Source: Chlorobiota bacterium (GTDB lineage: Bacteria > Bacteroidota > Ignavibacteria > OLB7). From it: 64,000 nucleotides of DNA. Below the pieces are notes generated by a model. That model worked only from the letters and a program-made list of their open reading frames with translations. It made no database searches and was not told where the DNA came from. This document shows, piece by piece, positions 1-64,000 of the stretch. How positions within the stretch are numbered: position 1 is the first letter of the stretch; every line of letters starts with the position of its first letter. The stretch is from the NCBI GenBank assembly GCA_016788565.1, contig JAEUSP010000064.1:289-64288 (forward strand). The letters are read 5' to 3'. The position numbers and the translations under genes were made by a program.

Positions 1-3000
1 CGACAACCAAGCATTTGAGATTCGGGTTGACAATGGAGGCACCGCCACCGAAGGCCGCCGCCGGGTGATGCGGTATGAGCCGAACGTCACCAGCGCGAAC
101 ATCATCGGTGGGTTCAACGGAAACAGCGTGACCAGCGGAGCCGTTGGCGCGGTGATTGCTGGTGGCGGAGGAAATGGGAACACAAACGTAGTGACCGATA
201 ATTATGGAGTAGTAGTTGGCGGGTTCAACAACCGCGCTGGCGATAATGCTGGGCTTACAACCAGTGCAACGCACGCAATAGTGGGGGGTGGCATGAACAA
301 CATTGCATCAGGATTCGCAGCAATGGTTGCTGGCGGTACCGATAACACAGCATCGGGCTTTACTTCGGTTGTGGGTGGTGGCAATTTCAACACTGCATCA
401 ACTGTTTCGGCAACGGTTGGTGGAGGCGCAAGCAACAATGCGTCGGCAATTTTTGGGACGGTTGCTGGCGGAAACAGCAATACCGCATCAGGAAATTATG
501 CAGCGGTAGGAGGAGGCTTAAGCAACATAGCCTCGGCAGAAGGAGCCACGGTAAGTGGTGGTGTGAACAGCGCAGCAGCGGGGATTTCTTCAACGGTAGC
601 TGGTGGCAGTACTAACGAGGCGTTGGGAGATTATGCCACGATCAGCGGTGGTGCAAACCACATAGCAACCGGAAATTCTGCGACGATTGCAGGCGGTCAG
701 GTCAATACGGCATCGGGTCAATACTCTACGGTTGGTGGTGGTCGAGACAACATGGATTCCGGCGATTACTCCACTATTGCTGGTGGTCGCGGCCTAACGT
801 TTACTCCAACTGCCGACCGCAGCTTCGGATTCCATGCCAACAACAGTGGCGGAGGGGTGCCGATGACCATCTCCGCCCCCGATGTCGCCGTCTTTGGCAA
901 CACCGATTTGTGGCTTGCCAACAACGATGGCGCAGCAAGCGAACTCCGTTTCTTTGAAGACTACAGCGGTTCTGGCGCGTTCCCCAACACCGCCAACTAC
1001 ACCGCCTTCAAGGCGCAGGCGCAAACAGGAAATATCACCTACACGCTTCCAGCCTCGGCTGCAGCAAGCAATGGTGATATTCTGACATCAACCACAGGCG
1101 GGGTGATGAGTTGGGCCGACGCAGATTCCATCGTGACCGCCAACGCATGGAGCCTAACCGGCAACAGCATCACCGGAAGCGAATTGCTGGGAACCACCAA
1201 CGCCCAAGACCTGAACATCATTGCTGGCAACACAACCCGCATCACCGTTGATGATGCAACGGGGAATGTTGGCGTTGGCGGAGCGTTCTCAGGAACCGAC
1301 AAACTGAGCGTCACCGGAAATATCAACACCAGCACGCAGTACAACATCGGCGGGGCGCGGGTGCTAAGTGTGCCGGGCACGGCTAACGCATTTGTGGGAG
1401 TGGGAGCAGGCACAGCAAACACCAGCGGCAACAACAATGCCTTTGTTGGCAACAATGCAGGCACAGCAAACACCACTGGTTTCCAGAACTCATCGCTCGG
1501 TTCAGGTGCATTGCAAAGCAACATTGGCGGTAGCACCAACTCCGCAGTTGGATATCAAGCATTGTTCAGTAATAACAGTGGCTCCAGCAACTCGGCACTT
1601 GGGGCAGTTGCCTTGCAAAACAACACTACCGGAGGGAACAACTCTGCGGTTGGTGCCAGTGCATTAGCCAACAACATTGGTGGCAGCAACAACTCAGCAG
1701 TTGGTGCAAACGCATTGCAGGCGAATACTGGCGGCAACAGCAATGCGGCCGTTGGCGCAAACGCATTGCAAGCCAACGTATCTGGGGATGGCAACGCGGC
1801 GTTGGGCGCAAACGCACTGCAAGCAAACACTGCCAGCGACAACACCGCCGTTGGCGCAAGCGCGCTAACCGCAAACACCAGCGGCGTGCGCAACACCGCC
1901 GTTGGGCGCGACGCGCTTGCCGCCACCACCACCGCGGGCGACAACACCGCCGTTGGTTATCACTCACTACAAGCATCAACTGGCGGGTTAAACACAGCGG
2001 TGGGTTCAAACGCATTGGCGGCAAACACCACCGGCACCGATAACGTTGCTGTTGGCGCAGCCGCGCTTGATGCAAACACCACTGGCATCGGCAACATTGC
2101 AATCGGCAAGGATGCGTTGGGGGCAAACATTGGCGGATCGAAGAACACCGCCGTGGGGGATAGCGCGTTGCTACGGAACACCAGCGGCTTCAGCAACACC
2201 GCCGTTGGCGACAGCGCGTTGCTGAACAACACCACCGGCCAGAACAACACCGCCGTTGGCGCGCTAACGCTGGCCAACAATGCTGGCGGGCAATCCAACA
2301 CTGCTGTTGGCGTGGGCGCGTTGCGCGCAAACACCAGCGGCATTGCCAACACCGCTGCCGGCGCAGGGGCATTGGGGGCAAACACAACATCGCTTGGCAA
2401 CACCGCTTTTGGTGTTTTGGCATTGGGAGCCACAACCACCGGGGGGGGCAATACTTCGGTTGGATTCTTTTCGCTGGCAAGCAACAGCACGGGGGCTGGC
2501 AACACCGCCGTTGGGCAAGGGGCGTTGCAATCAACCACCGCAAGCAACAGCACGGCGGTTGGTTTCCACGCATTGAACGCCAACACCACTGGCATTGCCA
2601 ACACAGCCGTTGGCGATAGCGCACTGCTACGCAACACCAGCGGCGTGCGGAACACCGCCATTGGCGATAGCGCGTTAATCAACAGCACCCAGGGCCAGGG
2701 GAACACCGCCGCTGGCGCAATGGCGCTTGCAGCCAACACCACCGGAAGCGGCAACACTGCCATGGGGGTTATGGCGCTTCAGAACGCTGCCAGCAATGTG
2801 AACACTGCGTTCGGTGCGCAAGCCGGTTTGGCCATCACAAGTGGCGGATTCAACACCTTTGTTGGATACCTTGCCAACGCAAGCAGCGGCACGCTAAACA
2901 ACGCAACTGCTATTGGCGCACAAGCGATGGTGGGCCAAAACAACAGCGTGGTGATTGGCTCCATCAACGGAGTAAACGGTGCGGCCGCCGATGCCAGCGT

Positions 3001-6000
3001 TGGCATTGGGACCACCACACCGAACTCAACCAGCCGACTGCACGTTGCTGGCACAGGTGGCACAGCCAACGTTCGGATGGGATCGCTTGGGGGCGCAGCG
3101 GTGGCAACCCCCTACTCACCCGGCGCAAACGATGGCATTGTGGTTTCCGACAACAATGGCGATTTGCTGAAACGTTCCGTTGGCAGCGTCCTGGGGGGAA
3201 GTGCTGTTCTCTACAACGTCAGCGCAACACAAAGCACCGCATCGCCACGCACTAACTACCTCTATGATGTTGCGTACGATGCAGCCGCCCCCGACGCAGC
3301 ATCAGTAGGCGCACGAATCACCTCCAACGCTGGCGCGGCGGGCAACCTGAACGCAACCGCGCTAACGCTGGTGGCAATGCCCACTGGCAGCGGCACAGCA
3401 ACGGCGCTGGAGGCAACCGGAAATATCAACACCAACACCCAATACAACATCGGCACCAACCGTGTGGTAAGCGTCTATGGAACGAACAACGTGTTTGTTG
3501 GCGTGGGCAGCGGCACGGCAAACGATAACTCCGTAACTGGCGGCACAGCCAACACCTTTGTTGGATTCAATGCCGGAACCGCAAACACCACCGGCGACAA
3601 CAACACTGCCGTTGGCAACGGCGCGCTCCACTCCAACACAACAGCGTTTGCCAACACCGCAATCGGCCAAAACGCATTGGGGGGAAACAGCACCGGCACA
3701 CTGAACACCGCTGTTGGCCTGAACTCACTACAATTGAACGTGAGCGGTAGCTCCAACACCGCCGTTGGCGTTGGCGCATTGAACAAAACAACCGTGAATG
3801 GTGGAACCGCTGTTGGGGTGAACACACTGCTGGAAAACACCACCGGCACCGACAACACCGCCGTTGGCGTTAGCGCGCTTCAGAAAAACACAATCGGCTT
3901 CAACAACGTGGCGATGGGGGTGAACACCGTGCAGAAGAACGTAGATGGCAGCAACAACACCGGCATCGGCGCAAGCGCGTTGCTGGAGAACCTCTCGGGA
4001 AGCGGCAACACTGCCGTGGGGACCTCGGCATTGCAAGCCAATTTAGCCAGCAACAACACCGCTGTGGGTTACGGCGCGCTGGATGCAAACACCACCGCAT
4101 TCAACAACACCGCCGTTGGCAAAGATGCCCTTGGCGCAACCAGCATCGGAAACTCGAACACTGCTGTTGGTGCAAGCGCGTTGGCCGTAAACATTGCAAC
4201 GGCAAACACCGCTGTGGGTTCGGCAGCACTGCGGCAGAACACCAACGGCACAAGCAACACCGCCGTTGGCGTGAACTCACTGTTCGTGAATACGGATGGC
4301 ATTAACAACACGGCAATCGGCGTTGGCGCGTTGGGGGGAAACACCTTCGGCAACAACAACACCGCTGTTGGCCTGAACTCCCTTGTTGACAACACCACCG
4401 GAACCGATAACACCGCCGTCGGTGGGGGATCGCTGGGGGATAACACCATCGGCTTCAACAACGTGGCCGTTGGCATCAACGCAATGCAGGACAACATTGA
4501 TGGCGATAACAACGTGGCCGTGGGGGTAAACGCACTGCTGAACAACACCACCGGCGGAGGAAATACCGCGCTTGGCACAGCCGCACTTCAGGCAAATAAT
4601 GCCAGCGATAACACCGCCGTTGGCTACGGCGCATTGGACGCAAACACCACCGGCACAAGCAACACCGCCGTTGGCCGCAACGCGCTTGGCGCAACCAGCA
4701 CTGGCGGATTCAACACTGCGCTTGGCACCAACGCGCTGGCAGCAAACACCGCCAACGATAACACCGCTGTTGGCTACGGCGCATTGAACCTAAACACCAC
4801 TGGCACAAGCAACACCGCCGTTGGCAGCAGCGCGCTTGGCGCAGGCGGCACTGGTGGATTCAACACAGCAGTTGGCGCAAACGCGCTGGCGGCAAACACC
4901 GCCAACGACAACACCGCCGTTGGCTACGGTGCATTGGACGCAAACACCACCGGCACAAGCAACACCGCCGTTGGCCGAAACGCGCTTGGCGCAACCAGCA
5001 CCGGCGGATCCAACACAGCGGTTGGCACCAACGCGCTGGCGGCAAACACCGCCACAGCAAACACCGCCGTTGGCGTGGGGGCATTGGAAGCAAACACCAG
5101 CGGCACAAACAACACAGCGGTTGGGGTGAACAGTCTGTGGGTAAATACCGGCGGCAACAACAACACAGCGATGGGCGTTGGCGCGTTGGGGGGGAACACC
5201 GGCGGCGATAACAACACCGCGATTGGAATAAATGCAATGGTGACCAACAGCACCGGCGACGATAACACCGCCGTTGGCGCAAGCGCGCTAACGGCCAACA
5301 CCATCGGCGTGAACAACGTGGCAATCGGCGTTCACGCAATGAATGCAAACACCGATGGCAACCGAAACACCGTCGTCGGGTCCAGCGCGCTTCTGACCAA
5401 CAGCAACGGCGACGGCAACACCGCTGTTGGCACCGAAGCATTAAAGGTTAGCACCGCCGACAACAACACTGCTGTTGGCGATGCCACCTTGCTGAGCAAC
5501 ACAAGCGGCACGGGGAACACTGCCGTTGGTGCGCGTGCACTGGGTGCAGTTACCACTGCCGGAGCCAACACTGCCGTTGGCCTTGATGCTTTGGCAGCCA
5601 ACACCGCCGCCGGAAACACCGCCGTTGGCGCAGCCGCGCTGGTGACAAACACAACCGGCACGGGGAACACCGCCGTTGGCGTGAATGCCCTGTTTGCAAA
5701 CGTCGTCGGGGCCAACAACACTGCCACTGGCGTGGGATCGTTAGGGGCTACAACGGGGGATAACAACACCGCCACTGGGCACAATGCGTTGGTGGCAAAT
5801 ACATCCGGCGACGGCAACACCGCCGTTGGAACCAGCGCGCTTTCGGCAAACACCACCAGCAGCAACGGGACAGCAGTTGGAGACAACGCACTGCTGCTGG
5901 CAACCGGTGCCGGGAACACTGCCGTTGGTTCGTTTGCTGGTGCGGCCGTTGTGTCGGGATCAAGTAACACCTTTATTGGAGTTGGCAGCAACACCACTGG

Positions 6001-6277
6001 GGGAAGCGCGGCCACATTAACGAACGCCACTGCCGTTGGCGCAAACGCCGTTGTTGGGCAAAGCAACGCAGTGGTGCTTGGCAACAGTGCCGATGTCGGC
6101 ATCGGAACCAGCACCCCACGCGCAGCACTGGATGTGGTCTCCACAGGAGCAATGATTGTTCCAGTAGGGACAACCGCCCAACGCCCCGGAACGCCGGTGC
6201 AGGGGATGATCCGATTCAACACAACCACCGTGAAGTTTGAAGGATACGACGGAACCACGTGGGTGAACCTCAACTAA
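1..6277 (+). CDS. Giant repeat surface protein, truncated at the 5' window edge (>2090 aa). It is built from ~19-20-aa 'NTAVG-x-ALxxNTxGxx' repeats and is YadA-head (Hep_Hag)-like or tail-fibre-like, so probably an adhesin
   Basis: The reading frame of the annotated GTG at 65 stays open back to base 1 with no stop. There are hundreds of periodic NTAVG/NTAIG repeat units. Two super-modules each start with '...TGNINT(S/N)TQYNIG' and end with 'VGIGT(T/S)TP...'. The C-terminus is a non-repeat domain ('GMIRFNTTTVKFEGYDGTTWVNLN'). A strong hairpin terminator follows. Confidence 0.75.
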   Translation, partial: DNQAFEIRVDNGGTATEGRRRVMRYEPNVTSANIIGGFNGNSVTSGAVGAVIAGGGGNGNTNVVTDNYGVVVGGFNNRAGDNAGLTTSATHAIVGGGMNNIASGFAAMVAGGTDNTASGFTSVVGGGNFNTASTVSATVGGGASNNASAIFGTVAGGNSNTASGNYAAVGGGLSNIASAEGATVSGGVNSAAAGISSTVAGGSTNEALGDYATISGGANHIATGNSATIAGGQVNTASGQYSTVGGGRDNMDSGDYSTIAGGRGLTFTPTADRSFGFHANNSGGGVPMTISAPDVAVFGNTDLWLANNDGAASELRFFEDYSGSGAFPNTANYTAFKAQAQTGNITYTLPASAAASNGDILTSTTGGVMSWADADSIVTANAWSLTGNSITGSELLGTTNAQDLNIIAGNTTRITVDDATGNVGVGGAFSGTDKLSVTGNINTSTQYNIGGARVLSVPGTANAFVGVGAGTANTSGNNNAFVGNNAGTANTTGFQNSSLGSGALQSNIGGSTNSAVGYQALFSNNSGSSNSALGAVALQNNTTGGNNSAVGASALANNIGGSNNSAVGANALQANTGGNSNAAVGANALQANVSGDGNAALGANALQANTASDNTAVGASALTANTSGVRNTAVGRDALAATTTAGDNTAVGYHSLQASTGGLNTAVGSNALAANTTGTDNVAVGAAALDANTTGIGNIAIGKDALGANIGGSKNTAVGDSALLRNTSGFSNTAVGDSALLNNTTGQNNTAVGALTLANNAGGQSNTAVGVGALRANTSGIANTAAGAGALGANTTSLGNTAFGVLALGATTTGGGNTSVGFFSLASNSTGAGNTAVGQGALQSTTASNSTAVGFHALNANTTGIANTAVGDSALLRNTSGVRNTAIGDSALINSTQGQGNTAAGAMALAANTTGSGNTAMGVMALQNAASNVNTAFGAQAGLAITSGGFNTFVGYLANASSGTLNNATAIGAQAMVGQNNSVVIGSINGVNGAAADASVGIGTTTPNSTSRLHVAGTGGTANVRMGSLGGAAVATPYSPGANDGIVVSDNNGDLLKRSVGSVLGGSAVLYNVSATQSTASPRTNYLYDVAYDAAAPDAASVGARITSNAGAAGNLNATALTLVAMPTGSGTATALEATGNINTNTQYNIGTNRVVSVYGTNNVFVGVGSGTANDNSVTGGTANTFVGFNAGTANTTGDNNTAVGNGALHSNTTAFANTAIGQNALGGNSTGTLNTAVGLNSLQLNVSGSSNTAVGVGALNKTTVNGGTAVGVNTLLENTTGTDNTAVGVSALQKNTIGFNNVAMGVNTVQKNVDGSNNTGIGASALLENLSGSGNTAVGTSALQANLASNNTAVGYGALDANTTAFNNTAVGKDALGATSIGNSNTAVGASALAVNIATANTAVGSAALRQNTNGTSNTAVGVNSLFVNTDGINNTAIGVGALGGNTFGNNNTAVGLNSLVDNTTGTDNTAVGGGSLGDNTIGFNNVAVGINAMQDNIDGDNNVAVGVNALLNNTTGGGNTALGTAALQANNASDNTAVGYGALDANTTGTSNTAVGRNALGATSTGGFNTALGTNALAANTANDNTAVGYGALNLNTTGTSNTAVGSSALGAGGTGGFNTAVGANALAANTANDNTAVGYGALDANTTGTSNTAVGRNALGATSTGGSNTAVGTNALAANTATANTAVGVGALEANTSGTNNTAVGVNSLWVNTGGNNNTAMGVGALGGNTGGDNNTAIGINAMVTNSTGDDNTAVGASALTANTIGVNNVAIGVHAMNANTDGNRNTVVGSSALLTNSNGDGNTAVGTEALKVSTADNNTAVGDATLLSNTSGTGNTAVGARALGAVTTAGANTAVGLDALAANTAAGNTAVGAAALVTNTTGTGNTAVGVNALFANVVGANNTATGVGSLGATTGDNNTATGHNALVANTSGDGNTAVGTSALSANTTSSNGTAVGDNALLLATGAGNTAVGSFAGAAVVSGSSNTFIGVGSNTTGGSAATLTNATAVGANAVVGQSNAVVLGNSADVGIGTSTPRAALDVVSTGAMIVPVGTTAQRPGTPVQGMIRFNTTTVKFEGYDGTTWVNLN

Positions 6278-6309
6278 AAATTCAGTCCACCCAAAACGGA
6301 ACAACACCA

Positions 6310-6347
6310 AACGCCCTGCCGGTTTCCGGCAGGGCGTTTGAGTTTTG
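6310..6347 (+). terminator. Rho-independent terminator after the giant repeat gene
   Basis: The stem 'cgccctgccgg' pairs with 'ccggcagggcg' across a 'ttt' loop and is followed by 'tttgagttttgtgtt'. Confidence 0.6.
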
Positions 6348-6384
6348 TGTTGGGAACGCACAGAGTAAGGGCTGATAGATTCGC

Positions 6385-6450
6385 GATTCGGTGGCTCCGC
6401 TTCATACTTCGACGGAGCTCAGCATGAGCGGAGGGCTGGATTCGGAGGTT
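6385..6450 (+). repeat. Dispersed ~55-bp hairpin element (module C: 'ttcggtggctccgCTCATACTTCGACGGaGCTCAGCATGAGCGGag'), copy 1
   Basis: The same element recurs at 6626-6690 (+), 18185-18235 (-), 36105-36172 (-) and 41073-41135 (+) with more than 85% identity. It has internal inverted arms 'ccgctcat' and 'atgagcgg'. Confidence 0.8.
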
Positions 6451-6625
6451 GGCGCAGGAGGATTTTTCGGAACTCACCCCCCCCCGTCATTGCGAGGAGT
6501 CTTCGACGAAGCACCGCGAAGCAGCGGCGCAAGCCCATCTCGCGGGTTTCTGAGAGAGTATCGGACACACTGCCAGCCGCGAGATCGCCACGTCGCTATC
6601 GCTCCTCGCGATAACGATTCTTCGC

Positions 6626-6800
6626 CGTTCGGAGGCTCACGCTCATACTTCGACGAAGCTCAGCATGAGCGGAGAGCCGGATTCGTGGTGTAGCGGTCAT
6701 TGGTCATTAGTTATTTCGTGAGTTCCCGGCTCCATCTCCATCTCACTCTTCCCATCTCACTCTTCAATCTTCGCTTCGGCCCCCTCTCCCACCCGCCGAA
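6626..6800 (+). repeat. Composite intergenic element: module C copy 2, then a 'GTCATTGGTCATTAG' heptamer-type run (module A), then a 'CTCACTCTTC' run (module B)
   Basis: Direct sequence match to the modules at 21.69 kb, 36.0-36.3 kb and 40.96-41.27 kb. It lies in the long leader upstream of deaD. Confidence 0.7.
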
Positions 6801-6894
6801 AGTGAGGCAACCAGCTCTATCACATATTTGGGAGAGGGCGGGGGGTGAGGGCAGGCAGCGGCGGCGGCATCCGCTGAAAACTCTATCACTCTCT

Positions 6895-6970
6895 TCTATT
6901 CGACACTCGGCATTCGACATTCGGCATTCCAACCATTTGCCATTTGACATTCGGCATTTGACATTTCTTG
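6895..6970 (+). repeat. Degenerate tandem 'CATT(C/T)GACATTCGGCATT' repeat just upstream of the deaD start
   Basis: The sequence 'ttcgacactcggcattcgacattcggcattcc..ccatttgacattcggcatttgacatttc' shares the 'catttgacattcggc' core with the 94-bp tandem unit at 21.7-22.1 kb. Confidence 0.65.
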
Positions 6971-6995
6971 CGGGGATTCTCCGTAACATGAACCC

Positions 6996-8807
6996 ATGAA
7001 GAACAACCACACGCCAGAAACCGCAACCGAAGCAACCGATTCTTTCGCTGAAATCGGGCTGAGTCTTCCGCTGGTTCAAACGCTTACCGAGCTTGGCTAC
7101 GAAACCCCAACCCCTATCCAGCAGCAATCAATCCCGCTGCTTCTTTCCGGCAAGGACCTGATCGGCCAAGCCCAAACCGGAACCGGAAAAACTGCCGCCT
7201 TCTCACTGCCAATCCTTGACCGCTTGGACCTTAGCCGTGGCGCGTTGCAAGCGTTGATCCTGACCCCAACTCGCGAGCTGGCCATTCAAGTTTCGGAGGC
7301 AATCCACACCTACTCGCGGCATCTTGGCCGCATCCGCGTCACGCCGATTTATGGCGGCGACTCTATCCAGAAACAGATCGTCCGGCTGCGCGGGCCGATG
7401 CACGTTGTGGTTGGCACGCCCGGGCGAATTATGGATCACCTTCGGCGCGGCACACTCACCTTCAGCGCGCTCCGTTTTGTGGTGCTGGACGAAGCCGACG
7501 AGATGCTCCGCATGGGCTTCCTTGACGACGTTGAGTGGATACTTGGCCAAGCCCCAGCCGAGCGGCAAACCGCACTGTTCAGCGCCACCATGCCGCGCGA
7601 AGTCCGCCGCATCAGCGAACGCTACTTGAACCAACCAACATCGGTGGAGATCACCCACAAAACGCTGACGGTCCCTTCGGTGGAGCAGTTCTACTTCCAC
7701 GTTACCGAAAAGCAAAAGCTGAATGTGCTGACCCAACTGTTGGACACCCGCGACAGCGATGCCGAGGCGATGCTGATCTTCACCCGAACAAAAATTGGCG
7801 CGGCAGACCTCACCGAAAAACTTCAAGCACGCGGCTACGAAGCCGAGGCGATGCACGGCGGAATGAGCCAATCGCAGCGGGAAAGTGTGGTGCGCCGGAT
7901 GCGTGCCGGGCAGATTGAAATTGTGGTGGCCACCGACGTTGCCGCGCGTGGGTTGGATATTGAGCAGATTGGGTTGGTGGTGAACTACGACATCCCCGGC
8001 GACCCCGAAGTCTATGTTCACCGGATTGGCCGCACCGGGCGCGCCGGGCGTTCGGGAACCGCGTTCCTGTTCGTCACCCCGCGCGAGGAACGGCTGATGC
8101 GGGAAATCGAACGCTACACCGGGCAGCGGCTTGTTCCCAAAAAAGTCCCTTCCCGCGCCGACGTTGCCGCCCGCCGAATGGCCCTGTTCAAAGAGCGGTT
8201 GCTGAAAGCGTTGGGGGAGGAAGACCTAGACCCGTATCTCACACTGGTGGAGGAACTTGCCGAAGAGAGCGGGCGGGAATTAGCCGAGATTGCCGCCGCC
8301 GCCGCACGGTTAGCGCAAGGAGAAAAACCGATCATGGTTTCGGTTGAGCCAGAACCGCAGAATGTTCCGGGGGCCGAGCGGGGAATGGCACGGTTGTTTA
8401 TCAATGCCGGGCGCAGCGCGGGAATTGGGCCGTCGGATATTGTTGGGGCAATTGCCAACGAGGCTGGGATTCCCGGGCGCGACATTGGGGTGATTGATAT
8501 TTATGATGATTTCACGTTTGTGGAGGTTCCGGCTCACCACCGCAATCAAGTGCTGGAATCGCTGGCGGGTGCCACCATCCGCAACCGCGAAACCAATATC
8601 CGCCCAGCAACCGAGCATGATCTGAAGCCACGTCGAACGTTCAATAACAACGTTGCCGACAAACCAAAAAGGAGAGAGGAGCGGAGAACCGAGGACACTT
8701 CTGGCGGCTGGTACGAGGACATCCCCCGTAAACGGAAAGGAGCAAAACCAATAGCTGCGCACAAAAATGAAAAGCGGAAAAAAGTTGGGGGGAAGAAGCG
8801 GAGATAA
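6996..8807 (+). CDS. deaD: DEAD-box ATP-dependent RNA helicase with a C-terminal DbpA RNA-binding domain and a basic tail (DeaD/CsdA-like)
   Basis: It has the Q-motif, motif I 'AQTGTGKT', 'PTRELA', 'DEAD', 'SAT' and 'HRIGRTGRAG'. The C-terminus carries a DbpA-like domain ('ARLFINAGRSAGIGPSDIVGAIANEAGI') followed by a K/R-rich tail. Confidence 0.9.
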   Translation: MKNNHTPETATEATDSFAEIGLSLPLVQTLTELGYETPTPIQQQSIPLLLSGKDLIGQAQTGTGKTAAFSLPILDRLDLSRGALQALILTPTRELAIQVSEAIHTYSRHLGRIRVTPIYGGDSIQKQIVRLRGPMHVVVGTPGRIMDHLRRGTLTFSALRFVVLDEADEMLRMGFLDDVEWILGQAPAERQTALFSATMPREVRRISERYLNQPTSVEITHKTLTVPSVEQFYFHVTEKQKLNVLTQLLDTRDSDAEAMLIFTRTKIGAADLTEKLQARGYEAEAMHGGMSQSQRESVVRRMRAGQIEIVVATDVAARGLDIEQIGLVVNYDIPGDPEVYVHRIGRTGRAGRSGTAFLFVTPREERLMREIERYTGQRLVPKKVPSRADVAARRMALFKERLLKALGEEDLDPYLTLVEELAEESGRELAEIAAAAARLAQGEKPIMVSVEPEPQNVPGAERGMARLFINAGRSAGIGPSDIVGAIANEAGIPGRDIGVIDIYDDFTFVEVPAHHRNQVLESLAGATIRNRETNIRPATEHDLKPRRTFNNNVADKPKRREERRTEDTSGGWYEDIPRKRKGAKPIAAHKNEKRKKVGGKKRR

Positions 8808-8942
8808 AAAACAACGCCGTATTTGAACGATGCGCTTTGTAAAAGCACCTAAAATAGAGTTGTTCCGGAATAGAGACTCTGACATCACGGAGCCTTGTAG
8901 TTACTGGATTCGCGACTACGGAAAATTTATTCTGGAGCAACT

Positions 8943-9881
8943 CTAATTCACCCAATGTCTTCCTAAAACAACCTTTATTCCGAACTGGTATTGTTTCCAA
9001 TTAGTTTTTGGTATCGTTGAGGTAAAGGGAAAAGAGAGAAAAATTTCTCCCCCACTTATTGCTCCTATATATGCAGTATTCCACCCTAATGAGAGTACAC
9101 AGTTGTAGCGATTTTTGTTCGACTCCTGAAACTCTGTTTCGGTGTCAAATTGAATTGTGTCGGCATTATTGTGATATCTAACCCCATCGTTTTCATTTGC
9201 AATATGAACGAATTGGGATTTCCTGCTTGAAAGCAAATGCTTAGAATCTAATTGAATACCCACATAATAACAAGATGAAATTGATAAAATCTTTGAATTA
9301 AAAAACACTCCATAGACAGGGATAAGAAACCCAATACTTCCTGAGATGAATTTCTCATTTAGATTCAACACATTTACCTCTTTAATTGATCCTATTCTAC
9401 CTGAGTAGAGCAGGTAGGATCGAGTTGTATCAAGTGAGAATAGCATACTTTCTTGATGTTGGAATCCGCCGCCAACAAGAATGATTCCAATTGGAATTTG
9501 CTGCCGAAAAGCAATTCCTACTTCCCAATAGGAAGTTGTTGGAAAATCTGAATTTTTAAATCTTCCGTTAGGTGTAGTAATAAGTTTTTGTTGATCTTGA
9601 TAAGGATTATTTGATGAGAATGCCATTGTAGTTGGGTGAAACGAATTTGCCCGGATAGCATCAGCACAATCAATAACATCACCTCCCGAGAACCAAAACA
9701 GCAATGATTGGGCAGGATCAGGAGCCGGGAACCATCCATGGGAATAATGATCAATAGTATCCGTAAATTGATATTTCTTTGCTTCTTCGTCAATATTTTG
9801 CCATAAAGAATCAATAGACTGCGCATAAGCATCAGATAAAATCACGATGCAGGATAGGAAAAATAATAGATGTATTTGCAT
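8943..9881 (-). CDS. Hypothetical secreted protein encoded in an AT-rich island
   Basis: It has an N-terminal signal peptide (MQIHLLFFLSCIVILSDAYAQ). Local GC is roughly 35%, against about 60% in the flanks. I recognised no conserved domain. Confidence 0.55.
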   Translation of the reverse strand: MQIHLLFFLSCIVILSDAYAQSIDSLWQNIDEEAKKYQFTDTIDHYSHGWFPAPDPAQSLLFWFSGGDVIDCADAIRANSFHPTTMAFSSNNPYQDQQKLITTPNGRFKNSDFPTTSYWEVGIAFRQQIPIGIILVGGGFQHQESMLFSLDTTRSYLLYSGRIGSIKEVNVLNLNEKFISGSIGFLIPVYGVFFNSKILSISSCYYVGIQLDSKHLLSSRKSQFVHIANENDGVRYHNNADTIQFDTETEFQESNKNRYNCVLSLGWNTAYIGAISGGEIFLSFPFTSTIPKTNWKQYQFGIKVVLGRHWVN

Positions 9882-9996
9882 GGTAGCTTATATAAAACTA
9901 TGGCCGTTAGTTAATTAACAGCCATAGTTTGTCTTAAAGTTTATTCAAAAATACTCATATCTAGTTTATATGCAACATACAAGATAGACATTCTGT

Positions 9997-10593
9997 CTAA
10001 ACAACTAATTTGCCGATAGAGTATGTAAATAGGGATGATAGAGCTCCAAATACAACTCCTTGTCCAACTACCTCCCAGCCTGTTAATCCTTCGTCTATAG
10101 CAAGGGCTACTCCAACCGTAACTCCGACAACATCACCAACTGCAACCCCTATAATTGACATATCAGCAGGTGGATAATAATTTGGAGTACTATCACGCCA
10201 GTATTCGCTGCTTCCAAGTGCAACATTGCTAATCACTTTAAAAACAGAATTAACGACATTACTATCAATAGCAGCCGAATCATGGATTGTTTTAATTTGG
10301 GCAGCAAATACTGATAGATTTGTTGTCCCTCGTTCCCAATGATCAGTTGATGAATTATAATAATTATCAAAAACAGAAGCATATTGATATAGGTATGATT
10401 TTTCAGTTGAATTAATCAATCCTTGTGTCAAGAAGCTATCAGCAAATCGTCGGAACTGATTTGGCGATCTTAATTTCTCACCTGAATTTATAGCCGCATT
10501 TAATTGCGAATCCAAAAAATAATTGTGCCAAGCACCAGCTTGATCCAAGCCTTGTTGTGAAAAAAGGCTTCCAGACGGTTTTGGGTAGCTCAT
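9997..10593 (-). CDS. Hypothetical protein with C-terminal glycine-zipper hydrophobic helices. It could be a membrane-active bacteriocin or toxin-like protein; encoded in an AT-rich island
   Basis: There is no signal peptide. The C-terminus reads 'IIGVAVGDVVGVTVGVALA...GWEVVGQGVVFGALSSLF', giving GxxxGxxxGxxxG motifs. It is co-oriented with the gene at 8943..9881. Confidence 0.5.
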   Translation of the reverse strand: MSYPKPSGSLFSQQGLDQAGAWHNYFLDSQLNAAINSGEKLRSPNQFRRFADSFLTQGLINSTEKSYLYQYASVFDNYYNSSTDHWERGTTNLSVFAAQIKTIHDSAAIDSNVVNSVFKVISNVALGSSEYWRDSTPNYYPPADMSIIGVAVGDVVGVTVGVALAIDEGLTGWEVVGQGVVFGALSSLFTYSIGKLVV

Positions 10594-11028
10594 GACGTGT
10601 CTCCTTATGTAGGTCTATTGATGTTTTTCTCAACAATGTTGAGTTGTTTTTTTTCTCTTGCAAATTTTCTCATCTTCTCCATTTTCATTGGAGCAACTAG
10701 AACAATGAGAGAAATATCCCCCTCTTTGTTTTACTCTAGGGGGCTGTGCGGTTTATCTTCCGGTTGTAGTTAGAAGACCCTTTGCTTCATCAAACCCTAC
10801 CCGTGAAAGCTATCGCCCCGTTATAGTATATAACACCACTTTGCTCTGAACGGTCACATTAATTTTCTGTAATGAAGCATCGGGTTGACGATCTGTTATT
10901 GTCAGAATGTTCATTGCTCCGTAAGACGCTTCCCCCCGCTCCGTAAGACCTGGCGGCTACCTTGAATGGAGTTCAATGCAATTCCGCATTGCCAAACCAG
11001 ATATTCAAACCTAGCCGAACAACTAACT

Positions 11029-12300
11029 ATGAACCAGACAACATTACGAAGCACACGCCGCCGCCGTTGGGGGCTTCACCACTTGATCTATCTACTGATG
11101 CTGGCCGTTGCGGCCTTGCACGCCGGGGGCTGCACCCCCACACCAAGCGCGCCGGAAGGAGAAGATTCCTTTGATGTGGTCAACATCGCCGTGTGGGATG
11201 GGGCCTGGAAGGACCCGCAGGTAAAAGCACACAACTTCTTTGGCGGATTGGGCGCGGTTCGGTGCATCCGCCAGTCGCCAGTGAACCCGAATGACCTGTT
11301 GATTGCCGGGAATTTTGGCTTTTTTGAGCATGTTGCAAATAACAATTGGGAGGATGGGAAGGTTAATGGGCTTGTCCTGCTTTCATTACGCGCCGGGTTC
11401 CGTCCGCTTGAGCAAGAGGGGCGCGACCAGAGCACAGCTAATTTCTACACCGCCGAGTTCACCACCGTGAACGTCCCCTACTACTATGCTGGCGGGGTTG
11501 TCACTATGCCGTACCCGGGCAACGATACCGTCACCGGTGCCGGGCGGTTTGCTGATGATGAGCGGTATTGGAGTCAGTTCAATCCCGAATTCCCGCTGGT
11601 TGGCAACGTCTATGCAATGGCGCGGCAGGGGAACACACTCTTCATCGGTGGCGATTTTGCATCCCCCGGGATGATGGAAAACTCCGGCGCGCTTCTCCAG
11701 TATGACCTTGTCTCGCAACAACTGAGCAGCATGGCCACGGGGTATAGTGCTCCGCCTACCTACACGGCTGTTCGGGCACTGGAAGCCGATGGAAACGGGG
11801 TGATAGCTGGAGGGCTGTTTTATCAGATGGGTGGGGTCACGGTCAACAATATCGCCCGCTGGAACGGCAGCAGTTGGGAGGCAATCGGGGATGGAATCCA
11901 GGGGACAGTGTATGATATTATCCGGCACAACGGCACGCTCTACATCGCCGGGATGTTCTACCCCAGCGGCTACGATGGCTACGGAATTTGCGCCCGCTGG
12001 GATGGCAGCACATGGAAGCTGGTTGGCCCCGTGTTCCAGCACGGAAGCGATTACGGAAATGAGGGCTACGCGCTGGCATCGTTCCAGGGGAAGCTGATTA
12101 TTGGGGGGCATTTCAGAAAACTTGGCGGAGTAACCGTGAACAACATTGCGCAGTTATCGCAGTCGGGGAATACGTGGGAACCGCTGGCCGGAGGGGGCAT
12201 TCAAGGCCCTGATGTCGAGGAAGAGCGGGTAAACACTTTGTGCGTTGTCAGCGACCGTTTGTACATCGGTGGGACATTCGATAAGGCGCGTGTTCAGTAG
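11029..12300 (+). CDS. Beta-propeller repeat lipoprotein (delta-60-type repeats)
   Basis: Repeated 'GG.F..(M/L)GGVTVNNIA(R/Q)W(N/D)GS.WE..G.G' units. The likely start is the ATG at 11029, which gives a signal/lipobox-like N-terminus (LMLAVAALHAGGC). The ORF in the track starts at 10966. Confidence 0.55.
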   Translation: MNQTTLRSTRRRRWGLHHLIYLLMLAVAALHAGGCTPTPSAPEGEDSFDVVNIAVWDGAWKDPQVKAHNFFGGLGAVRCIRQSPVNPNDLLIAGNFGFFEHVANNNWEDGKVNGLVLLSLRAGFRPLEQEGRDQSTANFYTAEFTTVNVPYYYAGGVVTMPYPGNDTVTGAGRFADDERYWSQFNPEFPLVGNVYAMARQGNTLFIGGDFASPGMMENSGALLQYDLVSQQLSSMATGYSAPPTYTAVRALEADGNGVIAGGLFYQMGGVTVNNIARWNGSSWEAIGDGIQGTVYDIIRHNGTLYIAGMFYPSGYDGYGICARWDGSTWKLVGPVFQHGSDYGNEGYALASFQGKLIIGGHFRKLGGVTVNNIAQLSQSGNTWEPLAGGGIQGPDVEEERVNTLCVVSDRLYIGGTFDKARVQ

Positions 12301-12367
12301 AAGGTGGTTTGCAATCTGATGCCAGATTTGCGCACGCAGTCGGTATTGGAGTAAGTGTGAGAGAAAT

Positions 12368-12403
12368 ACAACGCCCTGCTGGAAATTTTCAGCAGGGCGT
12401 TGA
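12368..12403. terminator. Hairpin between convergent genes, probably a bidirectional terminator
   Basis: 'aacgccctgctg' pairs with 'cagcagggcgtt' across a 'gaaatttt' loop. The arms nearly match the terminator at 6310-6347. Confidence 0.45.
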
Positions 12404-12424
12404 AATGTACGGCTACCCGTTTCG

Positions 12425-13282
12425 CTACCCCAGTTGCAGTTCCCCGGTCATCATCACTGTGGCATCGCCTTCTAAAAAAACATTCTGGATGGAGTCCTCT
12501 TCTACGGTGAAACCGACGTACAGCGTCGCGCCGCTGGTGGTCGTCACCGCAACCGATTCCGCCAAGCCATAACGTCCGGCCGCAACAATTGCCGAGGCGA
12601 TTGCCCCGGTTCCACACGCTCCAGTTTCCGCCTCGACTCCACGCTCGAACGTCCGAAGCAGAATGCCGGAGCGATCCCCCGTTGCTTGCACAAAGTTTGC
12701 GTTTGCTCCCCCGGGCCGGAACGCTTCGTGGTGCCGCACCGCTTCCCCCCACCGTGCCACATCAAGCTCCGAAAGGTGCGTTGGTTGTTCGCCGGAAAGG
12801 TCCTCCAGAAAAAGGATTGCGTGGGGCGTTCCAACATCAACAAATTGGTAGGGCTGGCTGGTGCCGAACAGAACAAACGATTGATGAAGCCGAACCAACC
12901 CAGGGCTGGGAAACCGAACCAACACGCCACGCTCGGTAAGCCGTGCTTGGTAATTGACCCCAGCATTCGAGAATGTGATAGAGTCAGGATTCTGGACGAA
13001 GCCGTGGTCGGCAGCAAACCGGACTGCGCAGCGTCCGCCATTGCCACACATCATACCGGTTGAGCCATCGCGGTTGAAGTAGAGCATGGTGAAATCAAGG
13101 GGGCTGGAAGGATTGTTGGCGGGGGCAATCGCCATAAAGCCATCGGCACCACCATGGCCTTGTTCTTCCGAGCAGATCAGCGGGGCCAGCAGCCCCAGAT
13201 CGGCATCGGGTGGAAGCTGGCGGCTATCGGCAACGATGAAGGTGTTCCCAGCACCGGACATTTTTTGAAATGGAACGATCAT
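12425..13282 (-). CDS. dapF: Diaminopimelate epimerase
   Basis: N-terminal 'KMSGAGNTFIVAD' and the catalytic 'CGNG.RC' motif. The start was moved to the internal Met (MIVPFQKMSG), by homology with DapF N-termini. Confidence 0.85.
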   Translation of the reverse strand: MIVPFQKMSGAGNTFIVADSRQLPPDADLGLLAPLICSEEQGHGGADGFMAIAPANNPSSPLDFTMLYFNRDGSTGMMCGNGGRCAVRFAADHGFVQNPDSITFSNAGVNYQARLTERGVLVRFPSPGLVRLHQSFVLFGTSQPYQFVDVGTPHAILFLEDLSGEQPTHLSELDVARWGEAVRHHEAFRPGGANANFVQATGDRSGILLRTFERGVEAETGACGTGAIASAIVAAGRYGLAESVAVTTTSGATLYVGFTVEEDSIQNVFLEGDATVMMTGELQLG

Positions 13283-13483
13283 GCCGCAAAATAGCACGAT
13301 TGTGCAGGCGGTGGATTGCCTCACGGATTACCTCACCCGCTCCCTTTCTGCAAGGCTGGTGGCCATATCCTTTTTGCCGTATCTTTTTACTGTGATCCTT
13401 GACCCACGGAACCCGTTCTTGTTATGACTATGCTGTCGCTGTTTTCAACCTTGTTTTCAACCTTCGTCATCGCTACCGATTTC

Positions 13484-14278
13484 ATGCGTTTGTTGGCTGC
13501 TTCCCTCCTCTTCGCAGTGTTGCTGGTCTGCTCTGCCGGGGCGCAAATTGGCGTTGCACAAGATTCTTCCCTGGCCGCCGCCAGCGACCCGTTCGACACC
13601 ATTCTTGTTGATGCCACCTACGTCCCCTGCACCGACACCACCGAGTCGCTGCTGATTTTCACCAGTGGGCGGGGGATTTATGCGCGGGGGAAGGAAGGGG
13701 CACTTTTCTCCATCACAACCGGGCTGGTGGATGACATGAAAGATGCCGTGCAGCAAGCGCAATCGGCAACCGACACGGCGTCGTTGGATAGCTGCACCAC
13801 CGTTGGGGTGATTCTGGCCGGCCCGCGATTTCTGCTGATCAACAACAGTGCCCCCACCAAGCAGACGAAGCCGATTCAGGTGCGATTAGAGCGGTTGCGG
13901 AAGTTTGCGCGGAAAAAATTAGAGAGCGCGATGGAGCGATTATCGGAAACCAGTTCGCAGGAACCGGACACGGCAATCGTGACGTTGCCGGAAGTAGCGA
14001 TGGAGGAACTACGGCGGAACATGAACAACTCACCCATCACCACCGAATGGCGCTGCAAAGGGACAGTGACGGTGCGCGCGTACATTGGCCGTGAAGGTGA
14101 GGCGCGCCGGGCGTTTGTGAGCGATGTGGAGGTGAAAGGGAAATGCGGTGCGTTGCTGGTGACATCGGCACTGCGTGGCGTTTTGCGGACCCGTTTCAAG
14201 CCGGCCACCAAACGGAATGGCCGCCCAACGTCGGCGTGGGTGGATGTTCCGGTGCAATTTCAATACAAGCGGCGGTGA
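13484..14278 (+). CDS. TonB-family energy transducer (C-terminal TonB domain)
   Basis: N-terminal hydrophobic anchor (MRLLAASLLFAVLLVCSAGAQ). The C-terminal ~80 aa resemble TonB_C ('VTVRAYIGREGEA..DVEV...GALLVTSALRGVLRTRFKPA..NGRP...WVDVPVQF'). Confidence 0.55.
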   Translation: MRLLAASLLFAVLLVCSAGAQIGVAQDSSLAAASDPFDTILVDATYVPCTDTTESLLIFTSGRGIYARGKEGALFSITTGLVDDMKDAVQQAQSATDTASLDSCTTVGVILAGPRFLLINNSAPTKQTKPIQVRLERLRKFARKKLESAMERLSETSSQEPDTAIVTLPEVAMEELRRNMNNSPITTEWRCKGTVTVRAYIGREGEARRAFVSDVEVKGKCGALLVTSALRGVLRTRFKPATKRNGRPTSAWVDVPVQFQYKRR

Positions 14279-14389
14279 GCGAAAAAGGCTGCAACGGTGT
14301 GGCGATTGTGCCTGAGTAACAAGCCCTTCCATCCCCAACAAAATCCCTTATCTTCGCGTCAAGTTTTTTTGCAGCAGCAAACACAATCC

Positions 14390-15310
14390 ATGGGCAACCT
14401 TGCGGTGATAGATAACGAGTATGCAGCAACGGTCACGCAGCAATCGCGGACCAGCTTCTACTACTCCTTCTCATTGCTCCCGCGCGACGAGCGGCAGGCG
14501 ATGCACTCGGTGTATGCCTTCTGCCGCTATGCCGATGACATTGTTGATGAAGATGACACCCTGGAATCGGAATCACAGCCCGCCGCGCCGGAGCAACGGA
14601 TTGCCCGCAAACGTGAGCGGCTGAACCGCCTGCGGGCCGAGGTGGAACGATGCTACAACGGCGAATCGCGCCACCCCATCACCCGCTCACTTTCGGCAGT
14701 GGTGAAGCGGTTCAACATCCCCAAACAGTACTTCCTGACGTTGCTGGATGGAGTGGAGATGGACTTGGTGAAAAACCGCTATGAGACGTTCGAGGAATTG
14801 CGGGAATACTGCTACAGCGTAGCATCGGTGGTGGGGCTTATTTGCATCGAGATTTTTGGATATAAGTACGAAGAGACCAAGGAGTATGCCGTCAATCTTG
14901 GAATTGCCTTGCAGCTGACGAACATCCTGCGCGACGTGAAATCAGATGCCGAACGTGGACGCATCTACTTGCCGATGGAGGACCTTCGGGCGTTCGGCTA
15001 CACCGAGCGGGACGTTCTGGAGAACAGCTACAACTTGCCTTTCATCGAACTGATGCGATTCCAGACCCGCCGCGCCCGCCAGTACTACGGGCGCGCCCGC
15101 GCCGCGCTTCGCCCCGACGAACGCCGCACGATGTTCGCTGCCGAGATTATGGACGCTATCTACTACCGAATGCTGGAAAAAATTGAGTTGAACGAGTTCG
15201 ACATCTATCGCCGTAAAATCTCGGTCCGCACGCCGCACAAATTGTGGATTGCGTTCAAGTTGTGGCTTGTCACCCGTGTGCTCACCAACCGGAAATCAGC
15301 GGCAAAGTAG
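14390..15310 (+). CDS. crtB: Phytoene/squalene synthase family (CrtB-like)
   Basis: The first Asp-rich motif is 'YAFCRYADDIVDE'. The second is 'LQLTNILRDVKSDAERGRIYLP'. This is the trans-isoprenyl diphosphate synthase head-to-head fold. Confidence 0.8.
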   Translation: MGNLAVIDNEYAATVTQQSRTSFYYSFSLLPRDERQAMHSVYAFCRYADDIVDEDDTLESESQPAAPEQRIARKRERLNRLRAEVERCYNGESRHPITRSLSAVVKRFNIPKQYFLTLLDGVEMDLVKNRYETFEELREYCYSVASVVGLICIEIFGYKYEETKEYAVNLGIALQLTNILRDVKSDAERGRIYLPMEDLRAFGYTERDVLENSYNLPFIELMRFQTRRARQYYGRARAALRPDERRTMFAAEIMDAIYYRMLEKIELNEFDIYRRKISVRTPHKLWIAFKLWLVTRVLTNRKSAAK

Positions 15311-15404
15311 GAAGTGGCTTCTGCTTCGGTGCTCCTGGCCAGCTTCCCGGTGAGTTGCGTGATTCTCTGTTCCTCCCCTAACTCTATCATCAACCGTTGG
15401 TCGC

Positions 15405-16775
15405 TTGAAATCCAACCGTAACCAGATTCTGCTCATTCTTGGCTGTACGCTTCTGGCGTATGTACTGATTGCGTTTGTGCTGTTCGCCGATATGCCGTTG
15501 CGCTCGGATGCCGCCGGTTACTCCAAACAAGCCATTGCAATCGCCGCCACATTCCCCGGCAACGAAGCCTACTACTGGCCGCCGGCGATGCCGTACATTT
15601 TGGCGGCGGCCTACAATCTGTTTGGGGAGAGCCTTGCGGTTGCAAGAGGGGTCAATATCCTTCTGTGCGTGCTGATGGTTTATGCTGCAATACTGCTAAC
15701 GACCGAAGCCACCAACGATCCACAAAAAGGGAGAATTGCGGGATGGATGGCCGCACTCTATCCAGCATCATTCCTGATGGCGGGACAAACATACAGCCAG
15801 CATCTAACCGCTGCCGGATTGATGCTAACCGGATACTGGTTGCTGATTGCCTACCGGCGCGGAAACGTAGGGTGGTATCTGCTGGCCGGAATCGCGTTGG
15901 GGGGAACGGCGTTGGCGCGGTCGTCGGCCATGAGCTTGCTTCCCGCGCTGGGGATATTGGCTGGCGTTGCCTACTGGCGGCTTCGGCGGAATCCTGAACA
16001 AGCTGTGGTTGCCACACGCAAATCACTGATCCCCGGCTCGCTTCTGTTTCTGGTTGGCACTGCGTTGCTTGTGATTCCGGTGATGCTCCATAACGTGAAG
16101 CATGGTGCTGGCTGGAATATCTCAACCAAGGACGAAAGCAACGTGCTGGTGGGAAATTGCAAGTACACCCACCATTATAAAACCAACCAGTTAGCCGTCC
16201 GCGATTTTTCTTTGATGGAGCCGGAAGTCCGCGAGTACCTGATACGAATGCGGGACCTTCCGAACGCACGAAGCGCGATGATGAAGGAGGCGGTGGAGTA
16301 TGTGATTGCCCACCCGGGCATCACCGCATGGCGGACGCTAAGCCGAATCCGTGCCTTCTGGGGATTCGATTACATGCTTGCGCGCGAGACCCAAAACCAG
16401 TATCAGTTATCGAACCTCCAGATGCTGATTCCGCTATCGCTGGAAGCTGGCGGGTATGTGCTGATGATGATCGGGGTGCTGCTCGGCTTGTTCTTTGCTC
16501 GCCGCCTGCTATCGCCCCCGGCAACCACACTGCTGCTGGTGATGGCCATTGGCTACCAAGTCCCCTACATGTTGGTGTATGCTGCGGGAACCTACCATTT
16601 CCCTGCGGTGTTTCTGCTGCTCCCGATTTCCTGCGTGGGTTGGATTTGGACCTTGCAGCAGTGGCGGCAACGCTGGCCAGTGATTGCCCGGCGACGGTGG
16701 TTCTGGGCTGCGGTCGCGCTGTTCGTGCTGGTGCAAATTGAGTATGGCTACTGGGCGATTACCATGCAGCAGTAG
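15405..16775 (+). CDS. Polytopic membrane glycosyltransferase, GT39/ArnT/PMT-like
   Basis: Ten or more predicted TM helices, a periplasmic-loop-rich architecture and an N-terminal 'D..G' region typical of 4-amino-4-deoxy-L-arabinose/mannosyltransferase-like enzymes. Confidence 0.5.
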   Translation: MKSNRNQILLILGCTLLAYVLIAFVLFADMPLRSDAAGYSKQAIAIAATFPGNEAYYWPPAMPYILAAAYNLFGESLAVARGVNILLCVLMVYAAILLTTEATNDPQKGRIAGWMAALYPASFLMAGQTYSQHLTAAGLMLTGYWLLIAYRRGNVGWYLLAGIALGGTALARSSAMSLLPALGILAGVAYWRLRRNPEQAVVATRKSLIPGSLLFLVGTALLVIPVMLHNVKHGAGWNISTKDESNVLVGNCKYTHHYKTNQLAVRDFSLMEPEVREYLIRMRDLPNARSAMMKEAVEYVIAHPGITAWRTLSRIRAFWGFDYMLARETQNQYQLSNLQMLIPLSLEAGGYVLMMIGVLLGLFFARRLLSPPATTLLLVMAIGYQVPYMLVYAAGTYHFPAVFLLLPISCVGWIWTLQQWRQRWPVIARRRWFWAAVALFVLVQIEYGYWAITMQQ

Positions 16776-16922
16776 AAGGCTTCTGCGTCAGATTTTTCTG
16801 CAACGATCCCTTCGGCCATGTGTTGATTGAACCAACGGCAGTGGTTATACTATCCCTGGTTATACTATCTGCCGAATCCACAATCCTGTTGACCGTTCAA
16901 CTACTTCTACCAACCGACCGCA

Positions 16923-18023
16923 ATGAACACAACCCTTGCCGCCCGATGGATATTTCTTGCATCTCTCACTCTGCTTCTCCTCTCCTGCTCAGGCAAAGGG
17001 GATGATGTGGTTGATCCCAAAAGTGGAGATAGAAAGGAGATGGCATTCGTTGCCGTGGAGGGGAACGGCGGCGACGATCTGACCCGATTTAACGAAGCCG
17101 CCCAAACGGCTGATGTAGGGGAATATGCCAAGTCCAACGGTGCCCCCCTGGGCAAAACGATTGATGCCATATTCGAGGCGAACGAACGGCTGTACTTGCA
17201 TCATCGCGGGCTTGGCGAAATCAGCGTGCTGGATCTGAAAACTCGCAAGCTAATCGGGACGATTACCGGATTCCCCAACGGCACGGCCGGGGCATTGTGC
17301 GGAATGGCGTTCAGCAACGTTTCGCAGGCGTGGGGGATATGCTACGGATCGAACAACCTCTATCTGATTGATGCCATCAACCTCAACATCGCCCGCATCA
17401 TCCCGCTGCCGGGAAATCCCACGGCGGTGGGGACGGTGAAAAACAAAGTATTTGTTGGAATGGTGATGCCCGACGGCAGCGCGAAAGTTGCGGTGTTCAG
17501 CAGCAACGGCGGTGAGTATCCAATCGAGCACCAGCTGGATATGCCGACCGCGCCAATCTACATTTTTGGCAACCCCGATGGCCAGCAAATGGTGGTGCTA
17601 ACCTCCGGCAACCCCGGTACCGATACCGCCATTGCCGATGATGACGTGCGCCCAATGCTCCACTATATCCTTCTTTCCACCATGACTGTGGATGGAGTAT
17701 CAACCATCGAGGTCCCCTCGCTAGATCGCTACATCGGCCAAGAACCAAATTTCGCAGCACGCACAAAGGACTACCTTCTCTACATCGCCACACCGATTGG
17801 TGTCTCACTGGCGGAAACTGCGGGGCGTGGGGTGTTTCCACTTTGGTTGCCTGGCGATTTCCGCGTGTTGGGTGCCGACTATTACAGCAGCATGGTGTAT
17901 ATCTACGACCCCGCAACCGCATCGGTGCGCCGATTGCTGGCCGATGCTACCGAGTACACCCCAACCACCTTTGGTGGTGCGGTTCGTGCGGTTCAGTTCG
18001 TTAATGCTAACGCAGTTCAATAA
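16923..18023 (+). CDS. Hypothetical lipoprotein, possibly a YVTN-type beta-propeller
   Basis: Signal peptide plus lipobox (LLLLSCSGKG). Repeated 'LY..D.....(I/V)..I.LPG.P' segments. Confidence 0.45.
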   Translation: MNTTLAARWIFLASLTLLLLSCSGKGDDVVDPKSGDRKEMAFVAVEGNGGDDLTRFNEAAQTADVGEYAKSNGAPLGKTIDAIFEANERLYLHHRGLGEISVLDLKTRKLIGTITGFPNGTAGALCGMAFSNVSQAWGICYGSNNLYLIDAINLNIARIIPLPGNPTAVGTVKNKVFVGMVMPDGSAKVAVFSSNGGEYPIEHQLDMPTAPIYIFGNPDGQQMVVLTSGNPGTDTAIADDDVRPMLHYILLSTMTVDGVSTIEVPSLDRYIGQEPNFAARTKDYLLYIATPIGVSLAETAGRGVFPLWLPGDFRVLGADYYSSMVYIYDPATASVRRLLADATEYTPTTFGGAVRAVQFVNANAVQ

Positions 18024-18039
18024 AAAAAACCGGCTCATC

Positions 18040-18250
18040 TCAAGTTATACTCGCACGAACGTGGTTTGCGACAAAACCCGCGCTGTCATTCCCGCGAAAG
18101 CGGGAATCCACACCACACCTGGCTGAGTAGAGTTTCGCAAACCAATTTGCGCCGAGTATAGTGTACAACGGCCACCGAATCCTGCCCCCGCTCATGCTGA
18201 GCCCGTCGAAGTATGAGCGGAGCCACCGAATATAGATGCTACGGATGCCC
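18040..18250. repeat. Intergenic repeat cluster: a palindromic 'ATTCCCgcgaaagcGGGAAT' element with flanking repeat arms (related to 29530-29645), then module C copy 3 (18185-18235)
   Basis: 'aacgtggtttgcgacaaaacccgcgctgtcattcccgcgaaagcgggaatcca' matches the reverse complement of 29585-29640. Module C is seen in the reverse orientation. Confidence 0.7.
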
Positions 18251-18341
18251 ACCTACCACGCAGGCTAACTGTAGCTGAGCCAAAACTTCTTGCAAACCAC
18301 TTTGTTTGGAGTAAAATCCGAACAAATAGCCAAACCCAACA

Positions 18342-18767
18342 ATGCCCTCATTTTGCATTACCGAGCGTGTCCGGTGGATTGATTGCGATGCCGCAAAAAT
18401 TATCTATTACGGCGCGTATATTCGGTTTTTTGAAATTGCCGAGACCGAGATGTACCGCTCGGTTGGCCTCCCCTACTCAGCCGCGTTCGATACCTTGAAG
18501 TGCTTCCCAATTCGCGCGGAATATCACTGTAATTACAAAACTCCTGCATTGTTGGATGACCTGATGGAAATTTCTATTTGGGTTAGCCATTGGGGAACAA
18601 CATCGTTCACAATCTCCTTCCGTTTTCTCCGTGCTGAAACTGATGTTGTGCTGGCGGAAGGATACTGCCGGTTGGTCACGGTTGGGATTCACGACAAGAA
18701 AAAAATGCCAATTCCTGATTTGCTTCGCCAGAAATTAGCACGATATTCGGGCGAAGTGGAAGAATAG
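18342..18767 (+). CDS. Acyl-CoA thioesterase, 4HBT/YbgC-FadM family
   Basis: Hot-dog-fold signature 'RVRWIDCDAAKIIYYGAYIRFFEIAETEMYRSVG'. Confidence 0.7.
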   Translation: MPSFCITERVRWIDCDAAKIIYYGAYIRFFEIAETEMYRSVGLPYSAAFDTLKCFPIRAEYHCNYKTPALLDDLMEISIWVSHWGTTSFTISFRFLRAETDVVLAEGYCRLVTVGIHDKKKMPIPDLLRQKLARYSGEVEE

Positions 18768-18773
18768 AAAAAC

Positions 18774-19997
18774 ATGAGTTCAGAGTCTGCAGATAAGACT
18801 ACAATACCGACGCAGATTTTTTTCACTACTCACATCCACACCATAACCACCACACGATTGCTGCGCATTGCTACCATCTGTTTTTCGGGAACTGTTGGCG
18901 GGCTTGAGCTTGCAACGCTTCGGCGTGCGGCGGAGCTTCAGGGAAATGGGCATCATGTCATCTCTATTTTGCCCAACTCCGCTGCAATTCTTGAACAGGC
19001 AAAGCGATTAGGAATCACCGCTACGGCTATCACACCACGCTTCTCCTATCTTGATATCCTTGCTGCGCGGAAGTTGCGTAAAATTTTAGACCGTGAGGAA
19101 ATAGACCTGCTGCTGGTTGCCCGAACTCGTGATCTAAGCACAGCAATGTTAGCTGCTGGCACCGGACGTGCGGTGGTGCTGTACCAACAAATGCAGTTTG
19201 GACAACGCAAAAAAGATGTATTTCACAATTGGGTGTATCGCCGCTTGGATGGATGTGTGGGAATTACTCACCGCCAGCGTGACCAGTTTATTCGATTAAC
19301 AAACTTAGCCCCAGAAAAAATCTCCGTTGTTCCATACGGGATACATGCGGATCATTTTTCACCGACGGTTATTCCTGCATCGGCTGCACGCGCAGAAATG
19401 GGCATACCCGACACTGCATTTTTAGTGGGAATTGTTGGTGGCTTTAATCCGGGAAAAGGGCAGCGGGAATTTCTTGAAGGGGTGAGGCTTGCTTGGCAGG
19501 AAGCCCCCAGCATCCGTGAACATTTATGGGCTGTCCTGGTTGGCGAGCGACCAACGGACGTTGGCCAATACACAACCGATCTGCGCGCCTTGCGTGACTC
19601 ACTCCCTTTCCGTGAGCGAGTACTTTTCCGCCCTTTTCTTAACGACCCCCGAACCGCCTACGCAGGTTTAGATGTATTTATCCTTGCTTCCCACTCCGAA
19701 ACGTTTGGCATGGTGCTGCAGGAAGCAATGGCGATGGGGGTTGCCTGCATCGGAACCGACGCGGGCGGCGTGCCGGAAATTATTGCCCACGAAGAGCGCG
19801 GGTTGCTGATTGCGCCGAATAACCCAAAAGCGATTGCCGATGCAATGTTGCGGCTATTTCACAATCCAGAGCTTCGCCAAACGCTTGCGGCAAATGCGCG
19901 GCAGTTTGTGCTGCGGGCGTATGATTCCCAAAAGCAGTATGTGGCGTTTCAAGAAGCGCTGGAGCAAGCCGCAGCAAGAAGAATCAAACGCCGGTAA
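18774..19997 (+). CDS. Glycosyltransferase family 4 (GT-B, group 1)
   Basis: C-terminal 'SETFGMVLQEAMAMGVACIGTDAGGVPEII' is the E-x7-E region. The N-terminal domain is 'GGLE'-type. The true start may lie downstream of 18774. Confidence 0.7.
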   Translation: MSSESADKTTIPTQIFFTTHIHTITTTRLLRIATICFSGTVGGLELATLRRAAELQGNGHHVISILPNSAAILEQAKRLGITATAITPRFSYLDILAARKLRKILDREEIDLLLVARTRDLSTAMLAAGTGRAVVLYQQMQFGQRKKDVFHNWVYRRLDGCVGITHRQRDQFIRLTNLAPEKISVVPYGIHADHFSPTVIPASAARAEMGIPDTAFLVGIVGGFNPGKGQREFLEGVRLAWQEAPSIREHLWAVLVGERPTDVGQYTTDLRALRDSLPFRERVLFRPFLNDPRTAYAGLDVFILASHSETFGMVLQEAMAMGVACIGTDAGGVPEIIAHEERGLLIAPNNPKAIADAMLRLFHNPELRQTLAANARQFVLRAYDSQKQYVAFQEALEQAAARRIKRR

Positions 19998-20003
19998 ATA
20001 GAT

Positions 20004-21599
20004 TTACTTCCCCCCCGCCACTGGCTGGCGATTGGCCGGATCAAACGGATTGATTGGCATTGGTGTGGAAGCTGTGATGATCCAGATAGCTGAAACTTGC
20101 CGCTCCTTCGCATCATTCGCTAACACTTCTGCAGATAGGTGAGCTTCCCGCAACATCGTTCCGGTGATTGTTGCGCCGTTTCCGCCGCTGGCGGCAAGGG
20201 TGATGCTTCCCTGACCTGCCGGAATTGCAACGTCGCGCAGCCGATAAACGTGATGCCGCTTGCCAAGCTCGGTTGTGGCCAGCACCTCCAGATCAACCGT
20301 GATCGGTTTGCTGGGGTTCTCAACGGTCAAGGTCGGATGCGCCGTTCCCAGCCCTGCAAACCGTAGCCGTGCGGTTGCGCCACCTTCGCGGCAATCCACC
20401 CTGACGTATCCTTCCGGCCCACCAATCGCCATCCCGGCTCCATCCGTTCCCGAATTGAACTCCATTTCTGCCGAGGGCATCGCGCCGCTGTAGAAATATC
20501 CTTCAAACCGCTCCGGCATTTGCGCCGGAACATTCCCGAAGTTGAACCAGGGACTCACCTTCCCAAGCCCGGTGGCCGGGTTCCAATCAATCTGCTTGGT
20601 TCCTTCAACAAACAAGTGGCGACCATTGCCATCGCGAAGCTGAGTGATGCCAACATCGCGGCTTCCCCCTTTGCCCCAAATGAAGACTTTCAGCAGGAGT
20701 GTGGGAAGGCTAAGGCCCATCGAGGAAGGGGTGCGGCCGGTGGGGCCGGCAACCGAAAGTGGAAGCACTACCAGATGCCCTTCGCCAAGCGGGCTTCCGG
20801 CAACGCCATCATCGCCATCGGTTGGCCAGGGGGACATTTTTCCCGCCATCAGGAAGCTCCAGTTGGAGCCGCTGCGTTGGATGAAATTGCTTTGGCTAGT
20901 GTACCACCCCCGGTGGTTTGCGGAAGTATCGGCCCAGATTCGGTTGGGATCCACCACCCAGATTTTTTCGTTGCCCGGGCTTCCGGTAACGTCGTAGGCA
21001 ATCATCGTGTGGCCGCCTTCCTGCGGGTTCCACCCTTTGGTGACGCACACCAGATACGGGCCTTCGCGGCCAATAGTCTCGCGCGAGAGTGTCACCCCGT
21101 AGCTGGCATCTTGCGAGTGGCCCGAGTGTGCTTGCTCGATGTACTCTTGAATGCACGCCAGCGATAATTGGTGGCCGTGCATGATGTTGATTGCAGTGTT
21201 CAAATCGGGATCGCTGGGGCCTGGCCCCGAGCCTGAGCCAACGTATTTGATTGGCGGCGCGCAGTAGCCCAAGTAGCCGCCATACTTGTCCATCATCAGG
21301 CTAAGGCAGCTCATCCCGTAGCAGTTTCCTGCCCCGTTCCCTGTCCCGCCGGGGTCGGGAAGTGTGGTTTTGAACGCGGCTTCGTAGAATAGCTTGTCGA
21401 ACGTGGCCGACAACCAGGAACCGTTGGAATCGGGGGGGATGCCGTAGTAGCTGCGGGCGTAGATATGCCAGCCGAACATCGGCGTGGTGTAATTCTCGAA
21501 GCCCCAGCCGTACCTCTCGGCCGCATGCTGCGCGTTCCCCGCAATCGAAGCCACCAGCAGCAGTGCTGCCGAGCAGGATAGTATGCGTGGTATTATCAT
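20004..21599 (-). CDS. Secreted protein with a papain-like (C1/transglutaminase-like) Cys/His catalytic-core signature; putative cysteine peptidase
   Basis: Signal peptide (MIIPRILSCSAALLLVASIAGNAQ). 'GAGNCYGMSCLSLM' is a nucleophile-Cys-like motif and 'GGHTMIAYDV' a His-like motif. Confidence 0.4.
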   Translation of the reverse strand: MIIPRILSCSAALLLVASIAGNAQHAAERYGWGFENYTTPMFGWHIYARSYYGIPPDSNGSWLSATFDKLFYEAAFKTTLPDPGGTGNGAGNCYGMSCLSLMMDKYGGYLGYCAPPIKYVGSGSGPGPSDPDLNTAINIMHGHQLSLACIQEYIEQAHSGHSQDASYGVTLSRETIGREGPYLVCVTKGWNPQEGGHTMIAYDVTGSPGNEKIWVVDPNRIWADTSANHRGWYTSQSNFIQRSGSNWSFLMAGKMSPWPTDGDDGVAGSPLGEGHLVVLPLSVAGPTGRTPSSMGLSLPTLLLKVFIWGKGGSRDVGITQLRDGNGRHLFVEGTKQIDWNPATGLGKVSPWFNFGNVPAQMPERFEGYFYSGAMPSAEMEFNSGTDGAGMAIGGPEGYVRVDCREGGATARLRFAGLGTAHPTLTVENPSKPITVDLEVLATTELGKRHHVYRLRDVAIPAGQGSITLAASGGNGATITGTMLREAHLSAEVLANDAKERQVSAIWIITASTPMPINPFDPANRQPVAGGK

Positions 21600-21710
21600 C
21601 GGCTTGTTGTTGTTAGTTCATGGTTCGTTGCAAAGAAACGATTGCGGATATTCTTCTTCGTTTGGCATTCCACTGACTGGTGGATTGTGGTCATTAGTCA
21701 TTAGTCATTA

Positions 21711-22087
21711 GTCAGTGGTCAGTGGTCAGTGGCAAGAACACATTCGCCATTTCGGCGGCTGTGCCATTCCCGACTCCCTCACTCTTCCTCATTCGACATT
21801 CGACAGTCAGTGGTCAGTGGCAAGAGCACATTCGCCATTTGACATTCGGCGGCTGTGCCATTCCCGACTCCCTCACTCTTCCTCATTCGACATTCGACAG
21901 TCAGTGGTCAGTGGCAAGAGCACATTCGCCATTTGACATTCGGCGGCTGCGCTATTCCCGACTCCCTCACTCTTCCTCATTCGACATTCGACAGTCAGTG
22001 GTCAGTGGCAAGAGCACATTCGCCATTTGACATTCGGCGGCTGCGCCATTCCCGACTCCCTCACTCTTCCTCATTCGACATTCGACA
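21711..22087. repeat. Tandem array, 4 copies of a 94-bp unit (first copy 96 bp and slightly divergent)
   Basis: The unit 'gtcagtggtcagtggcaagagcacattcgccatttgacattcggcggctg(t/c)gc(c/t)attcccgactccctcactcttcctcattcgacattcgaca' repeats head-to-tail at 21806, 21900 and 21994. The period is not a multiple of 3, which explains the frame-hopping pseudo-ORFs 21715..21936, 21722..22030 and 21855..22286. Confidence 0.85.
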
Positions 22088-22101
22088 TTCGGCATTTCCC
22101 C

Positions 22102-24570
22102 CTACGGGTGCGTCGCGCTTCGTGGTTGGGAGAGTTGCGAGAGCGAGCCGTCGTTGCGGAGGATTGCCACACGGTACCAGTAGGTCCGGTTCCGCGCCAC
22201 CGAGCGATCCGCAAACTCCCCCACCTTCACCACATTCTCCAGTTGGAAATAGCTCCCATCCTCGGTGTTGCTGCGGAAGACAATGAAGCCCCGCATCCGT
22301 GTGGCATCGTAGGCGGGCGACCACTGCACTTGCAACGCGCATGGCCCTTCGGTTGGGGTGATGGAGTTGATTGCCGGAGCATCCTCACGGTTCGATTTGA
22401 ACGTGAACGTGCTGATTGCCAGCGCGCTATCCCGCACCGATTCGTTCCCGTTTTTGTCAATGCCCAGCACCCGATACCAGTAGGTTGCTTTGGGGTTCAC
22501 CTTGTAATCCATGAACGTGCCAGCACTCATGTAGCTTTGGCTGCTGAGCGGAATGGAGTCGCAGACGGGAATTGCGGGCGGGGTGTAAGGGCTGGTGAGG
22601 ATTGCACCCACCAACGGTGGCGGAACAACCGTGCGCCCACCAACAAAGGTGTAGGTTCCGGTGCGGCTTTCGGAACGATAGACGTGGTAAGCCGCGATGT
22701 CCTGGACCGGCGGGCCAATCCACTCCACACGCACCGCGCTATCGCGGGCGTACAGGCCGCTGATGATTGCTGGCTCGGGCGGGGTTTTGTCGCGCAGGCG
22801 TTCGCACACCACAATCTCCTTCGTCAAATCCGGAACTGGCCACGCGCCGCTGATGTTCTGCGAGTGATCTTGCGCTTTCACCAAGTAGGCGTAGCAGAGT
22901 GGCGAGCCTTCGGGGACGGTGTAGTCGTCGAAGTAGGTGATGTTGCCGGTTGCGCGGTTGCGGGCATCGGTGTGGGAAATTTGCCCCACCAGCACAAACG
23001 GCCCGCCGCAATCGCTTGGCTTGTACGGGTTCTTATCCTTGTCGCCGTTTGGGTTTGGCTGGGTGTGCGTTGGTTTTCCGGCGGGCGTTTTGCCACGGGT
23101 GGTGTCGGGGCAGGGAATCCAATCGCCGTAATCGCACAGGGCGCGGTAAATCAGGTAGCCATCAATGTCGCAGTCATCGTTCAGTTCCCACTTCACCCTG
23201 ATGAACTTCTCCTCCCCCTGGGCTGTTGTTCCTTTCACGTTGTTCGGGCGGGTGGTGTCCTTCAGTGCCGCGCCCACCGCTGCCGAGCGTTTGCTGACAA
23301 GGTTTGCCGAGTCAATCGCTTCCACACGGAAGAACCAGCTTTTGTCGCCGCAGTCGCTCCGAAGCCCTGCAGAGCTATCCCCCTTCACCACAAACTGCGT
23401 GGAGTCGGTTGGGTGGTTCACCGTGCCAACCAGCACCGCCCCCACGTTCGGGTTTTCGGCATCTTCGTACCGATAGACTCGGTACGATTTTGTCTTCTCG
23501 CTGTGCCCCTGCTCATCGCGGATCACCTTTGGCCAGGTGATGCGGAAGCTGCTGGAAGTATCCACTGCCGTAACGATTATCCCGGTTGGTGTGGCCGGCG
23601 GGGTGCTATCCACCGGAACTCCATTGACCACCACCGAGAACGAACCTTCGTTCCCCAAGATGTCGCGATGCTTCACCTTGTAGTAGTAGGTCTTGCCGTT
23701 TTCTGGCCCCAAGAATGTTCCGGCCACGCCCGGGATGGAGATGGAAACCGGGTTCCCAGCCGAATCCCAGCGGGTGTAGTCGGTGAAGCCGTGTGCCGCG
23801 GGCGAGACTGATTGCTCCAGAATGTTGGTATCAATATCGCTGCTGATGGTTGCCTCGTTCACCCGACGATAAATGCCAGCCGCAAGATTGGAGCGATAGA
23901 CATTGAACCCGGCGAACCGTGGCGCAGGCTTGTTCCAAAGGATTTGCAGCTTGCGATCGCCAGCCACCACGCCACGCATGGATGGAGTTGGAATCGCCCC
24001 CGGCACACCGGCGGTGATCGTGATATCGCTGGCCCCGGTTGCCGGAAGCACCGTCCCACCGGCGTTCACCCGGCGGACTTGGTACTGGTAGATGGTTCCC
24101 GCAACCATGCTGTTATCCACCCATGCAACCCCCATCACCCGTGCAATCGCGGGGCGGGCGCGGGCAAGAAGCATCCCTTTGTTCCACCCTGCCGAGCCTT
24201 GCGCGTAGCCAGCAACCGCGCAGACGTTACCGAGCGGGGCTTTGGTGGCGGTGTCGGCAAAGGCGTTGGCAAGGTAGTTCCAATCAACCGAGCCTGAAGG
24301 GATGATGGTTTGGAACTGCGGGCAGTTGGTGATGGGCGCAATCGGCGTGGCATTCAGCGGCGCGGCGGGGTACGTTGCGTCGGCGGCCAGCTTCCGGTAG
24401 ATATTGTAGCGATAAACGGCCGTGGTGTCCGCCGGCCATGTCAGGAACACCTGCAGTGGGGCCGCAGTGGTGTAGCCTTCCAACGCCTGCGAGCGGGCCG
24501 GGCTGGGAAACAGAAGGAGGAGGAGAACAACGATTGTTCCCAGATTTATCCAAACCGCACTGTTTCCCAT
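22102..24570 (-). CDS. Secreted protein with multiple fibronectin type III-like domains
   Basis: Signal peptide from the internal Met (MGNSAVWINLGTIVVLLLLLFPSPARSQA). Repeated FN3-like 'L.V.W..P......GY.VYRS...G.Y' modules. Confidence 0.6.
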   Translation of the reverse strand: MGNSAVWINLGTIVVLLLLLFPSPARSQALEGYTTAAPLQVFLTWPADTTAVYRYNIYRKLAADATYPAAPLNATPIAPITNCPQFQTIIPSGSVDWNYLANAFADTATKAPLGNVCAVAGYAQGSAGWNKGMLLARARPAIARVMGVAWVDNSMVAGTIYQYQVRRVNAGGTVLPATGASDITITAGVPGAIPTPSMRGVVAGDRKLQILWNKPAPRFAGFNVYRSNLAAGIYRRVNEATISSDIDTNILEQSVSPAAHGFTDYTRWDSAGNPVSISIPGVAGTFLGPENGKTYYYKVKHRDILGNEGSFSVVVNGVPVDSTPPATPTGIIVTAVDTSSSFRITWPKVIRDEQGHSEKTKSYRVYRYEDAENPNVGAVLVGTVNHPTDSTQFVVKGDSSAGLRSDCGDKSWFFRVEAIDSANLVSKRSAAVGAALKDTTRPNNVKGTTAQGEEKFIRVKWELNDDCDIDGYLIYRALCDYGDWIPCPDTTRGKTPAGKPTHTQPNPNGDKDKNPYKPSDCGGPFVLVGQISHTDARNRATGNITYFDDYTVPEGSPLCYAYLVKAQDHSQNISGAWPVPDLTKEIVVCERLRDKTPPEPAIISGLYARDSAVRVEWIGPPVQDIAAYHVYRSESRTGTYTFVGGRTVVPPPLVGAILTSPYTPPAIPVCDSIPLSSQSYMSAGTFMDYKVNPKATYWYRVLGIDKNGNESVRDSALAISTFTFKSNREDAPAINSITPTEGPCALQVQWSPAYDATRMRGFIVFRSNTEDGSYFQLENVVKVGEFADRSVARNRTYWYRVAILRNDGSLSQLSQPRSATHP

Positions 24571-24627
24571 GCAGGTGTTTTTTATCGTTCTTTCAGTCTT
24601 GTTCATTGGCATCTCCTGTGTGTGAAA

Positions 24628-27600
24628 TCAGTGCATGTAGAATCCATCGGTTCGGTTGTAGCCGCAGGTGATATCTACGCTGCCGCAGAGCACCCAAAGC
24701 ACACACCCTTCCAGGCCAATCGTCCCTTCAAACGCCGGCGGGATGGCCCCGGTGAACTGCAAGTTCCCCCAAGCCGCCGCGCTGACAAGCCCACCAAGAA
24801 TTTCCCCCCAAATCCGCACGCCAACGTTCCCAACAAAGTACGGGAAGGCAAGCCCGGGGACTGATGTCCCGCCGATGAACGGGGAATCGTGGACGAACGC
24901 CCCTATGCCGACGTACAACTGGAATCCACCGGAAGCAAGGAAATAGAAACTGACGGAAGCCTCAACATTCAGGAATGCGTAGAACCCGGTAAGCCGCCCT
25001 GGCAAGCCACCTTTGTTCAGGCCAAACCGCCCGTTGATTCCATCCATCACCCACACCCGTTCTTTGGGAACGTTGTGGCCAAAGAAAATTCCGGTTTGCG
25101 CGCCAAGCCCCCCCAAGTATCCCCAAATCCTGACGGCCACCCGCCCCTGCACCGACTGGTAGTCGGTCCCCAAATGCCAATCGAACTCACCCTCACCTTC
25201 CACTCCCGCAATCACCGCCCCCAAATTGACCGTTCCCCGGAAGTAGCCTTCGGCAAAAATTTCTTCGCCACGCTCAACGGTGAACGATGCCAGCCCGGTG
25301 ACCTCAAGATCAACCGCGCCAACGTTCACGAACATTGCGCCGTTGGCCTCCATCACAAACCGGGTGGGTGAGTAGCTCATAATCATGCTGACCATGTTCC
25401 CACCACGCGCGGCAATGCTGAAGCCAATCCCCAGGCTGCTGGAGATTTCCCCGCCAAGCGCAATTTTTTCCAGCGATTCCCCCACAATGCAGCCGCACCC
25501 CCAGATATTCCCCATTGCCGACATCTGCGCCACCGGGCCAAGCGCAAAAGTGTGCGCGCTTTCCTCCATCACCCGGAAGCAAATCCCTTCGGCGGCGATG
25601 TCAATGGTGGAGTACATCCCGCCGGTGATGTTGAACAGGCTGACCTCCCCCGCTCCGAAAAATCCGTCCTGGCGATCCACGTGGTAGCGGATGCTGTCGT
25701 ACTCCAAGTTGGCGATTCCATCACCCCAGTTCCGTTGCCATTCCAGCTGGCTGGGGGGCGCGCCCATGTAGGTGGTGTCCAGCACCCGCACGTAGCGTCC
25801 GTTGAACGGGTTGTTCAGCTTGGCCGACTTGTAGTCAACGATGGAAAGCCGTTTGGAGCCGAAGAAGTTGATGGCCACCGAGCCATACGCCAAAATGTGG
25901 CCGCTGTCGCTGGGGATGTACGGCGAGAGTTTTACCAGTTCGGGCGAGAATCCAAACCGGTCGAACTTCTGGCCGACGCTGTTGTAGTCGAACGCCAACC
26001 GCCCCATGTTTCCGCTGGCTTTCATCTCACCCCAAACCAAGTAGAACGGTTTTGCGAAGTGGCGCGGCTCGTTGAACCCAGCCGCCGTCAGGTAGATCAC
26101 CCCCAGCTTCACGCAAAGGATTCCCGCCGATTTTGTTGGGTCCTTCGGGACCAAACCAACGCCCCAGTAGGCCATGGTGTCCGGCTGCGAAAGATCTACC
26201 TGGCCACCAGCACACTCGGCGGTGGAGGTGAACATCATCTGCTTGAACGCAATCTCGGCATCAACCGGCATCGGCAGCTTCACCGACCCCATCAGCTCGC
26301 TGTACCACATCGCACTTTCCACAAACTGAAGCCGAACCAGCTTGTTGGTCTGGTCTTTCTTTTTGGGGTCGAACCCAAAGGTGGTTTTGAACGGAGCTTC
26401 GCCGGCGTAGGCGGGTCCGGTTTCCCACACTGGCCCCATCTCCACTTCCCCCATCCTATCTTTCTGCAGGCGGAGGAGTACCTCGGTATGCACACCGGTT
26501 CGGGCAACGTTCATCCAAATTTTCACAACGGTTTCGGCGGGGAACTTCAGTCCGTCGGTTGGGTTTGGGCGGTCGCGCGTGGCAATCATCAGCGGCACGT
26601 TGGCGATGCTGGGGATTGTCACCCCTTGCAGTCGCTGGGTTTCCAGCTGGGCGGTTGCCGGGGCAAACAGTGGCGTGGTAAAGGTGGTGTCGGCCAGTGG
26701 GTAGAACGGCGGCATCCACCGCGCACCCAAGTAAAAATGGGCGGGGACATCGGTGGATGATCCGGTAATCAAGTAGTAGCGTTTTGGGCTGCTGGGCTTG
26801 TTGCTGTACTCACCCCAGGCCAGATTATCCTTCACCGTCAAGTCCGCAAACTGGTCCTGGTCGGCTTGGATTTTTAGCGTGATGTTGTGCACATCTACAC
26901 GGTTCATGCTGCTTTCCGCAGTGCTGATTGCCACGCGCGGAAGCCGCATACTGACGTTGTTGAACTCACCATTCTCGATAGCACTTTTTGCCACGCGAAG
27001 GTAGCCGCCACCGGTTAGGTTAATCTGGTAGCCGAATGGGTCCAGCGCGTGATAGACAAACGCTCCCCCCATGTTCATCCGCGCCGCAAACCCGCTTCCG
27101 GTAATCAGCCCGTTGACGAACGTGTATTTCGCCTGCACATATCCCCGATTGCTGATAACTGAGTCGGAAGGGGAATCGGGTGTGGTTCCGGCGTTCAGCA
27201 CCACCCCTTTCCAGGATGCTGCCAACGGCGGCATTGGCCCGGCGGGGGATTGCGCTGCGGAGAAATCCACGGTGTAGCCTTTCCCATAAACAAGCAACCC
27301 GGTTTCGCCGATATGCCACCGCCCGTAGTCGGCACTGGCAATTTCTTGGTAGAACTCACAGGTGGAGGTGATGGTGGTGGTTGGGAACGGGACCCGCGCA
27401 CGGGTGCAGGTGTCGTTGCTGATGATGCTGGTTGGCAGCAACACCGCCCCTTTCACGCTGGCCGATGCTGGGCGAATAATCAGCGAATCAATGGCAAGCG
27501 TGAACGCGCTGTCCAGCGTGATTTCCGCTGGCGGGGTTGGGATTGGTGAGGAGGATGGATAGATGGCGATGCCGTCGGTCAGCACCTCGGTCCGCTGCGT

Positions 27601-29496
27601 TGGCAAGTCCCATTTCACGTCGCGGAAGGCAACGCGGATTCCGTCGGGAGTGTTCTTTTTGAAAATGTCAATCAGCGCGTTCCGGTTGATGACGGTCTCC
27701 TTCAGCGAGGTGATGGAGCTTGCCGGAAGGTCCAGCGAAATCATGTCGCCAATTTTTGCGGTTGGCTCAACATACACCGCCTCGGCCACGGCCAGCTCGG
27801 TGGCGGAATCGCTGACCGCCCCCACCACATCGAAGTTTTTGCGGATCATCCCAAGCTCCCCAAACCACCAGGGTTTCGGTTTCTTCCCGCCGTTGCAGTC
27901 GAACTTCACTCTGCCGATTCCGCTGGGGCGGCTGGGGTCGGCAGATTTGGAGCTTGCGTCCCAATCTTCCACCACAATCGTGAAGCCGCCAGCAATCAGC
28001 GTGTCGGGAAGTTTTTTGGCGATAATCAGGTCGGGGAATCGCTCGAAAATGCTGGTGGCGCGCTTGTCGGCGCAGGCCGCGCCGTCGTTGCGGATGGTTT
28101 TGCCGTTGAACTCCAGAGTAAACCGCCACGCATAATTCACCCCTTCTTTCGGGGTGAAGCCATCGCTTCCGTTGGCGAACGCAAGCTCGAAATAGGTGCG
28201 GTCGGCCCCTTTCCCTTTTGTGGCAATAATTCCTGCGGCCACGTTCCCTTTCAGCTTCCGGCTGAACACCGGCTGCGATTTGCTCCCAACCAAATCGTAC
28301 GGAAGATTGGCGCGGCGGTCGGAAACAAACACCTCCACTTCCGCCCCCGTCACCGCATCAAGATTGATGCCTGGTTCGGCATATCCGGCAAACTGCATTG
28401 CCCGTTTGCCAACGTCGGTTTGCTTTGCTGCGGTTGGCGTTAGCGCAACACAGCCGAAGGTTTTGCCAAGCTGAATTTCATCGGTCTTGACCAGCGGCAG
28501 CGTATCTGTTTTTTTGGCTCCGATGGTGTCGGGGTTGATGGGAAGCTCCACAAGATCAATCGGCTTGTCGGTGATCTTGATGGGGTTGGTGACCGAGTCG
28601 TTCAGCATTGGGGTGATGTTGTTCCACTGGAAGGAGCAGACATCGCTGAAGCCGTTGTTGCGGAAGGCAAGGTTGCCGGAAGGATCAACCGCCTGGACTT
28701 GCCAGGCATAGCTTGCGCCGGGGGTAAGTGGCGGGTCGGCCGGGCCGTACAGAAGCGTTGGGCCGTTTGCTGTTTGCTCAAAAAATGCGGGGCTGGTGGC
28801 GGCCTTCATCGCCTGCTGCGGCGATTGCCCTTTCACGATTGGGACCATCTTGAAACGGTACTGCGTTGCCGCCGGCGCGCCCGGCGGAATGGTCCATTGG
28901 AACTGCACAAGTTGCGGCTTGGTGGCTTTCACAACTTGGCCGCAGGTTGGCTGCAACGGCTCGGGTTCGTCGGCGGTGCGGACCACAAACGTGGCGCAGC
29001 CGCTTGGCTCCTGGGGCGAAAGCGGGGCCAGCGTCTTGAACTCCAACGCCCGAACGCAAACCCGATAAACCCCTTCCGGCAGCAGCTTGGTTCGGCCAAT
29101 CAAGTCCTTATCGGCCCCTTTGAAGCGAACCGCGTTGCCGTCAAAAATTTTGAAGTCGTTCAGGTTCAGCGTCCGCACCGCCCCTGGCTCGATTCGGAGC
29201 GCGCTAATCGGGTATTCATCTTTCGTCTCGATTCGGGTACTGCCGTCGGTGTTTTCGGCAAAGCCAGCAAGCCGGAAATCGTAGCCCCGAGAAAGGTCTT
29301 GGTTCTGGACGGTGATCAGAATCCGGTTTGGGTTCGCAAGCCAGACGGAAAGATCGGGGGAGTATGGCGGAAGCACCGCAATCGTCACGTTCAGCGGTGA
29401 TTGTGCGCGAAGCCCCGCGCCCCCCGCGCCGGCAAGCATCAACAACAGCAGCGGCAGTGTTCGGCTAAGCCATCGTAGTGTGTAGCGTCGGTTCAT
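24628..29496 (-). CDS. Giant secreted hypothetical protein (1622 aa)
   Basis: Clear signal peptide (LLLLMLAGAGGAGLRAQS). It is co-directional and tightly spaced with its neighbours (16 bp to the FN3 gene). I recognised no catalytic motif. Confidence 0.6.
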   Translation of the reverse strand: MNRRYTLRWLSRTLPLLLLMLAGAGGAGLRAQSPLNVTIAVLPPYSPDLSVWLANPNRILITVQNQDLSRGYDFRLAGFAENTDGSTRIETKDEYPISALRIEPGAVRTLNLNDFKIFDGNAVRFKGADKDLIGRTKLLPEGVYRVCVRALEFKTLAPLSPQEPSGCATFVVRTADEPEPLQPTCGQVVKATKPQLVQFQWTIPPGAPAATQYRFKMVPIVKGQSPQQAMKAATSPAFFEQTANGPTLLYGPADPPLTPGASYAWQVQAVDPSGNLAFRNNGFSDVCSFQWNNITPMLNDSVTNPIKITDKPIDLVELPINPDTIGAKKTDTLPLVKTDEIQLGKTFGCVALTPTAAKQTDVGKRAMQFAGYAEPGINLDAVTGAEVEVFVSDRRANLPYDLVGSKSQPVFSRKLKGNVAAGIIATKGKGADRTYFELAFANGSDGFTPKEGVNYAWRFTLEFNGKTIRNDGAACADKRATSIFERFPDLIIAKKLPDTLIAGGFTIVVEDWDASSKSADPSRPSGIGRVKFDCNGGKKPKPWWFGELGMIRKNFDVVGAVSDSATELAVAEAVYVEPTAKIGDMISLDLPASSITSLKETVINRNALIDIFKKNTPDGIRVAFRDVKWDLPTQRTEVLTDGIAIYPSSSPIPTPPAEITLDSAFTLAIDSLIIRPASASVKGAVLLPTSIISNDTCTRARVPFPTTTITSTCEFYQEIASADYGRWHIGETGLLVYGKGYTVDFSAAQSPAGPMPPLAASWKGVVLNAGTTPDSPSDSVISNRGYVQAKYTFVNGLITGSGFAARMNMGGAFVYHALDPFGYQINLTGGGYLRVAKSAIENGEFNNVSMRLPRVAISTAESSMNRVDVHNITLKIQADQDQFADLTVKDNLAWGEYSNKPSSPKRYYLITGSSTDVPAHFYLGARWMPPFYPLADTTFTTPLFAPATAQLETQRLQGVTIPSIANVPLMIATRDRPNPTDGLKFPAETVVKIWMNVARTGVHTEVLLRLQKDRMGEVEMGPVWETGPAYAGEAPFKTTFGFDPKKKDQTNKLVRLQFVESAMWYSELMGSVKLPMPVDAEIAFKQMMFTSTAECAGGQVDLSQPDTMAYWGVGLVPKDPTKSAGILCVKLGVIYLTAAGFNEPRHFAKPFYLVWGEMKASGNMGRLAFDYNSVGQKFDRFGFSPELVKLSPYIPSDSGHILAYGSVAINFFGSKRLSIVDYKSAKLNNPFNGRYVRVLDTTYMGAPPSQLEWQRNWGDGIANLEYDSIRYHVDRQDGFFGAGEVSLFNITGGMYSTIDIAAEGICFRVMEESAHTFALGPVAQMSAMGNIWGCGCIVGESLEKIALGGEISSSLGIGFSIAARGGNMVSMIMSYSPTRFVMEANGAMFVNVGAVDLEVTGLASFTVERGEEIFAEGYFRGTVNLGAVIAGVEGEGEFDWHLGTDYQSVQGRVAVRIWGYLGGLGAQTGIFFGHNVPKERVWVMDGINGRFGLNKGGLPGRLTGFYAFLNVEASVSFYFLASGGFQLYVGIGAFVHDSPFIGGTSVPGLAFPYFVGNVGVRIWGEILGGLVSAAAWGNLQFTGAIPPAFEGTIGLEGCVLWVLCGSVDITCGYNRTDGFYMH

Positions 29497-29529
29497 AGCG
29501 GCTGTCCATATCTGTGGTTCAAGCGTTTC

Positions 29530-29645
29530 GTGTCGGTTGTTATACTCGGAACATAGTGGCTTGCGAAAAACTCAATCAAGTGCGCTATGGATTCCCGCTT
29601 TCGCGGGAATGACAACGCAGGTGTTTTCGCAAACCACGTTCATCA
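29530..29645. repeat. Inverted copy of the 18040-18160 element, including the palindrome 'ATTCCCgctttcgcGGGAAT'
   Basis: The reverse complement of 29585-29640 reads 'aacgtggtttgcgaaaacacctgcgttgtcattcccgcgaaagcgggaatcca'. The flanking arm 'gagtttttcgcaagccactatgttccgagtat' resembles 18124-18160. Confidence 0.7.
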
Positions 29646-29649
29646 GAGT

Positions 29650-31389
29650 TTATCGGCCTTCTTCTTCGGGGCTATCTGGTTTCCAGGAGAAGGTTCGGCT
29701 GTAGGCCAGGGTGGCCGTTAGCTCGTTGAAATCGCTGCTGGCCGAGATTGTTCCGGCCCCCTGGGTGCGGTACAGCGTGAAGGTGAATTGATCTTCCGTT
29801 GTTGGGCGGAATCCGGCATTTGCCGTCAGGTTTATCACCGTGCCATCGAACGCCTCCATTTGTCCGGTGGCCAAGTTCAGCGCGGTTGTTTCCGTTGCGG
29901 TGTAGCCGGCCGAGGCCCCCACCGAGAGCGTGTTATCGAACAACCCGAGGGAGCCGTTCAGGGTTCCGCCCGTTGTTCCAATATCCAGCGTTCCGGTTTC
30001 GGTGGTCCCGCGCAGCACCGAGAATCCAATGCTGACCGCGCTCTCCACAAAAGTGAGGTTGTAGATCAGCGAAATGTTGTTCCCGCGTGAGTTGGTGAAA
30101 GCGTTGGTGAAGGCGTTCAGATCGCTGAACTCCTGGTAGTTGCCGATGACGGTGATGAAGTGGTTCAACGCCTCCGATTGCAGCAGCAACCGTGGCGCAA
30201 GCGTGGCCGATTGTGAAACGTTCCGCACACGGATGGAGTCGTTGATTGCCACCCGCCCCGCCGATTGGTCGGTGGAGTAGTTGATGTAGTTGGCATCAAT
30301 CCCGAAGGCATCGGTTGGGTACCAGCCAACGTTTGCCGAGCCGATAAGTCGGTTGGTTTCGGCAAAGCGGGTGTCCAGCAAGTTGTCGTGCTGGATTCCC
30401 ACCGATCCCCCAAGCCGCAAGCGGTTATCGAACAAGTCCAACGCAGGGGCAATCGTCCACCGCTCGAAATCGCTTGCCAGATACCACGTTCCCAACGAAG
30501 TGAAGTTCGGCTCCACCCGCTCGTATCCCGCACGGATTTTGAACGTGGGGATTGCAAAACTTAGCCCAGCCTTGCTGGCCAAATTCAGCGCGGTGGAGTT
30601 GTGAATCGGCTGGACGCTGGAGAAGAAATCAAGGTCACTGCTGTCAAGGTCGGTCAGTGGGGCGCGGGTGTCGCGGGTGTGAAGGCTTCCGGCAACGTCG
30701 GCATCCAACGTCAGTTCGGGGGTGATGTTGGTTTTCAGCGTCAGCCCCAGCACACTGTTTTCGGCGGGATAGAGTTCGTTCTGCGTTGGTGCTTTTTTCA
30801 GCGACGCGCTGTCGTCGTTGGCATGGAACCAGATAACATCGAAGTAGCTTTCCTGGCTGCCGAACCCAACTTTCAGCGCGTAGCCGTTCCGCTGGTAGGC
30901 GGGGATGTTGTAGAACTGCGTGGTGTCTTCCTCAACCGCCCGTTGCAGCCGCCCAATCATCCCAGCAAACCGGAACTTCCCCGGGTTGAACTCCATCCCG
31001 GCTCCCAAGAACGTCACTCCATCCAACGTGTAGGGGGACATGGTCATGGCGCGGTAGCCGAAGTATCCGGTCAGCGATTTGTAGCGTGGCGAAATTCCGA
31101 ACTGATTGAACGGCTGGCGGAAGTCCCGCTCCTGCTCGCTGAAGATGAAGTCAATCGGAAGCTGAAGGCTGTAGATTGTTGGGTTGAAGGTCCCGTTCAC
31201 AGTCCAGCTGAACGGTTCGCGGCGTTCGGGAATTCCGCTTGCCGAGTACCCCACCACCGAAGCACCCACCGACCCGCTGAAGGAGAACGGAGGTGCCTCG
31301 GTGATTTTTTCAACATCCGTTTGGGCAACGGCTTGCTGTGCTGCAATCAGCAGCAGCAGAATCGGGATATGTGTCCGCAGCCTTGCCAT
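29650..31389 (-). CDS. Predicted outer-membrane beta-barrel protein
   Basis: Signal peptide (ILLLLIAAQQAVAQ). Alternating amphipathic beta-strand pattern. C-terminal aromatic residue ('...TLAYSRTFSW'). It sits at the head of an operon-like block of secreted proteins. Confidence 0.5.
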   Translation of the reverse strand: MARLRTHIPILLLLIAAQQAVAQTDVEKITEAPPFSFSGSVGASVVGYSASGIPERREPFSWTVNGTFNPTIYSLQLPIDFIFSEQERDFRQPFNQFGISPRYKSLTGYFGYRAMTMSPYTLDGVTFLGAGMEFNPGKFRFAGMIGRLQRAVEEDTTQFYNIPAYQRNGYALKVGFGSQESYFDVIWFHANDDSASLKKAPTQNELYPAENSVLGLTLKTNITPELTLDADVAGSLHTRDTRAPLTDLDSSDLDFFSSVQPIHNSTALNLASKAGLSFAIPTFKIRAGYERVEPNFTSLGTWYLASDFERWTIAPALDLFDNRLRLGGSVGIQHDNLLDTRFAETNRLIGSANVGWYPTDAFGIDANYINYSTDQSAGRVAINDSIRVRNVSQSATLAPRLLLQSEALNHFITVIGNYQEFSDLNAFTNAFTNSRGNNISLIYNLTFVESAVSIGFSVLRGTTETGTLDIGTTGGTLNGSLGLFDNTLSVGASAGYTATETTALNLATGQMEAFDGTVINLTANAGFRPTTEDQFTFTLYRTQGAGTISASSDFNELTATLAYSRTFSWKPDSPEEEGR

Positions 31390-31446
31390 TGGTGTTCCCT
31401 CTGGTTTGATCGAATGATCCTTGTGTTGTGTGAGTAGGCTACGGCA

Positions 31447-33945
31447 TCACCGCGCCACCACAATGCTGTTGCTCACCATTCCTTGCTCCGTTTGCATCCG
31501 CAGAAAGTAGAGGCCTGCCGGAAGCCCGGTAAGATCGTAGTTGATCTGGGTTGAACCAGCCTCCATCGCGCCGTTGTACACGGTGGCAACGGTGGTTCCC
31601 AGGGCATCAACCAGCCGCAGTTGAACCAGCCCGGCGCGCCGCACTGTGGCGGTGAATTGCGTTTGGCCGTTTGCGGGGTTTGGCTGTGCGGCAACCCACA
31701 TTCCTGATGTTTCTTCGGTGGCATCCACGCTGGCCGATGCGGTGGTGAGGCTCCAGGTTTCCGACCACGGCCCAACGCCTGCATTGCTTTCGGCACGGAC
31801 GCGCCAGTGCAGGGTTTTCAAGTTCGGCAACACCCCTACGTTCAGCGTTGTGCCCTGGATATTTCTGATCCCTTTCACCAGGGTGCTGAAGCCGGGGTCG
31901 GTGGCAATCTGAAGCAGATAGTACTGGGTTCCGGGAACCTCGCTCCACTGGAAGTCGAGCACCGTCCAAAGGTTTGGCGATTTGTTGGCTGGGGCAATCA
32001 GCGTTGGCGCGGCAAGCGTTGGCGGTTGTGTGTTGAAGCTGCGGGTTTGGGACCAATCGCTAACCCCAACGTTGTTCCGCGACTGCACGCGCCAGTGGTA
32101 GGTGGTTGCCGTGTTCAGGTCGGGGATGGAGATGGAGGTTGTGGTCACGCCCGTGACCTCGGTCAGCACCGTGTTGAAATCGGACGTTGTGGAAAGCTGC
32201 ACGCGATAGCTTCCGGCAGCCGGGGCCGCGCTCCATTGCAACACTGGGCTGATGGAAATGCCGTTTTCTTTATCAAGCGGATAGATCAAACTTGGTGCCG
32301 AGGGGGCGATTGGCTGAACAGAAACGCCGCTGAATGCCCCGGGTGAGTTTGCCGCAGGGCGGTGCCCGCCGGAGAAATCAAGCGGGGTCCCGTTGCTGAT
32401 TGAGCCGGAAGGAACTGGCGGATTTTTTGGGGCATCCACCCAGGAAAAATCCGAGGCGATGAAGGTCCGTGCGCTGATCAGATTTCCCCCCGGTTTTGGC
32501 GCGTAGTTGTTGTTGGCGGGGTCAATCAATTCCGGCGCAAACTCGTTGATGCTGTTGTCCTGCTTCAGCTGGATTTCGTTGCAGTCAATGTTCTGCGGGT
32601 CGCAGCCTGGCTCGCGCCCGTCGGCGGAAACCATCATCAAAATTCCATGCTGTCCGCTTCCGCCATTCCAGATCACGTTCCCTTTTATCCGCACGTTTTG
32701 GTCGGCGCGGGAAGGGCTGGGGATGTTGGTTCCTTCGGTGGTGGTCATCGGGGCATCCACCGCAAAGTGGCTTACCAGCGTGCGGGTTGGCAGCGGATTG
32801 AAGAAGACGTTGTTGTACAGATAGACGTTCCGGTTGGGGATCGGGGCCGCTTGCCCCAGAACGGAATCGGCCCCCCAACCACCCAAAGCAAGATAGGTTG
32901 CGCACAGGCTGTCGTTTGTGCAGTGGCGCGTCCCATGCACGGCTTGGAACAGGGGCGCGGCTTCGGTCTCATCGGTGGCAACGCGGTACAGGGTGTTCCA
33001 GGCAATCAGCACGTTGTAGCCACCGGCAACGTTCAACGGAGTGCCGGTAACGTCGTGCAGAAGATTGTTCACCACGCGGGCATCGTAGATTTCGTAGTGG
33101 AGCCAGGGTGCGGTCATTAAGCTGAACAGCGACCCACCCCCCAGCGAGATGCCGCGCCGGCAATCTCGGACAGTATTTGCTTCGGCCTTCAGGTACGCAG
33201 TGCCAGCAAACGTCATCACCCCCCAGTTCGTGGCTCCTGCAATATCATTCTTCAGCAGCTCGACATGCTGTGAACCAACCACAACCACTCCGTTCTCCGA
33301 TTGCCCTTGCAACTGGCACTGCTCCACGTGGAGATTGGTGCTGTTCAGGATTCCAATGCCGGCATCTACGTCGCTGTTTTCGGGATACTGGGCTGGGTCA
33401 GGAGCAATCAGGCGGAGGTTGCGAAGCAGGATGTTCTGGCCAGAAAACACCGCCAAGAGTGCCTCGGAAGGAGGCTTCTGGCCGGGGATGGAACGGATGG
33501 AAAAATCCATTAAATAAACGTTGCTGGGATTCCGCAGCGTTAGCCCGCCAACCAGCGTTGCCGAGCCAGCCCCATCAACAGCGCGGATGATGATGGGATG
33601 CTGGCGGGTGGTCGCAACGGTTTGGGTCAAAATTGGGGTGCAGTCGGGAAGGTCGCAGGTGTGGTCGCCGTTCATCAGGTTAATCCGGAAGCCGAAGTTG
33701 GCAAGCAGTGTGTTGTTCATCAGGCTCCATGCCGTGCTTACACTGCGCAGCGGAGTTTGGCGGGTCAAACCATTGTTCGTATCGCTTCCGGTTGGCGAAA
33801 CATAGACATCCACAAACGGCCCTGGCTCCCCAAGATCCCAAGCGCGTGGGTCCAGCGTTTGGGCAACTGTGGGGATTGTGCCAAGCAGCAGAAACAGGGC
33901 AATTGCCCGCAACATCTGTGGGAACGACCGTCCGTTTTTCATCAT
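31447..33945 (-). CDS. T9SS-sorted secreted protein with a right-handed parallel beta-helix domain, FN3-like domains and a Por_Secre_tail C-terminal domain
   Basis: The C-terminal ~80 aa read '...VQLRLVDALGTTVATVYNGAMEAGSTQINYDLTGLPAGLYFLRMQTEQGMVSNSIVVAR'. The beta-helix has 'NN..HD' repeats. The start was set at the internal Met (MMKNGRSFPQMLRAIALFLLLGTIPTVAQ) to avoid a 150-bp overlap with the upstream gene. Confidence 0.7.
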   Translation of the reverse strand: MMKNGRSFPQMLRAIALFLLLGTIPTVAQTLDPRAWDLGEPGPFVDVYVSPTGSDTNNGLTRQTPLRSVSTAWSLMNNTLLANFGFRINLMNGDHTCDLPDCTPILTQTVATTRQHPIIIRAVDGAGSATLVGGLTLRNPSNVYLMDFSIRSIPGQKPPSEALLAVFSGQNILLRNLRLIAPDPAQYPENSDVDAGIGILNSTNLHVEQCQLQGQSENGVVVVGSQHVELLKNDIAGATNWGVMTFAGTAYLKAEANTVRDCRRGISLGGGSLFSLMTAPWLHYEIYDARVVNNLLHDVTGTPLNVAGGYNVLIAWNTLYRVATDETEAAPLFQAVHGTRHCTNDSLCATYLALGGWGADSVLGQAAPIPNRNVYLYNNVFFNPLPTRTLVSHFAVDAPMTTTEGTNIPSPSRADQNVRIKGNVIWNGGSGQHGILMMVSADGREPGCDPQNIDCNEIQLKQDNSINEFAPELIDPANNNYAPKPGGNLISARTFIASDFSWVDAPKNPPVPSGSISNGTPLDFSGGHRPAANSPGAFSGVSVQPIAPSAPSLIYPLDKENGISISPVLQWSAAPAAGSYRVQLSTTSDFNTVLTEVTGVTTTSISIPDLNTATTYHWRVQSRNNVGVSDWSQTRSFNTQPPTLAAPTLIAPANKSPNLWTVLDFQWSEVPGTQYYLLQIATDPGFSTLVKGIRNIQGTTLNVGVLPNLKTLHWRVRAESNAGVGPWSETWSLTTASASVDATEETSGMWVAAQPNPANGQTQFTATVRRAGLVQLRLVDALGTTVATVYNGAMEAGSTQINYDLTGLPAGLYFLRMQTEQGMVSNSIVVAR

Positions 33946-34027
33946 GGTAGTTGGGTAGCTAATCATCATTTCATTGTTGGTTGTTGGTGAGTTGGGAAGC
34001 CCAATTGCTAAACGGCAAACCTTCCCT

Positions 34028-35896
34028 TCACCGGATAACCAGCAGCGGCAGCGTTGTGGTTCCCATGTTGCTGAACATGGTGCAAAAAAAATGTCCAGAA
34101 GGAAGAGCGGGGAGCAGAAGCTGAAGGCTTGTGGCCCCGGGTTGGATGGCGTTGGCACAAAGCTGCTTGCCGGAAGCATCGCTCACCACAATGCGTTGGC
34201 CTGCCGGTTGCGGTTCTGCGAACGCAATCACCACCACTCCGCTGGCGGCGTTGTAGCTGGCGCGAAATTGCCGTGTGGCAGCGGGGCCGCTCTGCTGAAC
34301 TTCTTCCTGAACTCCACTGGTTGCGGTGTTCCCAAACGCCCCGGGTGGTTGGTTCCCGTTTCGGAGCGCGCCGGTGTAATCGCGGGCCACGCTGTTGCTG
34401 AAATTTCCCGGCGGAGCTTCTGGGCGCGCGGGGCGGTCGCCGCCGGGGAAATCGGGGATGGGATAGGCGGTGATGCTCCGCAAAGGGCTTGCCGCCGGAA
34501 GCCGAAAATCCAGTTTGGAAGGATCAAGAAAATCTGGCTGCACGGTGTTGATGCTGTTCTGGGCCAGCAGCTGCGCTTGGTTGCACGTTGGGTTGCTGTT
34601 TTGGCATCCGGATTCATCCCCCAGCCCCAGCGAGTGTTCCGGCGGGCCGTTCCAGATCACGTTTCCACGGATGTTCAATCTGTCGTCGGCCAGCGCTGGG
34701 TTTGGCGCGTTCGATTCGGCAGGGTTCCCCGCAAACGGGCCGAAGATGGTGAAGTGCTGATATTGGCTTTGCACACCGGGCGGATTGCAGAAAATGTTGT
34801 TGAACAAATAGACGTTCCGGTTTGGGATGCGGATGTAGTTGTTTCCGTCGTCCACCACGGTGGTTCCCCAGCCGCCGGCGGCCAGGTAATCGGCGCAGTT
34901 TCCGCGCCCGTTGTCGCCCGGCTGGCCATCGCAACTTCTTCCGCCAAACACCGCCTCGAACAGGTGGCTTCGCACGCCGATTCGGTAGCAGGTGTTGTGG
35001 GCCATCAGAATGTTGTATCCCCCCTGAACTCCCAATGCCGCCCCTTCGGTATCGTGGATGATGTTGTTGATGACTTTCAGATCGTAGGCTTCGTAGTGAA
35101 TCCAGGGTGAGGTCATAAACTGGAATCCGGTCCCTTGCCCTGCGGTGAAGCCGCCGGTTCCTCCGTCGTAAATTTCGTTCGACTCCACGCGGAAATATGC
35201 CGAGCCGCCTTTCAGATAGATGCACCAATCGTTGGCGCGGTGGATTTTGGAATCAATGATGTGGCCATGCTGAACTCCAACAAAATCCACAGCATTATCG
35301 GTGGCCCCGCTGATGTCGCACCCTTCCAGATAGACGTGCTGTGATTGATTGATTTTCAGCCCTTCCTGCGGCCCTTGGTAATCGCGGATGTTGCCCGTGC
35401 CAATCACCGTCACGCCACGCAGCAGCAGATGGTTGCAGGCCTCGAAATGGAGTACATCGCCACCGCCGCCGGTGATGATGAGGTTCATCAGATAGAGGTA
35501 GCGGCAATCATACAAGTTCATATTTGGAAGGGTGACGGGGGGATAGCCCGGCGCGGTGGAAATCACCACAGGATGCTGCGCGCTGCCGTGGCGCGACTCC
35601 CAGTAGGTGGGCAACGTTTCTTCTGGATAATCCCCCGGCAGCAGCATAATTGCAAAGCCACGAGTAAGGGGAATGCTGCTGGGGATTCGGTTCCATGCTT
35701 CGCGCACCGTGCGGAGCGGCGCAACTTGGGTGGCGTTCGGGCTGGCATCGTTGCCGTTGGCGGGGCTCACCCACAGCGTATCCAATTCCGGGGTGCCGAT
35801 TTGGTAGCTGCGTGGCTCCATCTGCTGCGCGCTGGCGGCGGCCAGAGCAAGCAGCAGAAGAAGCATGGTGCAGCAGAAAATTCGGCGTAGAATCAT
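34028..35896 (-). CDS. T9SS-sorted secreted beta-helix protein, a paralog of 31447..33945
   Basis: Shared motifs with the neighbouring gene ('NNIIHDTEGAALGVQGGYNILMAHNTCYRIG' vs 'NNLLHDVTGTPLNVAGGYNVLIAWNTLYRV'). C-terminal domain ends '...SGHFFCTMFSNMGTTTLPLLVIR'. Signal peptide from the internal Met (MILRRIFCCTMLLLLLALAAASAQ). Confidence 0.7.
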   Translation of the reverse strand: MILRRIFCCTMLLLLLALAAASAQQMEPRSYQIGTPELDTLWVSPANGNDASPNATQVAPLRTVREAWNRIPSSIPLTRGFAIMLLPGDYPEETLPTYWESRHGSAQHPVVISTAPGYPPVTLPNMNLYDCRYLYLMNLIITGGGGDVLHFEACNHLLLRGVTVIGTGNIRDYQGPQEGLKINQSQHVYLEGCDISGATDNAVDFVGVQHGHIIDSKIHRANDWCIYLKGGSAYFRVESNEIYDGGTGGFTAGQGTGFQFMTSPWIHYEAYDLKVINNIIHDTEGAALGVQGGYNILMAHNTCYRIGVRSHLFEAVFGGRSCDGQPGDNGRGNCADYLAAGGWGTTVVDDGNNYIRIPNRNVYLFNNIFCNPPGVQSQYQHFTIFGPFAGNPAESNAPNPALADDRLNIRGNVIWNGPPEHSLGLGDESGCQNSNPTCNQAQLLAQNSINTVQPDFLDPSKLDFRLPAASPLRSITAYPIPDFPGGDRPARPEAPPGNFSNSVARDYTGALRNGNQPPGAFGNTATSGVQEEVQQSGPAATRQFRASYNAASGVVVIAFAEPQPAGQRIVVSDASGKQLCANAIQPGATSLQLLLPALPSGHFFCTMFSNMGTTTLPLLVIR

Positions 35897-35999
35897 TGGG
35901 CCAGTTCGGAAGCAGTGAATTGTTGATGAAGCCACATCCAGAATATGGCGTGCAGCGGTCACGTTTTTGGGGGGAAGTGGTGACGGGAAAATGGGGATT

Positions 36000-36295
36000 G
36001 CCAAATTTCCGCACGGAAGAGTGAAGAGTGAGGTGTGAAGAGTGAAATAAAGCCAAAGCGGGAAACCCACCAATGACTAACGACTAATGACTAATGACCA
36101 CCGCGAACGCAGCCCTCCGCTCATGCTGAGCCCCGTCGAAGTATGAGCGGAGCCACCGAACCGAGCCGATTTCACTACCTGCCCTCTCCGAAGCAAAGAG
36201 TGAAGAGTGAGGTGTGAAGAGTGAAATAAAGCCAAAGCGGGAAACCCCCCAATGACTAATGACTAACGACCAATGACCGTCCCCCAACTGTGGCA
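36000..36295. repeat. Composite intergenic element in a divergent promoter region: two direct copies of [module B + 'aaataaagccaaagcgggaaaccc' + module A heptamer run] flanking module C copy 4
   Basis: 'gaagagtgaagagtgaggtgtgaagagtgaaataaagccaaagcgggaaaccc..aatgactaa(c/t)gactaa...' occurs at 36018-36098 and at 36196-36290. Module C lies at 36105-36172. Confidence 0.8.
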
Positions 36296-36427
36296 TGTGA
36301 GTTCGGACACCGAGCGTCCGGTGTTGAAATTGGTGGGTGGTAGATTTGGCATACTTTCACTGCAACGCAATGCAGTTGGGCAACAAGCAGTTATTTTCCA
36401 TCAACTACTTCATCAGCAACACCGACC

Positions 36428-38401
36428 ATGAGCACCACTGAAACCACACTAACCACCAACGACATTCCCCTACACCGGCTACGCGAAATTGAGCGGATGT
36501 CGGTACGGGCATGGAATGTTTGCCAGAACAACAACCTCACCACGCTATCGGCATTGCTTCACCACTACCAGGCTCACGGAACGTTTGCCAAGTTCCGCCA
36601 CGCGGGCCGCCTAACCGAAACTGAGCTTATCAACATCTGCCGCAAATACTTGCAGGAAGCGAATGTTCAGCGATTGCAGAGCATCCAGAAAAAATTAGAT
36701 CGGCTTGATCTGAACGTCCCATCGCCCGATTGGTCCCTGTGGTCCCAGACTGACCTGACCAGCCTGAACAACGAACTGCACCAGCGGATTGAAAATTTCT
36801 CGACGGGGGCGAAAGACTTACTGCGGTTTATTGTTCCACCAGTGCACGCCAACATCCGCGCTTTTGATGACTATGTTAGCGCGCTTCAGCAGAAAGTGGG
36901 GTTCACCCCAGCCGACAAATTGACCTTGCAAGAACTGCAAGCAGCAAGGGCTGAGGTCATTCAGTTATCAAAGCAGTTCAGCACCTTTTTACCGGAGGAG
37001 GAATCGTTCCAGCAATTCGCCACACTCTGGCGCGAGCGTTTCGGGTTTACGGCAGAGGAGTTATCGGGCTATCGCCAGGCCTTTATTGCACGGCAATTTC
37101 CGCTATTCCATTTTTTGAACGACCTGCTGTTTGTGCGTGGCAAGGGGTTGCCCGATCACATCCAGAAAACGATGACAGGCCGCTACTCATTCCGGTTAGG
37201 CGACCAGCAACGGCAACTGGAAAGCATTGCCAATGAAGTTGGATTAACACGCGAACGGATTCGCCAGATTGCGGGAACAATCCCCGGGCGTATCCAAACG
37301 GTTGTTGCATCGCTTGGGCCAATAGCTGAGTACCTCTGCTACCAACCACTGTTCTACAAAGGGCGCGACCTGCTGATTATTGATGATGCCTACGCCCAAT
37401 ATGTCAATGCCAGCGAAAGCGTCTCCTTCACCCCAGCGTTCATCGCGGTTGTTCTGGAGACGTTCTTGAAGGAACATTACGACCGGTTGGAAGAAGACTT
37501 CGACGGAGCCACCGACTACTTGGTAAGCAGCGAACTTACCGAGGCGTTTGACTTCGACGCATTTTTGCGGCGGATGGCCGAGCGGCTGGAGCAACGAATA
37601 ACCCAGCCATATAAACTGAACTTGATGCAAGAGGTTGAAGCGAATCTGAAAACTGCTTCGCGGCTTCAGTTGCGGCGGGTGGTTGCTGTCTGCGAACTGT
37701 TGGCAGGTAAGGAGTTTGGGCTTGCGGCAACCGCTGCTGGCGAAATACTGTTCCAGCGGAACACAAAAAAGCGGCTGGATGAGCATATCGCTGATTTGTT
37801 GTTAGAGGTTGGGACCCCGCTGCATGTGGAAGAATTATCGGCACGATTGAACCAAGCGTTCCCCGAGCTGGAAACCACTCCCGAATCTGTACGCGGCACA
37901 ATGCTGCGGTTCCCCGAACGCTTTGCCCGATACAACACCGGCAGCACCTACGGCCTTAGCGAATGGGAAACAGCGGGGGAAGGGCTTAAAAGAGGGACGT
38001 TTGCTGATATTGCCGAAGAATTTTTAGCAGCAAGCGATTGCCCCCGCCATTGGACCGATATTGCCCAGCATGTGATGCGATACCGCACAACAACCGAGCG
38101 GACAGTGTTCGGCACCCTGAAAGCCGACATGACGGGGCGGTTCCATTTTTACAATGGTGGGATGGTGGGATTATCGCAAAAGCAGTACGAAGGGATTGAC
38201 ACAAACTACCGCGTGATTGGCGGCCCCACCTACCAGAATTTGCGCACAGTCATTCAGGATATGGGGGGGAATGTGGAGACTTCCAAGTTGGTGGTCTATT
38301 GTATGCTCCATTATCGCCTGCCGGAGCAGCAAGCAGTGCATTTTGTCCATCGCGTTTTGGCGGGGGATCGGCAAGAATCTGAGGCGGGGGTGGAGAGTTA
38401 G
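36428..38401 (+). CDS. Hypothetical 657-aa protein with an N-terminal RNA-polymerase alphaCTD-like HhH domain and an internal sigma-70 region-4-like HTH; putative transcription-associated regulator
   Basis: 'LREIERMSVRAWNVCQNNNLTTLSALL....FAKFRHAGRLTETELINI' resembles alphaCTD ('[23 protein letters not shown]...LGKKSLTEIKDV'). 'LESIANEVGLTRERIRQIAG' resembles the sigma region 4.2 core 'VTRERIRQIE'. Confidence 0.5.
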   Translation: MSTTETTLTTNDIPLHRLREIERMSVRAWNVCQNNNLTTLSALLHHYQAHGTFAKFRHAGRLTETELINICRKYLQEANVQRLQSIQKKLDRLDLNVPSPDWSLWSQTDLTSLNNELHQRIENFSTGAKDLLRFIVPPVHANIRAFDDYVSALQQKVGFTPADKLTLQELQAARAEVIQLSKQFSTFLPEEESFQQFATLWRERFGFTAEELSGYRQAFIARQFPLFHFLNDLLFVRGKGLPDHIQKTMTGRYSFRLGDQQRQLESIANEVGLTRERIRQIAGTIPGRIQTVVASLGPIAEYLCYQPLFYKGRDLLIIDDAYAQYVNASESVSFTPAFIAVVLETFLKEHYDRLEEDFDGATDYLVSSELTEAFDFDAFLRRMAERLEQRITQPYKLNLMQEVEANLKTASRLQLRRVVAVCELLAGKEFGLAATAAGEILFQRNTKKRLDEHIADLLLEVGTPLHVEELSARLNQAFPELETTPESVRGTMLRFPERFARYNTGSTYGLSEWETAGEGLKRGTFADIAEEFLAASDCPRHWTDIAQHVMRYRTTTERTVFGTLKADMTGRFHFYNGGMVGLSQKQYEGIDTNYRVIGGPTYQNLRTVIQDMGGNVETSKLVVYCMLHYRLPEQQAVHFVHRVLAGDRQESEAGVES

Positions 38402-38482
38402 GGAGACGGATTATTTGGAGATTTCGGAATTTGCATCAGCAACAGCAATGCCATGGTGGTGATTGTGGAGTTGGTGTAAGCA

Positions 38483-38522
38483 CAAAAAAAAGCCAGCACA
38501 CTTTTGTCTGCTGGCTTTTGTT
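38483..38522. terminator. Bidirectional rho-independent terminator
   Basis: 'aaaaaaaagccagca' and 'tgctggcttttgtt' flank a 'cacttttgtc' loop. An A-run lies upstream and a T-run downstream, between convergent genes. Confidence 0.6.
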
Positions 38523-38545
38523 AACGTAGGATTTTGCATTCTACG

Positions 38546-39280
38546 TCAATCAATCTTTGCTTGTTCTATTACTCGGTCATCAATAATCGCATTGTTGGTT
38601 TTTAAATCAGCATCATTCATTCCTGTTGCCAGTATTCTCAATTTTATTTTGACTTGCTTATCTGTGAATTTGCTATTGCTTCTGGCGCGGATCAGAATGT
38701 TCTTTTGTTCGTTAAACTTCACCGTTGAGTCTTGATTCTTGAAGTCAAAATGAATCTTCGCTAATGTGCTTAGAGTTGCAAATGTTGGAGGGAAAAGGGC
38801 GTAAGTCAAAGGAAAGTCTTCCTGATTTTCAGAATCAGGAACTAAGCTAACAACAACGGATAGCATACCTCCATTAGGTGAGTTTGGGGATGTTAGATTC
38901 TTTGCATAGTACGTCCCTGACACATCCAAATTCATTGATAAAGTGTCATCAATACTGAGTTGAAATGGCTGGCTATAGCAATAAAAAATTTCTGGATTTT
39001 TTTTATGATGAATAAGCTGAGGTTCAATTGGTATGGACTGCTGAACACCAGAAGAAGTAGTAATCACAACAGAGCCTACTTCTGTTGTGAAATTGAATTT
39101 TACCTCTTTTTTATCAAAGAAGTGATGGTATGCTCCTGCTACTGTCACTCCATTTGTAAATTTTGTAGAAGTAGTCTGACCGAAGCAAAGGGTCACTCCT
39201 AAAAATATAGAAGCAACGCTCACGATGGAGCAAAGAGTTGTTTTCATTGATCGTTCAGTTGTGTTTTGAAGATTCATCAC
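38546..39280 (-). CDS. Hypothetical secreted protein (AT-rich island; paralog of 39277..39990)
   Basis: Signal peptide. Local GC is roughly 38%. It shares 'VQ(Q/R)SI..(E/Q)P', 'F(Y/S)(C/W)YS(Q/E)PF(Q/E)L', 'SG(T/S)YY' and 'KI(K/R)LR(I/L)' blocks with the adjacent gene. Confidence 0.6.
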   Translation of the reverse strand: MMNLQNTTERSMKTTLCSIVSVASIFLGVTLCFGQTTSTKFTNGVTVAGAYHHFFDKKEVKFNFTTEVGSVVITTSSGVQQSIPIEPQLIHHKKNPEIFYCYSQPFQLSIDDTLSMNLDVSGTYYAKNLTSPNSPNGGMLSVVVSLVPDSENQEDFPLTYALFPPTFATLSTLAKIHFDFKNQDSTVKFNEQKNILIRARSNSKFTDKQVKIKLRILATGMNDADLKTNNAIIDDRVIEQAKID

Positions 39281-39990
39281 TGCAAATCTTCATCTACTTT
39301 GTTGTCAGTATGAAATGGGTTTACGTTCTGAATTTTCAAATCGGAAGTGTGTATTTTGCTGGAATACACGCCTAAGCGAAGCCTAATTTTTTTAGAAGAA
39401 AGGCCTTTTCTCATTTTTGAATTATCTATAACAATAGGCTTTGTTTGATTGAATGCTATTGGTTGTGCATTGTGAAACTTCACAACATATTCTTCCCTAG
39501 TGCTCAAAACATGATCTTGCTGAGTTTCACTACTTTTACGTAGGGGATTGTCTTCGATTAAGTTGACATAAACAAGAAACTCATCTCCGTTCAAAATATC
39601 TGAAGATTTAGGGAGTGTACTGGTGTTGTAGTAGCTTCCCAAAATGTGCATATCAGCCTTAACGGTGTCAGTAGTGAATAATTCAAATGGCTCACTATAC
39701 CAATAGGAAAGCTCTGAATCTGTACTTCCAACAGGTTTAGGCTCTGGCTGCATTGTGATGGAGCGTTGTACTCCATCAGGGCTTGCTATTTGAATTTTTC
39801 CAAATTCAATCTCAAATGTGAATGTACAGTTCTTTGTACTATGTTCCCCTTTTATTAAAAGGCTATTAGCAATCTCCTTGCTTGTGGTATTTATACCAGT
39901 ATTGCCACTTACCCCGAGTACCAGAAAAATGGCCGGTATAAAACTGAGTAATTGTTGGAATTGGGGGAACGTCTGCATGGTAATCCGCAA
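39277..39990 (-). CDS. Hypothetical secreted protein (AT-rich island; tandem paralog)
   Basis: Signal peptide (IFLVLGVSG). It overlaps the downstream paralog by 4 bp and has the same conserved blocks. Confidence 0.6.
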   Translation of the reverse strand: MRITMQTFPQFQQLLSFIPAIFLVLGVSGNTGINTTSKEIANSLLIKGEHSTKNCTFTFEIEFGKIQIASPDGVQRSITMQPEPKPVGSTDSELSYWYSEPFELFTTDTVKADMHILGSYYNTSTLPKSSDILNGDEFLVYVNLIEDNPLRKSSETQQDHVLSTREEYVVKFHNAQPIAFNQTKPIVIDNSKMRKGLSSKKIRLRLGVYSSKIHTSDLKIQNVNPFHTDNKVDEDLQ

Positions 39991-40267
39991 TGATGAAATG
40001 ATTGATGGACAGTGTTGGGTTCATCTCGTAGCGCAAAGGTAATATAAAAGCAATCATACAACAGTGCTTGATAGATATTTCGGTTTTGGCGGGAGAGCAG
40101 CAAGAATCTGAGGCGGGGGCGGAATAAGCCAGCCAACAATTCGGGCGCGGGGCCAGCTGGCTCCGCGCCCGATTCCCACAATGCCGGACCGGATTGTTCC
40201 GGCATCATACTGCCGCACAACGTGGCGCGGCCATTGGATGTTAGCGGCCAGGGGTGGCCGCTATCTG

Positions 40268-40783
40268 TTAGTTCCGCAGCGTAACTGGGGCGGAGGTTTT
40301 CTCGGTGTTCAGCCGGTAGAACCACTCCCCTGCTGGCATTTTGCTGGCATCGAATTTCACGGTGTGGTCGCCGGCGTTCAACACGCCATCGTAGGCCGTG
40401 GCAATGTACCGCCCGTTGGCATCCACCAGCGTCACCGTCACCCGCGAACGCTCATCAATGTGGACGCTGACGCTTGCTTGCTCATGCTGGCTAACCGGCT
40501 TGGTGCTGACTTTGTAGAACCATTCTCCGGCAGGCAGCGTTGCTCCGTCGAACGCGATGGTGTGATCTCCAGCATCTAAAATCCCATCATGGACGGTCGC
40601 GATCTCCTTCCCCTGTGCGTCGGTGATTATCACCCGAACATCCGAGCGTTCCTCCACCGAGACATAAACAACTTCTTTGCCAGCCCCTTTGGCGGCTGTG
40701 TTTGCTTGTGCATAGCCCGGTGCGGTGCTTGCAACGGTGGCCGATAGCAACAGCATCGGCAGTAGTAGTTTCGAAAATTTCAT
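40268..40783 (-). CDS. Small secreted protein made of two tandem T9SS-CTD/FlgD-Ig-like ~57-aa repeats and no other domain
   Basis: Signal peptide (LLPMLLLSATVASTAPGYAQA). The repeats are 'VRVIITDAQGKEIATVHDGILDAGDHTIAFDGATLPAGEWFYKV' and 'VTVTLVDANGRYIATAYDGVLNAGDHTVKFDASKMPAGEWFYRL'. Confidence 0.6.
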   Translation of the reverse strand: MKFSKLLLPMLLLSATVASTAPGYAQANTAAKGAGKEVVYVSVEERSDVRVIITDAQGKEIATVHDGILDAGDHTIAFDGATLPAGEWFYKVSTKPVSQHEQASVSVHIDERSRVTVTLVDANGRYIATAYDGVLNAGDHTVKFDASKMPAGEWFYRLNTEKTSAPVTLRN

Positions 40784-40959
40784 AGCAATCCTCTCCCTGG
40801 TTAAAAGGCTGTGGTTAGTGAAAACGGTGGTTAATGAATTCGCTGGGTGCGGGCGGCCCTACGCCAGCAGCATAGGTGGGTTGCAGAAGGCCGCAGAAAA
40901 AAAAATTAAGCAAGAATGGAGTGGGTGGGAAGAACAACGGGGGATCAGCATGAGGGGAG

Positions 40960-41270
40960 GGCCGGGGCAGTGGTCAGTGGTCAGTGGTCAGTAGTCAGTG
41001 GTGGGTGGTTGGTTTCCGACTTTGGCTTCATTTCACTTTTCGCTTGGGTGAGGGCCGGCGGTGAAAGCGGCTTGGTTCGGTGGCTCACGCTCATACTTCG
41101 ACGGGGCTCAGCATGAGCGGAGGGCGGGATTCGGTGGCCTCATCTCTCACCTCTATTTCCTACTTCCTTAGTCAGTAGTCATTAGTCATTGGTCATTAGT
41201 GAGTTTCCGGCTTTGGCTTCATTTCACTCTTCACACTTCACACTTCACTCTTCGCTTGGAAGCAGCTTGG
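40960..41270. repeat. Composite intergenic element: module A run (40969-41005), module B ('ttcatttcacttttcgcttgg'), module C copy 5 (41073-41135), a second module A run (41168-41205) and a second module B (41215-41262)
   Basis: Direct matches to the 36.0-36.3 kb and 6.6-6.8 kb elements. Confidence 0.8.
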
Positions 41271-41274
41271 TTCG

Positions 41275-43530
41275 TCAGAACCTCACATCAATCTGCACGG
41301 CTATCGAGCTGCTGAGTTGGCCGTTGATTTCTTGCAGGCTGCCTTCGCTGATTACTGTGCGGTCGCGGTACCAGGTCTCGCCATACTTGGCCGCGATTGT
41401 TCCCCACACGGTTGGCGACCACTGCGCAAACAGATATACCCGTTGCCCTTGGCCGTACAGCGCAAGGTTGGAGAATTTTCCCGCGACATCTTGCTCGAAC
41501 TCACGCAGGGCAACGTCAAAATTATCGGCATTGAACAGGGCGATGCGCCCGCCAAACGATAGCCCCGTGGTTGGCCGCCAGCGCAGATCCAGAAAGGTGA
41601 GTACGCCGTTAGCCGCTGGGCGGAGCGTGGTATACCCCACATACTTCCGCTCGAACCGCGCACGCAGCTGCACGCGCCCACCAACCGAAGCGTAGCCCGC
41701 CTCAATTCTTCCCGATGCTGTGGTTTTGTCGAACAATGCGCGGGGGGCGCGTCCGGGCGCGTCGGATGGTGTCGTCGCATCGCCTTTCACCTCCTGCTGG
41801 AATCGGCAGGAGAGGCTGAACCGCGGGGAGAGCGACCAATCGAATTGCAGCATCCCGTCGGCCCCGCTGATGGGGAAGGGGATGGAGTAGCTTCGTTGCG
41901 GGAAACGGTACAGGTCGAAGTATGCCGAAAAAATCCCCTGCGGAATCACCGGAACTTTCACCCCAATGTAGATTCCCCGCTCGTTCTGCTGCTGGCGCGC
42001 GGATTCCCCAAACCCGATGCCATGCGGCGTGTAAAATCCCGGATCAACGTTGCGCCCGGCAATCACAATCGCGGCGTTGTCAATGGTTCCACCAATTCCT
42101 GCAATCATCCCGATGTTGGCGTTCGCCCCGTGCGCGGCTTCGCCAAACAGGTAGAAATCCCCGAACAAATAGCGTCCATCCAAACTAAAAAGCTGGAAAT
42201 TTTGGCCGGAGAAATCGTACGGGAGATCGGGCTGGATTGCGACGCTGTACCGAGCATCGTAGCCGGTGATCCCAACGTGTCCTTGCTCAAACCCGTACCG
42301 TGCCGAAGCTCCAACCACCCGCTCGTCCAGCCCGCCGCTGCGGCGCAGCTCGGTGCGGGTGCGGTGGTAGCCGTCGGTTCGGATGGAAGTGACCTCCTCG
42401 GCAAGCGTATCCCCCCCAGCATTTGGGAATTGGCCAAACCCCGGCTGGCCAAACAGAGCATCGAACGAGCGATACGAGCCGAACACGCTTCCGCTGAACC
42501 CTTTGCGGGCGCGCCCCGATTCGTTGAAGCTGACGGCGCCGCCACGGAAAAACGCCACCTCACCCGATGAGCGGTACGGGGTGATCCCACGCCCGGCTTT
42601 GAACGGAGCATCAATCACCGCACCATTTTTTGCCCCGCCAAAGCTGCTCCAGAGTGCCAAGCCTTGCCCGTACTCGGCGGTGAAATCGCCAACTATCAAC
42701 CGAACTGGCCCAACCGTTGCCGTCCCGCTTCCGCTGATGAATGTTCCCAGCTTCTGCTCAACGGAGCCGGCCGGCTGGGCCGGGTCCACAAGCTCGTAGT
42801 TGGCGTAGCTGCGCGCAACCGTGTCGCTGAACATGAACGGCTCGCCAGCATCTTTCTCGAACGTGAGGTTCAGCTCGTTATCGCCGTACTTCAGGTTCAA
42901 TCGGGTCAGCAGCGCGTCGCGGGGTCCAAGGTAGGAAGGGCCAAGTGAGATGGTGTCCACCGCAAGCGAATCGCCGGTTGCGGGGTCGCGGCGGGTGACA
43001 CGGCGGAACAGGTCATCGCCATATCCACGGCGCGGCTGAAGGTCGCGGAACCACGAAGAACGGATATCAACCTGCAGCGGAAGGCCGGGGTGGTCAAGCT
43101 CACTCATTGGCCGGGCAAGCGTGGTGTAGGTTCGCAGCATCAGCCATTGTTGTGCCGATAGCAACGCCGGCAGCTCCTCCTCAAACTGCTCGAACTCTAC
43201 CGGGTTCAGGCTATCCACAGCGGTCAGGATTGCCACAGCATCGGGGAGTGTGATCCCGGGAAGCCGCGTCAGAATATCGGCAGTGGTGGTGTACAGGTTG
43301 ATCGGGTTGTGGCGGTAGTGTTCTAACTCATCCAAAAAATCTGGGGCACTGCTCTCCTCCTCGCTGGCCGACTCTACCGTGCGTTCAATCTCAATTTCTA
43401 ATCCATCCGGAACCCCTTCATCGGCCTGGGCCAGCGCTTGATTGCACAGGCAGGCAATCAACAGTATGGCGCACAGCCCATGCTTCACCACTGGGAAAAT
43501 AGATGCAGGGAAAATAGATTCGGCTACCAT
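41275..43530 (-). CDS. Predicted outer-membrane beta-barrel protein with an N-terminal HhH-like segment
   Basis: Signal peptide (ILLIACLCNQALAQ). 'ILTRLPGITLPDAVAIL' is helix-hairpin-helix-like. The long barrel region ends in a terminal Phe ('VQIDVRF'). The start was chosen at the internal Met (MVAESIF...) to minimise overlap with the upstream gene. Confidence 0.5.
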   Translation of the reverse strand: MVAESIFPASIFPVVKHGLCAILLIACLCNQALAQADEGVPDGLEIEIERTVESASEEESSAPDFLDELEHYRHNPINLYTTTADILTRLPGITLPDAVAILTAVDSLNPVEFEQFEEELPALLSAQQWLMLRTYTTLARPMSELDHPGLPLQVDIRSSWFRDLQPRRGYGDDLFRRVTRRDPATGDSLAVDTISLGPSYLGPRDALLTRLNLKYGDNELNLTFEKDAGEPFMFSDTVARSYANYELVDPAQPAGSVEQKLGTFISGSGTATVGPVRLIVGDFTAEYGQGLALWSSFGGAKNGAVIDAPFKAGRGITPYRSSGEVAFFRGGAVSFNESGRARKGFSGSVFGSYRSFDALFGQPGFGQFPNAGGDTLAEEVTSIRTDGYHRTRTELRRSGGLDERVVGASARYGFEQGHVGITGYDARYSVAIQPDLPYDFSGQNFQLFSLDGRYLFGDFYLFGEAAHGANANIGMIAGIGGTIDNAAIVIAGRNVDPGFYTPHGIGFGESARQQQNERGIYIGVKVPVIPQGIFSAYFDLYRFPQRSYSIPFPISGADGMLQFDWSLSPRFSLSCRFQQEVKGDATTPSDAPGRAPRALFDKTTASGRIEAGYASVGGRVQLRARFERKYVGYTTLRPAANGVLTFLDLRWRPTTGLSFGGRIALFNADNFDVALREFEQDVAGKFSNLALYGQGQRVYLFAQWSPTVWGTIAAKYGETWYRDRTVISEGSLQEINGQLSSSIAVQIDVRF

Positions 43531-44303
43531 GCCACCCCCACGCCAACCGAGTGCCGCAGCCCCAGCGGATCCACCCACGCGCCCCCATACTCCACCATGA
43601 AATCACTGAAGCGATAGCCAAACCCCAGCGCAAGGTTTGTGGGATAATGCCCAACCCCGCCACGCACCACCAGCTCCGGCAGCAGCCACGTAGAAAACCC
43701 CAACGAGGTGGTGATGGAGTGCCCAACTTGGTTGCTCATATCAACCGAGAGTGTGGTGGATTTGGAAAGATCGAACGCAAAACCAAACGCCAGTGTTTGG
43801 GGAAGAGGTTCATCGGCAAGCTCGGCCCGGGTGATGTTGGTTGCCGCGCCCCCGATGCGGATACCAGCTGCCGGGCGCGCCAGCACGCCAACATCAACCG
43901 TTGGCGCGGTGGCCGAACCGTAGCCATCCACGCTGACGGAGTTCAACCAGACGGCGGCCCCCACGGTGATAAACCAATCAGGCTGGAAGGCGACCATCCC
44001 GCCGCCCTGAACTTGCCGGTACGATGCAGCGCTCAACCCCTGGATACTTACCCCGATGCTGAGTGCCGAATCAATCGGCAATGTGGCAACCGCGCCGCCG
44101 TCAACATAGCTGGTGATGCCAAGTGAGGAAGGGGAAGCACTGGCATACGCCCGCCGCCCAACCGTTCCAACCAGTGCTGGGTTCAATCGGGCAAACGGAA
44201 GCTCGCCCGCGCGCGCAACCCCGGCTCCCGAAAGTGCGGTTTCGGCAGGGCCAGGCGCGATTGATGATTGAGCAAGGGCTATCTTGCCAGCAAGAAACAA
44301 CAT
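43524..44303 (-). CDS. PorP/SprF-like T9SS-associated outer-membrane protein (tentative)
   Basis: ~260 aa with signal peptide (MLFLAGKIALAQSS). N-terminal 'LPFARLNPALVG' resembles the PorP/SprF 'FSQY..NP..LNPA' motif. The C-terminal residue is aromatic ('GVGVAW'). The upstream 243 codons of the 502-aa ORF were rejected as overlap artefact. Confidence 0.4.
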   Translation of the reverse strand: MLFLAGKIALAQSSIAPGPAETALSGAGVARAGELPFARLNPALVGTVGRRAYASASPSSLGITSYVDGGAVATLPIDSALSIGVSIQGLSAASYRQVQGGGMVAFQPDWFITVGAAVWLNSVSVDGYGSATAPTVDVGVLARPAAGIRIGGAATNITRAELADEPLPQTLAFGFAFDLSKSTTLSVDMSNQVGHSITTSLGFSTWLLPELVVRGGVGHYPTNLALGFGYRFSDFMVEYGGAWVDPLGLRHSVGVGVAW

Positions 44304-44468
44304 GGCAACAATCCACCCCTTTCTCTGGTGAGGGAGCTTCAGTAGATTCGGAGGTCGGAAATTGGGCATGAGGAAATGATGAAAAAAAAGATGGGAGGCA
44401 CGTTGGTTCAGCACCGTTGGCACTCTGGCAACAAACAACAAGACTAATCTACAAACTTCAATCTGGCA

Positions 44469-45377
44469 ATGACGCAACGCACAGCAATTTTGGGAGCATT
44501 TTTCTTGGCAACGCTTGCCTGGGGAATCATGCCCGCCGCCGCCCAGGAAATAGAAGCAACCGTAAGTGTGAACGTGGATCAGATCGCTTCGGCCGATCAA
44601 CAGGAGCTTTCCGGGTTTGCCGAGGAGATGAAACGCTACATTGATGAAATGAAATGGACAGGGGAAGATTGGAGCGGAGAAAAAGCAACGATGAACGTGA
44701 GCGTGGTGGTGACGGGCGGCGGAAATGGATACTACACTGCCAAGTTCTTGGTGGGAAGCCAGCGCAAGGTAGCGGGTTCGGGAAACCTTACGCCGATGAT
44801 GAAAGTTCTGGATGAAAACTGGGAGTTCCGCTACACCCGCAACCAGCCGTTCCAGCACGACCCCACCAGCTACGACCACCTGAGCGGCCCGATTGATTTC
44901 TACGCCTACGTTGCGCTTGGCCTTGAGCTTGACAGCCGGACGCTCTACGGCGGCAACACCATGTACGAGCGCGCCAGCGAGCTTGCCCAGCGCGCCCAAC
45001 TCCGTTCCGACAGCAAAGGCTGGACCACCCAAGCCGTCACCGGAAGCTACTCACGCGTTGGGTTTATTCGCGAGCTTACCAACGCACGGTTTGCGCCGTT
45101 GCGCGCCTTCATTTTCAACTACCACAAAAACGGGCTTGACCTTCTGGCCCAGAATCGCGCCGCCGCGCTTGACTCGGTCAACAACCACCTTACCAGCCTT
45201 GTGTTTGCGATTGATAAATTAGTGGAATCCAGCACCATCGTCCGTGTGCTGAACGACACCAAATACCGCGAGTATGCCGAGTTATTCGCCGGCTCGCGCG
45301 ACCCAATGGTCTGGCGGAAACTGATGTTCATTGACCCCATCCACCAAGCGATTTATGAGGAAGCGAAGAATAAGTGA
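44469..45377 (+). CDS. Hypothetical secreted protein
   Basis: Signal peptide (ILGAFFLATLAWGIMPAAAQE). No recognised catalytic motif. Confidence 0.55.
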   Translation: MTQRTAILGAFFLATLAWGIMPAAAQEIEATVSVNVDQIASADQQELSGFAEEMKRYIDEMKWTGEDWSGEKATMNVSVVVTGGGNGYYTAKFLVGSQRKVAGSGNLTPMMKVLDENWEFRYTRNQPFQHDPTSYDHLSGPIDFYAYVALGLELDSRTLYGGNTMYERASELAQRAQLRSDSKGWTTQAVTGSYSRVGFIRELTNARFAPLRAFIFNYHKNGLDLLAQNRAAALDSVNNHLTSLVFAIDKLVESSTIVRVLNDTKYREYAELFAGSRDPMVWRKLMFIDPIHQAIYEEAKNK

Positions 45378-45434
45378 GTTGGGAAAATTTTCTGCGGCTA
45401 TCCAAAATGATTTCTGGCACCGAGAAGAACAACA

Positions 45435-46070
45435 ATGCGCACACTTTCCTTTGGCCTTCCCATTCTCCTTTTTGCAATCCTGACGGGTTGGTTTGCTGGT
45501 TGCGGAGCTTCGGTATCTGAGCCAAGCGCCGGAATTTCTGGAGTAGTGAAAGAGATTGCTGGCGTGGCTGTTCCAAACGCAACAGTAGAAATTGTGCGGT
45601 TGAATGGGGAGAGTGCCGGGGTGGCTACTTGCAACAGCAAGGGGCAGTTCAGTTTTCCAGAAGCGTTTGCTCCTTCCGAGCAATTCATCGTTCATGTTCG
45701 CCATCCTGAGTTCAAGCCATTTTCCAAAAATTTAGCCGAGGCAATCCGCGCTTCGGGAAGCGTGAATAGCCTTCAACTTCTGATAGAGCCTGTCGAAGGG
45801 AATTGCGTTGGTATTTCTGTGGCGGTGGTGTACGAAGAGGAGAATGCCTACAAGGCTAAAGATGCGACTGGCGCAGAAATTCGATTGTACAGCCAGGGGA
45901 GGCTTCGCGCCACAGCCATTTCTGGCACCGACTTCGTAGCGTTCCCCTCCCTTCCACCAGGAACATTTCGGCTTGAAATCCGCAAGCCAGGCTTCCGGTT
46001 GGGTGAGGAAGATTTTTCACTGACGGAGTGTGGAAGCTATCCAATCACGTTTTGGATTTATCGGGAGTGA
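45435..46070 (+). CDS. Lipoprotein with a carboxypeptidase-regulatory-like (CarbopepD_reg/transthyretin-like) beta-sandwich domain
   Basis: Lipobox (LTGWFAGCG). 'GISGVVKEIAGVAVPNATVEIVRLNGESAGVATCNSKGQFSF' is a typical CarbopepD_reg signature. Confidence 0.5.
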   Translation: MRTLSFGLPILLFAILTGWFAGCGASVSEPSAGISGVVKEIAGVAVPNATVEIVRLNGESAGVATCNSKGQFSFPEAFAPSEQFIVHVRHPEFKPFSKNLAEAIRASGSVNSLQLLIEPVEGNCVGISVAVVYEEENAYKAKDATGAEIRLYSQGRLRATAISGTDFVAFPSLPPGTFRLEIRKPGFRLGEEDFSLTECGSYPITFWIYRE

Positions 46071-46166
46071 GTAATTACGCGCCTTCTCCTCGCTTGAATT
46101 TTATTTTTCTTCACTCTAAATTTGCCGCAGCACCCGCAACACTAAAACTGTTTCGAATGGGAGGTC

Positions 46167-48080
46167 TTGATGAGCCGCACGTTGTTCGCCTGCCTGTTGC
46201 TTCCGTTGTCGCTGTTTTCTGGGGTTATCCTGGTTTCCTGCGGCAGCAATCCAGTTGACGCTGTTTCCAACAAAATCATTGCTGGCGAAAGCCGTGCGGT
46301 GGTCGTAAGCACTGTTCCGCCCTCGGGAGGAACCATGGTTGTGAATGTGCAGGGGGATTCGTTGAATGGGATGGAACTAACCGTCCCCAGCGGTGCATAT
46401 TCTGATGCCCGCACCTTCCGTATCTCTGCTGCACCAATCCAAAGCCACCAGTTGGGAAGCAACTGCAATCCGGTTACTCCATTAATCACCATCGAAAATG
46501 GGGGAGGATATGCTGATGAATTTATGACCCTCACCATCCCCATCTCCGTTCCCGACAACCACTTTGCAATGGCGTTCCTGTTCGATGACGTAACGGGCGA
46601 AATGGAAGGACTGCCGTTGGTGGAATCCACCAGCGATCACGTGAAAATTTTCACCGCAAATTTTGCCCATTCTGATATTACCGCGCTGAAACGGCGGTTG
46701 GCTTCCGGCAGTGCCAGCAGCGGGCCAAGCCGCTCCAGAATTTTTGTTTCATCCATCGAAAAAAATCTGCTTGAAGGGGCCAACGAATCCACCTTCCGCC
46801 CGGGTCTGGACGACTGGCAGTTCACCAACTACGGCTCGTATGCTGCCCCGGACGGGCATTGTGCTGGGCAAAGCCTTGCGGCAATGTGGTATCATAACAA
46901 GAAACGAATAAACGGCAGATTATATGGGCGATACGATAACGATGGCACGCGGAAAACTCCCACAATTTGGCAAGATGATGTTGGCGGCTACAAGTTCTGC
47001 TCGGTGCTGCAAAACGATATGGAATGGAATTCGTTAAGCCGAAAATTATTTTCTACAGTGCAGAGTACAATCCCAGATGTTATTACCTACTACGCTGCAT
47101 CCTACAGTTTTTTGCTGTTGCACCGCCCTCAGTTCATTGGAATTGCGAACGATACTGCAGGACATGCGGTGATTGGATATGCCATTGGTGATGGCAATAT
47201 CTATGTTGCTGACCCGAACTACCCGGGCGATGTCACGCGCCGTATTCCCTACGCGAACGGCAAATTCGGAACCTATTTTTCTGGCAGTAACGCGGCACAA
47301 ACTGGTGTGCCATTTCCCGTTATTCGTTTTTTTGGTGAGAGCGCGTTGATTGATTACTCCACCATTGAATCACGCTGGGCTGAGGTTGCTTCTGGCGAGA
47401 TCGGCAATGGGCAGTTTCCCGAATACACCGTAAAGGGGATGAACGACGCTGGAACATTTGTGCCGCTGACCAATGGTTTTACTATCAAAGGGAACACGCT
47501 GAATTTTGATATTTCTTCCACCACCTCATTGAAAATTGCAACGGTTTTTGATGAATCGGAACGTGTTCTACCAATCATCAAAGAGGCAGTTCAGCTTCCG
47601 CAGGGAATGCAGCGTGTTGGATTTTATGTCACTAATAGAACGAACGATTGGACTGGCTTTACATGGGTGCAAGTAAAAGTAGAAGGCACGGATAATCCAG
47701 CACCGCCGCCACCCACAACCGGATTATCCTTTAACGGCGAACCTTACGTTATTGGGTTAATTAACTATACGCTTGACTCTGGGCTGAGTCTCATCTTCTA
47801 TCCAAGTTTTGATGTCTTAACGTGGTTCCAGATTGGGGTAAAGCCATTTGTTGGGGTTGGGGCGTACACTGCTACCCGAGGAGATAATTACGTGGCATAT
47901 TTTGATACTCGTGGAGCCACGCCAAGCTTTAACTACAGGACAGACGAACAGCACACAGCAAAGGTAGAAATTACTCAGTTTGATGATAATTTTATTGTGG
48001 GCAAAGCAACTGGATCAATGAAAGATTTAGTCACCTTAGAAGTGCGGACATTCACGTTTGTTTTTCGAATTGAACGTTAA
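46167..48080 (+). CDS. Hypothetical lipoprotein (637 aa)
   Basis: Signal/lipobox (LLLPLSLFSGVILVSCGSNP). No recognised domain. Confidence 0.55.
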   Translation: MMSRTLFACLLLPLSLFSGVILVSCGSNPVDAVSNKIIAGESRAVVVSTVPPSGGTMVVNVQGDSLNGMELTVPSGAYSDARTFRISAAPIQSHQLGSNCNPVTPLITIENGGGYADEFMTLTIPISVPDNHFAMAFLFDDVTGEMEGLPLVESTSDHVKIFTANFAHSDITALKRRLASGSASSGPSRSRIFVSSIEKNLLEGANESTFRPGLDDWQFTNYGSYAAPDGHCAGQSLAAMWYHNKKRINGRLYGRYDNDGTRKTPTIWQDDVGGYKFCSVLQNDMEWNSLSRKLFSTVQSTIPDVITYYAASYSFLLLHRPQFIGIANDTAGHAVIGYAIGDGNIYVADPNYPGDVTRRIPYANGKFGTYFSGSNAAQTGVPFPVIRFFGESALIDYSTIESRWAEVASGEIGNGQFPEYTVKGMNDAGTFVPLTNGFTIKGNTLNFDISSTTSLKIATVFDESERVLPIIKEAVQLPQGMQRVGFYVTNRTNDWTGFTWVQVKVEGTDNPAPPPPTTGLSFNGEPYVIGLINYTLDSGLSLIFYPSFDVLTWFQIGVKPFVGVGAYTATRGDNYVAYFDTRGATPSFNYRTDEQHTAKVEITQFDDNFIVGKATGSMKDLVTLEVRTFTFVFRIER

Positions 48081-48119
48081 TAACAATTTTAGTGCATCCA
48101 CCATGAATCAGTAAAAACG

Positions 48120-49274
48120 ATGAAACAATCCTCCTCTAAAAACAAATCACGGGAAGCATCAGCTTCACTCCATGAAGTCTTGCATGACGCTACTGGCCAA
48201 TTTTCAGTGATAGATATTCTGTCGGCTATTAATGACCTTCTGAAAAAGCAATCATGGAGTGAAGCGTTAAAAGAAATCATTCAAGAGGCTGAAACCATTG
48301 AGCCAGTTCATATTGACCTTGCGTTGCGTGCGCTCATTGATAAGCCAGACCACGAACGCGCTGAAAAATTAAACGGACTAACAGGCTATTTGCGTAGCCG
48401 AATATCTAACCCGACCCGCTGTGCGATTATTACCACTATTGCTCATTACCCTCCTATTTTCAGCGCACAGGAGCTGCTCCGTATTGCCAGTGACCAAAAT
48501 GATGATCGTGAGGTTCGGCTAACAGCATTGCGTGCATTGGCAAACAGCATTGCTGATTCGACAGTGTTCATCAGCCTGCACAATCTTATTGATCCTGAGT
48601 TATTCCGGACAAAAAACTTTTCAGAACAGGATGTCATCTGGGCGATTGCGGTGCTAAATGTTCTGGAGGCTCATCCAGCACAAATTTCTGGAAAGGCATT
48701 AACCATTGTGGAGTCGCTTGTTTATGCCCAAGACTTACGGTTGTGCCGCCGTGCTTTAGAAGTCGCTGGAACGTTGGGTGAAATTGATGCTATCGAACGG
48801 TTGTGCATGGCGGTACTTAGAAGACCTGAGTTGCAGAAATCGCTTGCCACAGCAATACAGCGGATCAGCAACAAGCCGATCAGCCTGCGCCATCTGCGTT
48901 GGGAAAATTTTGAAGAGTTGATGCGGCAGATGCTGCGAGGAATGGGGCATTTTGCAGTAGAGGTGACGCAAGCCTCGTATGATAACGGCGTAGATGTCAT
49001 TTCTAAAAGAAGCGATGGCGACGGAGAGGAGGCAGTAGTTGTGGTGCAATGCAAGTTGCGCTATCAAGGGAATATCAGCAGAGAAGATGTTGAGCATTTA
49101 CGAGATGCAATGCAGCAGCATAAAGCAAAAGAAGGAATCCTGATTACGACAGGAGGATTCTCGCGGGATGCCAAGGAGTATCAAGAGCAAAATAAATTCA
49201 TTCGGTTGTTCGACAAGAAAGAATTGCTACAACGGCTTGACAAAGTTTTTGGAGAAGGAAGGTATAAAATCTAA
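48120..49274 (+). CDS. HEAT-like repeat protein fused to a C-terminal Mrr-type restriction endonuclease catalytic domain (PD-(D/E)xK)
   Basis: The C-terminal ~120 aa read 'LMRQMLRGMGHFAVEVTQASYDNGVDVISKR...VVVVQCKLRYQGNISREDVEHLRDAMQQHKAKEGILITTGGFSRDAKEY', which matches the Mrr_cat topology (..D...D/E.VQCK.. then 'G.lvTTs.Ft..A'). The N-terminal region is leucine-rich HEAT/PBS-lyase-like helical repeats. Confidence 0.6.
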   Translation: MKQSSSKNKSREASASLHEVLHDATGQFSVIDILSAINDLLKKQSWSEALKEIIQEAETIEPVHIDLALRALIDKPDHERAEKLNGLTGYLRSRISNPTRCAIITTIAHYPPIFSAQELLRIASDQNDDREVRLTALRALANSIADSTVFISLHNLIDPELFRTKNFSEQDVIWAIAVLNVLEAHPAQISGKALTIVESLVYAQDLRLCRRALEVAGTLGEIDAIERLCMAVLRRPELQKSLATAIQRISNKPISLRHLRWENFEELMRQMLRGMGHFAVEVTQASYDNGVDVISKRSDGDGEEAVVVVQCKLRYQGNISREDVEHLRDAMQQHKAKEGILITTGGFSRDAKEYQEQNKFIRLFDKKELLQRLDKVFGEGRYKI

Positions 49275-50207
49275 TTACGGCGAGGGCCTGTAATTTCTTG
49301 ATTTATGCTCCCGCCGAGTTCTCCCCACAACCAGCCTAACTTTATCCATAATTCCCAACGTTGGGCGCGCGGCCAGCGTGTTGAAGCCTGCTTGGCGAAT
49401 TTTCTGGGCGATTGCTAATCCGCCACGCACCGTCAGTGTTAGTTCCCACCGCAATCGGCGGTGCGGAATTATCGGCAGCAGTTTGCTCCCTTCCCGCAAA
49501 AATTCTTCTGCATGCTCGGTTAGATGCTGCATCATTCGCTGGCAGTTTGGGGTGAATTTTCCGCTACGCAACTGTTCCGGCGGGCAGTCAAAGGATTGCA
49601 TGATTTCTTGCGGGATATTCACGCGGCCGCCAGGAAGATCAACCGAAATATCCTGCCAGAAATTCACCAATTGCAGCCCGGTGCAGATCATGTCGGCAAG
49701 CTGCACACGCTCCGGTGTGGCCAAGCCGAACAGATGCAGCACCAACCGCCCAATCGGGTTGGCGGAATGGCGGCAGTAGAAGAGCAGGTCATCCATTGTG
49801 TGGTAGCCACCGTTGCGGGCATCCATCCGAAACGCCGTCAGCAAATCGCGCAGCAATTGGGCCGGGATGGAGTGCTGGCTGATGGTGGCGGCAAGGGCGG
49901 TAAAAATCGGGCCAGTAGGTTTCCCGCTGCACGCATCATCAAGGTGATGTTCCCATTCATCCAGCCGCCGCAACCGTTCTTCCACAGAAAAATTTCCTTC
50001 ATCGGCAATGTCATCTGCGGCGCGGCTGAAGGCGTAGATGGCCGCCACGTGGGGCCGCAACGATTTCGGGATCAGCACCGAGGCCACGGGGAAATTTTCG
50101 TAATGCTGGCGTGCCACCCGCTGGCAGTGGGCGAACGCTTCGGCCACCCCCCATTGCTCGGTTTGGAGTGAGGTTGCGGCTCTGTTCGTTGGTTCTATCA
50201 GTTCCAT
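49275..50207 (-). CDS. Squalene/phytoene synthase family paralog (HpnC/HpnD/CrtM-like)
   Basis: 'YAFSRAADDIADEG' is the first Asp-rich motif. 'GLQLVNFWQDISVDLPGGRVNIPQE' is the second motif region. Confidence 0.75.
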   Translation of the reverse strand: MELIEPTNRAATSLQTEQWGVAEAFAHCQRVARQHYENFPVASVLIPKSLRPHVAAIYAFSRAADDIADEGNFSVEERLRRLDEWEHHLDDACSGKPTGPIFTALAATISQHSIPAQLLRDLLTAFRMDARNGGYHTMDDLLFYCRHSANPIGRLVLHLFGLATPERVQLADMICTGLQLVNFWQDISVDLPGGRVNIPQEIMQSFDCPPEQLRSGKFTPNCQRMMQHLTEHAEEFLREGSKLLPIIPHRRLRWELTLTVRGGLAIAQKIRQAGFNTLAARPTLGIMDKVRLVVGRTRREHKSRNYRPSP

Positions 50208-50476
50208 TGCTGGGGCAAACTACAATGGGGCTGCTGATATTTACTTCATCAATGCTGGAAAATTGACTCATCTAAGAGTGGGCGGCGATCCTCTCTCTTC
50301 TCTCTTCTCTCTTCTCTTTCCTCTGTGCTCTCTGTGTCTCTGTGGTTCATTCTCTTCTTTGCTTCTAAAAAGAAGGGAAACCCAAAATGGATGATCCAGA
50401 AGAATTCTGCAATCATCGGTTGCGGCCTTTCCCTACTTTGCGGTAAGTTCCGCCGAACAAATTTTGCACAACCTCT

Positions 50477-53400
50477 ATGCACTTCTTGCTCCTCTCCGCT
50501 GTCCTTGCTGGTCTTCTTCTCCCTTCTTTTTGTGCTTCTGCCCAATCGGGAAAAGTGGCATCCAACAAAGGGCAATCCAACAAGGGGAAATCCAACAACA
50601 ACACCCTGCTTTGGCGCATCAGCGGGAAGGGGTTACGGCAACAATCGTACTTGTTCGGAACCTACCACACCCGCGACCCCCGCGCATTTCAGTTCACCGA
50701 TTCGATGGTGAAAGCGTTCAGAACATCCGCCGCTTTTTTTGGCGAACTCCATCTTGACTCAGCCGCACGCGACTACTACCAACACCACCTTTCCGAAGCC
50801 CCGATTGATATTGCCGCGCTGTTCGCTTCGGCTCTCTCGGGCAATATCTATCCCACCCGGCAAACCCCTCTGCCGTGGGGAGCAACCCCATTCGGCGGGG
50901 AAGATGACACGGTTGTTTCCAGCCCTTATCCGGTTTTTCTTGATGCTTGGTTGTTCCGCCACGCACAGTTGCAGGGGAAACAGGTTGGCGGGCTGGAAGA
51001 ACTATCGGCGCAACTGGGCATTTTCACTCCCGACCCAAAATTCCTGCGCCGCGACACGGAGGCCACGGAGGAAAATGCCGGGTTGGCCACCACCTTCCTA
51101 CGCTACATGCGGGAAGGGCAGATGGAGTTCTACCAAAACCAAGACCTTGAAAGCATCGAGCAAACGATGAACTGGATGAAAGAATTGCAGGGGGGAAAAA
51201 GGGTGATGGAGAAGATGCTGGACGACCGAAATGTTGGGATGGTGGCGCGGATTGATTCGCTTGTTCGGCTTGCCCCCAGTTTCATCACCCTGGGGTGTGC
51301 GCACCTGCTGGGAAAAAAAGGGGTGGTTGCGTTGCTGCGGAAAAAAGGCTACACCATTACCCCGATTCACTCACCCAAATCTGGGGCCACCGTTGCGGCC
51401 AGCTCCACCAGCCTAACCCGCCCCGATTGGAATGCGTACTCACTGTTCGGTGGGGAAACCAGTGCCGAGCTTCCGATTGAGCCAGTGGCGTTTGCGCCCG
51501 GCACGCGGCCGATGGGTGCATGGAGCAGCCAACTGACGATTGCCCCCGATGTTGGGGCCGGCATCAACTATTTCCTGGCGAAGCTCACCCTCCCTCCACA
51601 TCAGCTTGTGACCAACTGGCCAACACTGATGCGTGCCTGCTTGGCAATCCTTTCCGACAGCAGTAACCAGCTTGTTGTTGGCCAGGTGATTCCTGCCGAC
51701 ACCGCTGACGGGCAAAACGCGATGGCGAACGTGGTGGCCGTGACCGCAGCCAGCCAACGGCTTCGCGCACGGTTGCTGATGCGGGGCGATCAACTCTATC
51801 TGCTTGCTGCTGGTTCCGATGTTGACCTACCCAGCGACAGCGGTGTGGAGCGTCTCTTCCGTTCGTTCCGGCTTGCCCCAATTCCGGAAAGCCGTTGGGA
51901 AACTCTAACGTTCGACACTGGGCGTTGTGCGGTGCGGTTCCCCAGCAATCGCCATTCTTTTTCGGTTGCATTGGGGACCACAACCACACCGCAGCAAGGG
52001 GCGGCGGCCCAGCATGACGGGACAACTTTCACGATAACGGTTGAGCATCTGCCAAACTACGTGCCGTATCAAGGCGACTTGGCCAACATGGTGTGGACAA
52101 TTTTGGGGTTGCGGGGAAGCAATCACCTTGCCGTTCCTGAGATAGTTCACGATTCTGGCCAGTCTGGCACCGGCATTGCCCAGCTTTGGTTTTCCATGCA
52201 GGTCCCCGGCGGAAGCGGTGGGATGCGGGGAACAGTTCTGCGCGATGGCACCTTTGAATATCTGCTGACAGCAAGCCACCCAACAGCAATGCCAGTGCAA
52301 TCAAGCGTGGATAGCTTCTTCAGCTCTTTCCAGAGTTTACCGCTGGCTCCGCTTCCGTGGCAAACGTTTTCCAGCTACGTGCTTGGGTTCAAAGTGAATA
52401 TGCCGGGGAAGGCCAGCATTAGCGATAAATCGGAGAGTAGATTACAGCATGACGAAGCCACAATAGTTGCCTTGGACGACACGCTGAATGGTGGTGAGTA
52501 TGAGGTCCGTTCGCTGCTGCTGAATCCATATCTGCAGCTGCCGAACTTGGACTCGCTGTTCCAACGTGAGGTGTCCTATTCTTTCACCAGGGATATGGTG
52601 CTATCAAGCGGAGCGGTTGCCACCAGCAGTGGGGTTGCGGGGGAGTATATCTATGGCAAGCCACAAGGCGTAGCGGCCACTCGCTATCGGTTGGTGCAGC
52701 AGGGGCGGCGCGCGTTTCTGCTCTCCTATTTTGGTAATCAGGGGCGATTGCGTGATTCATCGGTGGAGCGTTTCTTCAGCTCCTTCCAGCCACTTGGCGA
52801 AACCGAACAATGGGAACTTTCCGCCGACAAGGTGCCGCAACTGTTGGCCGATATTTTCCTTGAAACAGAGGCCGGGGGCCGTGCGCGTGACTTGATGAAC
52901 AAATACAAGGCAACCACGCTGTTGGCCGTGCAGCCCCGCCACCTTCCGCTTGTGTATGGGATCATAGATTCCTTGCTGGCCGTTGGTGATTTTGTTGATG
53001 ATGCTGATTCCGTTGGCGATGCCATTGCCGTTGATGATGAAAACGAAGTGGAAGAAGATGCGTTGGGCGGTTTGGTGAGTTGGTTGCAGGAAGTTCACGA
53101 CACGCTAACACCGCAATTCCTGAAGGAGCGGTACGGCAAGTTCCCAAGCAATTCAACAAAAGGCGCACTGATATCTACGCTGCTCCAGATCGGTTCGGAG
53201 GAATCGCTGCACGCTGCGGCGGAGCTGCTGCAACAGCATCAACAAGACTCCATCACGCTTGAATCGCTTGCATGGGCCGGCATTGATAGCGGAACAACGG
53301 GGGCGATGTACCCTGGCATTTTGAGCTTGGCAGAAATGAAGATTTATCAGGAAGACTTGTACGTGCTGACATCCAGAGCGTTGGGCAAAAAACTTATCTC

Positions 53401-54094
53401 AGCCAACGCACTGCTCCCCCATCGCGAAATTCTGGTGAGCAATTTTTGCAGCCATATCCAGGAGCTTGCAACGCTGGACAACAGCCAGGAGAAGGATGAA
53501 AACCAGCGGTGGGATTTGCGGTGGAAACTGCTGCAACTCATGGATTGTCTGGGATACCTGCCCGCGGCGGCTGATCTGGATTCATTGCTGCGGCAATGCG
53601 CAGCAACGGACGACATCCGGCTTTCGGTGGCCGCATCCATCGCGCTGCTGCGGCATGGCGAAGAAGTACACGACACGGTGCTCCAGGCGTATGCGGCTGC
53701 GCCAGAAAATCGGCTATGGTTATACCGCCAGATGGAGGGGTATGGGATTGCCAATCACTTCCCCGCAAAATTCCAAAACCGGGCATCGTTTGCCGAAAGC
53801 AGCCTTGCGGAGTGGTTTGAAATGGAGGATGGCGTGCCCACGATTATTGAGTTGCTTGGCGAGCGAGCTATCCGTTGGAAAGAATCGGAATCCACGTGCT
53901 ATCTGTTCCGCTACACTTGGGACAGCACCGCCGCCGATGCCACGTGGGGAAGCGGCGTTGTGATTGTGAACCCCGCAACACAACCCGATCTTGAACCCAC
54001 AGTCAGCACCGACTACGACAGCCTGGAAGAGCTAACCGACGATGAGAAAATCCGATATTTTTTGATGAGAGAATCGCCACCATATTCCAGGTAG
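50477..54094 (+). CDS. Large secreted protein (1205 aa) with an N-terminal TraB/GumN-family domain and a long C-terminal helical extension
   Basis: Signal peptide (LLLSAVLAGLLLPSFCASAQ). 'LWRISGKGLRQQSYLFGTYHTRDPRAF' matches the GumN/TraB 'LW.v...g..yLfGTiH' N-terminal signature. Confidence 0.55.
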   Translation: MHFLLLSAVLAGLLLPSFCASAQSGKVASNKGQSNKGKSNNNTLLWRISGKGLRQQSYLFGTYHTRDPRAFQFTDSMVKAFRTSAAFFGELHLDSAARDYYQHHLSEAPIDIAALFASALSGNIYPTRQTPLPWGATPFGGEDDTVVSSPYPVFLDAWLFRHAQLQGKQVGGLEELSAQLGIFTPDPKFLRRDTEATEENAGLATTFLRYMREGQMEFYQNQDLESIEQTMNWMKELQGGKRVMEKMLDDRNVGMVARIDSLVRLAPSFITLGCAHLLGKKGVVALLRKKGYTITPIHSPKSGATVAASSTSLTRPDWNAYSLFGGETSAELPIEPVAFAPGTRPMGAWSSQLTIAPDVGAGINYFLAKLTLPPHQLVTNWPTLMRACLAILSDSSNQLVVGQVIPADTADGQNAMANVVAVTAASQRLRARLLMRGDQLYLLAAGSDVDLPSDSGVERLFRSFRLAPIPESRWETLTFDTGRCAVRFPSNRHSFSVALGTTTTPQQGAAAQHDGTTFTITVEHLPNYVPYQGDLANMVWTILGLRGSNHLAVPEIVHDSGQSGTGIAQLWFSMQVPGGSGGMRGTVLRDGTFEYLLTASHPTAMPVQSSVDSFFSSFQSLPLAPLPWQTFSSYVLGFKVNMPGKASISDKSESRLQHDEATIVALDDTLNGGEYEVRSLLLNPYLQLPNLDSLFQREVSYSFTRDMVLSSGAVATSSGVAGEYIYGKPQGVAATRYRLVQQGRRAFLLSYFGNQGRLRDSSVERFFSSFQPLGETEQWELSADKVPQLLADIFLETEAGGRARDLMNKYKATTLLAVQPRHLPLVYGIIDSLLAVGDFVDDADSVGDAIAVDDENEVEEDALGGLVSWLQEVHDTLTPQFLKERYGKFPSNSTKGALISTLLQIGSEESLHAAAELLQQHQQDSITLESLAWAGIDSGTTGAMYPGILSLAEMKIYQEDLYVLTSRALGKKLISANALLPHREILVSNFCSHIQELATLDNSQEKDENQRWDLRWKLLQLMDCLGYLPAAADLDSLLRQCAATDDIRLSVAASIALLRHGEEVHDTVLQAYAAAPENRLWLYRQMEGYGIANHFPAKFQNRASFAESSLAEWFEMEDGVPTIIELLGERAIRWKESESTCYLFRYTWDSTAADATWGSGVVIVNPATQPDLEPTVSTDYDSLEELTDDEKIRYFLMRESPPYSR

Positions 54095-54140
54095 CGTTGG
54101 GTTGCCAAATATTGGATAAGCCTTTCGTCATCGCCTAGGT

Positions 54141-57100
54141 TCACTGCAACTCTTCCTCCAACTCATCTTCCGGAACCCGCCCCGTCCATTCTTCCAGAAG
54201 GGTTGCGGCCCCTTCGGGGTCGGATTCGCGGCGCAGTGCGGCAACGGTTCCAATCACGGCTTGGCGTAGTCGGGATTCAAACTCGTCGCGCAGTGTCTCG
54301 AATAATTCATCATACAGTGCTGGGAAAGGAACGCGCCCAGCCGCAATCCGAACCGCCCCAAGAAGCGACTCGTGTGCGGCCACCAACCGCCCACGCCGCA
54401 GCGCGGACTCGGCTTGTTTCAGCAACTCCCACGCTTCTATCAGATCAATTCTCACCACCTCCATTGCCAACTCTGGAACTTCATCGCCGCTGATGATGGC
54501 GTTGTGGCCAATGGCTTCGCGCAGGCGCATCACCGCAACGTTGGTGGCCACCCGCGCCCGCTCTGGGTCGGTATCAATTCCGCTGGCAAGCGTGGTGAAG
54601 GTCAGTTTATCTAACGGTTTGCGGAGCATTCGCATGGCCACCAGCAGCCCCAGCAGAGCCTGGTTCCGCCCGCCGCGCAGCCGTGTTGGTTCCTGCTGGC
54701 CGGGCTGCTGCATGGTGATGGTATCAATCATGCTGATTGCCAAGCCGGCATGATGCTCCGCCGGTTTCTGCTGATTGCGCCGCTCCTGTTCAATTACTCC
54801 TTCCCGCTTCCGCCATTCTTTCATTTCGCGCGCCGAAAGCCAGCCGCCGTGGTAGCGTAGCAATCCCGAAATTGGTGCTGGCAAGTTCCGCTGGGCATAC
54901 CAATCGAACAAGCGAAGTACCAGCACGCTAGCCCCGCGTTGGATGTGCGCTGGAATTGCCACGCTGTTGGTGCGCTGGGCATGTGCCAGCAACTCCAACA
55001 CCGGATAGATTGCACGGAGTTGCAGCAGTGAGATCACCGGCTCATCCAGAAATCGCGCAAGCGTTTCCCAAAACTCCGCCCCCCCCTGCTCCGCACCGCT
55101 GCAGATGCTGAAGAGTTGAAAAATATCCGGCTTGCTGTTTGGTGGGATTGCGGGCAGTTGCGATTCCGCTGCCGCATGGTCGCCACGGCGGAGGGCAAGC
55201 GCAAGCTCAATCGGTGGGTCGCCAGCACCGCGTGGGAAGCAATGCTCGGCAGCAAATTCGGCAAGCTGGGGGGTGTTGCAGTACAGGGCAATCTGCATCA
55301 GGCTTTCGCCAACCATTCGGTGGCAGCGGTCTTCGGTAAGCCACCCGGCATATTCTTTCTGCTTGGCTTCGGCCAGCAGTTCGGTGGCGGTTCGGAGTAG
55401 GTGTTGCGGGTTGGTTCCGGTCATTCCTTCTGCAATCAGTTGGTGCATCCGGGTGGCGTAGTAGGGGCCGAACAATCCGCGTTGGCGCAGCGCCGGAAGC
55501 AGTTGGGCCGCTTGCTGAAGCATTGCATCGGAGCAATCGGTGGCGTACAAGAATGTCCCTTTTCGGACCTGCAGATCAAGGTCGGTGGGGTTGGCGCGCT
55601 CCAGTCTATCAAGCAGTTGCTGGCGGTGGGCAAGCTCTTCGGGGGTGTTGAACAGCATCAGTGTGGAGCGCATCAGCCGAACAAACACCGTGTGCCGGAA
55701 CCCTTCGCTGAAAGCGGTGGTGTTCACCAAGCCAAGAATCACTTCCTCCAGCTCCCTCATCTGCTGGCTGTTTTGGGTGTTGTGGGCGTGCACCGTCAGG
55801 TCCCCGAGGAACCGGACGTACTCGTAGCTTCCGCGCAGTTCGGGGTGGTTGGCCACCAGCATCTGCGCCTGCTCGGCAAACTCTTGTTCTTCCCCTTTTC
55901 CATTTCCAACAGCGTAGCGGTACAAGTGGTTCAGTGCCACCAGATGGAGTTGCAGCATCGGAAGCCGTGTGCCGGATTCCGCAAGTTGAAGAAGCTGCCG
56001 GGCGGTTTGTTGATATTGATCCGAAGTTGTGTTTCGGTTCCGAAGCTCTAAGTGTCGGGCAATCAATAATCCCCGCTGCTCGGCCTGTTGTTCGGGGGGA
56101 AGCAGTTGTTCGGAAGCCAGCCGGATCAAGGCTTCCAGCGATTCCAGAATTTCCGCGCTTCTTGGCCAGTCGGGGGTTCCGTCCACGTAGCGCGTGGCTA
56201 AGTGCATCTGGTCGGCGCAGGCAATGGCTTCGGCGGCGGTGCACCCTTCCAGCGTCTGGGCCGTGCGGAATTGCAGCAGCGGGAGGAAGGAGTAAATCGG
56301 GAGATTCAGCCCAATGGCCCGCACCAAACCAACAATGGCTGCCGGCATAATTGCAGGCGCAGACGTTGCAGCGGTGATGAACCCTTGATGGAGCAACGTG
56401 TGGGTGAAGGCTATCGGCAGCCCGCCGCTTTGCTTGCTGTTCAACGCTGCCACCGGCGTTGTGGAGTGCGCCAGCAGCCCCTTAAAAATCAAAGCGTTGA
56501 TAACGTTGCGGGCGTTTGGCAGCATCTGGACGGCGGCTTCTTCGGAGAAAACCTCACCCAGCAGTGCCAGCTTGCTTGCTTCCTCCAATTGCTCCGGCGT
56601 AAGGTCGGCGGTCATTCCTTGCACCACGCCACTGGTGCTTAGTTCGGCCACTTGCCGGAACGCCCCCAGGTTCACCTGCACGGTTCGGTTCCGGTCGTAC
56701 TCCTGCTGTGTGATGCTTCCCCAGCGAACCCCAGCGCGAACGGCTGCCCGGATTGCCAGAACGTTCCCTTGCGTTGCGGCCATCAGAACATCCAACGCTT
56801 GCGGCGGCGGTGGGGCGGAAAACAGCGCGCCCCACAGCAATGCCACGTGGTTGTTGGGAAGCCCCTCCAATGTCAGTTCGTCGGTCAGATAGCTTTCGAT
56901 AAGCCCACGTGCGGGAAGCTCAAGTGGGCGCGCGGCAACCAGCAGTGCAATCGGCTCATCATTCAGCGAATCCACCAGCATCGCAAACTCGCGCAGTGTC
57001 CCCCCTTCCAGCAAATGGATATCCTCGATAATCAGCAACGTGCGCCGCAACGCACACAGCCGCCGAAGGATGCTGATGCAGCCCGGCAACGCAGGCGGAA

Positions 57101-57416
57101 CAACGCGCGGGGCCAGTTTGCTTGCCGTGGCCGAGCGTTCAATCCCGGCAGCAAGCAGCGGCCCCAGCGATACCGAACCTTCCGGGCGCAACCGCAGGTG
57201 GATCACCGCCCCCTGGGCCTGCTCCACTTGTGGGATTACTTCTTCAATCAGGCGGCTTTTTCCAATCCCCGCTTCCCCCCGCAGCAGCATTGCCCGCAGC
57301 TCCGTTTGGTTTGGGTTGCGCTGATGCCAGAAACGGAGAATGGCCGCAATTTCTTCGGCACGTCCGGTGAACGGAAGCGTGCCGTGGTTCAGAAAATCAA
57401 CAAATGATTCGTGCAT
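54141..57416 (-). CDS. STAND-type P-loop NTPase (AAA_16-like ATPase followed by long helical/TPR-like repeats), with no obvious effector or DNA-binding domain
   Basis: Walker A 'LLRGEAGIGKSRLIEEV' near the N-terminus. Walker B 'LLIIEDIHLLEGGT', which corresponds to the 'DDLHWAD' family signature. The remaining ~800 aa are alpha-helical. Confidence 0.6.
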   Translation of the reverse strand: MHESFVDFLNHGTLPFTGRAEEIAAILRFWHQRNPNQTELRAMLLRGEAGIGKSRLIEEVIPQVEQAQGAVIHLRLRPEGSVSLGPLLAAGIERSATASKLAPRVVPPALPGCISILRRLCALRRTLLIIEDIHLLEGGTLREFAMLVDSLNDEPIALLVAARPLELPARGLIESYLTDELTLEGLPNNHVALLWGALFSAPPPPQALDVLMAATQGNVLAIRAAVRAGVRWGSITQQEYDRNRTVQVNLGAFRQVAELSTSGVVQGMTADLTPEQLEEASKLALLGEVFSEEAAVQMLPNARNVINALIFKGLLAHSTTPVAALNSKQSGGLPIAFTHTLLHQGFITAATSAPAIMPAAIVGLVRAIGLNLPIYSFLPLLQFRTAQTLEGCTAAEAIACADQMHLATRYVDGTPDWPRSAEILESLEALIRLASEQLLPPEQQAEQRGLLIARHLELRNRNTTSDQYQQTARQLLQLAESGTRLPMLQLHLVALNHLYRYAVGNGKGEEQEFAEQAQMLVANHPELRGSYEYVRFLGDLTVHAHNTQNSQQMRELEEVILGLVNTTAFSEGFRHTVFVRLMRSTLMLFNTPEELAHRQQLLDRLERANPTDLDLQVRKGTFLYATDCSDAMLQQAAQLLPALRQRGLFGPYYATRMHQLIAEGMTGTNPQHLLRTATELLAEAKQKEYAGWLTEDRCHRMVGESLMQIALYCNTPQLAEFAAEHCFPRGAGDPPIELALALRRGDHAAAESQLPAIPPNSKPDIFQLFSICSGAEQGGAEFWETLARFLDEPVISLLQLRAIYPVLELLAHAQRTNSVAIPAHIQRGASVLVLRLFDWYAQRNLPAPISGLLRYHGGWLSAREMKEWRKREGVIEQERRNQQKPAEHHAGLAISMIDTITMQQPGQQEPTRLRGGRNQALLGLLVAMRMLRKPLDKLTFTTLASGIDTDPERARVATNVAVMRLREAIGHNAIISGDEVPELAMEVVRIDLIEAWELLKQAESALRRGRLVAAHESLLGAVRIAAGRVPFPALYDELFETLRDEFESRLRQAVIGTVAALRRESDPEGAATLLEEWTGRVPEDELEEELQ

Positions 57417-57527
57417 TGTGGAACTGTTATCAGGGGGCTATTGGTTCTGTTATCGGCGGCGGGTAGATTTGATTGCAGGCTGCATGGCGGGCAATGATAC
57501 CACAGAAGCACGCCGCAGCAATCGCCA

Positions 57528-58070
57528 ATGATTGACCGGAACAACCATCTTGATGTCCCGTTTGTTCCCACCCCGTTTGAAGTGGTGCGGGGGATGCTGA
57601 GCGTTGCCAACCTGAAACCTGACGATCGGGTGTGGGACATCGGCTGCGGCGATGGAAGGCTGGTGATTGCGGCGGCATTGCAACATGGCGTGCATGGCGT
57701 TGGTGTGGAGTTGGACCCAACGCTTGCCCAGCAAGCACGCAACGAAGTGGAGTGGGCCGGCGTTGGGCATTTGGTGAGGATTGTTGAAGCTGATTTGCTG
57801 AACGTAGATTTCGGCGAAGCAACCGTGGTGATGCTGTTTTTACTGACGGCGATCAACCTGAAGCTGCGGCCAGCGCTGCTGGCAATGCCCCCCGGAACAC
57901 GAATTATCAGCCACCGATTTGCTATGGGGAATTGGATACCCGAAGCCGCGTGGACGCTGGGAAGCACACCAATCTACCGCTGGGTGGTTCCCCCAAACGG
58001 CCCCGAACTACTGCGCCAGTTGGAGCAAGAACCAACCGCGCCAAATGGCAACCCCGCCACCTTACCGTAA
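57528..58070 (+). CDS. Small class I SAM-dependent methyltransferase
   Basis: Motif I 'VWDIGCGDGRLV' and post-I 'GVGVELD' with an acidic residue. Rossmann-fold spacing. Confidence 0.6.
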   Translation: MIDRNNHLDVPFVPTPFEVVRGMLSVANLKPDDRVWDIGCGDGRLVIAAALQHGVHGVGVELDPTLAQQARNEVEWAGVGHLVRIVEADLLNVDFGEATVVMLFLLTAINLKLRPALLAMPPGTRIISHRFAMGNWIPEAAWTLGSTPIYRWVVPPNGPELLRQLEQEPTAPNGNPATLP

Positions 58071-58139
58071 CGCAACAATGGAAATCTATCACGGCCACAA
58101 TGTGGCAAAACCATAACCAACACCGAAAGGGGAGCTACG

Positions 58140-58622
58140 ATGCACAAGCCAATTTTGACAACGCTGACGGTTGCTGCCGCGCTTGCAGCAACATCGGCCA
58201 ACGCCGCGCCGCCACTGGTTCCAATCGCCATCACCAGCAACTGGCTGAACAGCACGTTGTGGAGCGACCCGCATACCCAGAAAGCAATAAAGCAGTTGCA
58301 AAGCCGATTCAACGCCTTCCTAAAAATCTACGAAGCGAAAGGGCTGGAAAAAGCACTGGCATCGCAGGAGTTGAAGTTGCTGGATGACGCAATCGTTGAC
58401 CTGAACGATGCGATTGCCGCGCTGGGGGATGGCTCGGTACGGAAAGGGGATGAATCGGAAGCAGTGATCCAAAAAGTGCGGACTGATCTTCAGCAGCTGA
58501 TGGAGCCAATCGGGAAATCATTCGGCGAACTGAAAATTTCCCCCAGCCGCTCGGCTGCCGACGGAAGCGTCCGGACGCTAAAAATCAGCATCCGCAATCT
58601 GGTGGATTCGTACGCCAAGTAG
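58140..58622 (+). CDS. Hypothetical small secreted protein
   Basis: Signal peptide (ILTTLTVAAALAATSANAAP). A terminator hairpin follows at 58645-58691. Confidence 0.5.
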   Translation: MHKPILTTLTVAAALAATSANAAPPLVPIAITSNWLNSTLWSDPHTQKAIKQLQSRFNAFLKIYEAKGLEKALASQELKLLDDAIVDLNDAIAALGDGSVRKGDESEAVIQKVRTDLQQLMEPIGKSFGELKISPSRSAADGSVRTLKISIRNLVDSYAK

Positions 58623-58644
58623 GCAACCGCAGGAACAAACCACA

Positions 58645-58691
58645 GCACCGGCGCAGAAGGATTCCCCTTTCCGCGCCGGTGCTTGTTTTTT
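58645..58691 (+). terminator. Rho-independent terminator
   Basis: 'gcaccggcgc' pairs with 'gcgccggtgc' and is followed by 'ttgtttttt'. Confidence 0.6.
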
Positions 58692-58834
58692 GGGGGGGCT
58701 ATCGGTTTTCCGGTGGCGCGTTGGCAGGTTCAAGTATCGGCAAGGTGGACATTTTCTGGACATGGCTTGATTGGCAAGCTCGGCTATTCCATCTTTGCTC
58801 ACGCATTCCACAAAAACCGATCCGTTCCCTCCGC

Positions 58835-60826
58835 ATGGCAACCACTGATAGCACCAACCTTGAACCCGTTACCGCCGCCGAGCTGCAACGCATTCTATCG
58901 AACCATAGGCTTCGGAACAAAGGGGCTGCGGTAGCCGAGTTGTTCCGCCATCGCGAAATTGCAATGCAGGATGCCACGCCAGTGTTGGAAATGATTATCC
59001 CGCTGGCCACGCTGCTTCACCAAACACTCCAGTCTCCGAAAAATCCGGCGGCCCAACGGAGCGCGCAACGCGACTACGCATTCCTGATGTGTGTAATCCA
59101 CTATCTGAAATTATGGGGAGGGCAAAGCTCGCAAGCGATGCTGGAGGAAAGCCAGCAAACGGAGGAGTTGGCCGAACGGGCGGAAGACTGGAGAAGCGTG
59201 GTATTCGCCATCAGCAATCAGGCCTGGATACTGGGGCAACTTGGGCAGATAGATGAATCGCTTGCCGTTGGGCGCAAGTCGCTATCAATCGCGCAGACGC
59301 GGGGGCTGCCCGCTATCACGATCGTGCATAATCTGAACAACATTGCGCAACGGCTGTACATCAATTTTAAGCAGCCAGAAAAAGCGCTGGAGCTTTCGGA
59401 TCAAGCGTTGGAGCTTCTTGCAACTGGCGGATATTCCAGCGTGGCCATCTGCAACACCTTCGACCTGCGCGGAAGAATTCTTTTGCAGCTACGGCGGATT
59501 GAGGAAGGGATGCGGATGCTATCCACCGCCCAGCAACTTGCCTTTGAAGCGGGGCAGGATGATCTGGGCATCCGTTCGGCGTTGGAGGTTATCGGGCAGT
59601 GGTTCGCCACCGAGGAATACACGTTGGCACTGGAGCACTCGCGGCGGATGGAGTCGTTTAATCCGGCAGTAGTTTCCCGCACACGAGCCGCCGAGCTGGC
59701 CTGCGCCGTGGGGCGAATAATGATAAAGCTGGGCGAACTTCCCATTGCCCGCGACAAACTGACCAAAGCCGAAGAACTTGCCCAAGATATCAACCGCTCG
59801 GGGCTGCGATTCCAAGTTGAAATGGCAATCGGAAGGCTGCATATTGCCGAGGGCGAGGGGGGCAAAGGGGAGCAGAGAACAAAAGCTGCGCTGGCGATTG
59901 TTGAACATCACAAGCTGCGCCCCGCAGCAGAGTGCGCGGCGTTGGTCCAGCTTGGCGAAGCGCACCAAGCGCAGGGGAATACAGAGGATGCCGAACGGAA
60001 CTACCAACAAGCATTAGGGCTGGCAATACAGCACCAACATATCGGCAGCATTATTGCTGCGCACCGGTTATTGGGAAACCTGAAAGAAGCATTGGGCCGG
60101 ATTGATGAGGCAAAATCCCACTACCACCACGTGCTGGAAACACCACGCGCTATTCAAGCTCACGAAAACGCCATGCTGGCCGCCGAACGCCTTGCCGAAA
60201 TTGCTAAATCGGAGGGAAATTTTTCTGAGGCACTGGAACACTACGAACGCTACCACGCCATCTGCCGCCAGATTGATGAGCGGAAGCAAAACAACCGCAT
60301 CACCATGCTGCGGGTGTATTACCGGATTGACGAATTAGAAGACCAAGCCGAACAGGAACGCGCCGCAAAAGAACACGCCCACAGCATTTTGAACTCCACC
60401 CAAACCGACCTTGATGGCTTGCGTGTGGCATTAATCGAACACCAGCACCAAGTGAAAATGCTGCGTGGGCGGCTGCAAACAATTATGGGAAATATGGAGC
60501 GGGAAAAAGGGGAGCAAACCTTTGGAGAATTGCGTTCGCTTGCGCGCGAAATTGACGGAAGCAGCGCAACCGGGCAAGCACAATGGCAGGCCAATCTGCG
60601 AAGCACCAACAAGGAATTTCACCAGCGGTTGCTGAAAAAACATCCGGCACTTTCGCCCGCCTTGGCGTTGCTGTGCGATTGCATCCACTCCGGCATGACC
60701 ACCGATGCAATTCTTGCTGTGCTGCATATTTCATCCGACGCGTTAAACAAACGCCGGCATCGCTTGCGGAAAGTATTGCTGCTATCCCCCAATCAAAAAT
60801 TGGATGAGTATTTGCAAGGGCTGTAA
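58835..60826 (+). CDS. TPR-repeat protein with a C-terminal LuxR/GerE-type HTH; putative transcriptional regulator
   Basis: Multiple TPR-like 'A...Y..AL.L' repeats. C-terminal 'LSPALALLCDCIHSGMTTDAILAVLHISSDALNKRRHRLRKVL' has the LuxR-type HTH pattern. The start was set at 'MATTDSTNLEP' (the ATG at 58835). Confidence 0.55.
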   Translation: MATTDSTNLEPVTAAELQRILSNHRLRNKGAAVAELFRHREIAMQDATPVLEMIIPLATLLHQTLQSPKNPAAQRSAQRDYAFLMCVIHYLKLWGGQSSQAMLEESQQTEELAERAEDWRSVVFAISNQAWILGQLGQIDESLAVGRKSLSIAQTRGLPAITIVHNLNNIAQRLYINFKQPEKALELSDQALELLATGGYSSVAICNTFDLRGRILLQLRRIEEGMRMLSTAQQLAFEAGQDDLGIRSALEVIGQWFATEEYTLALEHSRRMESFNPAVVSRTRAAELACAVGRIMIKLGELPIARDKLTKAEELAQDINRSGLRFQVEMAIGRLHIAEGEGGKGEQRTKAALAIVEHHKLRPAAECAALVQLGEAHQAQGNTEDAERNYQQALGLAIQHQHIGSIIAAHRLLGNLKEALGRIDEAKSHYHHVLETPRAIQAHENAMLAAERLAEIAKSEGNFSEALEHYERYHAICRQIDERKQNNRITMLRVYYRIDELEDQAEQERAAKEHAHSILNSTQTDLDGLRVALIEHQHQVKMLRGRLQTIMGNMEREKGEQTFGELRSLAREIDGSSATGQAQWQANLRSTNKEFHQRLLKKHPALSPALALLCDCIHSGMTTDAILAVLHISSDALNKRRHRLRKVLLLSPNQKLDEYLQGL

Positions 60827-60871
60827 AAATGGCAGAAAAAGTATTTTCTGAATAAAGTGATTTGCGGAAAC

Positions 60872-62017
60872 TCACTTGTTGCTACTTCCCAAAAACCATT
60901 TTTTCACAACCGCCTCGGCTGGCGTGCGGCGGAAGGTGAAACCGATGTCTTCGCCGTGGCGGGCGGCGCGGTCGGGCGCGGTGAAGGCTTTCCAGAGAAA
61001 AAGGCCTTTGAACCACGGGCGCGCTGTGGCGGCGCGGAACATTGCTTCGTAGGCGCGTTGCTGCGCGCCGTAATCCAGCGTGCCGCCATCGTACCGCCAG
61101 GGTTCGCGAAAAATCCCGGTTGCCGGGCGGTATCCAATTTCCATAAACAACACTGGGCGGTTGGTGGCTTTTGCCAATCGCCCAATCCGCTCCAGATGTG
61201 GTCCCCATGCTTCGGCAAGTTGCCCAACCGTGGCGGTGTCGGGAACGTTCAGCGGGAAGTAGGCGGTGATGCCGATGTACTCCAGCGCGTCCCAAAACGG
61301 GATGCTGTCGAACTCACGTTCCCAATGCGCAGCATACGTCAGCGGGCCGTGATAGACCTTGCGGACATCCGCAATCAGCGTGCGCCATTCTTCGGGATAG
61401 GTGGTGGTCATTTTCACCAACTCGGTGCCGATGCAGAACAAGTCGGCCCTGCTCCCTTCGGCAAGGTTGGCATAGTGGAGGGTCATTGCGCGGTAGCTGT
61501 TCCACCACCGTGCATGTGCTTGCGGGGTGGGTTGCTGCACGGTTCCGTGCCACTGGCCACCGTTCCAAAAATCGTGGGACCAGATATGCGGTTTCAGTGC
61601 CACGTGGATTCCCCGCTGGTGGGCGAACTCTATTTCTGCTTTCAGGTCATCGGTCTCCATGCTGGGGTCCAATTCTTTCGGCTCCGATTCCGCAAAACCA
61701 ACAATCTGATCGGCGCTTGCGCTTTGCTGAAAACCGAACGGTGTGATTGCCGTCCAGTTCACCCCGATTGCTTTCAGCGAATCCAATTCTTGCACCGATG
61801 CCGCCGAGCCATACCCCAACCCGCGCCGATGGATGTGTGCATAATTCACCCCACGAAACTCAATCGGGCGAGGAAGAATTGTGTCGGCAAAAACTGTTGA
61901 AGAAGCGGTGCTGTTGGAGTCGGCGGGCAAGTGGCCAGCTTGCGTGCGCGCATCGCGGCAGCAAAGCTGGGAACCCAACAGAAGCAGAACCACCAACGGA
62001 AAAAAACGATCCGGCAT
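60872..62017 (-). CDS. Putative secreted glycoside hydrolase (TIM-barrel, GH5/GH26/GH113-like)
   Basis: Signal peptide from the internal Met (MPDRFFPLVVLLLLGSQLCC). 'GVNYAHI...LDSLKAIGVNWTAITPFG' and 'FAHQRGIHVALKPHIW' are typical of (beta/alpha)8 glycanases. Confidence 0.4.
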   Translation of the reverse strand: MPDRFFPLVVLLLLGSQLCCRDARTQAGHLPADSNSTASSTVFADTILPRPIEFRGVNYAHIHRRGLGYGSAASVQELDSLKAIGVNWTAITPFGFQQSASADQIVGFAESEPKELDPSMETDDLKAEIEFAHQRGIHVALKPHIWSHDFWNGGQWHGTVQQPTPQAHARWWNSYRAMTLHYANLAEGSRADLFCIGTELVKMTTTYPEEWRTLIADVRKVYHGPLTYAAHWEREFDSIPFWDALEYIGITAYFPLNVPDTATVGQLAEAWGPHLERIGRLAKATNRPVLFMEIGYRPATGIFREPWRYDGGTLDYGAQQRAYEAMFRAATARPWFKGLFLWKAFTAPDRAARHGEDIGFTFRRTPAEAVVKKWFLGSSNK

Positions 62018-62412
62018 ACCGATAGTGTGAGTTGTTGATGAGCAACCGATGACCGCCACAACATACGTGTGAAATGTGCTACCCAGCACACCCCATCTAC
62101 TTGTGCGAATTTCTGCCGAAGCGGCGCAATCTGAAAAAAGTCGGCTTCTATTTTTTTGCGTCTGCCAGGCTAATTATTTGCGCGTAAGTTTCCACCTTAT
62201 TTCACTAAGTTGCCGCCGCTTGAGGAACGAAATATGGTTGGTGTTTCATCATGGTGAAATGCTGAGAATACTGCTGCCTATGCCTGCCTGCTTTTGCCGC
62301 GCTGGTTCCTTAATGTGCTCCTCCCTTCCTGCTCCGATTGTTCCCTTTCACAAAATGGTTTGGCCACTTGCCCAGAGTGGGCAGATTGTGGTTTCACGCT
62401 GTGCTGTCCAAA

Positions 62413-64000
62413 ATGAAATGCGATTCTTGTGGAACTGAAAACGTTGCGGATGCCCGCTTTTGCAACGGCTGCGGGAAGCATCTTGGCGTTGTTTGCGCCC
62501 AGTGCAATCATCCAAATACGGCCAACGCGCACTACTGCAATTACTGTGGGGCCACGCTGCAGACGTTGATTGAACCGGCTGCGCACTTAGTCCACCACAC
62601 GCCAGAACGCCGCCACATGACGGTGATGTTCAGCGATTTGGCTGGCTCGACTGAGTTATCGGAGCAGCTTGATCCCGAAGAAATGCGGGAACTGCTGCGC
62701 CGCTATCACTCCATCTGCTCTAAATGGATACGCCACTACGAAGGCTACTTAGCAAAATTTTTGGGCGATGGCGTGTTGGCCTATTTCGGCTACCCGCACT
62801 CGCACGAGGACGATGCGCGCCGTGCGGTACGCGCCGGTTTAGCGATTGTGGAAGAAGCAAAACGCACCACCATTACCCTTGCAGATCACGACGATCTTGC
62901 TATTTCCGTGCGGGTCGGAATCCACACCGGGTTGGTGATTGTGGGGGACCTTGATTTTGATGATGGCGTGGAGACCAACGCGGTTGTTGGGCGAACCCCC
63001 AACCTTGCCGCCCGTGTGCAAACGGTTGCGCAACCGAACTCCGTTGTTATCACCGGCGACACCGCACGGCTTGTTGGCGGCTACGTGCTGCATAAAGATA
63101 TTGGCTTGCACACGCTAAAAGGGATCAGTAAACCGCTTCCCCTGTTCCAAGCCATTTCCGAAAGCCGAGCGCAAGGGCGGCTGGACGTTGCGGCCCAAGC
63201 CGGATTATCCCCATTTGTTGGGCGCGAAACAGAATGGCAGCAGTTGCAGCAACGCTGGCAAGAAGCCCAACAGGGGAACGGAACGATGATAACAATCATG
63301 GGTGAGGCGGGGATTGGGAAATCACGGCTGCTGTACAAGTTGGCCAGCAGCGTAGCGGAAACCGGGGCTGCCGAAATTTTGGAATGCCGCTGCTCGCAGT
63401 ATCACCAAAACAGTGCTTTTCATCCAATCATCGAACTGCTGGAACGCTCCGTGTTGCAGTACAGCGATGCCGATAAGCCCCAAGAAAAATTTCAGAAACT
63501 GGAGGCGTTTCTTCTTAGCCGTGGTGGCAACTGGGCCATGAAGACACCGCTCCTCTGCTCGCTTCTTTCCCTTCCCGTTGCCGATTCCTACCCGCCGCTA
63601 ACAAGCTCCCCTGACCGGCAAAAGCAGGAGACAATCCAGGCGTTAGCCGCATTGCTGTTGCAGCAGTCGGCCACAATCCCGGTGCTGCTTACCATCGAGG
63701 ACCTTCATTGGGCCGACCCCTCCACACGTGAGTTTATCAGCATCCTTGCCGAGGTGGTTTCCACCACTCCGCTGTGTTGTGTGCTGACCACGCGCCCGGA
63801 AGAATCGGTGGCCGCGTGGTGGGATCACGCTTGGCATTCGGCAATCAGTTTATCGCGGCTGGGGGCGGAAGAAACCGAATTGCTGGTGCAGAAATTGGTG
63901 CAGCGAAGTGCCATCCCCGAAACCATTGCCCAAGAAATTGCTCGGCGCACCGATGGCGTGCCGCTGTTTATTGAGGAAGTGACAAAAGCGGTGGTGGAAA
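62413..64000 (+). CDS. Double zinc ribbon + class III adenylate/guanylate cyclase domain + AAA_16 ATPase (STAND) protein, truncated at the 3' window edge
   Basis: N-terminal 'CDSCGTEN..CNGCGK..CAQCNHPN..CNYCG'. Cyclase core 'RRHMTVMFSDLAGSTEL...FLGDGVLAYFGYP...VRVGIHTGLVIVGDL...VVGRTPNLAARVQ'. Walker A 'MGEAGIGKSRLL' and Walker B 'LLTIEDLHWADPSTREF'. The ORF is not in the supplied track because it runs off the window. Confidence 0.75.
   Translation, partial: MKCDSCGTENVADARFCNGCGKHLGVVCAQCNHPNTANAHYCNYCGATLQTLIEPAAHLVHHTPERRHMTVMFSDLAGSTELSEQLDPEEMRELLRRYHSICSKWIRHYEGYLAKFLGDGVLAYFGYPHSHEDDARRAVRAGLAIVEEAKRTTITLADHDDLAISVRVGIHTGLVIVGDLDFDDGVETNAVVGRTPNLAARVQTVAQPNSVVITGDTARLVGGYVLHKDIGLHTLKGISKPLPLFQAISESRAQGRLDVAAQAGLSPFVGRETEWQQLQQRWQEAQQGNGTMITIMGEAGIGKSRLLYKLASSVAETGAAEILECRCSQYHQNSAFHPIIELLERSVLQYSDADKPQEKFQKLEAFLLSRGGNWAMKTPLLCSLLSLPVADSYPPLTSSPDRQKQETIQALAALLLQQSATIPVLLTIEDLHWADPSTREFISILAEVVSTTPLCCVLTTRPEESVAAWWDHAWHSAISLSRLGAEETELLVQKLVQRSAIPETIAQEIARRTDGVPLFIEEVTKAVVE

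Follow-up and report, generated by a model that had tools for sequence, protein, structure and literature searches.

The stretch of DNA analysed here, hereafter the window, is 64,000 nt long and opens inside a giant gene, genuine and represented by its 3′ part, whose product consists almost wholly of repeats, as the first-pass annotation of this DNA had described and our repeat analysis of the 2091-aa product bears out. The frame is open from nt 2 and ends in a stop codon at 6275–6277; it continues past the window start, and the 5′ end thus lies outside the window. The features of the gene and its 3′ flank are the following, P0026 being a relative discussed below.

2–6277, forward strand: 3′ part of the giant fibre gene (2091 codons plus stop), an uninterrupted ORF in frame 2
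2–253, forward strand: aa 1–84, end of a linker ('TTDNQAFEIRVDNGG...RVMRYEPN') and entry to the second head array; no family match
254–790, forward strand: aa 85–263, 14-aa repeat array of ~12 units (xxSTVxGGxxNxAS), of YadA/UspA1-head type by PDB 3pr7 and Pfam matches
791–1288, forward strand: aa 264–429, non-repeat linker domain of ~170 aa ('SFGF...LRFFE...ITYTLPASAAASNGDILTSTTGGVMSW...AWSLTGNS...TRITVDDATGNVGVGG'), with motifs also in P0026
1289–3022, forward strand: super-module 1, aa 430–1007 (~578 aa), a header and a tail enclosing an array of ~28 units (17 aa each); matches to PHROG 23837, 6002 and 4636
3023–3388, forward strand: inter-module spacer, aa 1008–1129, 122 aa without repeats ('RLHVAGTGGTANVRMGSLGG...GIVVSDNNGDLLKRS...'), homologous to P0026 aa 712–765
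3389–6118, forward strand: super-module 2, aa 1130–2039 (~910 aa), a header and a tail enclosing an array of ~50 units (17 aa each), from repeat and motif analysis
4601–5124, forward strand: 150-nt tandem super-repeat (50 aa = 16+17+17), 3.5 copies with 86% matches (TRF)
6089–6274, forward strand: PTL_trimer (PF26696) module, aa 2030–2091, 'VGIGTSTPRAALDVVSTGAMIVPVGTTAQRPGTPVQGMIRFNTTTVKFEGYDGTTWVNLN', from PHROG, homologues and AF2
6308–6340, forward strand: terminator-like hairpin with a 15-bp perfect stem, a 3-nt loop and a T-rich tail

Several observations establish the gene as real. A stop-free frame of 6.2 kb cannot be the work of chance, the gene is intact in two assemblies, and the hairpin begins 31 nt past the stop codon. 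Protein-level homologues score above 1000 bits. The internal ORFs, which had been set aside at first sight as spurious by-products of repeat DNA, number ~20 at ≥80 aa, all antisense or in other frames, the longest reaching 313 aa. Beyond the hairpin the genes are of the housekeeping type (deaD, dapF, one resembling tonB and one for phytoene synthase), and Rfam recorded no RNA family in nt 1–12000. Elsewhere in the window (31447–34179) there is a gene for a T9SS substrate carrying Por_Secre_tail (PF18962).

A second assembly (contig L001) carries the same gene at 99.5% identity and runs 914 nt (305 aa) further upstream, as the suggestion that the gene continues beyond the window would have it. 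This extension is only more of the same fibre gene: its translation places 'AWSLTGNSSTNPATNFLGT' directly before aa 1 of the window product, and it includes a DNA copy of the linker aa 264–429 at 95.6% identity. Taken together, the two assemblies give a protein of >2,396 aa. The proposal to obtain the full gene from upstream sequence was thereby advanced by 305 aa, short of a start codon. The 5′ end and N-terminus were found neither in the window, nor in L001, nor in any assembly collection searched. A neighbour-gene look-up gave this one contig as reaching further upstream; genome contigs searched with DeaD included no same-species genome (best 69% identity), metagenomes searched with the upstream 366 aa held relatives only, all at ≤55% identity, and an exact look-up of the partial proteins gave no match. 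Within the tandem super-repeat, L001 is shorter by exactly 300 nt, which is two 150-nt units and in frame; outside this difference the two assemblies agree at every gene position. The first-pass annotation had proposed to look for strain-to-strain variation in repeat number; this difference may reflect such variation in the population or a collapse of the repeat in assembly.

The large internal duplication reported earlier is present, in the form of two homologous super-modules bearing the header and tail motifs first quoted for them. In super-module 1 the header is TGNINTSTQYNIGGARVLSV... and the tail ...NNATAIGAQAMVGQNNSVVIGS...VGIGTTTP; between the two super-modules, headers are identical at 49 of 76 residues (64%) and tails at 37 of 77 (48%). 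Two details of that description required revision. Both super-modules had been put at ~900 aa, which fits the second (~910 aa) and not the first (~578 aa), and a repeat period of 19–20 aa had been given, whereas the spacings between NTAVG anchors are 17 aa in 52 cases, 16 aa in 11 and 19–20 aa in none. The consensus unit is accordingly NTAVGxxALxANTTGxx, with a minor 16-aa variant. The first ~440 aa, passed over in the earlier description, have a separate architecture of 14-aa repeats followed by the ~170-aa linker.

The likeness to YadA heads that had been seen in the NTAVG repeats belongs instead to the 14-aa array. Residues 89–263 match the UspA1 head (PDB 3pr7) at E=3.2e-17, and a Pfam scan of the fragment returned UspA1_rep (4.5e-7) and LbR_Ice_bind (3.4e-7). 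These two families, both on the 14-aa array, were the only matches in the fragment Pfam scan, while whole-protein scans with Pfam and NCBIfam gave none; the linker aa 264–429 had no Pfam or PHROG match, and the spacer aa 1008–1129 no family match in the fragment scan. For the 17-aa array we found no Pfam family and no PDB sequence relative, and an hhalign comparison with the 14-aa array was negative, showing no profile similarity (probability 0.1). An AF2 monomer of aa 1487–1720 folds as one beta-solenoid turn per 17 aa (pLDDT 72); for the repeats, pLDDT was <50 in a first model and ~72 in a second. Structural neighbours of the protein include tailspikes.

The final 60 aa had been singled out as a distinct domain of tail-fibre type, and both parts of that judgement held. 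The last ~40 aa are modelled by AF2 as a three-stranded sheet at pLDDT ~96, ~25 PHROG families match the module (best 6e-16), and phage genes annotated as tail fibres or tail spikes contain it; with aa 43–95 of a T4-like cyanophage protein from a tail-fibre cluster it shares 65% identity, and it matches the Gp49 C-terminus (PDB 9d83) at E=2.5e-4. The assignment to PF26696 was made via homologues, the Pfam fragment scan itself having reported no PF26696 here: close homologues of the C-terminal fragment carry precomputed PF26696, P0026, with the same C-terminus, is listed as PF26696:PTL_trimer, and a profile built from PF26696-carrying relatives scores aa 1985–2090 at 129.8 bits. PF26696 is very common (101,513 cluster representatives), and by sequence the last ~60 aa are a copy of this common module as opposed to a specialised tip. 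In structure searches the module gave weak matches, every one of them to a trimeric phage spike or a collagen trimerisation domain. Mtd is among the fold matches, and a diversity-generating-retroelement target was considered and rejected, the match being a 37-residue beta element at E>1. A search of the literature on 9D83 and PF26696 found nothing relevant. Pfam scans of the whole protein and of fragments contained neither a Peptidase_S74 chaperone (PF13884) nor a T9SS sorting domain (Por_Secre_tail, PF18962), and the available 2091 aa hold no outer-membrane anchor or other secretion signal that we could find.

Although a novel adhesin had been suggested, hundreds of homologues exist: of the candidates that were scored, 517 reach E≤1e-3, the best of them with >1000 bits. 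They are proteins of 1,200–3,400 aa from Kapaibacteria, Ignavibacteria and Chlorobi MAGs, with signal peptides and interchangeable C-termini, and some bear names such as 'beta strand repeat-containing protein' and 'tail fiber domain-containing protein'. The fibre shares the features of this family, namely NTAVGxxALxxNTTGxx arrays and common header, tail and linker motifs. Judged by sequence it is a member of a large, already catalogued and experimentally unstudied family, and is not new as a kind. Its closest relatives, P0026 (1927 aa) and P0001 (3352 aa), are full-length, carry signal peptides, begin with a PTL_trimer-like module and are encoded by single genes that lie next to pheT/rny and suf/ldh. 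Both resemble the window fibre in the 17-aa repeat, the header (TGN[IV]NT.TQYNIGG.RV) and the tail, spacer and linker motifs, and differ in the number and order of modules. P0026 also shares its C-terminal PTL_trimer end (46–48% identity over aligned blocks) and departs from it in having short arrays and other beta-rich regions; P0001 has another C-terminal tip. In most of the remaining members the C-terminus is an S74, T9SS or different domain, examples being P0002 (S74 chaperone) and P0083 (T9SS sorting domain), while P0073 contains PF05658 YadA_head.

These associations extend to viruses. Phages of Pelagibacter, Roseobacter, Methylophilales, Prochlorococcus, Flavobacterium and Bacillus carry the 17-aa array, at 38–49% identity, in genes annotated as tail fibres or spikes. 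Phage fibre and spike proteins with the shared modules include PHROG 4636, 6002 and 23837, the tail fibres of Pelagibacter phage HTVC111P/112P, and cyanophage Syn33_042 and its relatives, and the PTL_trimer module is shared at 65% identity. In the phage proteins, however, the arrays are far shorter, PTL_trimer usually sits near the N-terminus (profile positions ~30–80 of 300–460 aa) as opposed to the C-terminus, and the genes lie in phage structural clusters, whereas the fibre gene is chromosomal. The first-pass annotation had wavered between a fibrous adhesin and a contractile-system fibre; a fibrous adhesin with a tail-fibre-like end is the better direction, the parts being present in tail fibre and spike genes, and the housekeeping genes downstream and beside the two closest relatives lend a contractile system no support.

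On balance, we regard the protein as probably a very long, Sec-exported and homotrimeric surface fibre, an adhesin, of an uncultured FCB-group bacterium of Chlorobi/Kapaibacteria type. Export is suggested by signal peptides, which are seen only in the full-length relatives. A cellular rather than viral origin is indicated by these signal peptides and the stand-alone position of P0026 and P0001, by the swapping of C-termini and by the T9SS substrate elsewhere in the window. A trimeric state would agree with the UspA1 head match, the arrays shared with phage fibres, and a PTL_trimer module whose structural matches are trimeric spikes and collagen; surface location and adhesive role are likewise predictions. 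The fibre would be a chain of interchangeable modules, with at least two 14-aa arrays of UspA1/YadA-head type, each followed by a ~170-aa linker, and two 17-aa beta-solenoid arrays that may total ~78 turns, or ~35–40 nm at 4.8 Å per turn. The C-terminal PTL_trimer (~60 aa) would lock or nucleate the trimer at the distal end in the manner of a foldon, and the fibre, projecting from the cell, would attach to other cells, to polysaccharides or to surfaces. Gain or loss of repeat units would alter its length. The best reading is of a chimeric surface fibre; an autotransporter it is not, and the present evidence does not make it a phage gene. For this locus, what the analysis yields is chiefly a clean annotation in these terms.

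Four other readings deserve mention. Firstly, the protein might be a non-adhesive structural or matrix component (S-layer-like, a sheath, a fibre of the biofilm matrix, or a beta-roll surface that binds ice or minerals), as could be suggested by LbR_Ice_bind (grass antifreeze beta-roll), which matches the 14-aa array and also homologues, together with an end that holds a trimerisation-type module and no recognisable ligand-binding tip domain. We think this rather unlikely: such matches reflect generic beta-solenoid geometry, and the swapping of tip domains in the family, along with parts common to receptor-binding phage fibres, points to recognition or adhesion.

Secondly, the gene could belong to a prophage, tailocin or contractile injection system and encode its tail fibre or receptor-binding fibre, with the remaining genes of that system upstream of the window. 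Annotated phage fibre and spike genes, including a cyanophage tail-fibre cluster, contain the 17-aa array as well as the C-terminal module, the structural neighbours are tailspikes, and our view of the locus covers the downstream side and 914 nt more of the gene, so that phage genes could stand further upstream. What makes this improbable is the 3′ flank, with its terminator followed by deaD, dapF, tonB-like and phytoene synthase genes, and the isolation of the closest full-length relatives among housekeeping genes, equipped with signal peptides that virion proteins do not need. Moreover, at >2,396 aa the fibre is far above most tail fibres in size, and the upstream extension in L001 is still the same gene.

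Thirdly, one could suspect a pseudogene in decay, or repeat DNA joined into a chimera during assembly: a start codon has not been recovered, most short-read contigs end beside the gene (L002–L006 start 157 nt before deaD) and the tandem repeat is 300 nt longer in one assembly than in the other. We hold this to be very improbable, given that the frame is clean in two independent assemblies, with none of the frameshifts or stops that would mark a pseudogene, that the indel is in frame and amounts to exactly two repeat units, with the remaining gene positions identical in both, and that the architecture of header, tail, spacer and C-terminus is kept in P0026 and P0001.

Finally, notwithstanding the UspA1 head and UspA1_rep matches (the 14-aa array being homologous to the Moraxella UspA1 head and YadA-like heads) and the YadA_head of P0073, a type Vc trimeric autotransporter adhesin with YadA-like head repeats is scarcely credible, since such proteins have a membrane anchor, neck and coiled-coil stalk, whereas the fibre's dominant 17-aa array has no detectable sequence relation to those heads, its C-terminus is PTL_trimer and matches no YadA_anchor beta-barrel (Pfam, whole protein and C-terminal fragments, E≤10), Pfam scans of the whole protein and fragments gave no YadA_stalk or neck, AF2 segments are beta structure only with no visible coiled-coil stalk, the C-termini of relatives are S74, T9SS or further soluble domains, and the stop at 6275 is the same in both assemblies with the terminator-like hairpin after it.

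A conceptual parallel to the chimeric surface fibre is offered by the MAT (mosaic adhesive trimer) fibres of Bdellovibrio bacteriovorus, which are cell-encoded and phage-like, carry a signal peptide, fall into S74 and non-S74 subfamilies with swappable C-terminal ends, and pair intertwined beta-prism stalks with an N-terminal domain of ~130 aa that is conserved among them (PMC10769870; PDB 8OML, 8OL4). Both groups are long, cell-encoded and phage-like, divide into S74 and non-S74 subfamilies, and exchange their C-termini; the signal peptide has its counterpart in the relatives of our fibre. Both also contain a '...GNVGIGTxxP' motif, of which 'NVGIGTxxP' is all that aligns, at marginal significance (8oml and 8ol4, E=0.012 and 0.33). 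The fibre differs in a stalk of 14-aa and 17-aa solenoid arrays instead of a beta-prism, in relatives that begin with PTL_trimer, and in a host that, unlike Bdellovibrio, is not a known predator. It is a speculative and rather doubtful extension that the NTAVGxxALxANTTGxx array may represent an uncharacterised class of beta-solenoid stalk, and the protein a MAT-like fibre for recognising partners or prey. If true, fibre length would be tuned through gain and loss of repeat units.

Giant repeat fibres of the present kind are common in FCB-group bacteria of sludge, sediment and mat communities, and none has been studied. Structures for the PTL_trimer module and the 17-aa array would give annotation to >100,000 protein clusters. 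Exchangeable parts in common with phage tail fibres fit a traffic of modules between phages and cellular adhesins; the 17-aa array is itself common to the tail fibres of abundant marine phages and to the giant fibres that Kapaibacteria and Ignavibacteria encode in their own genomes.

The giant gene at the start of the window is real, and its first-pass annotation was mostly right, requiring correction as to the repeat period, the sizes of the modules and the part which resembles YadA. The gene is open in frame 2 of the + strand from nucleotide 2 to a TAA at 6275-6277 (2091 codons), and is followed at 6996 by a DEAD-box helicase gene (deaD). A metagenomic contig, L001, carries a deaD identical to that of the window and the same giant fibre gene, which there reaches 914 nt further 5' and still lacks a start codon. 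The gene thus continues beyond the window start, as had been proposed, and encodes no fewer than 2,396 residues. Other ORFs of 80 aa or more, some 20 in number and reaching 313 aa, occur antisense or in other frames within the gene, in agreement with the suggestion that its repeat DNA generates long antisense ORFs; homologue and family searches were run, and matches found, with the frame-2 product only. The features of the gene and its product are as follows.

Nucleotides 6308-6340, + strand: terminator-like hairpin, 15-bp perfect stem with T-rich tail, 31 nt past the stop
Nucleotides 4601-5124, fibre gene: 150-nt repeat (50 aa = 16+17+17), 3.5 copies, 86% matches
Residues 1-84: linker end and entry to head array
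Residues 85-263: head array, ~12 repeats of 14 aa (xxSTVxGGxxNxAS)
Residues 264-429: non-repeat linker, SFGF...LRFFE...ITYTLP...GDILTSTTGGVMSW...AWSLTGNS...TRITVDDATGNVGVGG
Residues 430-1007: super-module 1 (header, ~28 units, tail)
Residues 1008-1129: non-repeat spacer
Residues 1130-2039: super-module 2 (header, ~50 units, tail)
Residues 2030-2091: C-terminal module, overlapping the tail end of super-module 2

The likeness to YadA heads belongs to the 14-aa array. The head of Moraxella UspA1 (3pr7, crystal-structure sequence) matches this array with E=3.2e-17, the sole match in a PDB sequence search with the whole fibre protein, and the array as an isolated fragment matches UspA1_rep and LbR_Ice_bind in Pfam. 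Upstream in L001 lies an earlier head-plus-linker copy, the two linkers being 95.6% identical at the DNA level. The NTAVG array shows no such likeness: no Pfam or NCBIfam model matched it, fragments at E<=10 included, and hhalign detected no relationship of this array to the 14-aa one (probability 0.1). Its unit, NTAVGxxALxANTTGxx, is of 17 aa and not the 19-20 aa previously given, as 52 anchor-motif spacings are of 17, 11 are of 16 and none is of 19-20. The two super-modules do represent a duplication, although they are not of ~900 aa each and differ in size; with 49 of 76 header residues and 37 of 77 tail residues shared, the duplication is old.

Both the 17-aa array and the C-terminal module have counterparts in phages. 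PHROGs 23837, 6002 and 4636 (virion structural, tail spike) match the array at E ~1e-150, and tblastn matches to it, of 38-49% identity, fall in genes annotated as tail fibre or spike in phages of Pelagibacter, Roseobacter, Methylophilales, Prochlorococcus and Flavobacterium and in SPO1-like Bacillus phages; judged by such matches, the array is widespread. The last ~60 residues match some 25 PHROG families (best 6e-16), usually at positions ~30-80 of phage proteins of 300-460 aa and of unknown function, as well as within proteins whose annotation is tail fibre, baseplate wedge or virion structural protein. T4-like cyanophage proteins are 65% identical to the module by tblastn (e.g. Syn33_042, residues 43-95, whose gene has a tail fibre gene on one side and, on the other, a gp38-like gene for tail-fibre assembly). 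The module corresponds to Pfam PF26696, 'PTL_trimer', an assignment made via short metagenomic homologues which carry that annotation, the local Pfam scan of the fibre protein having not reported it. Its profile matched 101,513 of 1.84 billion cluster representatives at E<=1e-3, among them giant proteins with 10-50 copies, and in the PDB the C-terminus of phage Gp49 (9d83, E=2.5e-4) and, weakly, two Bdellovibrio mosaic adhesive trimer (MAT) fibres via an NVGIGTxxP motif. AF2 predicts a three-stranded sheet for the last ~40 residues (pLDDT ~96); the weak matches of this model in Foldseek, namely CBA120 tailspikes 3 and 4, Mtd, and the trimerisation domains of collagens XV and XVIII, are without exception trimeric. 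On the basis of these PHROG, profile-search, AF2 and Foldseek results, the terminal domain is indeed distinct; it is, however, not a specialised receptor-binding tip but a trimer-associated module that occurs very commonly.

The fibre protein adds a new member to a large family which has been catalogued but not characterised by experiment, with 517 homologues among the scored candidates. The top homologues are of 1,200-3,400 aa, and derive from MAGs labelled Kapaibacterium, Ignavibacteria, Chlorobi or Bacteroidetes; where a name is given, it is 'beta strand repeat-containing protein' or 'tail fiber domain-containing protein'. Full-length homologues begin with signal peptides and end in interchangeable C-terminal domains (an S74 chaperone with a coiled coil, a T9SS sorting domain, several unknown beta domains). 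The module header is shared by the closest full-length relatives, P0026 (1927 aa) and P0001 (3352 aa), alone. Among the top 120 homologues only P0026 has the PTL_trimer C-terminus, and in P0026 and Bacteroidota-type proteins the module is also placed directly behind the signal peptide.

The best-supported reading is of a predicted secreted, probably trimeric, chimeric surface fibre, whose modules are in circulation among phage tail fibres as well. Its design is analogous to that of the Bdellovibrio MAT fibres, which are located on the cell surface, have exchangeable tips and fall into S74 and non-S74 subfamilies (PMC10769870). The gene is unlikely to be of phage or contractile-system origin, given its downstream neighbours and the surroundings of its relatives: deaD, dapF, a tonB-like gene, a phytoene synthase gene and glycosyltransferase genes lie downstream in the window, exact copies of the downstream proteins being labelled 'Chlorobi bacterium' at NCBI, and the genes of P0026 and P0001 stand isolated amid housekeeping genes, pheT and rny in the one case, suf and ldh in the other. 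An ordinary trimeric autotransporter was rejected because the defining anchor was looked for and is absent. The S74 and T9SS C-terminal domains are both absent from the fibre protein as well.

Over the fibre gene, L001 agrees with the window at all positions except around the tandem 150-nt repeat, the only recent DNA-level repeat in the gene, where L001 lacks exactly 300 nt, or two units. Repeat number, for which the first-pass annotation had proposed a strain-to-strain check, differs between these assemblies; the difference may be genuine variation in the population or may stem from collapse of the repeat during short-read assembly.

Several further observations concern the remainder of the window, with the following features among them.

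Nucleotides 6380-6444, 6621-6685, 36115-36141 (-) and 41096-41122 (+), intergenic: dispersed element of ~65 nt with core CTTCGACGRRGCTCAGCATGAGCGGAG
Nucleotides 31447-34179: T9SS cargo gene (T9SS sorting domain)

The dispersed element, with four copies against none expected in shuffles, resembles a repeat of the REP or MITE type, and two copies sit between the fibre gene and deaD. This spacer (6278-6995) is unusually long at 719 nt; its two ~100-aa ORFs (6391-6693, 6700-6999) have no Pfam match and are probably non-coding, and Rfam returned no family in nucleotides 1-12000. L001 7332-7623, equivalent to window 6718-6855 upstream of deaD, contains a tandem duplication that adds 154 nt, made up of 138 nt and a junction of 16 nt, and four other short-read contigs (L002, L003, L005, L006) start 157 nt before deaD, within the same stretch, so the spacer seems polymorphic or hard to assemble. 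A tandem 7/14-nt repeat at 6898-6965 (ATTCGAC / ATTCGACATTCGGC, ~9 or ~5 copies) lies ~30 nt 5' of the deaD start codon. An otherwise syntenic contig, L004 (ENA ERZ27258552 k141_670468), is without the hypothetical genes at 8943-9881 and 9997-10593 (both -), which lie in a region of low GC (0.45-0.49) between deaD and a Rax2-like beta-propeller gene; their absence is a strain-level indel. Lastly, large ORFs without a Pfam match at 24628-29496 (-), 20004-21599 (-), 29650-31389 (-) and 36428-38401 (+), of 1622, 531, 579 and 657 aa, adjoin genes for beta-helix/fn3 proteins, one of them the T9SS cargo gene, with which they may form a cluster of secreted proteins.

Follow-up and report, generated by a model that had tools for sequence, protein, structure and literature searches.

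The repeats shared among the intergenic regions of a 64,000-nucleotide stretch of DNA from a Chlorobiota bacterium (hereafter the window) probably form a lineage-specific family of non-autonomous mosaic elements, spread by a transposase acting in trans together with local duplication, slippage and inversion, with any effects on gene expression incidental. They resemble familiar types of selfish DNA that spreads itself; the curiosity is that the core of one of their hairpins is alike, letter for letter, in an unrelated phylum.

Shared repeats were confined to six intergenic regions (6.3-7.0, 18.0-18.3, 21.6-22.1, 29.5-29.65, 35.9-36.4 and 40.8-41.3 kb), with cross-matches in both orientations touching exactly 6 of the 26 non-coding segments of the window and no coding sequence at all. 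The initial annotation had announced six loci and listed five; the modules that it named were all found at or near the coordinates it gave, six loci were confirmed, and the sixth lies at 29541-29652. This last locus shares with the one at 18 kb an element, MITE_F, other than the modules originally named. Relative to dinucleotide-preserving shuffles of the window, the 29-nt core of module C had four exact matches versus 0.00 expected, CATTTGACATTCGGC with at most one mismatch had six versus 0.01, TGACYAMTGACYA (two heptamers in succession) had 22 versus 0.26, and CACTCTTCAC had five versus 0.09. A strict array test over periods 4-12, in which 19 or more of 21 positions had to match at the lag tested, returned five arrays, all intergenic and all of period 7, with none at the other periods and none in 100 shuffles. 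The sharing of repeats among the window's intergenic regions is confirmed as real and far above chance. Heptamer units in the window are of the types GGTCAKT, ACTCTTC, ATTCGRC and CTTCTCT, the last forming a further, B-like intergenic array at 50288-50324 (+ strand; tandem-repeat and lag tests) that is a possible outlying member of the family. By Pfam and NCBIfam assignment the flanking genes have no function in common, comprising a helicase, a thioesterase, several surface proteins and others with no known role, T9SS sorting domains scored above the curated cut-off in two window proteins, and neither gene beside the 41-kb locus had a Pfam or NCBIfam match, which leaves the papain-like peptidase previously named there unsupported.

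Module C is a REP-like imperfect hairpin of about 34 nt within a 62-nt unit, with a 10-bp stem containing one G.T pair, and is present in 33 copies in the window and the related loci examined; the window copies are all intergenic, with nearly identical hairpin cores. The core consensus is CCGCTCATGC-TGAGC-N3-4-GTCGAA-GTATGAGCGG, with an invariant G.T position and ACCGAA adjoining. Copy 1 (6386-6448, + strand) forms the 10-bp stem with the loop GCTCAGC..TCGAAGT when read on the other strand, is flanked by direct ATTCGGTGG / ATTCGGAGG and has an extra T in its left arm. Copy 2 (6627-6690, +) is oriented like copy 1, copy 3 (18172-18231, -) has a loop 1 nt shorter, and copies 4 (36099-36161, -) and 5 (41074-41137, +) lie inside the composites at 36 and 41 kb. 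Of the earlier claim of five copies at more than 85% identity the count stands, but identity to the reference over 65 nt is 83-85%. Neighbouring copies are direct repeats, both in the window (6386/6627) and elsewhere (466/815 in L011, four in tandem in L014, C-X-C triples in L051), and since they are direct and not inverted they are not REPIN doublets. In L050 the C loop is inverted relative to its flanks, and at several loci of the related MAG SJ842 a 22-nt hairpin is nested within the loop.

Several components had been overlooked in the initial list of modules, namely a hairpin D, an element X, MITE_F and a 94-nt tandem unit, and the supposedly freely combined blocks proved to be the same modules in both orientations, but as parts of larger repeated composites. 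Between the first two copies of C lies X (6486-6615), a long MITE-like hairpin. It spans about 130 nt between the inverted ends GTCATTGCGAGGAG / CTCCTCGCGATAAC and has an RNA fold of -59.6 kcal/mol (z -3.4) and an 80-nt core 92.6% identical to positions 3081-3160 of SJ842 locus L017. The resulting C-X-C triple (6386-6690) recurs twice in L051 and again in L050, the order is X-C-X in L018, and window and L051 carry the interior of X in opposite orientations. Downstream follows an AB unit (6695-6779, +), at about 90 nt one of the larger repeated units, consisting of a short A-run (GGTCATT GGTCATT AGTTATT), a linker, a B-run (ACTCTTC CCATCTC ACTCTTC AATCTTC) and then GCTTCGG; such units are unstructured (fold z +0.1 and +1.5). 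Module D (6780-6859, +), which also occurs in SJ842 and L018, is a longer, GC-rich hairpin (CCCCCTCTCCCA, about 48 nt, TGGGAGAGGG) with GGTGAGGGCAGGCAGC after it; joined to AB it makes up a unit of about 154 nt, two copies of which occur in strains L001 and L004. The block closes with an E-run (6898-6965, +) of the heptamers ATTCGAC / ATTCGGC / ATTTGAC, which stops 30 nt short of the deaD ATG. MITE_F is a 115-nt element at 18046-18160 (+) with inverted ends of about 26 nt, TATACTCG..TGGTTTGCGA, a central hairpin ATTCCCGCGAAAGCGGGAAT and strong folding (z -3.95 / -4.72). Its second copy, found by cross-match to the first (29541-29652, -), contributes through its terminal TAA the stop codon of the gene at 29650-31389 (-); a TA/TA duplication may flank the element, but the left ends of the copies are degenerate.

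At 21687-22096 (+) an A-run (21687-21732) is followed by four copies of the 94-nt unit (period 94, 4.0 copies, 96% matches), which is itself made of A, E and B heptamer blocks and adjoins the stop codon of the gene at 22102-24612 (-). We rejected a CRISPR array as the identity of this tandem and of a 65-nt array in L014, as their 'spacers' are themselves repeated and Pfam scans found no cas gene. Intergenic cross-matches delimited a composite of about 270 nt at 36008-36278 (-) with the order A-L1-B-L2-C-A-L1-B, whose two AB units (36008-36099 and 36187-36278) are 91% alike, and the same composite in opposite orientation at 40964-41262 (+), there comprising AB (40964-41041), L2 (41042-41073), C copy 5, a degenerate pyrimidine spacer and a second AB (41165-41262). 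On alignment the two are collinear over about 290 nt, apart from two gaps, one of 21 nt (three heptamers) and one of 32 nt; where the alignment stops, at an A-run to one side and a B-run to the other, neither inverted ends nor a target duplication is visible. Lacking terminal inverted repeats and visible target duplications, the C composites of the window are therefore not classical MITEs.

The family extends beyond the window, and neither is it confined there nor does it represent the duplicated 3' end of one gene, two outcomes that the initial annotation had named as fatal to its proposal. The same modules occur in different orders at further loci on other contigs, L050, whose sample also contains part of the window as a 100%-identical copy, and L051, and likewise in the related MAGs SJ842 and L018. 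A further MAG, GCA_044224645.1, belongs to the same species as the window; SJ842 has gene order in common with the window and a DeaD of 92% protein identity. At deaD, conservation between window and SJ842 is limited to about 45 nt preceding the ATG; farther upstream SJ842 has the same module types in other number and order, and a different neighbour gene. SJ842 also carries at least nine copies, 83-97% alike, of an element of about 165 nt with C at its centre and 14-nt terminal inverted repeats (CTCACCTTACGCAG / CTGCGTAAGGTGAG), three of them with clean 7-bp target duplications (TTATTGA, TTACTTA and TTAGAAA), and judged by these features the C-carrying element of SJ842 is a bona fide MITE. These ends also bound elements that carry X, or D plus C in arrays. 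The end sequence CTCACCTTACGCAG was absent from the window at up to two mismatches and from all same-species loci, and an unrelated ISAs1-type IS sits among the modules in L018. Short-read contigs from many samples break inside the repeats (at 6839, about 21717, 36209-36258 and 40955-40997), an effect that multi-copy sequence has on assemblies.

We propose that the building blocks of the family are module C, the heptamer runs A (GGTCAKT), B (ACTCTTC / ACACTTC) and E (ATTCGRC / ATTTGAC), hairpin D and the MITE-like X and MITE_F, and that composites of these would be transposed in trans, the transposase being encoded at another place in the genome. Transposition is shown in SJ842 only, by terminal inverted repeats and 7-bp duplications; for the window's species we infer it. 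Whole units may then have been duplicated locally in tandem, with replication slippage acting inside the heptamer runs, elements presumably became nested in one another and hairpin interiors flipped, and selection removing insertions into genes would have left the intergenic accumulation. On this model, any consequences for adjacent genes (RNA hairpins in their untranslated regions, for example, or extra stop codons) would be by-products and not the reason for the repeats.

It is possible, if unlikely, that the modules are instead functional cis-regulatory or RNA elements recruited repeatedly as useful, the hairpins as mRNA stabilisers, processing sites or terminator-like insulators and the heptamer runs as protein-binding arrays or unstructured leaders. 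The promoter, leader and terminator placement described in the initial annotation agrees with such roles, as all copies stand in promoter, leader or 3' positions, and so do several properties of C: (i) on a single strand its fold is significantly stronger than that of shuffled sequences (z -4.1 and -2.6, versus +0.2 and -0.1 on the other), with 96% of cells pairable on the better-folding strand versus 83% on the opposite one across the 33 copies; (ii) its loop (TGAGC, 3-4 nt, GTCGAA) and one G.T position are near-invariant across these copies and two phyla, which implies a sequence constraint that could come from cellular function instead of transposase recognition; (iii) at L015 1197 a stem pair has undergone a double change from G:C to A:T, for which other SJ842 copies show G.T intermediates; and (iv) in Dehalococcoidia the hairpin stands directly 3' of stop codons. 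However, the strand asymmetry depends on two inherited positions and is roughly balanced when counted as events, orientation is mixed both for C (three of the five window copies co-directional with flanking genes, by inspection) and for AB units, and the neighbouring genes have no common function. No T-run follows C, no sigma-70-like promoter was found in the three loci scanned, and terminator-like matches inside the repeats amounted to two stems, short and weak, which lie in linkers of the 36-kb AB units and are as frequent as in shuffles, the one convincing terminator (6308-6340) lying upstream of the repeat block. Rfam 15 gave no match at gathering threshold in the whole window, and its E-value mode gave chance-level matches only, on the true terminator (6303-6374) and, with one match of 15 bits for a gathering score of 50, on C. 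With no promoter-like, convincing terminator or Rfam signal in the repeats, and with module order and number not kept at the orthologous deaD locus of SJ842, the regulatory half of the earlier proposal is not supported.

The 33-nt core of C copy 3 is 100% identical to the Dehalococcoidia loci L007 and L014, and to L020 over 34 nt, so that a core of 32-34 nt is letter-identical in three genomes of Dehalococcoidia (Chloroflexota), where it occurs as a bare hairpin just 3' of stop codons. An unlikely extension would treat the C hairpin as an independent micro-element able to pass from one phylum to another. A horizontally transferred enzyme would recognise it in single-stranded hairpin form, and the mosaics and MITEs would be mere vehicles that captured it.

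A quite unlikely alternative dispenses with transposition in the window's species altogether, so that the repeats would be old segmental duplicates, spread as well as homogenised solely by homologous recombination or gene conversion with slippage, and the MITEs of SJ842 an unrelated secondary capture of C. Consistent with this, terminal repeats are missing from the window composites and no target duplications are visible there, the two large composites are collinear like a duplicated segment, the flipped hairpin interiors indicate that recombination acts on these sequences, and no transposase or Y1_Tnp match was found among the 34 window ORFs, no multi-copy transposase-like ORF across the roughly 200 kb that the window and related loci make up, and no parent IS with ends matching the modules in the window or the related loci examined. 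Yet recombination alone does not scatter copies, in either orientation, over many unlinked positions between genes, X and MITE_F do have inverted ends, true MITEs in the close relative SJ842 carry the same modules, and the bare hairpin crossed phylum boundaries. The search for target duplications and a cognate transposase suggested by the initial annotation succeeded for the 7-bp duplications of SJ842 and failed at the window composite ends and for a window transposase. Its MITE/REP-like family is upheld as dispersed, orientation-independent, strictly intergenic and a MITE in SJ842, although the window composites are not classical MITEs and neighbouring C copies are not REPIN doublets.

Strains compared at 99.5-100% identity were of invariant length at three of five comparable loci and differed at two, by one 154-nt AB-D unit, one heptamer and the copy number of the 94-nt unit, differences that could stem partly from short-read collapse of tandem repeats. 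We regard as very unlikely that the loci are contingency loci, in which slippage of heptamers and of 94/154-nt units alters promoter or leader geometry and phase-varies adjacent surface or secreted proteins. In its favour, the only arrays are of period 7 and all intergenic, several neighbours are large secreted or T9SS-type proteins, strains do differ in heptamer and unit number, and some bacteria are known to have heptamer repeats in excess and of variable length (PMC4692102). Against it, length does not vary at 36 kb among 5 independent contigs or at 41 kb among 11, although their strains reach an SNP divergence of 0.2%, housekeeping genes (deaD, the thioesterase) have arrays beside them too, scans of three loci found no promoter elements with spacing alterable by repeats, and collapse during assembly may explain the copy-number differences.

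As mobile mosaics, the preferred reading, the repeats invite comparison with several known systems. Intergenic mosaic elements include the BIMEs of E. coli (REP/PU with other motifs), the NIMEs of Neisseria (RS units flanked by dRS3) and the RIMEs of Rhizobium. The window repeats belong to BIME/NIME-type mosaics as a descriptive class only: both are strictly extragenic clusters of a palindromic unit and short conserved motifs in variable order, number and orientation, with tandem amplification. Here, however, heptamer runs are integral modules, which is not a BIME/NIME feature, the palindromic units are direct neighbours and do not alternate in orientation, no sequence relationship to the E. 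coli PU was seen, and the bacterium that carries them is uncultured, Kapaibacterium-like and placed in the FCB group. At the centre of MITE_F, the hairpin ATTCCC-GCGAAAGC-GGGAAT matches ATTCCC-N8-GGGAAT, the pattern of dRS3. Elhai et al. in 2008 (cited in PMC3116915) reportedly described small dispersed repeats (SDR) nested in MITEs of cyanobacteria, to which our hairpin units of 20-35 nt, found alone, inside MITE-like elements and inside one another, correspond in arrangement but not in sequence; to our knowledge, cross-phylum identity of an SDR unit is not part of that description.

REP and REPIN elements are mobilised by RAYT (Y1) transposases (PMC3116915). Like REPs, C is a multi-copy extragenic palindrome, short and imperfect, with a conserved non-Watson-Crick position and tandem clusters, but it has no GTAG or CGTC head, its neighbours are direct and no RAYT gene is linked among the window ORFs, and its location in SJ842 inside a MITE with terminal repeats and target duplications argues for a DDE-type enzyme, not Y1. 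With MITEs (PMC10969869, PMC11602168), X and MITE_F agree in being small non-coding fold-back elements with inverted ends in several copies, and the C-carrying element of SJ842 agrees in its terminal repeats and 7-bp target duplications, features not seen in the AB/C composites and the 94-nt tandem of the window. The heptamer runs resemble the cyanobacterial STRR heptanucleotide repeats of Calothrix PCC 7601 (cited in PMC4692102) and the simple heptamer repeats known from Nostoc and Xanthomonas in being tandem, strongly over-represented and intergenic, with several families in one genome. The present host is not a (heterocystous) cyanobacterium and has T9SS sorting domains in two proteins, and its runs, instead of standing alone, are fixed in dispersed composites whose linkers are conserved. 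Circular permutation of TTGGTCA, the STRR2 unit, gives GGTCATT. At 5 of about 12 ends the MITEs of SJ842 adjoin TTAGTCA-type heptamers, and we speculate that such runs may be preferred targets, or accumulated 7-bp footprints, of the 7-bp-duplicating transposase of SJ842.

The intergenic repeats of the window are probably lineage-specific, non-autonomous mosaic elements that would spread by transposition in trans and diversify locally, with incidental effects on genes. All modules named in the initial annotation were present at its five loci when we inspected the sequence, and their counts stood well above those expected from dinucleotide-preserving shuffles of the window. The 29-nt core of module C, a REP-like hairpin unit, had four exact matches against none expected (a fifth copy has a loop shorter by 1 nt), while CATTTGACATTCGGC occurred six times (0.01 expected), the double A-heptamer 22 times (0.26 expected) and CACTCTTCAC five times (0.09 expected). 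A strict lag test over periods 4 to 12 returned arrays at period 7 only, all five of them intergenic, and none in shuffles. When all 26 non-coding segments were compared with the window as a whole, six of them gave cross-matches (6278-6995, 18024-18341, 21600-22101, 29497-29649, 35897-36427, and 40784-41274) and coding DNA gave none; five of the six rank among the seven longest segments with a called gene on both sides.

The modules had been described as building blocks in different combinations, but they do not assort freely, being parts of larger repeated units. The AB unit, aligned in seven copies, runs from GGTCAKT heptamers (module A) through the linker GGTGAGTTTCCGGCTTTGGCTTCATTTC to ACTCTTC or ACACTTC heptamers (module B) and GCTTSGG, and is followed either by the GC-rich hairpin D (CCCCCTCTCCCA, ~48 nt, TGGGAGAGGG) or by linker L2 and module C. 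AB units are unstructured (fold z of +0.1 and +1.5). Read as TGACTAA (21687-21732, 36072-36098, 36251-36277, and 41168-41200), the A-heptamer carries TGA or TAA stops in all three frames, and the opposite strand of the run has TAG in every frame, so that read-through translation would be halted in any frame. Module C is a unit of ~62 nt in which a hairpin with a 10-bp stem lies between direct RTTCGGTGG repeats, its loop reading, on one strand, TGAGC, three to four variable nucleotides and GTCGAA.

At the level of whole loci, those at 36 and 41 kb share a composite of ~290 nt (A-L1-B-L2-C-A-L1-B) in opposite orientations, the chief differences being gaps of 21 nt (three heptamers) and 32 nt, and the 21.7-kb locus holds four tandem copies (96%) of a 94-nt unit of A, E (ATTCGRC or ATTTGAC) and B heptamer blocks. 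A CRISPR-like reading of the tandem arrays was rejected because the "spacers" are themselves repeated. Upstream of deaD the order is terminator (6308-6340), C, X, C, AB, D, an E-run, 30 nt and the ATG. Element X (6486-6615) is a small MITE-like fold-back with inverted ends GTCATTGCGAGGAG and CTCCTCGCGATAAC (fold z of -3.4). Another such element, MITE_F, which the initial annotation did not include, has inverted ends of ~26 nt and a central hairpin, ATTCCCGCGAAAGCGGGAAT, with one copy at 18046-18160 and a second, inverted relative to the first, at 29541-29652. The stop codon (TAA, 29650-29652) of the minus-strand gene 29650-31389 is the end of the terminal repeat of this second copy, and the encoded protein may have had its C-terminal end altered by the insertion.

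Repeats limited to this window, or the 3' ends of one duplicated gene, had been named as outcomes that would count against a repeat family; neither applies, as modules lie on other contigs and in relatives. Using the translation of a spurious ORF (6391-6690) as a protein query, we reached two further contigs (L050 and L051) on which D, C, E-runs, X and MITE_F occur at additional loci, in orders that are different again; the L050 sample also contains a copy of part of the window at 100% identity. Numerous metagenome contigs carry window proteins unchanged, as does the NCBI MAG GCA_044224645.1 (JBGAKD01), whose accession neighbours that of a "Candidatus Kapaibacterium" MAG (JBGAJM01), a hint that both come from one study. 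Two window proteins have T9SS sorting domains that score higher than the curated cut-off, which fits Bacteroidota. Among GTDB genomes, the C core matched at least 14 contigs of the MAG SJ842, a "Candidatus Kapaibacterium" contig (L018, JBGAJM01) and at least three Dehalococcoidia assemblies, two of which are complete chromosomes. The NCBI label of SJ842, "Armatimonadota bacterium SJ842", is probably a taxonomic mislabel, because its DeaD is 92% identical to that of the window and its gene order is common with this T9SS-bearing, Kapaibacterium-like genome; we thus treat SJ842 as a close relative and reject a cross-phylum spread to Armatimonadota. All copies in SJ842 carry CCACTCAT and all those in the window CCGCTCAT, but their use as lineage-diagnostic variants is weakened because L050 has both. 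The single match to the AB linker in JGI metagenome contigs (L049) was taken as chance, the contig being unrelated, AT-rich and free of other modules. Module C had no match in the viral contigs and plasmid collections searched, which lends no support to a phage or plasmid vector.

Conservation of the loop flanks and of one G.T pair across 33 copies of the C hairpin, together with one copy in which a stem G:C has become A:T and G.T intermediates in others, would suit dedicated regulatory or RNA elements, a reading that we consider unlikely given that no sigma-70-like promoter appeared at the three loci scanned (the scan was not aimed at Bacteroidota-type promoters), that Rfam returned nothing meaningful (whole window at the gathering threshold; three loci in E-value mode), that C and AB lie in mixed orientation relative to adjacent genes, and that these genes have no functional relation to one another. 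At the same three loci the sole convincing terminator (6308-6340) is upstream of the repeats, and the matches within them, two weak stems of 5-6 bp in the 36-kb AB linkers, occur at the rate of shuffles. A regulatory role was thus not supported, and of the suggested "mobile or regulatory" family it is the mobile half that finds support. Compared with shuffles, module C folds more stably on the TGAGC strand (z of -4.1 and -2.6) and not on the other (~0), with 96% of cells pairable on the former versus 83% on the latter. We did not rely on this strand-specific folding as proof of RNA or ssDNA function because the asymmetry stems from two inherited positions; recognition of the hairpin by a transposase or recombinase would lead one to expect it just as much. 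Effects of a mobile mosaic family on neighbouring genes would be incidental.

Evidence for mobility comes from SJ842, in which at least nine copies of a ~165-nt element, 83-97% alike and with module C at the centre, end in CTCACCTTACGCAG and CTGCGTAAGGTGAG and show clean 7-bp target duplications at three copies (TTATTGA, TTACTTA, and TTAGAAA); elements with the same ends also bear X, or arrays of D and C. Composites built from these modules are thereby shown to move as MITEs in the sister genome. Target-site duplications, proposed at the outset as a check, were thus found in SJ842. In the window, alignment of the 36-kb and 41-kb composites gave neither inverted repeats nor visible duplications at their ends, and MITE_F, with degenerate left ends, may have a TA/TA duplication; the SJ842 end sequence was absent from the window and from every same-species locus searched. 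That the window copies are duplicates made by recombination only seems to us improbable, and that they are phase-variation loci for surface proteins more doubtful still. Under the favoured reading of a mobile mosaic family, transposition in trans, as seen in SJ842, would also have operated in the window's species, and the family would have diversified through tandem duplication, slippage of heptamers, nesting and the flipping of hairpins.

Comparison of orthologous intergenic regions confirmed that module number and order vary. Around deaD, coding DNA of the window and SJ842 (L011) is 83-88% identical and only ~45 nt 5' of deaD are conserved. The remainder of the upstream region has two C and three D modules in SJ842 versus C-X-C-AB-D-E in the window, and L018 differs from both in the arrangement found at this position. 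The gene 5' of deaD is not the same in the window and SJ842, and the switch falls exactly at the repeat block. At the deaD locus, strains that are 99.5-100% identical are distinguished by an additional AB+D unit of 154 nt and by a single heptamer. They also vary in how many 94-nt units they carry (locus lengths of 561, 373, and 285 nt), a difference that may reflect short-read tandem collapse, and the 18-, 36- and 41-kb loci showed no length variation among the strains compared. Flip-flop inversion occurs inside the palindromic elements: the loop of a C copy in L050 (10455-10520) is flipped relative to its flanks, as is the X interior (27-nt CACCGCGAAGCAGCGGCGCAAGCCCAT) between the window (6486-6615) and L051 (700-890). 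A nested C variant, multi-copy in SJ842 (L017 3615-3660, L019 7686-7950, L023 3190-3230, L013 4521, and L024 6077), has another TGAGC..TCGAAG unit, of 22 nt, inside its loop (CCGCTCATGCTGAGCCCGTCGAAG-CCTGTCCTGAGCCTGTCGAAGG-GTATGAGTGG), and MITE_F of L050 has a 20-nt insertion within its central hairpin. Immediately 3' of deaD, a 2.1-kb low-GC (~45%) segment (8807-10902) with ORFs of 312 and 198 aa without Pfam match is present in three near-identical strain contigs (L001-L003) and missing from a fourth (L004) and from SJ842 (L011), and constitutes an indel or small island.

The DNA searched yielded no cognate transposase: Pfam scans of the 34 window ORFs found none, and an all-against-all comparison of ORFs from the window and 20 loci found no multi-copy transposase ORF, the only pair being ECF sigma factors. 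L018 contains an ISAs1-type IS (126-1310; DDE_Tnp_1_assoc and DDE_Tnp_1 split over two ORFs) whose 14-nt ends (CAGGGCTGTTAAGT) are perfect. This IS has module D on one side and an X element on the other and lies on the 3' side of an adenylate-cyclase-like gene, which shares 84% identity with the SJ842 (L011) gene fragment 5' of deaD. The IS was rejected as the cognate partner, as its ends differ and its ORF is split in two.

In the Dehalococcoidia assemblies (at least three), the C core of 32-34 nt is 100% identical and lies immediately downstream of genes, either solitary or as a 65-nt tandem array, without Kapaibacterium-type flanks except for an adjoining ACCGAA. Short of horizontal transfer of the tiny element or of its recogniser, identity over such a length in non-coding DNA of different phyla is difficult to account for. 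This core is the one feature of the family that could have wider relevance: if horizontal spread of this ~34-nt element were confirmed, it would represent a very small inter-phylum mobile DNA unit and offer a handle on its enzyme.

In architecture the family agrees, at the level of descriptive class, with the intergenic mosaic elements BIME, NIME and RIME, and its composition resembles the combination of STRR heptamers, small dispersed repeats and MITEs in cyanobacteria. Heptamer over-representation has been documented in Nostoc and Xanthomonas, and Calothrix heptamers have been cited (PMC4692102). Defining features of REPINs are organisation as inverted doublets and linkage to a RAYT gene (PMC3116915); module C does not form inverted doublets, and the Pfam scans of window ORFs gave no Y1_Tnp hit. 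The terminal-repeat test for MITEs is failed by the window composites and passed by X and MITE_F. Given these mismatches, the family belongs to a known kind but to no named family. Literature searches found no publication on the module C hairpin strings and only unrelated sequence matches for the STRR heptamer strings. The family is ordinary in kind and well developed, with one cross-phylum curiosity; it adds an uncultured Bacteroidota lineage to those with extragenic mosaics of the BIME/NIME/STRR style and provides a clean case of heptamer runs incorporated in dispersed composite units.

Short-read contigs from many samples terminate within the repeats, which account for assemblies of this lineage breaking at recurrent sites, mark points of rearrangement and give rise to spurious ORF calls, both at 6391-6693 and among database proteins (P0001-P0004). 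Elsewhere in the window, the plus-strand ORF 65-6277 encodes 2070 aa built from NTAVG..AL..NTTG-type repeats (51 nt, 17 aa), in dozens of copies with higher-order periods of 150 and 300 nt; its orthologue on L001 (1-6891) has at least 2296 aa and runs past the contig end, so repeat number varies among near-identical strains. A low-GC (41%) ORF pair at 38546-39990 (244 and 237 aa, no Pfam match) is called variably on otherwise identical contigs, as 124 and 243 aa or as two 233-aa genes (L026/L041 and L029/L044). The lower-GC (49%) block at 46167-50207 includes a 637-aa ORF without Pfam match, a protein (48120-49274) with a restriction endonuclease domain of the Mrr type and, at 49275-50207, a second squalene/phytoene synthase paralogue. 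Across 188 aa this paralogue shares 29% identity with the orthologue, on L011, of window gene 14297-15310. Finally, a 15-nt tandem, ATCCAACAAGGGGAA, in 2.6 copies (50560-50598), encodes a short SNKG repeat within the 5' end of a 1205-aa TraB/PrgY/GumN-family gene.

Follow-up and report, generated by a model that had tools for sequence, protein, structure and literature searches.

A strain-variable AT-rich islet in an uncultured Chlorobiota/Kapaibacteriota species encodes a putatively membrane-inserting glycine-zipper protein and a divergent outer-membrane barrel

Membrane-depolarising toxins with glycine zippers include the T7SSb LXG proteins EsxX, TelE and TspA, the T6SS effectors Tse4 and Tse5-CT, and the ionophoric CdiA-CT toxins of CDI systems; glycine zippers are present in harmless membrane proteins too. 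The extended glycine zipper has been defined as (G/A/S)xxxGxxxG (PMC12744356), and the N-terminal alpha-helical domain of the LXG toxins is non-toxic. The characterised immunity proteins of glycine-zipper depolarising toxins are small inner-membrane or cytoplasmic proteins, none of them an outer-membrane barrel (literature including PMC12744356). [quoted passage not shown] Here we describe a two-gene islet, found in a 64-kb stretch of Chlorobiota DNA (hereafter the window), that invites comparison with both kinds of system.

The initial annotation placed an island of about 2 kb of AT-rich DNA between GC-rich genes, and the GC profile bears this out: GC falls to 36–40% as against ~57% around it, with 1-kb values of 0.356 (9001–10000) and 0.403 (10001–11000) between flanks of 0.55–0.61, and at 100-nt resolution the trough extends from ~8800 to ~10900. 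Together with a blastn comparison to the contig described below, this profile delimits an islet of 2,096 nt (8807–10902, no strand assigned), flanked by the gene for the RNA helicase DeaD on one side and by genes for a beta-propeller protein and then DapF on the other. It contains two co-oriented minus-strand genes, A (198 aa) and, starting 115 nt beyond its end, B (312 aa). Codon usage is shifted as well: GC3 is 0.24 in A and 0.30 in B, versus 0.62–0.69 in the neighbouring DeaD, 444-aa, DapF and TonB-like genes, and the tetranucleotide frequencies of the islet correlate with those of the host core at r = -0.05. Such troughs are not unusual here, and two further AT-rich ones occur in the window, at 38.45–40.0 kb and 46.2–49.3 kb; these hold orphan secreted proteins and an Mrr-type nuclease and no core genes, which speaks against the idea that such troughs are simply where normal core genes lie. 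The islet at 38.5–40 kb encodes secreted orphan proteins alone, and the Mrr-type nuclease, which has HEAT repeats, lies in another AT-rich islet of the window.

A second contig of the same species (L053, encoding an identical DeaD protein) carries the empty-site allele. Its positions 136–2224 correspond to 6718–8806 of the window at 99.57% identity and its positions 2355–8225 to 10903–16774 at 99.75% (blastn), which sets the junctions at 8806/8807 and 10902/10903, almost exactly where the initial annotation had drawn them; at this site L053 holds 130 nt, including a canonical terminator, instead of the 2,096 nt. The islet is a presence/absence polymorphism among strains of one uncultured Chlorobiota/Kapaibacteriota species. 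It is 100% identical across 12 distinct metagenome contigs, both open reading frames are intact in every wholly covered copy, and an apparent variant (L006) proved to be a mere difference in gene calling on a contig 99.99% identical to the window. The empty-site allele, the unameliorated codon composition and the tetranucleotide shift strongly support horizontal acquisition, as the initial annotation had argued, from composition, for a recent event.

Several routes of acquisition were considered and set aside. A tRNA-targeted island is out, as there is no tRNA anywhere in the window; the junctions show no target-site duplication, flanking direct repeats or microhomology; and no integrase or transposase was found among the window ORFs scanned. 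A prophage or plasmid origin is unsupported: a tblastn search with A found no match in phage or plasmid records, and locus scans of IMG/VR returned nothing for either A or B. A locus scan of JGI metagenomes for A was equally empty, and a metagenome scan with the 444-aa flank had zero matches.

The inverted repeat noted earlier at the 3' boundary is real, and better than its first description as weak. It spans 8852–8948 (no strand), overlaps the stop codon of B and lies between the convergent B and DeaD genes; its 21-nt arms (8852–8872 and 8928–8948) are 86% complementary and are separated by a 55-nt spacer. The plus strand folds into a stem of ~20 bp (-46.5 kcal/mol, z = -5.5) and the minus strand reaches -31.7 kcal/mol (z = -2.5). 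This repeat is probably a bidirectional terminator that came with the islet and supplants the DeaD terminator of the L053 allele. An integron-cassette (attC) reading was rejected: by eye the arms have no GTTRRRY/RYYYAAC cores, the repeat is single, and a Pfam scan that covered the large ORFs, though not several smaller ones, showed no integrase.

Gene A (9997–10593, minus strand; MBL7987794.1, JNJ94_07020) begins with ATG, 7 nt downstream of a Shine-Dalgarno-like AAGGAG (10601–10606, minus strand) read from the sequence. As the initial annotation had stated, its product lacks a signal peptide, and its hydrophobic C-terminal hairpin bears an extended glycine zipper. The conserved N-terminal domain (residues 1–145) is probably helical according to modelling, and the single-sequence AF2 model of A has a pLDDT of 38.6, a low and unreliable confidence; lacking a secretion signal, A would keep this domain in the cytoplasm by default. 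The zipper hairpin (residues 146–198, encoded by 10000–10158 on the minus strand), delimited by hydropathy and motif counts, consists of helix 1 (SIIGVAVGDVVGVTVGVALAI, with GxxxGxxxGxxxGxxxA and a conserved Asp154), a loop (DEGLTGWE) and helix 2 (VVGQGVVFGALSSLFTYSIGKLVV). These last 53 residues contain G149-x3-G153-x3-G157-x3-G161-x3-A165 plus G179-x3-G183, so that A has the extended (G/A/S)xxxGxxxG motif in a hydrophobic C-terminal helix; the maximum Kyte-Doolittle value over a 19-residue window is 2.2, and four GxxxG motifs are more than expected from shuffles of that segment (P = 0.04). Insertion of the hairpin into a membrane is likely. The sole small hydrophobic ORF near A (10597–10773, plus strand, 58 aa) lies in T-rich DNA and has no conservation in the loci of two A relatives, L017 and L018.

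The A family is tiny: a search of 1.84 billion representative proteins gave seven credible matches, of which two are full-length and the others fragments; a family so rare probably has small ecological weight. Identity to these relatives is 39–51% in the N-terminal domain and 24–34% in the zipper region, where zipper length and the register of the glycines are kept (a V-G-D-V-x-G register is common to P0048, P0049 and P0050). The N-terminus and many other residues are held at 39% identity although the GC backgrounds differ greatly, and the relatives, too, are found where GC drops below that of the host. A frameshift has made one copy a pseudogene, as would be expected if A is a dispensable accessory gene. 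A has no match in Pfam, NCBIfam, PADLOC or the PDB, the last searched with an A-family profile, and scans of A, B and all A relatives against Pfam, NCBIfam, PHROGs and PADLOC gave nothing above noise. One relative has a sub-threshold match (E = 0.004) to Pfam Gly-zipper families that is composition-driven, and weak PHROG matches of a glycine-rich relative to 'tail lysin' and 'tape measure' look like low-complexity matches. In these searches A showed no similarity to toxin, bacteriocin, immunity, defence or phage families, nor to any housekeeping membrane protein. Neither of the two findings that the initial annotation had named as refuting it, frequent GC troughs of normal core genes or confident housekeeping homology, was thus made here.

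Gene B (8943–9881, minus strand; MBL7987793.1, JNJ94_07015) encodes the 312-aa signal-peptide protein that the initial annotation had rightly placed downstream of A in the same orientation but had called secreted; it is an integral outer-membrane beta-barrel. Its N-terminus (MQIHLLFFLSCIVILSDAYA|Q) is a cleavable Sec signal peptide (residues 1–20, cleavage at AYA|Q), and the ~290 mature residues give a confident predicted fold, a closed antiparallel barrel of amphipathic strands. B belongs to a Kapaibacteriota-specific family with characteristic motifs (YSHGWFP, DTTRSYL and IPVYGVF), of which it is the most divergent member (34% mean identity versus 53% among the others). It retains 33/33 family-invariant residues, and the activity of the family is therefore probably retained. 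Neither B nor a regular member of its family matches any Pfam or NCBIfam model, PorP/SprF included, and Foldseek returned FadL at a probability of 0.25 or less. The usual context of the family is a conserved three-gene block at normal GC, made up of a VWA-OmpA protein whose C-terminus is of the OmpA-like, peptidoglycan-binding kind, a small cargo protein with a T9SS CTD (type A, TIGR04183) and the barrel; the same MAG has a regular copy in such a block (JNJ94_09045). B in the window is a second, divergent copy of this lineage-specific barrel, with neither of the partners that its family always has and no CTD neighbour.

Between the two genes lies a near-perfect palindrome (9895–9930, minus strand), which ends 13 nt before the ATG of B. 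Its RNA folds into a 15-bp stem (-20.4 kcal/mol, z = -6.6) with UUUUAUAU behind it; it may serve A as a terminator or attenuator, belong to the 5'-UTR of B, or do both. Further upstream, 65 nt from the ATG of B, TATTTTTG (9946–9953, minus strand) matches the FCB-type -7 element TAnnTTTG and might, as a low-weight candidate, be a promoter for B alone; across the window this element is not enriched (13 found versus 23.5 expected), and several copies lie just upstream of gene starts. Given the strong hairpin and the possible separate promoter, A and B are perhaps not one operon.

The initial annotation had also raised the possibility that the pair recurs elsewhere as a conserved cassette. It does not: no A-like gene stands beside any of ~40 other B-family loci, and the proteins encoded 3' of the A relatives are homologous neither to B nor to each other. 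What does recur at the three loci with a full-length A member (n = 3 only) is a gene for a signal-peptide protein on the same strand directly after it: B in the window, in L018 a protein that is rich in beta structure and at least 200 aa long, and in L017 an ORF overlapping the stop codon (MRFGLVVLAYLVVPVCVTRAC...). Such mutually unrelated downstream partners recall what is known from toxin/immunity pairs. Whether A and B are functionally coupled is, in our judgement, doubtful.

We tentatively propose that A is a glycine-zipper effector that permeabilises membranes and has a partner in the envelope, both encoded on a recently acquired islet; this and every other functional statement about A and B are offered as hypotheses. 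In one lineage of the species the islet would have taken the place of the 130-nt intergenic spacer next to DeaD. A would act independently of Sec, its ~145-aa N-domain remaining on the cis side of the membrane while the two-helix zipper hairpin enters the bilayer, and copies of A would oligomerise through helix packing on the GxxxG face into an ion-leaking assembly, like the glycine-zipper membrane-depolarising effectors. B would be an extra, foreign barrel copy that arrived on the same fragment, and we infer that as the envelope partner of A it might have a protective or immunity role, or form part of a docking or surface structure. A toxin or bacteriocin likeness, as first suggested for A, is plausible from motif and architecture, while family matches, a delivery signal and nearby secretion machinery are missing: A has no recognisable leader peptide, Sec signal or T6SS, T7SS or CDI delivery domain, scans of A and its relatives with Pfam and NCBIfam gave no LXG, MIX/PAAR/Rhs, CdiA VENN or GG-leader signal, and the large ORFs of the window include no secretion machinery or ABC exporter. 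A pore-forming or toxic activity is possible but somewhat short of an even bet.

The missing secretion signal also fits an effector that acts on its own cell. A might be a self-acting abortive-infection or defence effector, with a cytoplasmic N-terminal sensor and a C-terminal two-TM module whose disruption of the membrane kills the infected cell or arrests it; B would then be a passenger with no relation to A, or a surface protein variant altering phage adsorption, as the hairpin and possible separate promoter between the genes would allow. Two-TM effectors, C- or N-terminal, are common in defence systems such as CBASS, Pycsar and Thoeris, the islet occupies a strain-variable spot between core genes, and an Mrr-type nuclease with HEAT repeats lies in another AT-rich islet of the window. 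Yet none of the A-family members matches PADLOC, neither an enzymatic or nucleotide-binding sensor domain nor a partner signalling gene was detected for A, and the signal-peptide protein downstream at three loci is left unexplained, and we consider this explanation improbable. We rate somewhat higher, though still as unlikely, a non-toxic envelope or surface-variation module, in which B is an alternative barrel, a replacement or decoy of the native copy, that changes the surface or its recognition by phages or predators, and A is a benign tail-anchored inner-membrane protein with a part in stress or membrane organisation. B keeps the invariant residues of its family while being highly diverged, a native copy is present in the same MAG, the B-family block resembles a cell-surface complex analogous to PorE–PorP–cargo (PMC9143113), and the islet at 38.5–40 kb codes for secreted orphans alone. 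Glycine zippers are also frequent in non-toxic proteins, the Pfam Gly-zipper families being mostly lipoproteins.

Against such a benign role, the rarity, patchiness, foreign composition and decay of A-family genes go unexplained, as does the recurrence of A beside unrelated signal-peptide proteins, and B is without the two constant partners of its family. A and B might also be hitch-hikers without function, left over from a larger mobile element or prophage and in the course of decaying: the islet lacks mobility genes, a tRNA and a target-site duplication, one A relative is a pseudogene, and the A family is extremely rare. However, both ORFs are intact in all wholly covered copies, the N-terminus and many residues of A keep 39% identity on GC backgrounds that differ widely, B keeps its invariant positions and a confident fold, the Shine-Dalgarno site and terminator-like hairpins are sensibly placed, and no phage or plasmid relatives were found; we think this very unlikely. 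Our preferred reading remains that of a permeabilising effector with an envelope partner. Its boldest extension, that the A family is a new class of Sec-independent glycine-zipper pore-formers specific to Kapaibacteriota and the wider FCB group with an outer-membrane barrel as cognate protective or docking partner, in this case a diverged paralogue captured from the barrels of a T9SS-associated surface complex, strikes us as a long shot indeed. Were a pore-former with a barrel partner confirmed, the outer membrane might be where immunity or delivery operates, through receptor mimicry or exclusion for instance, in contrast to the inner-membrane or cytoplasmic immunity of other glycine-zipper toxins.

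If A is a pore-forming effector, no module for antagonism or abortive infection would have been described before it from Kapaibacteriota, which are uncultured and lie close to Chlorobi, and its architecture would be delivery-independent with an unusual outer-membrane partner. In any case the locus, of which both alleles are known, shows cleanly how in nature an islet of two genes was exchanged with an intergenic terminator inside a single species, and it points to an uncharacterised, phylum-wide block of VWA-OmpA protein, T9SS cargo and barrel that resembles PorE–PorP–cargo complexes.

How, then, does the locus compare with characterised systems? A shares its hydrophobic C-terminal extended zipper with EsxX, TelE, TspA, Tse4, Tse5-CT and the ionophoric CdiA-CT toxins; like the three LXG toxins it has an N-terminal domain, probably helical, ahead of the zipper (PMC12744356); and, as with glycine-zipper depolarising toxins, its gene lies in accessory, strain-variable DNA with a gene for an envelope-targeted protein directly downstream. 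Unlike them, it has no sequence homology to the group and no LXG, MIX, PAAR, Rhs or VENN domain; its host is a diderm FCB bacterium without a T7SS, and the window has no T6SS or CDI genes; and its neighbour is a 312-aa outer-membrane barrel, not a small inner-membrane or cytoplasmic immunity protein. The two-helix zipper hairpin and the association with outer-membrane proteins also recall the SlyB/PCP, Rick_17kDa_Anti and Gly-zipper_Omp/YMGG lipoproteins. In contrast to these, however, A from the window gives no match and has neither signal peptide nor lipobox, which makes the Lol route impossible. B, for its part, shows only 4–14% identity and TM-scores of at most 0.55 to the OmpA/OprF N-domains, OmpX, OmpW, NspA, PagL and the Legionella Dot/Icm-associated porins, and compared with small monomeric outer-membrane barrels it is larger, has family-specific motifs and matches no Pfam OMP family. 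Its family differs from PorP/SprF in matching no model and in a cargo CTD of type A, not type B; the first gene of its block encodes a VWA-OmpA protein, unlike PorE (TPR/propeller), and B in the window adjoins neither partner, unlike the PorE–PorP–cargo loci. Nevertheless, the B-family block carries the same three roles as PorE–PorP–PG1035: a peptidoglycan binder, a cargo protein and an outer-membrane barrel.

Between window positions ~8800 and 10900, GC content falls with sharp edges to 0.36-0.40, as compared to 0.55-0.61 on either side. This AT-rich islet is filled by two co-oriented ORFs on the minus strand: A (9997-10593; 198 aa), with AAGGAG upstream, and B (8943-9881; 312 aa), with an N-terminal signal peptide. 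The shift noticed in the initial annotation extends to codon usage, with GC3 values of 0.24 (A) and 0.30 (B) against 0.62-0.69 in four neighbouring genes. A DeaD-type RNA helicase gene lies convergent with B; on the other side, the gene for a 444-aa beta-propeller protein is divergent from A and followed by DapF. The inverted repeat noted at the 3' boundary proved to be real: it has 21-nt arms (8852-8872 and 8928-8948) and overlaps the B stop codon, and its fold scores well above shuffled controls. A 58-aa ORF with a GTG start (10597-10773, plus strand), antisense to the 5' region of A, would encode a very hydrophobic peptide (VGLLMFFSTMLSCFFSLANFLIFSIFIGA...). Ionophore toxins are typically paired with small hydrophobic immunity proteins; no conserved counterpart of this ORF is present upstream of the A relatives, and T-rich DNA probably produced it as an artefact.

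Among contigs encoding exactly the window's DeaD protein, many carry the islet and one (L053) lacks it: L053 is 99.57% identical to the window up to base 8806 and 99.75% identical from base 10903, and between these points has 130 unrelated nt that include a textbook hairpin-plus-T7 terminator for deaD. Thus, window 8807-10902 (2,096 nt) is a presence/absence polymorphism in one species-level population. Insertion is favoured over deletion by the intact terminator of the empty allele and by the unameliorated composition of the islet. The islet is 100% identical across 12 distinct contigs from different samples (17 loci fetched, several being the same contig twice). Its tetranucleotide profile is uncorrelated with that of the host core (r = -0.05). 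The window has no tRNA gene, the large ORFs scanned include no integrase or transposase, and the junctions show neither a target duplication nor microhomology. An exact 12-nt direct repeat (GCTCCGTAAGAC) lies just outside the right junction at 10916-10927 and 10938-10949, 22 nt apart; the empty-site allele has it too, with one copy mismatched, so that it is part of the flank. Over the ~16 nt next to this junction on its right side, the alleles differ by 4 mismatches. The horizontal acquisition proposed initially is therefore upheld by the empty-site allele together with the unameliorated composition, and we conclude firmly that 8807-10902 is a foreign, strain-variable islet.

Relatives of A are few. 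When 5.8 billion clusters were searched by word index, A alone was matched (annotated 'hypothetical protein JNJ94_07020 [Chlorobi bacterium]'), and exhaustive phmmer over 1.84 billion representatives returned seven proteins besides A: two full-length relatives (P0048 and P0049; 39% identity), four that are fragments or a pseudogene, and a 761-aa repeat protein whose match is spurious. The A relatives sit in patches with GC below that of the surroundings on their own contigs. One copy, at L067 (414-913), is disrupted by a frameshift or deletion, with ~60 residues missing and its N-terminal MDFPRPSS...GAWHNY in one frame and C-terminal part in another. Alignment revealed a common start (M-x-[YF]-P-K-P), a ~145-residue N-domain with the motifs GAWHNY, INSTE-SYL, W-RG, IHD-A and SN[IV]ALGS-YW, and a hydrophobic, Gly-rich tail 53-54 residues long. 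In A this tail (SIIGVAVGDVVGVTVGVALAI-DEGLTGWE-VVGQGVVFGALSSLFTYSIGKLVV) comprises two hydrophobic helices with a GxxxGxxxGxxxGxxxA zipper, and the helix 1 Asp is kept in all four members that have the tail. Members resemble each other more in the N-domain (39-51% identity) than in the tail (24-34%). The tail preserves its length and glycine register, so it is one diverging domain rather than swapped modules. No entry related to A was found in Pfam, NCBIfam, PHROGs, PADLOC, PDB, or phage and plasmid records; one relative has sub-threshold matches to Pfam Gly-zipper families. Just two variants differ from A (P0054 and P0055). Each comes from a single short ENA contig and has one substitution within the zipper hairpin, D167Y and A184D; A184D places a charged residue in helix 2. 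Sequencing error or inactivation could account for these substitutions. As first described, A lacks a signal peptide and ends in a glycine-zipper hairpin, and its assignment as a rare, Sec-independent protein of this kind is firm.

B belongs to an outer-membrane barrel family whose genes elsewhere occupy the third position of a conserved block, confirmed at normal GC and in housekeeping surroundings in at least 25 loci. The block occurs across Kapaibacteriota, Chlorobiota and Ignavibacteriae MAGs (L011, L012, L014, L016, L019-L031, L035-L038, L046, L048, L050, L061-L066), and is flanked in several (L011, L014, L016) by aspS/asnS and gltX. Gene 1 (~500 aa) combines a VWA domain with an OmpA-like peptidoglycan-binding C-terminus; gene 2 (~250 aa) encodes a signal-peptide protein, one member of which matches TIGR04183 (T9SS type A sorting domain) at 26.9 bits (NCBIfam cut-off 23); gene 3 (~320-400 aa) encodes the barrel. 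These recall the three roles of the PorE-PorP-cargo complex of T9SS (PMC9143113), but no PorP/SprF model matches the barrel and the block matches none of the PorE-PorP-cargo models; the VWA-OmpA / T9SS CTD / barrel block is uncharacterised. Several block-carrying MAGs (L021, L026, L029, L035, L048) bear the labels Armatimonadota, 'uncultured Alphaproteobacteria' or Desulfobulbaceae, and their contigs are probably mis-binned or mislabelled; the tetranucleotide profile of L021 is nearly equal to the window's (r = 0.96).

Neither usual block partner was found near window B. It keeps 33 of 33 invariant family residues, yet is the clear family outlier (34% mean identity to the others, as compared to 53% among the others, none below 42%). 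A regular family member, JNJ94_09045 (P0013 cluster), is present as well in the MAG that carries the islet; contigs of this cluster carry the full block, come from three samples in which the islet organism also occurs, and share with the window its tetranucleotide profile (r = 0.97-0.98) and a ~60-nt interspersed repeat. The regular member and the outlier status of window B together indicate that B is a second, xenologous copy, and B is firmly an extra, divergent outer-membrane barrel.

The expectation that A and B form a conserved cassette in other genomes failed, as no other B-family locus has an A-like gene. A signal-peptide protein gene does lie directly 3' on the same strand in the loci of both full-length A relatives: in L018 it encodes a protein of 200 aa or more that is rich in beta structure, and in L017 an ORF overlapping the stop codon (TGATG) starts MRFGLVVLAYLVVPVCVTRAC before the contig ends. 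These downstream proteins showed no relation to B or to one another. At L067, a pseudogene locus, it is the upstream protein that has a barrel-like C-terminus (...GFGGRFNWR); the downstream neighbour has, by eye, an SRPBCC/AHSA1-type look. Between A and B, UUUUAUAU follows a perfect 15-bp hairpin (-20.4 kcal/mol, z = -6.6), and an FCB-type TAnnTTTG element lies 65 nt upstream of the B start, so that A and B may possibly be transcribed separately or with attenuation.

Other features of the window were recorded alongside. A second AT-rich islet (38450-40000; GC 0.37-0.38, GC3 0.33-0.36) resembles the first in tetranucleotide profile (r = 0.80) and encodes two tandem, apparently similar signal-peptide orphans on the minus strand (244 and 237 aa; no Pfam match), with a TAnnTTTG element 44 nt upstream of its first gene. 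In a third lower-GC region (46167-49274; GC 0.45-0.49) lie genes for a secreted orphan of 637 aa and for a protein of 384 aa with a helical N-terminal region (sub-threshold HEAT-repeat match) and a C-terminal Mrr_cat restriction-endonuclease domain (E = 5e-28); the latter is a possible defence gene. Pfam gave nothing at E <= 1e-5 for two very large ORFs, 65-6277 (plus; 2,070 aa) and 24628-29496 (minus; 1,622 aa); in population contigs the former is called as a 2,157-2,296-aa gene adjoining deaD. A ~60-70-nt intergenic repeat, its copies 84-97% identical, is interspersed through the window (~6382-6446, 36016-36077, 36104-36256, 41075-41134, 41190-41257) and occurs at L062 2314-2379 and L053 127-197; its presence beyond the window, on a further contig from this species, gives it the look of a REP/MITE-like element.

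How might the islet act? The mechanism we favour, tentatively and at somewhat less than even odds, is that A would insert its C-terminal hairpin into a membrane and oligomerise via the zipper to a leaky assembly, as do the glycine-zipper depolarising toxins EsxX, TelE, TspA, Tse4 and Tse5 and the CDI ionophores, with the downstream envelope protein acting as its partner. Less probably, A may be an abortive-infection effector with two transmembrane segments, the islet may be a surface-variation module without toxicity, or A and B may be decaying passengers.

Counting against a toxin, neither a delivery signal nor secretion machinery was found within the 64-kb window, and A has no detected homology to any toxin. 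All known immunity proteins for glycine-zipper toxins reside in the inner membrane or cytoplasm, whereas B is an outer-membrane protein, which also weighs against this reading; that the barrel mediates immunity or delivery for a new toxin class is very unlikely. We file the locus as a small accessory islet carrying a glycine-zipper membrane protein.

Follow-up and report, generated by a model that had tools for sequence, protein, structure and literature searches.

A plugless outer-membrane barrel linked to TANFOR-headed giant proteins: a possible two-partner-like export or anchoring device in Bacteroidota, Ignavibacteria and Kapabacteria

The locus lies in a window of 64 kb (the whole stretch of DNA analysed), where the ORF listing gives five intact, co-directional ORFs on the minus strand between positions 22102 and 35896 (Table 1). 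From gene 1 to gene 5 they encode two beta-helix proteins, a 579-aa outer-membrane beta-barrel, a 1622-aa giant protein and an 836-aa secreted protein (Fn3p). The intergenic gaps are 61, 57, 153 and 15 bp, so the spacing of 15–153 bp agrees with the 16–150 bp given in the first-pass annotation, whose five ORFs were all recovered at their positions. A possible interruption of the 1622-aa ORF had been considered; the ORF is unbroken, is found again on 14 contigs with 99% identity, and has full-length colinear orthologues with 44–88% identity. The lower limit of the block had been drawn too tightly, as a sixth co-directional gene, encoding a 531-aa secreted protein, is part of the conserved unit. 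Scans for sigma-70 promoters and terminators yielded no more sites than shuffled sequence.

Table 1. Positions of genes, protein domains and repeats at the locus.
Feature	Position	Strand	Remarks
Beta-helix protein 1	34028..35896	-	622 aa, signal peptide; Pfam Beta_helix E 2e-11
Beta-helix protein 2	31447..33966	-	839 aa; Pfam Beta_helix 2e-8, fn3 4e-7, Por_Secre_tail 6e-8; TIGR04183 6e-7
579-aa outer-membrane beta-barrel	29650..31389	-	signal peptide, 24–26 strands, without POTRA or plug domain
Nested palindromic (REP/MITE-like) element	29540..29640	-	~100 bp, between barrel gene and giant gene
1622-aa giant protein	24628..29496	-	signal peptide aa 1–31 (29404–29496)
TANFOR head of 1622-aa protein	28567..29403	-	aa ~32–310; TANFOR domain and second conserved beta-rich domain
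All-beta body (passenger) of 1622-aa protein	25534..28029	-	aa ~490–1321; AF2 and family search
Porin-like beta-meander C-terminal domain of 1622-aa protein	24631..25533	-	aa ~1322–1622; candidate membrane barrel
836-aa secreted protein (Fn3p)	22102..24612	-	~six Fn3-like domains
94-bp tandem repeat, 4.0 copies	21718..22087	.	TRF score 670, 96% matches
531-aa secreted protein	20004..21599	-	sixth co-directional gene; confined to loci that have the 1622-type body

The palindromic repeat noticed earlier in the 153-bp gap is present, with the core ATTCCCGCGAAAGCGGGAAT. A second copy of the core at 18088–18107 (chance expectation 0 matches) lies within a second copy of the element at 18057–18160 on the plus strand, and the ~100 bp around both copies are ~80% identical. 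The element is predicted to form an RNA hairpin of −48.6 kcal/mol (z = −6.2). The near-identical strain (L001) has a third copy, which is not found in the window. At orthologous loci the gap between the barrel and giant genes is 0–99 bp, as against 153 bp in the window. The 836-aa and 531-aa genes are separated by 502 bp, and the 94-bp repeat lies within this spacer; the array is missing from L001, where the spacer is 321 bp.

The 579-aa protein was modelled as a confident beta-barrel of 24–26 strands with no periplasmic domain (AF2 pLDDT 93.4), as the first-pass annotation had proposed. It belongs to an unnamed family with at least 590 loci in species genomes. Searches of Pfam and NCBIfam gave no POTRA, ShlB or Bac_surface_Ag match, and no match to the usher, LptD or MtrB families was found. 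Comparison with the chaperone-usher pore (FimD/PapC), LptD-LptE and MtrB-MtrA gave a sequence identity of at most 13%. In contrast to the ushers, the barrel has no plug and no N- and C-terminal domains; the combination of Usher (PF00577) with these domains and a PapD-like chaperone was not found.

The giant protein had been described as having no recognisable domain, which is wrong: behind the Sec signal it carries an N-terminal TANFOR head. TIGR02542 matches residues 35–152 (E 1.3e-9; 38 bits, below the NCBI cutoff of 67), and a purpose-built HMM recognises the head with an E-value of 3.5e-118. The head is 30–46% identical over ~280 aa to ~27 giant proteins of 1300–2700 aa, one of which is named 'TANFOR domain-containing', and is the sole region that the 1622-aa protein has in common with them. 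It was found in all 64 TANFOR ORFs of the loci (64/64); the bodies beyond the head fall into types. Residues 423–1622 were modelled as almost all strands (AF2 pLDDT 87, pTM 0.61). For the body, no Pfam match and no PDB sequence match were obtained, but a family search returned 201 representatives at E<1e-3, many of which are without a TANFOR head. The C-terminal domain is glycine-rich, has strong membrane-barrel-like features and ends on an aromatic residue. Foldseek TM-scores were low (0.09–0.15); the domain is a candidate membrane barrel. It would differ from the classical autotransporters (type Va) in having ~16 strands rather than 12, conserved cysteines, no Autotransporter match in Pfam (PF03797) and no visible linker helix, and in the extra partner genes that are needed or always present. 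Should the C-terminus of the giant protein indeed be a barrel, it is hard to see why another would be required.

The Fn3 assignment of the 836-aa protein was borne out by a weak fn3 match (5e-8) and by the 'YxYxVxAxD' Fn3-type motif, which occurs six times. In 67 of 86 loci the gene directly 3′ of TANFOR encodes a family member, as does a downstream gene in every metagenome locus with a contig long enough. The 836-aa protein also shares 40–43% identity with the proteins that partner head-less body genes. TANFOR genes and body-family genes alike have Fn3p as a universal partner. The alignment of the 531-aa protein (A5) shows invariant Cys93, His197 and Asp217-Pro-Asn219, which make it a candidate for a cysteine peptidase or an enzyme of transglutaminase type; no match was obtained in Pfam, NCBIfam or PDB. 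Genes of the 531-type adjoin head-less body genes in L087, L088, L131 and L132, where body, 836-like and 531-like genes are syntenic without the barrel. Where the body bears other N-termini there is no 579-type barrel, and 836-like and 531-like genes always follow. The 531-aa gene goes with the body rather than with the TANFOR head.

The linkage of barrel and head was followed in both directions. In the barrel-first search, 80 loci were fetched out of the barrel loci in species genomes, and 77 of these have a TANFOR-head ORF right after the barrel on the same strand. In the head-first search the barrel is immediately upstream at 41 of 42 metagenome loci. The linkage is almost obligate both ways. 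The gene order is (kinase, regulator) barrel-TANFOR-Fn3p, and this triad is distributed over Bacteroidota, Ignavibacteria and Kapabacteria, where hundreds of genomes have its three genes as neighbours. Cultured carriers include Pedobacter agri, Runella limosa and strains of Spirosoma and Dyadobacter. The pairwise identities of barrels and heads co-vary (r = 0.91, 84 loci) with an equal mean divergence of 38%, and single MAGs hold two triads with different barrels (L007 with L019; L036 with L057); these are taken as signs of cognate pairing. Exceptions are an orphan barrel (L075) and a divergent TANFOR-like head that is fused to the body and lacks any barrel within 10 kb (L131). Simple co-inheritance would also yield synteny and co-divergence of barrel and head.

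In principle, the barrel could be a substrate-specific uptake channel, with the giant protein capturing or processing the substrate in a Sus-like logic. Known specific channels have 16–18 strands, and a plugless barrel of 24–26 strands is far bigger. Only the ~300-aa head is conserved together with the barrel, the bodies being unrelated, and the nuclease or other toxin ends of some family members (PMC7073777) fit poorly to nutrient capture. We consider an uptake function unlikely.

TANFOR-domain polymorphic toxins of Bacteroidetes were described by Jana, Salomon & Bosis (2020), who proposed export by the T9SS and found Fn3-domain and T9SS-tail genes enriched near TANFOR genes (PMC7073777). The head has been treated as a trafficking domain of which the route is unknown (PMC7073777; bioRxiv 10.1101/2021.10.19.465003), and a TANFOR protein was detected in the Tannerella vesicle proteome (PMC10682907). 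According to this published hypothesis the T9SS would export the 1622-aa protein as a toxin, and the genes for the barrel and the Fn3 protein would be bystanders. Like these toxins (PMC7073777), it is of giant size and carries a TANFOR head at its N-terminus, behind a Sec signal; its lineage falls into one bacterial group with Bacteroidota, genes with Fn3 domains and T9SS tails are nearby, the adjoining T9SS cargo genes matching the reported enrichment, and other TANFOR types have variable C-terminal ends. However, no toxin family in Pfam or NCBIfam matches the 1622-aa protein, and directly downstream there is no immunity-like small gene but the 836-aa Fn3 and 531-aa secreted genes. Its C-terminus is kept to the last residue in orthologues and in ~200 family representatives, and is therefore not polymorphic. 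In contrast to T9SS cargo with type-A C-terminal domains, none of the four conserved-module proteins has such a tail; a T9SS tail search of the last 120 aa of the 1622-, 836- and 531-aa proteins gave no match even at E 10. Finally, the two-way linkage is not expected of bystanders. The barrel is the tightest partner here; since no model exists for the barrel family, the near-obligate pairing escaped the published domain-based neighbourhood analysis. Overall, the locus in the window carries no polymorphic toxin, the head being fused to a conserved all-beta body, and toxin export via the T9SS is an improbable explanation of it.

The first-pass annotation had assigned the five genes, as one or two operons, to a cell-surface apparatus, perhaps a polysaccharide-degrading one; in such a single apparatus the beta-helix enzymes would be catalytic. 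The genes are indeed co-directional and tightly spaced, and the beta-helix fold, which was confirmed for both proteins, is common among polysaccharide lyases and hydrolases. Furthermore, a Reg_prop/Y_Y_Y sensor kinase, of a type typical of Bacteroidota glycan loci, precedes the triad in ~30 other loci. The two beta-helix proteins are 31% identical to each other and are paralogous. The first has 622 aa from the ATG chosen earlier and 612 aa from the start, 10 codons later, of the gene callers; the full ORF of the second reaches 34179 (910 aa). Their description as T9SS cargo holds for protein 2, which combines Fn3 domains with a significant type-A C-terminal sorting domain, whereas the Por_Secre_tail match at the C-terminus of protein 1 is sub-threshold (E 0.18, 12.6 bits). 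Among the loci compared, beta-helix homologues are confined to those of the same genus (L001–L003, L007). They are missing at every orthologous locus outside the genus (L004, L005, L008, L014), where the 579-, 1622-, 836- and 531-aa genes remain together, and because of this the pair is not part of one apparatus with them. The conserved unit consists of these four genes, with the beta-helix genes as lineage-specific neighbours. In the conserved module no carbohydrate-active domain was found and nothing links it to polysaccharide degradation. What stands of the earlier view is that the proteins are exported envelope proteins and that part of them form a conserved multi-gene surface module; the five-gene block is two unrelated things joined, the beta-helix pair and the four-gene envelope module, and a single apparatus is quite improbable.

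That the C-terminal beta domain is a weapon, i.e. a porin-like membrane-inserting killing domain with the 531-aa or 836-aa protein as accessory or protection, would suit its place at the usual toxin position of polymorphic toxins and its barrel-like features, but the domain is invariable between lineages, occurs in many proteins without a trafficking head, has no small immunity-like gene at the locus and has an aromatic ending, as would suit ordinary insertion in the outer membrane of the producing cell itself, so that we hold this very improbable.

The best reading, for which we see an even chance, is that a new kind of barrel forms the basis of a device for export or anchoring that resembles two-partner secretion; we propose that the 579-aa barrel translocates or anchors the TANFOR head as its cognate partner. 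The four-gene module would be a fusion of two sub-modules. The first (the triad) would comprise the barrel, a Sec-exported giant protein with a ~300-residue TANFOR head, and the multi-Fn3 protein. The head would emerge first into the periplasm and engage its cognate barrel, which may then export the variable rest of the protein or anchor it on the cell surface, with the Fn3 protein as a periplasmic or surface accessory. The second sub-module would here be the cargo: the all-beta body with its porin-like beta end, which elsewhere too is accompanied by 836-like and 531-like genes. From its Cys-His-Asp signature, the 531-aa protein would most simply be an enzyme that processes or cross-links the body. 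The joint travel of the triad genes is seen in the sequences; from it we infer the contacts and the transport direction.

The arrangement resembles two-partner secretion and CDI (TpsB/TpsA, CdiB/CdiA) in the barrel gene that immediately precedes the gene of a giant exoprotein, the conserved ~300-aa N-terminal module on otherwise variable proteins, the polymorphic C-terminal toxins in the family and the cognate paralogous pairs in genomes. It differs in that the barrel is not Omp85 (no POTRA, 24–26 strands versus 16), that no TPS (haemagglutination activity) domain was matched in Pfam or NCBIfam, the head being TANFOR, and that there is a third obligate partner, the Fn3 protein. The barrel and the multi-Fn3 protein may constitute a previously unrecognised, dedicated outer-membrane secretion/display pathway of the Bacteroidota-Ignavibacteria-Kapabacteria, with the TANFOR head defining the substrates: a functional analogue of two-partner secretion/CDI made from unrelated parts, which would explain how TANFOR toxins exit. 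We put this wider proposal at somewhat less than an even chance.

To our knowledge, only the T9SS, plus the T6SS in some members, is known for the export of large proteins in the phylum. The triad offers a candidate export route for the TANFOR class of toxin carriers, for which T9SS export was previously only a guess. If confirmed, it would add a secretion/display route to the phylum and show that the two-partner logic is not limited to Omp85 transporters. At the locus described here, head and barrel would be a portable delivery cassette that captured another module, namely a widespread, uncharacterised three-gene surface set of body, Fn3 rod and Cys-His-Asp enzyme.

The five minus-strand genes that the first-pass annotation had grouped at 22102-35896 were all found and intact, with intergenic gaps of 61, 57, 153 and 15 bp. 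The 1622-aa open reading frame, checked for interruption, was whole; it is not an assembly artefact, since a 99% identical copy is present on 14 public contigs and full-length colinear orthologues occur at 44-88% identity. The nearest relatives of the window sequence are Kapabacteria and 'Chlorobi bacterium OLB7' metagenome-assembled genomes (MAGs), the giant protein being 88% identical to an OLB7 protein. Sec-type signal peptides were recognized by eye at the start of the 579-, 1622-, 836- and 531-aa proteins and of beta-helix protein 1, the five proteins inspected. Scans for sigma-70 promoters and intrinsic terminators returned no more sites than in shuffled sequences, a by-eye search of the spacers found no Bacteroidetes TAnnTTTG motif, and tRNA and Rfam searches of the whole window gave no matches.

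Genes of the minus-strand block and dispersed repeats (positions in the window, except where a locus from another genome is named).
Feature	Position	Strand	Remark
Beta-helix protein 1, 622 aa	34028-35896	minus	intact ORF
Beta-helix protein 2, 839 aa	31447-33966	minus	intact ORF
Barrel, 579 aa	29650-31389	minus	intact ORF
Giant protein, 1622 aa	24628-29496	minus	intact ORF
Fn3 protein, 836 aa	22102-24612	minus	intact ORF
Secreted protein, 531 aa	20004-21599	same direction as block	sixth gene, 502 bp downstream, just beyond the block as first annotated
Nested-palindrome element	29540-29640	minus	barrel-giant spacer
Nested-palindrome element, second copy	18057-18160	plus	
Nested-palindrome element, third copy	L001:3308-3327 (near-identical strain)		upstream of first beta-helix gene; copy absent from window
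Heptamer and ~60-nt-unit blocks	36008-36099, 36187-36278, 40960-41232, 21677-21744, 6896-6965		upstream of several genes, both strands
~65-nt palindromic repeats	6380-6444, 6621-6685, 41069-41133, ~36120-36185		

The 579-aa protein was modelled by AlphaFold2 (107-sequence alignment; pLDDT 93.4, pTM 0.84) as the outer-membrane beta-barrel it had been taken for, with 24-26 long antiparallel strands and with POTRA, plug and other periplasmic domains absent from the model. No useful match came from Pfam, NCBIfam, PHROGs or PDB sequence searches, and a PDB profile search was also empty; the barrel thus constitutes a new family. The family is unnamed: more than 247 matching proteins are all 'hypothetical' and none carries a Pfam domain, while GTDB species-representative genomes hold at least 590 loci of this type. 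Conservation is strongest at residues 78-125 (SEQERxFRQPFNQFGxSP...). A PorP/SprF-type adaptor for type IX secretion (T9SS) was considered and rejected because there is no family match and the partners lack type-B tails. The size class of the modelled barrel matches that of barrels holding or passing a protein partner; that it serves instead as an uptake channel we consider improbable.

Synteny of the barrel, head and Fn3 genes proved near-obligate in both directions of search. When loci were retrieved via the barrel alone, an ORF with a TANFOR head followed directly on the same strand in 77 of 80; the three misses were two contig ends and one true orphan (L075:9689-11599, a 579-type barrel without a TANFOR neighbour). 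When metagenome loci were retrieved via the head alone, by a search with a 5-sequence alignment that samples mainly Bacteroidota-type heads, the barrel lay immediately upstream in 41 of 42, the lone miss starting at a contig edge, and the TANFOR gene was followed, wherever the contig reached, by a gene of the 836-aa Fn3 family. The description of the 836-aa product as an FN3-repeat protein held up, with a weak fn3 match and six Fn3-type 'YxYxVxAxD' motifs. Over 82 loci the gene order was barrel-TANFOR-Fn3 protein, sometimes continued by further Fn3/TIG proteins and sometimes preceded by a sensor kinase (Reg_prop/Y_Y_Y/HisKA_3) and a LuxR-type response regulator. This regulatory pair, seen ahead of the triad in L016, L020 and about 30 other loci, occurs in roughly a third of the Bacteroidota loci and suggests that a signal in the periplasm induces the triad; the module of the window has no such pair beside it. 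Pairwise identities of barrel and head correlate with r = 0.91 over 84 loci, with an equal mean divergence of 38%, and two triads with distinct barrels were found in single MAGs. Such co-variation and paired triads are what cognate pairs would show; co-inheritance alone predicts the same.

The giant protein had been described as having no recognisable domain, which no longer applies: residues 35-152 match TANFOR (NCBIfam TIGR02542, E 1.3e-9, under the curated cutoff), and residues ~30-310 are the sole region common to it and ~27 other proteins of 1300-2700 aa from Bacteroidota and relatives. Fn3, PKD, SprB and T9SS-tail domains are enriched near TANFOR genes according to a domain-based neighbourhood analysis (Jana, Salomon & Bosis 2020, PMC7073777), in which T9SS export of TANFOR proteins was a speculation and the route was left open; a whole-word search found no later literature resolving it. 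TANFOR has since been counted among 'trafficking domains' (bioRxiv 10.1101/2021.10.19.465003), and a 3078-aa TANFOR protein is present in a Tannerella vesicle proteome (PMC10682907). The 65 complete TANFOR ORFs share their first ~300-350 residues and continue into unrelated body types; that all bodies are divergent homologues was dropped, the best probability for the type-A body against other types being 36% in profile-profile comparison. One type (about 20 ORFs) combines a conserved body with variable last 200-300 residues, as would be expected of polymorphic toxins; in the type found in the window, conservation runs to the very end. Scanned against Pfam, ten other TANFOR proteins showed neither toxin nor T9SS tail in their last 500 aa, so that the toxin ends reported in PMC7073777 were not reproduced in that sample. 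By its head the giant protein belongs to the TANFOR family, but T9SS tails and toxin and immunity features are absent from this locus, and a T9SS-exported toxin is somewhat less probable still than the uptake channel.

Comparison of synteny showed that the block had been drawn too wide at one end and too narrow at the other. Orthologous loci with ~45-50% identity (L004, L005, L008, L014) keep the order 579-like, 1622-like, 836-like, 531-like and lack the beta-helix genes, which were found only within the same genus (L001-3, L007). The proposed five-gene apparatus is therefore not co-conserved, and conservation covers a unit of four genes, of which one lies beyond the original block. The two beta-helix proteins are paralogous, sharing 31% identity across ~640 aa, and both have right-handed beta-helix domains; their designation as T9SS cargo stands for protein 2 (Por_Secre_tail E 6e-8; TIGR04183 E 6e-7), while protein 1 is sub-threshold (E 0.18). 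A divergently oriented gene for a 657-aa protein at 36428-38401 (+), with a weak match to a sigma-70 region-4-like helix-turn-helix (E ~1e-3), is conserved beside the beta-helix genes within the genus and may encode a regulator. Overall, we give little credence to a single polysaccharide apparatus.

Most of the 1622-aa protein likewise had no useful match in Pfam, NCBIfam, PHROGs or PDB sequences. In these searches of the 579-, 531- and 1622-aa proteins, matches to PHROG 'tail fiber J' (E 4e-4), DUF6923 and DUF6564 were sub-threshold and discarded. An exhaustive search with residues 423-1622 yielded 201 cluster representatives, nearly all aligned through the last residue, many of which lack the TANFOR head and start with FG-GAP/VCBS, TPR, TIG or other N-termini; the names of their clusters carried no taxonomic information on the head-less homologues. 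Downstream of each of four body genes with no head or a divergent one (L087, L088, L131, L132) come an 836-like gene (40-43% identical in the pairs compared) and then a 531-like gene, with no 579-type barrel near them; at L131:3285-11056 the body is joined to a divergent TANFOR-like head, and no barrel lies within 10 kb. Since body, 836-like and 531-like genes thus occur elsewhere without the barrel, the window locus is a fusion of a barrel-plus-head cassette with a separate, widespread three-gene module. The AlphaFold2 model of residues 423-1622 (76-sequence alignment; pLDDT 87, pTM 0.61) is almost pure beta; Foldseek against the PDB returned only low-TM barrel matches, and no informative match for the passenger part. 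The last ~300 residues contain about 16 long hairpin-connected strands with alternating hydrophobic patterns; glycine makes up 18% of them and charged residues 13% (11-13% in the orthologues), and orthologues terminate in GFYLY or GFYMY. This region is probably a porin-like domain, predicted to be membrane-embedded, which would give the protein an autotransporter-like layout; a pore-forming weapon is the least probable use of it.

The 531-aa family co-occurs only with the window-type body. Pfam, NCBIfam, PHROGs and PDB searches gave no match. Cys93 (GNC[FY]G), His197 (GGH) and Asp217-Pro-Asn219 are invariant across seven diverse members, and a shorter form of ~320-360 aa retains only this N-terminal part. 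By analogy to the passenger-maturing proteases of type V systems, the simplest reading is a secreted candidate enzyme with the body as its substrate, either a cysteine peptidase or transglutaminase-like.

The palindromic repeat noted in the 153-bp gap between barrel and giant genes proved to be a ~100-bp nested palindrome, whose RNA hairpin is very stable, with a folding energy of -48.6 kcal/mol (z -6.2); the corresponding spacer measures 0-99 bp in orthologous loci. Its presence/absence polymorphism between L001 and the window is typical of mobile elements, and it is a mobile REP/MITE-like insertion that might affect how strongly the two genes are expressed relative to each other. A 94-bp tandem repeat (21718-22087; 4.0 copies, 96% identity) lies between the 836- and 531-aa genes and varies in copy number between strains, as the 836-531 spacer of L001 lacks the array and is 321 bp vs 502 bp in the window. 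Intergenic blocks pair a conserved ~60-nt unit (GAAGAGTGAAATAAAGCCAAAGCGGGAAACCC...) with arrays of heptamers (GTCATTA / GTCAGTG), and a second family of ~65-nt palindromic repeats was found (…CTCCGCTCAT…ATGAGCGGAG…). At 65-6277 (+), a 2070-aa ORF consists of 51-nt (17-aa) units, repeated dozens of times and following the pattern 'NTxGxxNTAVG'; it has no NCBIfam match and resembles a repetitive protein of surface or adhesin type. Patches of low G+C at 8001-10000 (0.45) and 38001-40000 (0.41), vs ~0.58 elsewhere, may be acquired DNA; the latter covers two small ORFs (38546-39990) without Pfam match.

We propose that the TANFOR head, after Sec export, would engage the barrel cognate to it, in the way that TPS domains engage TpsB, and that the barrel would export or anchor the rest of the giant protein, with help from the Fn3 protein at a periplasmic or surface location. 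The cargo here would be displayed at the surface, would carry a porin-like anchor of its own and would undergo maturation by the 531-aa enzyme. For this mechanism as a whole we regard the case as evenly balanced. In proposed function the system would work most like two-partner secretion/CDI, but the defining Omp85/POTRA transporter and TPS domain are missing. Somewhat more tentatively than the mechanism itself, barrel, head and Fn3 protein may represent a distinct secretion or display pathway.
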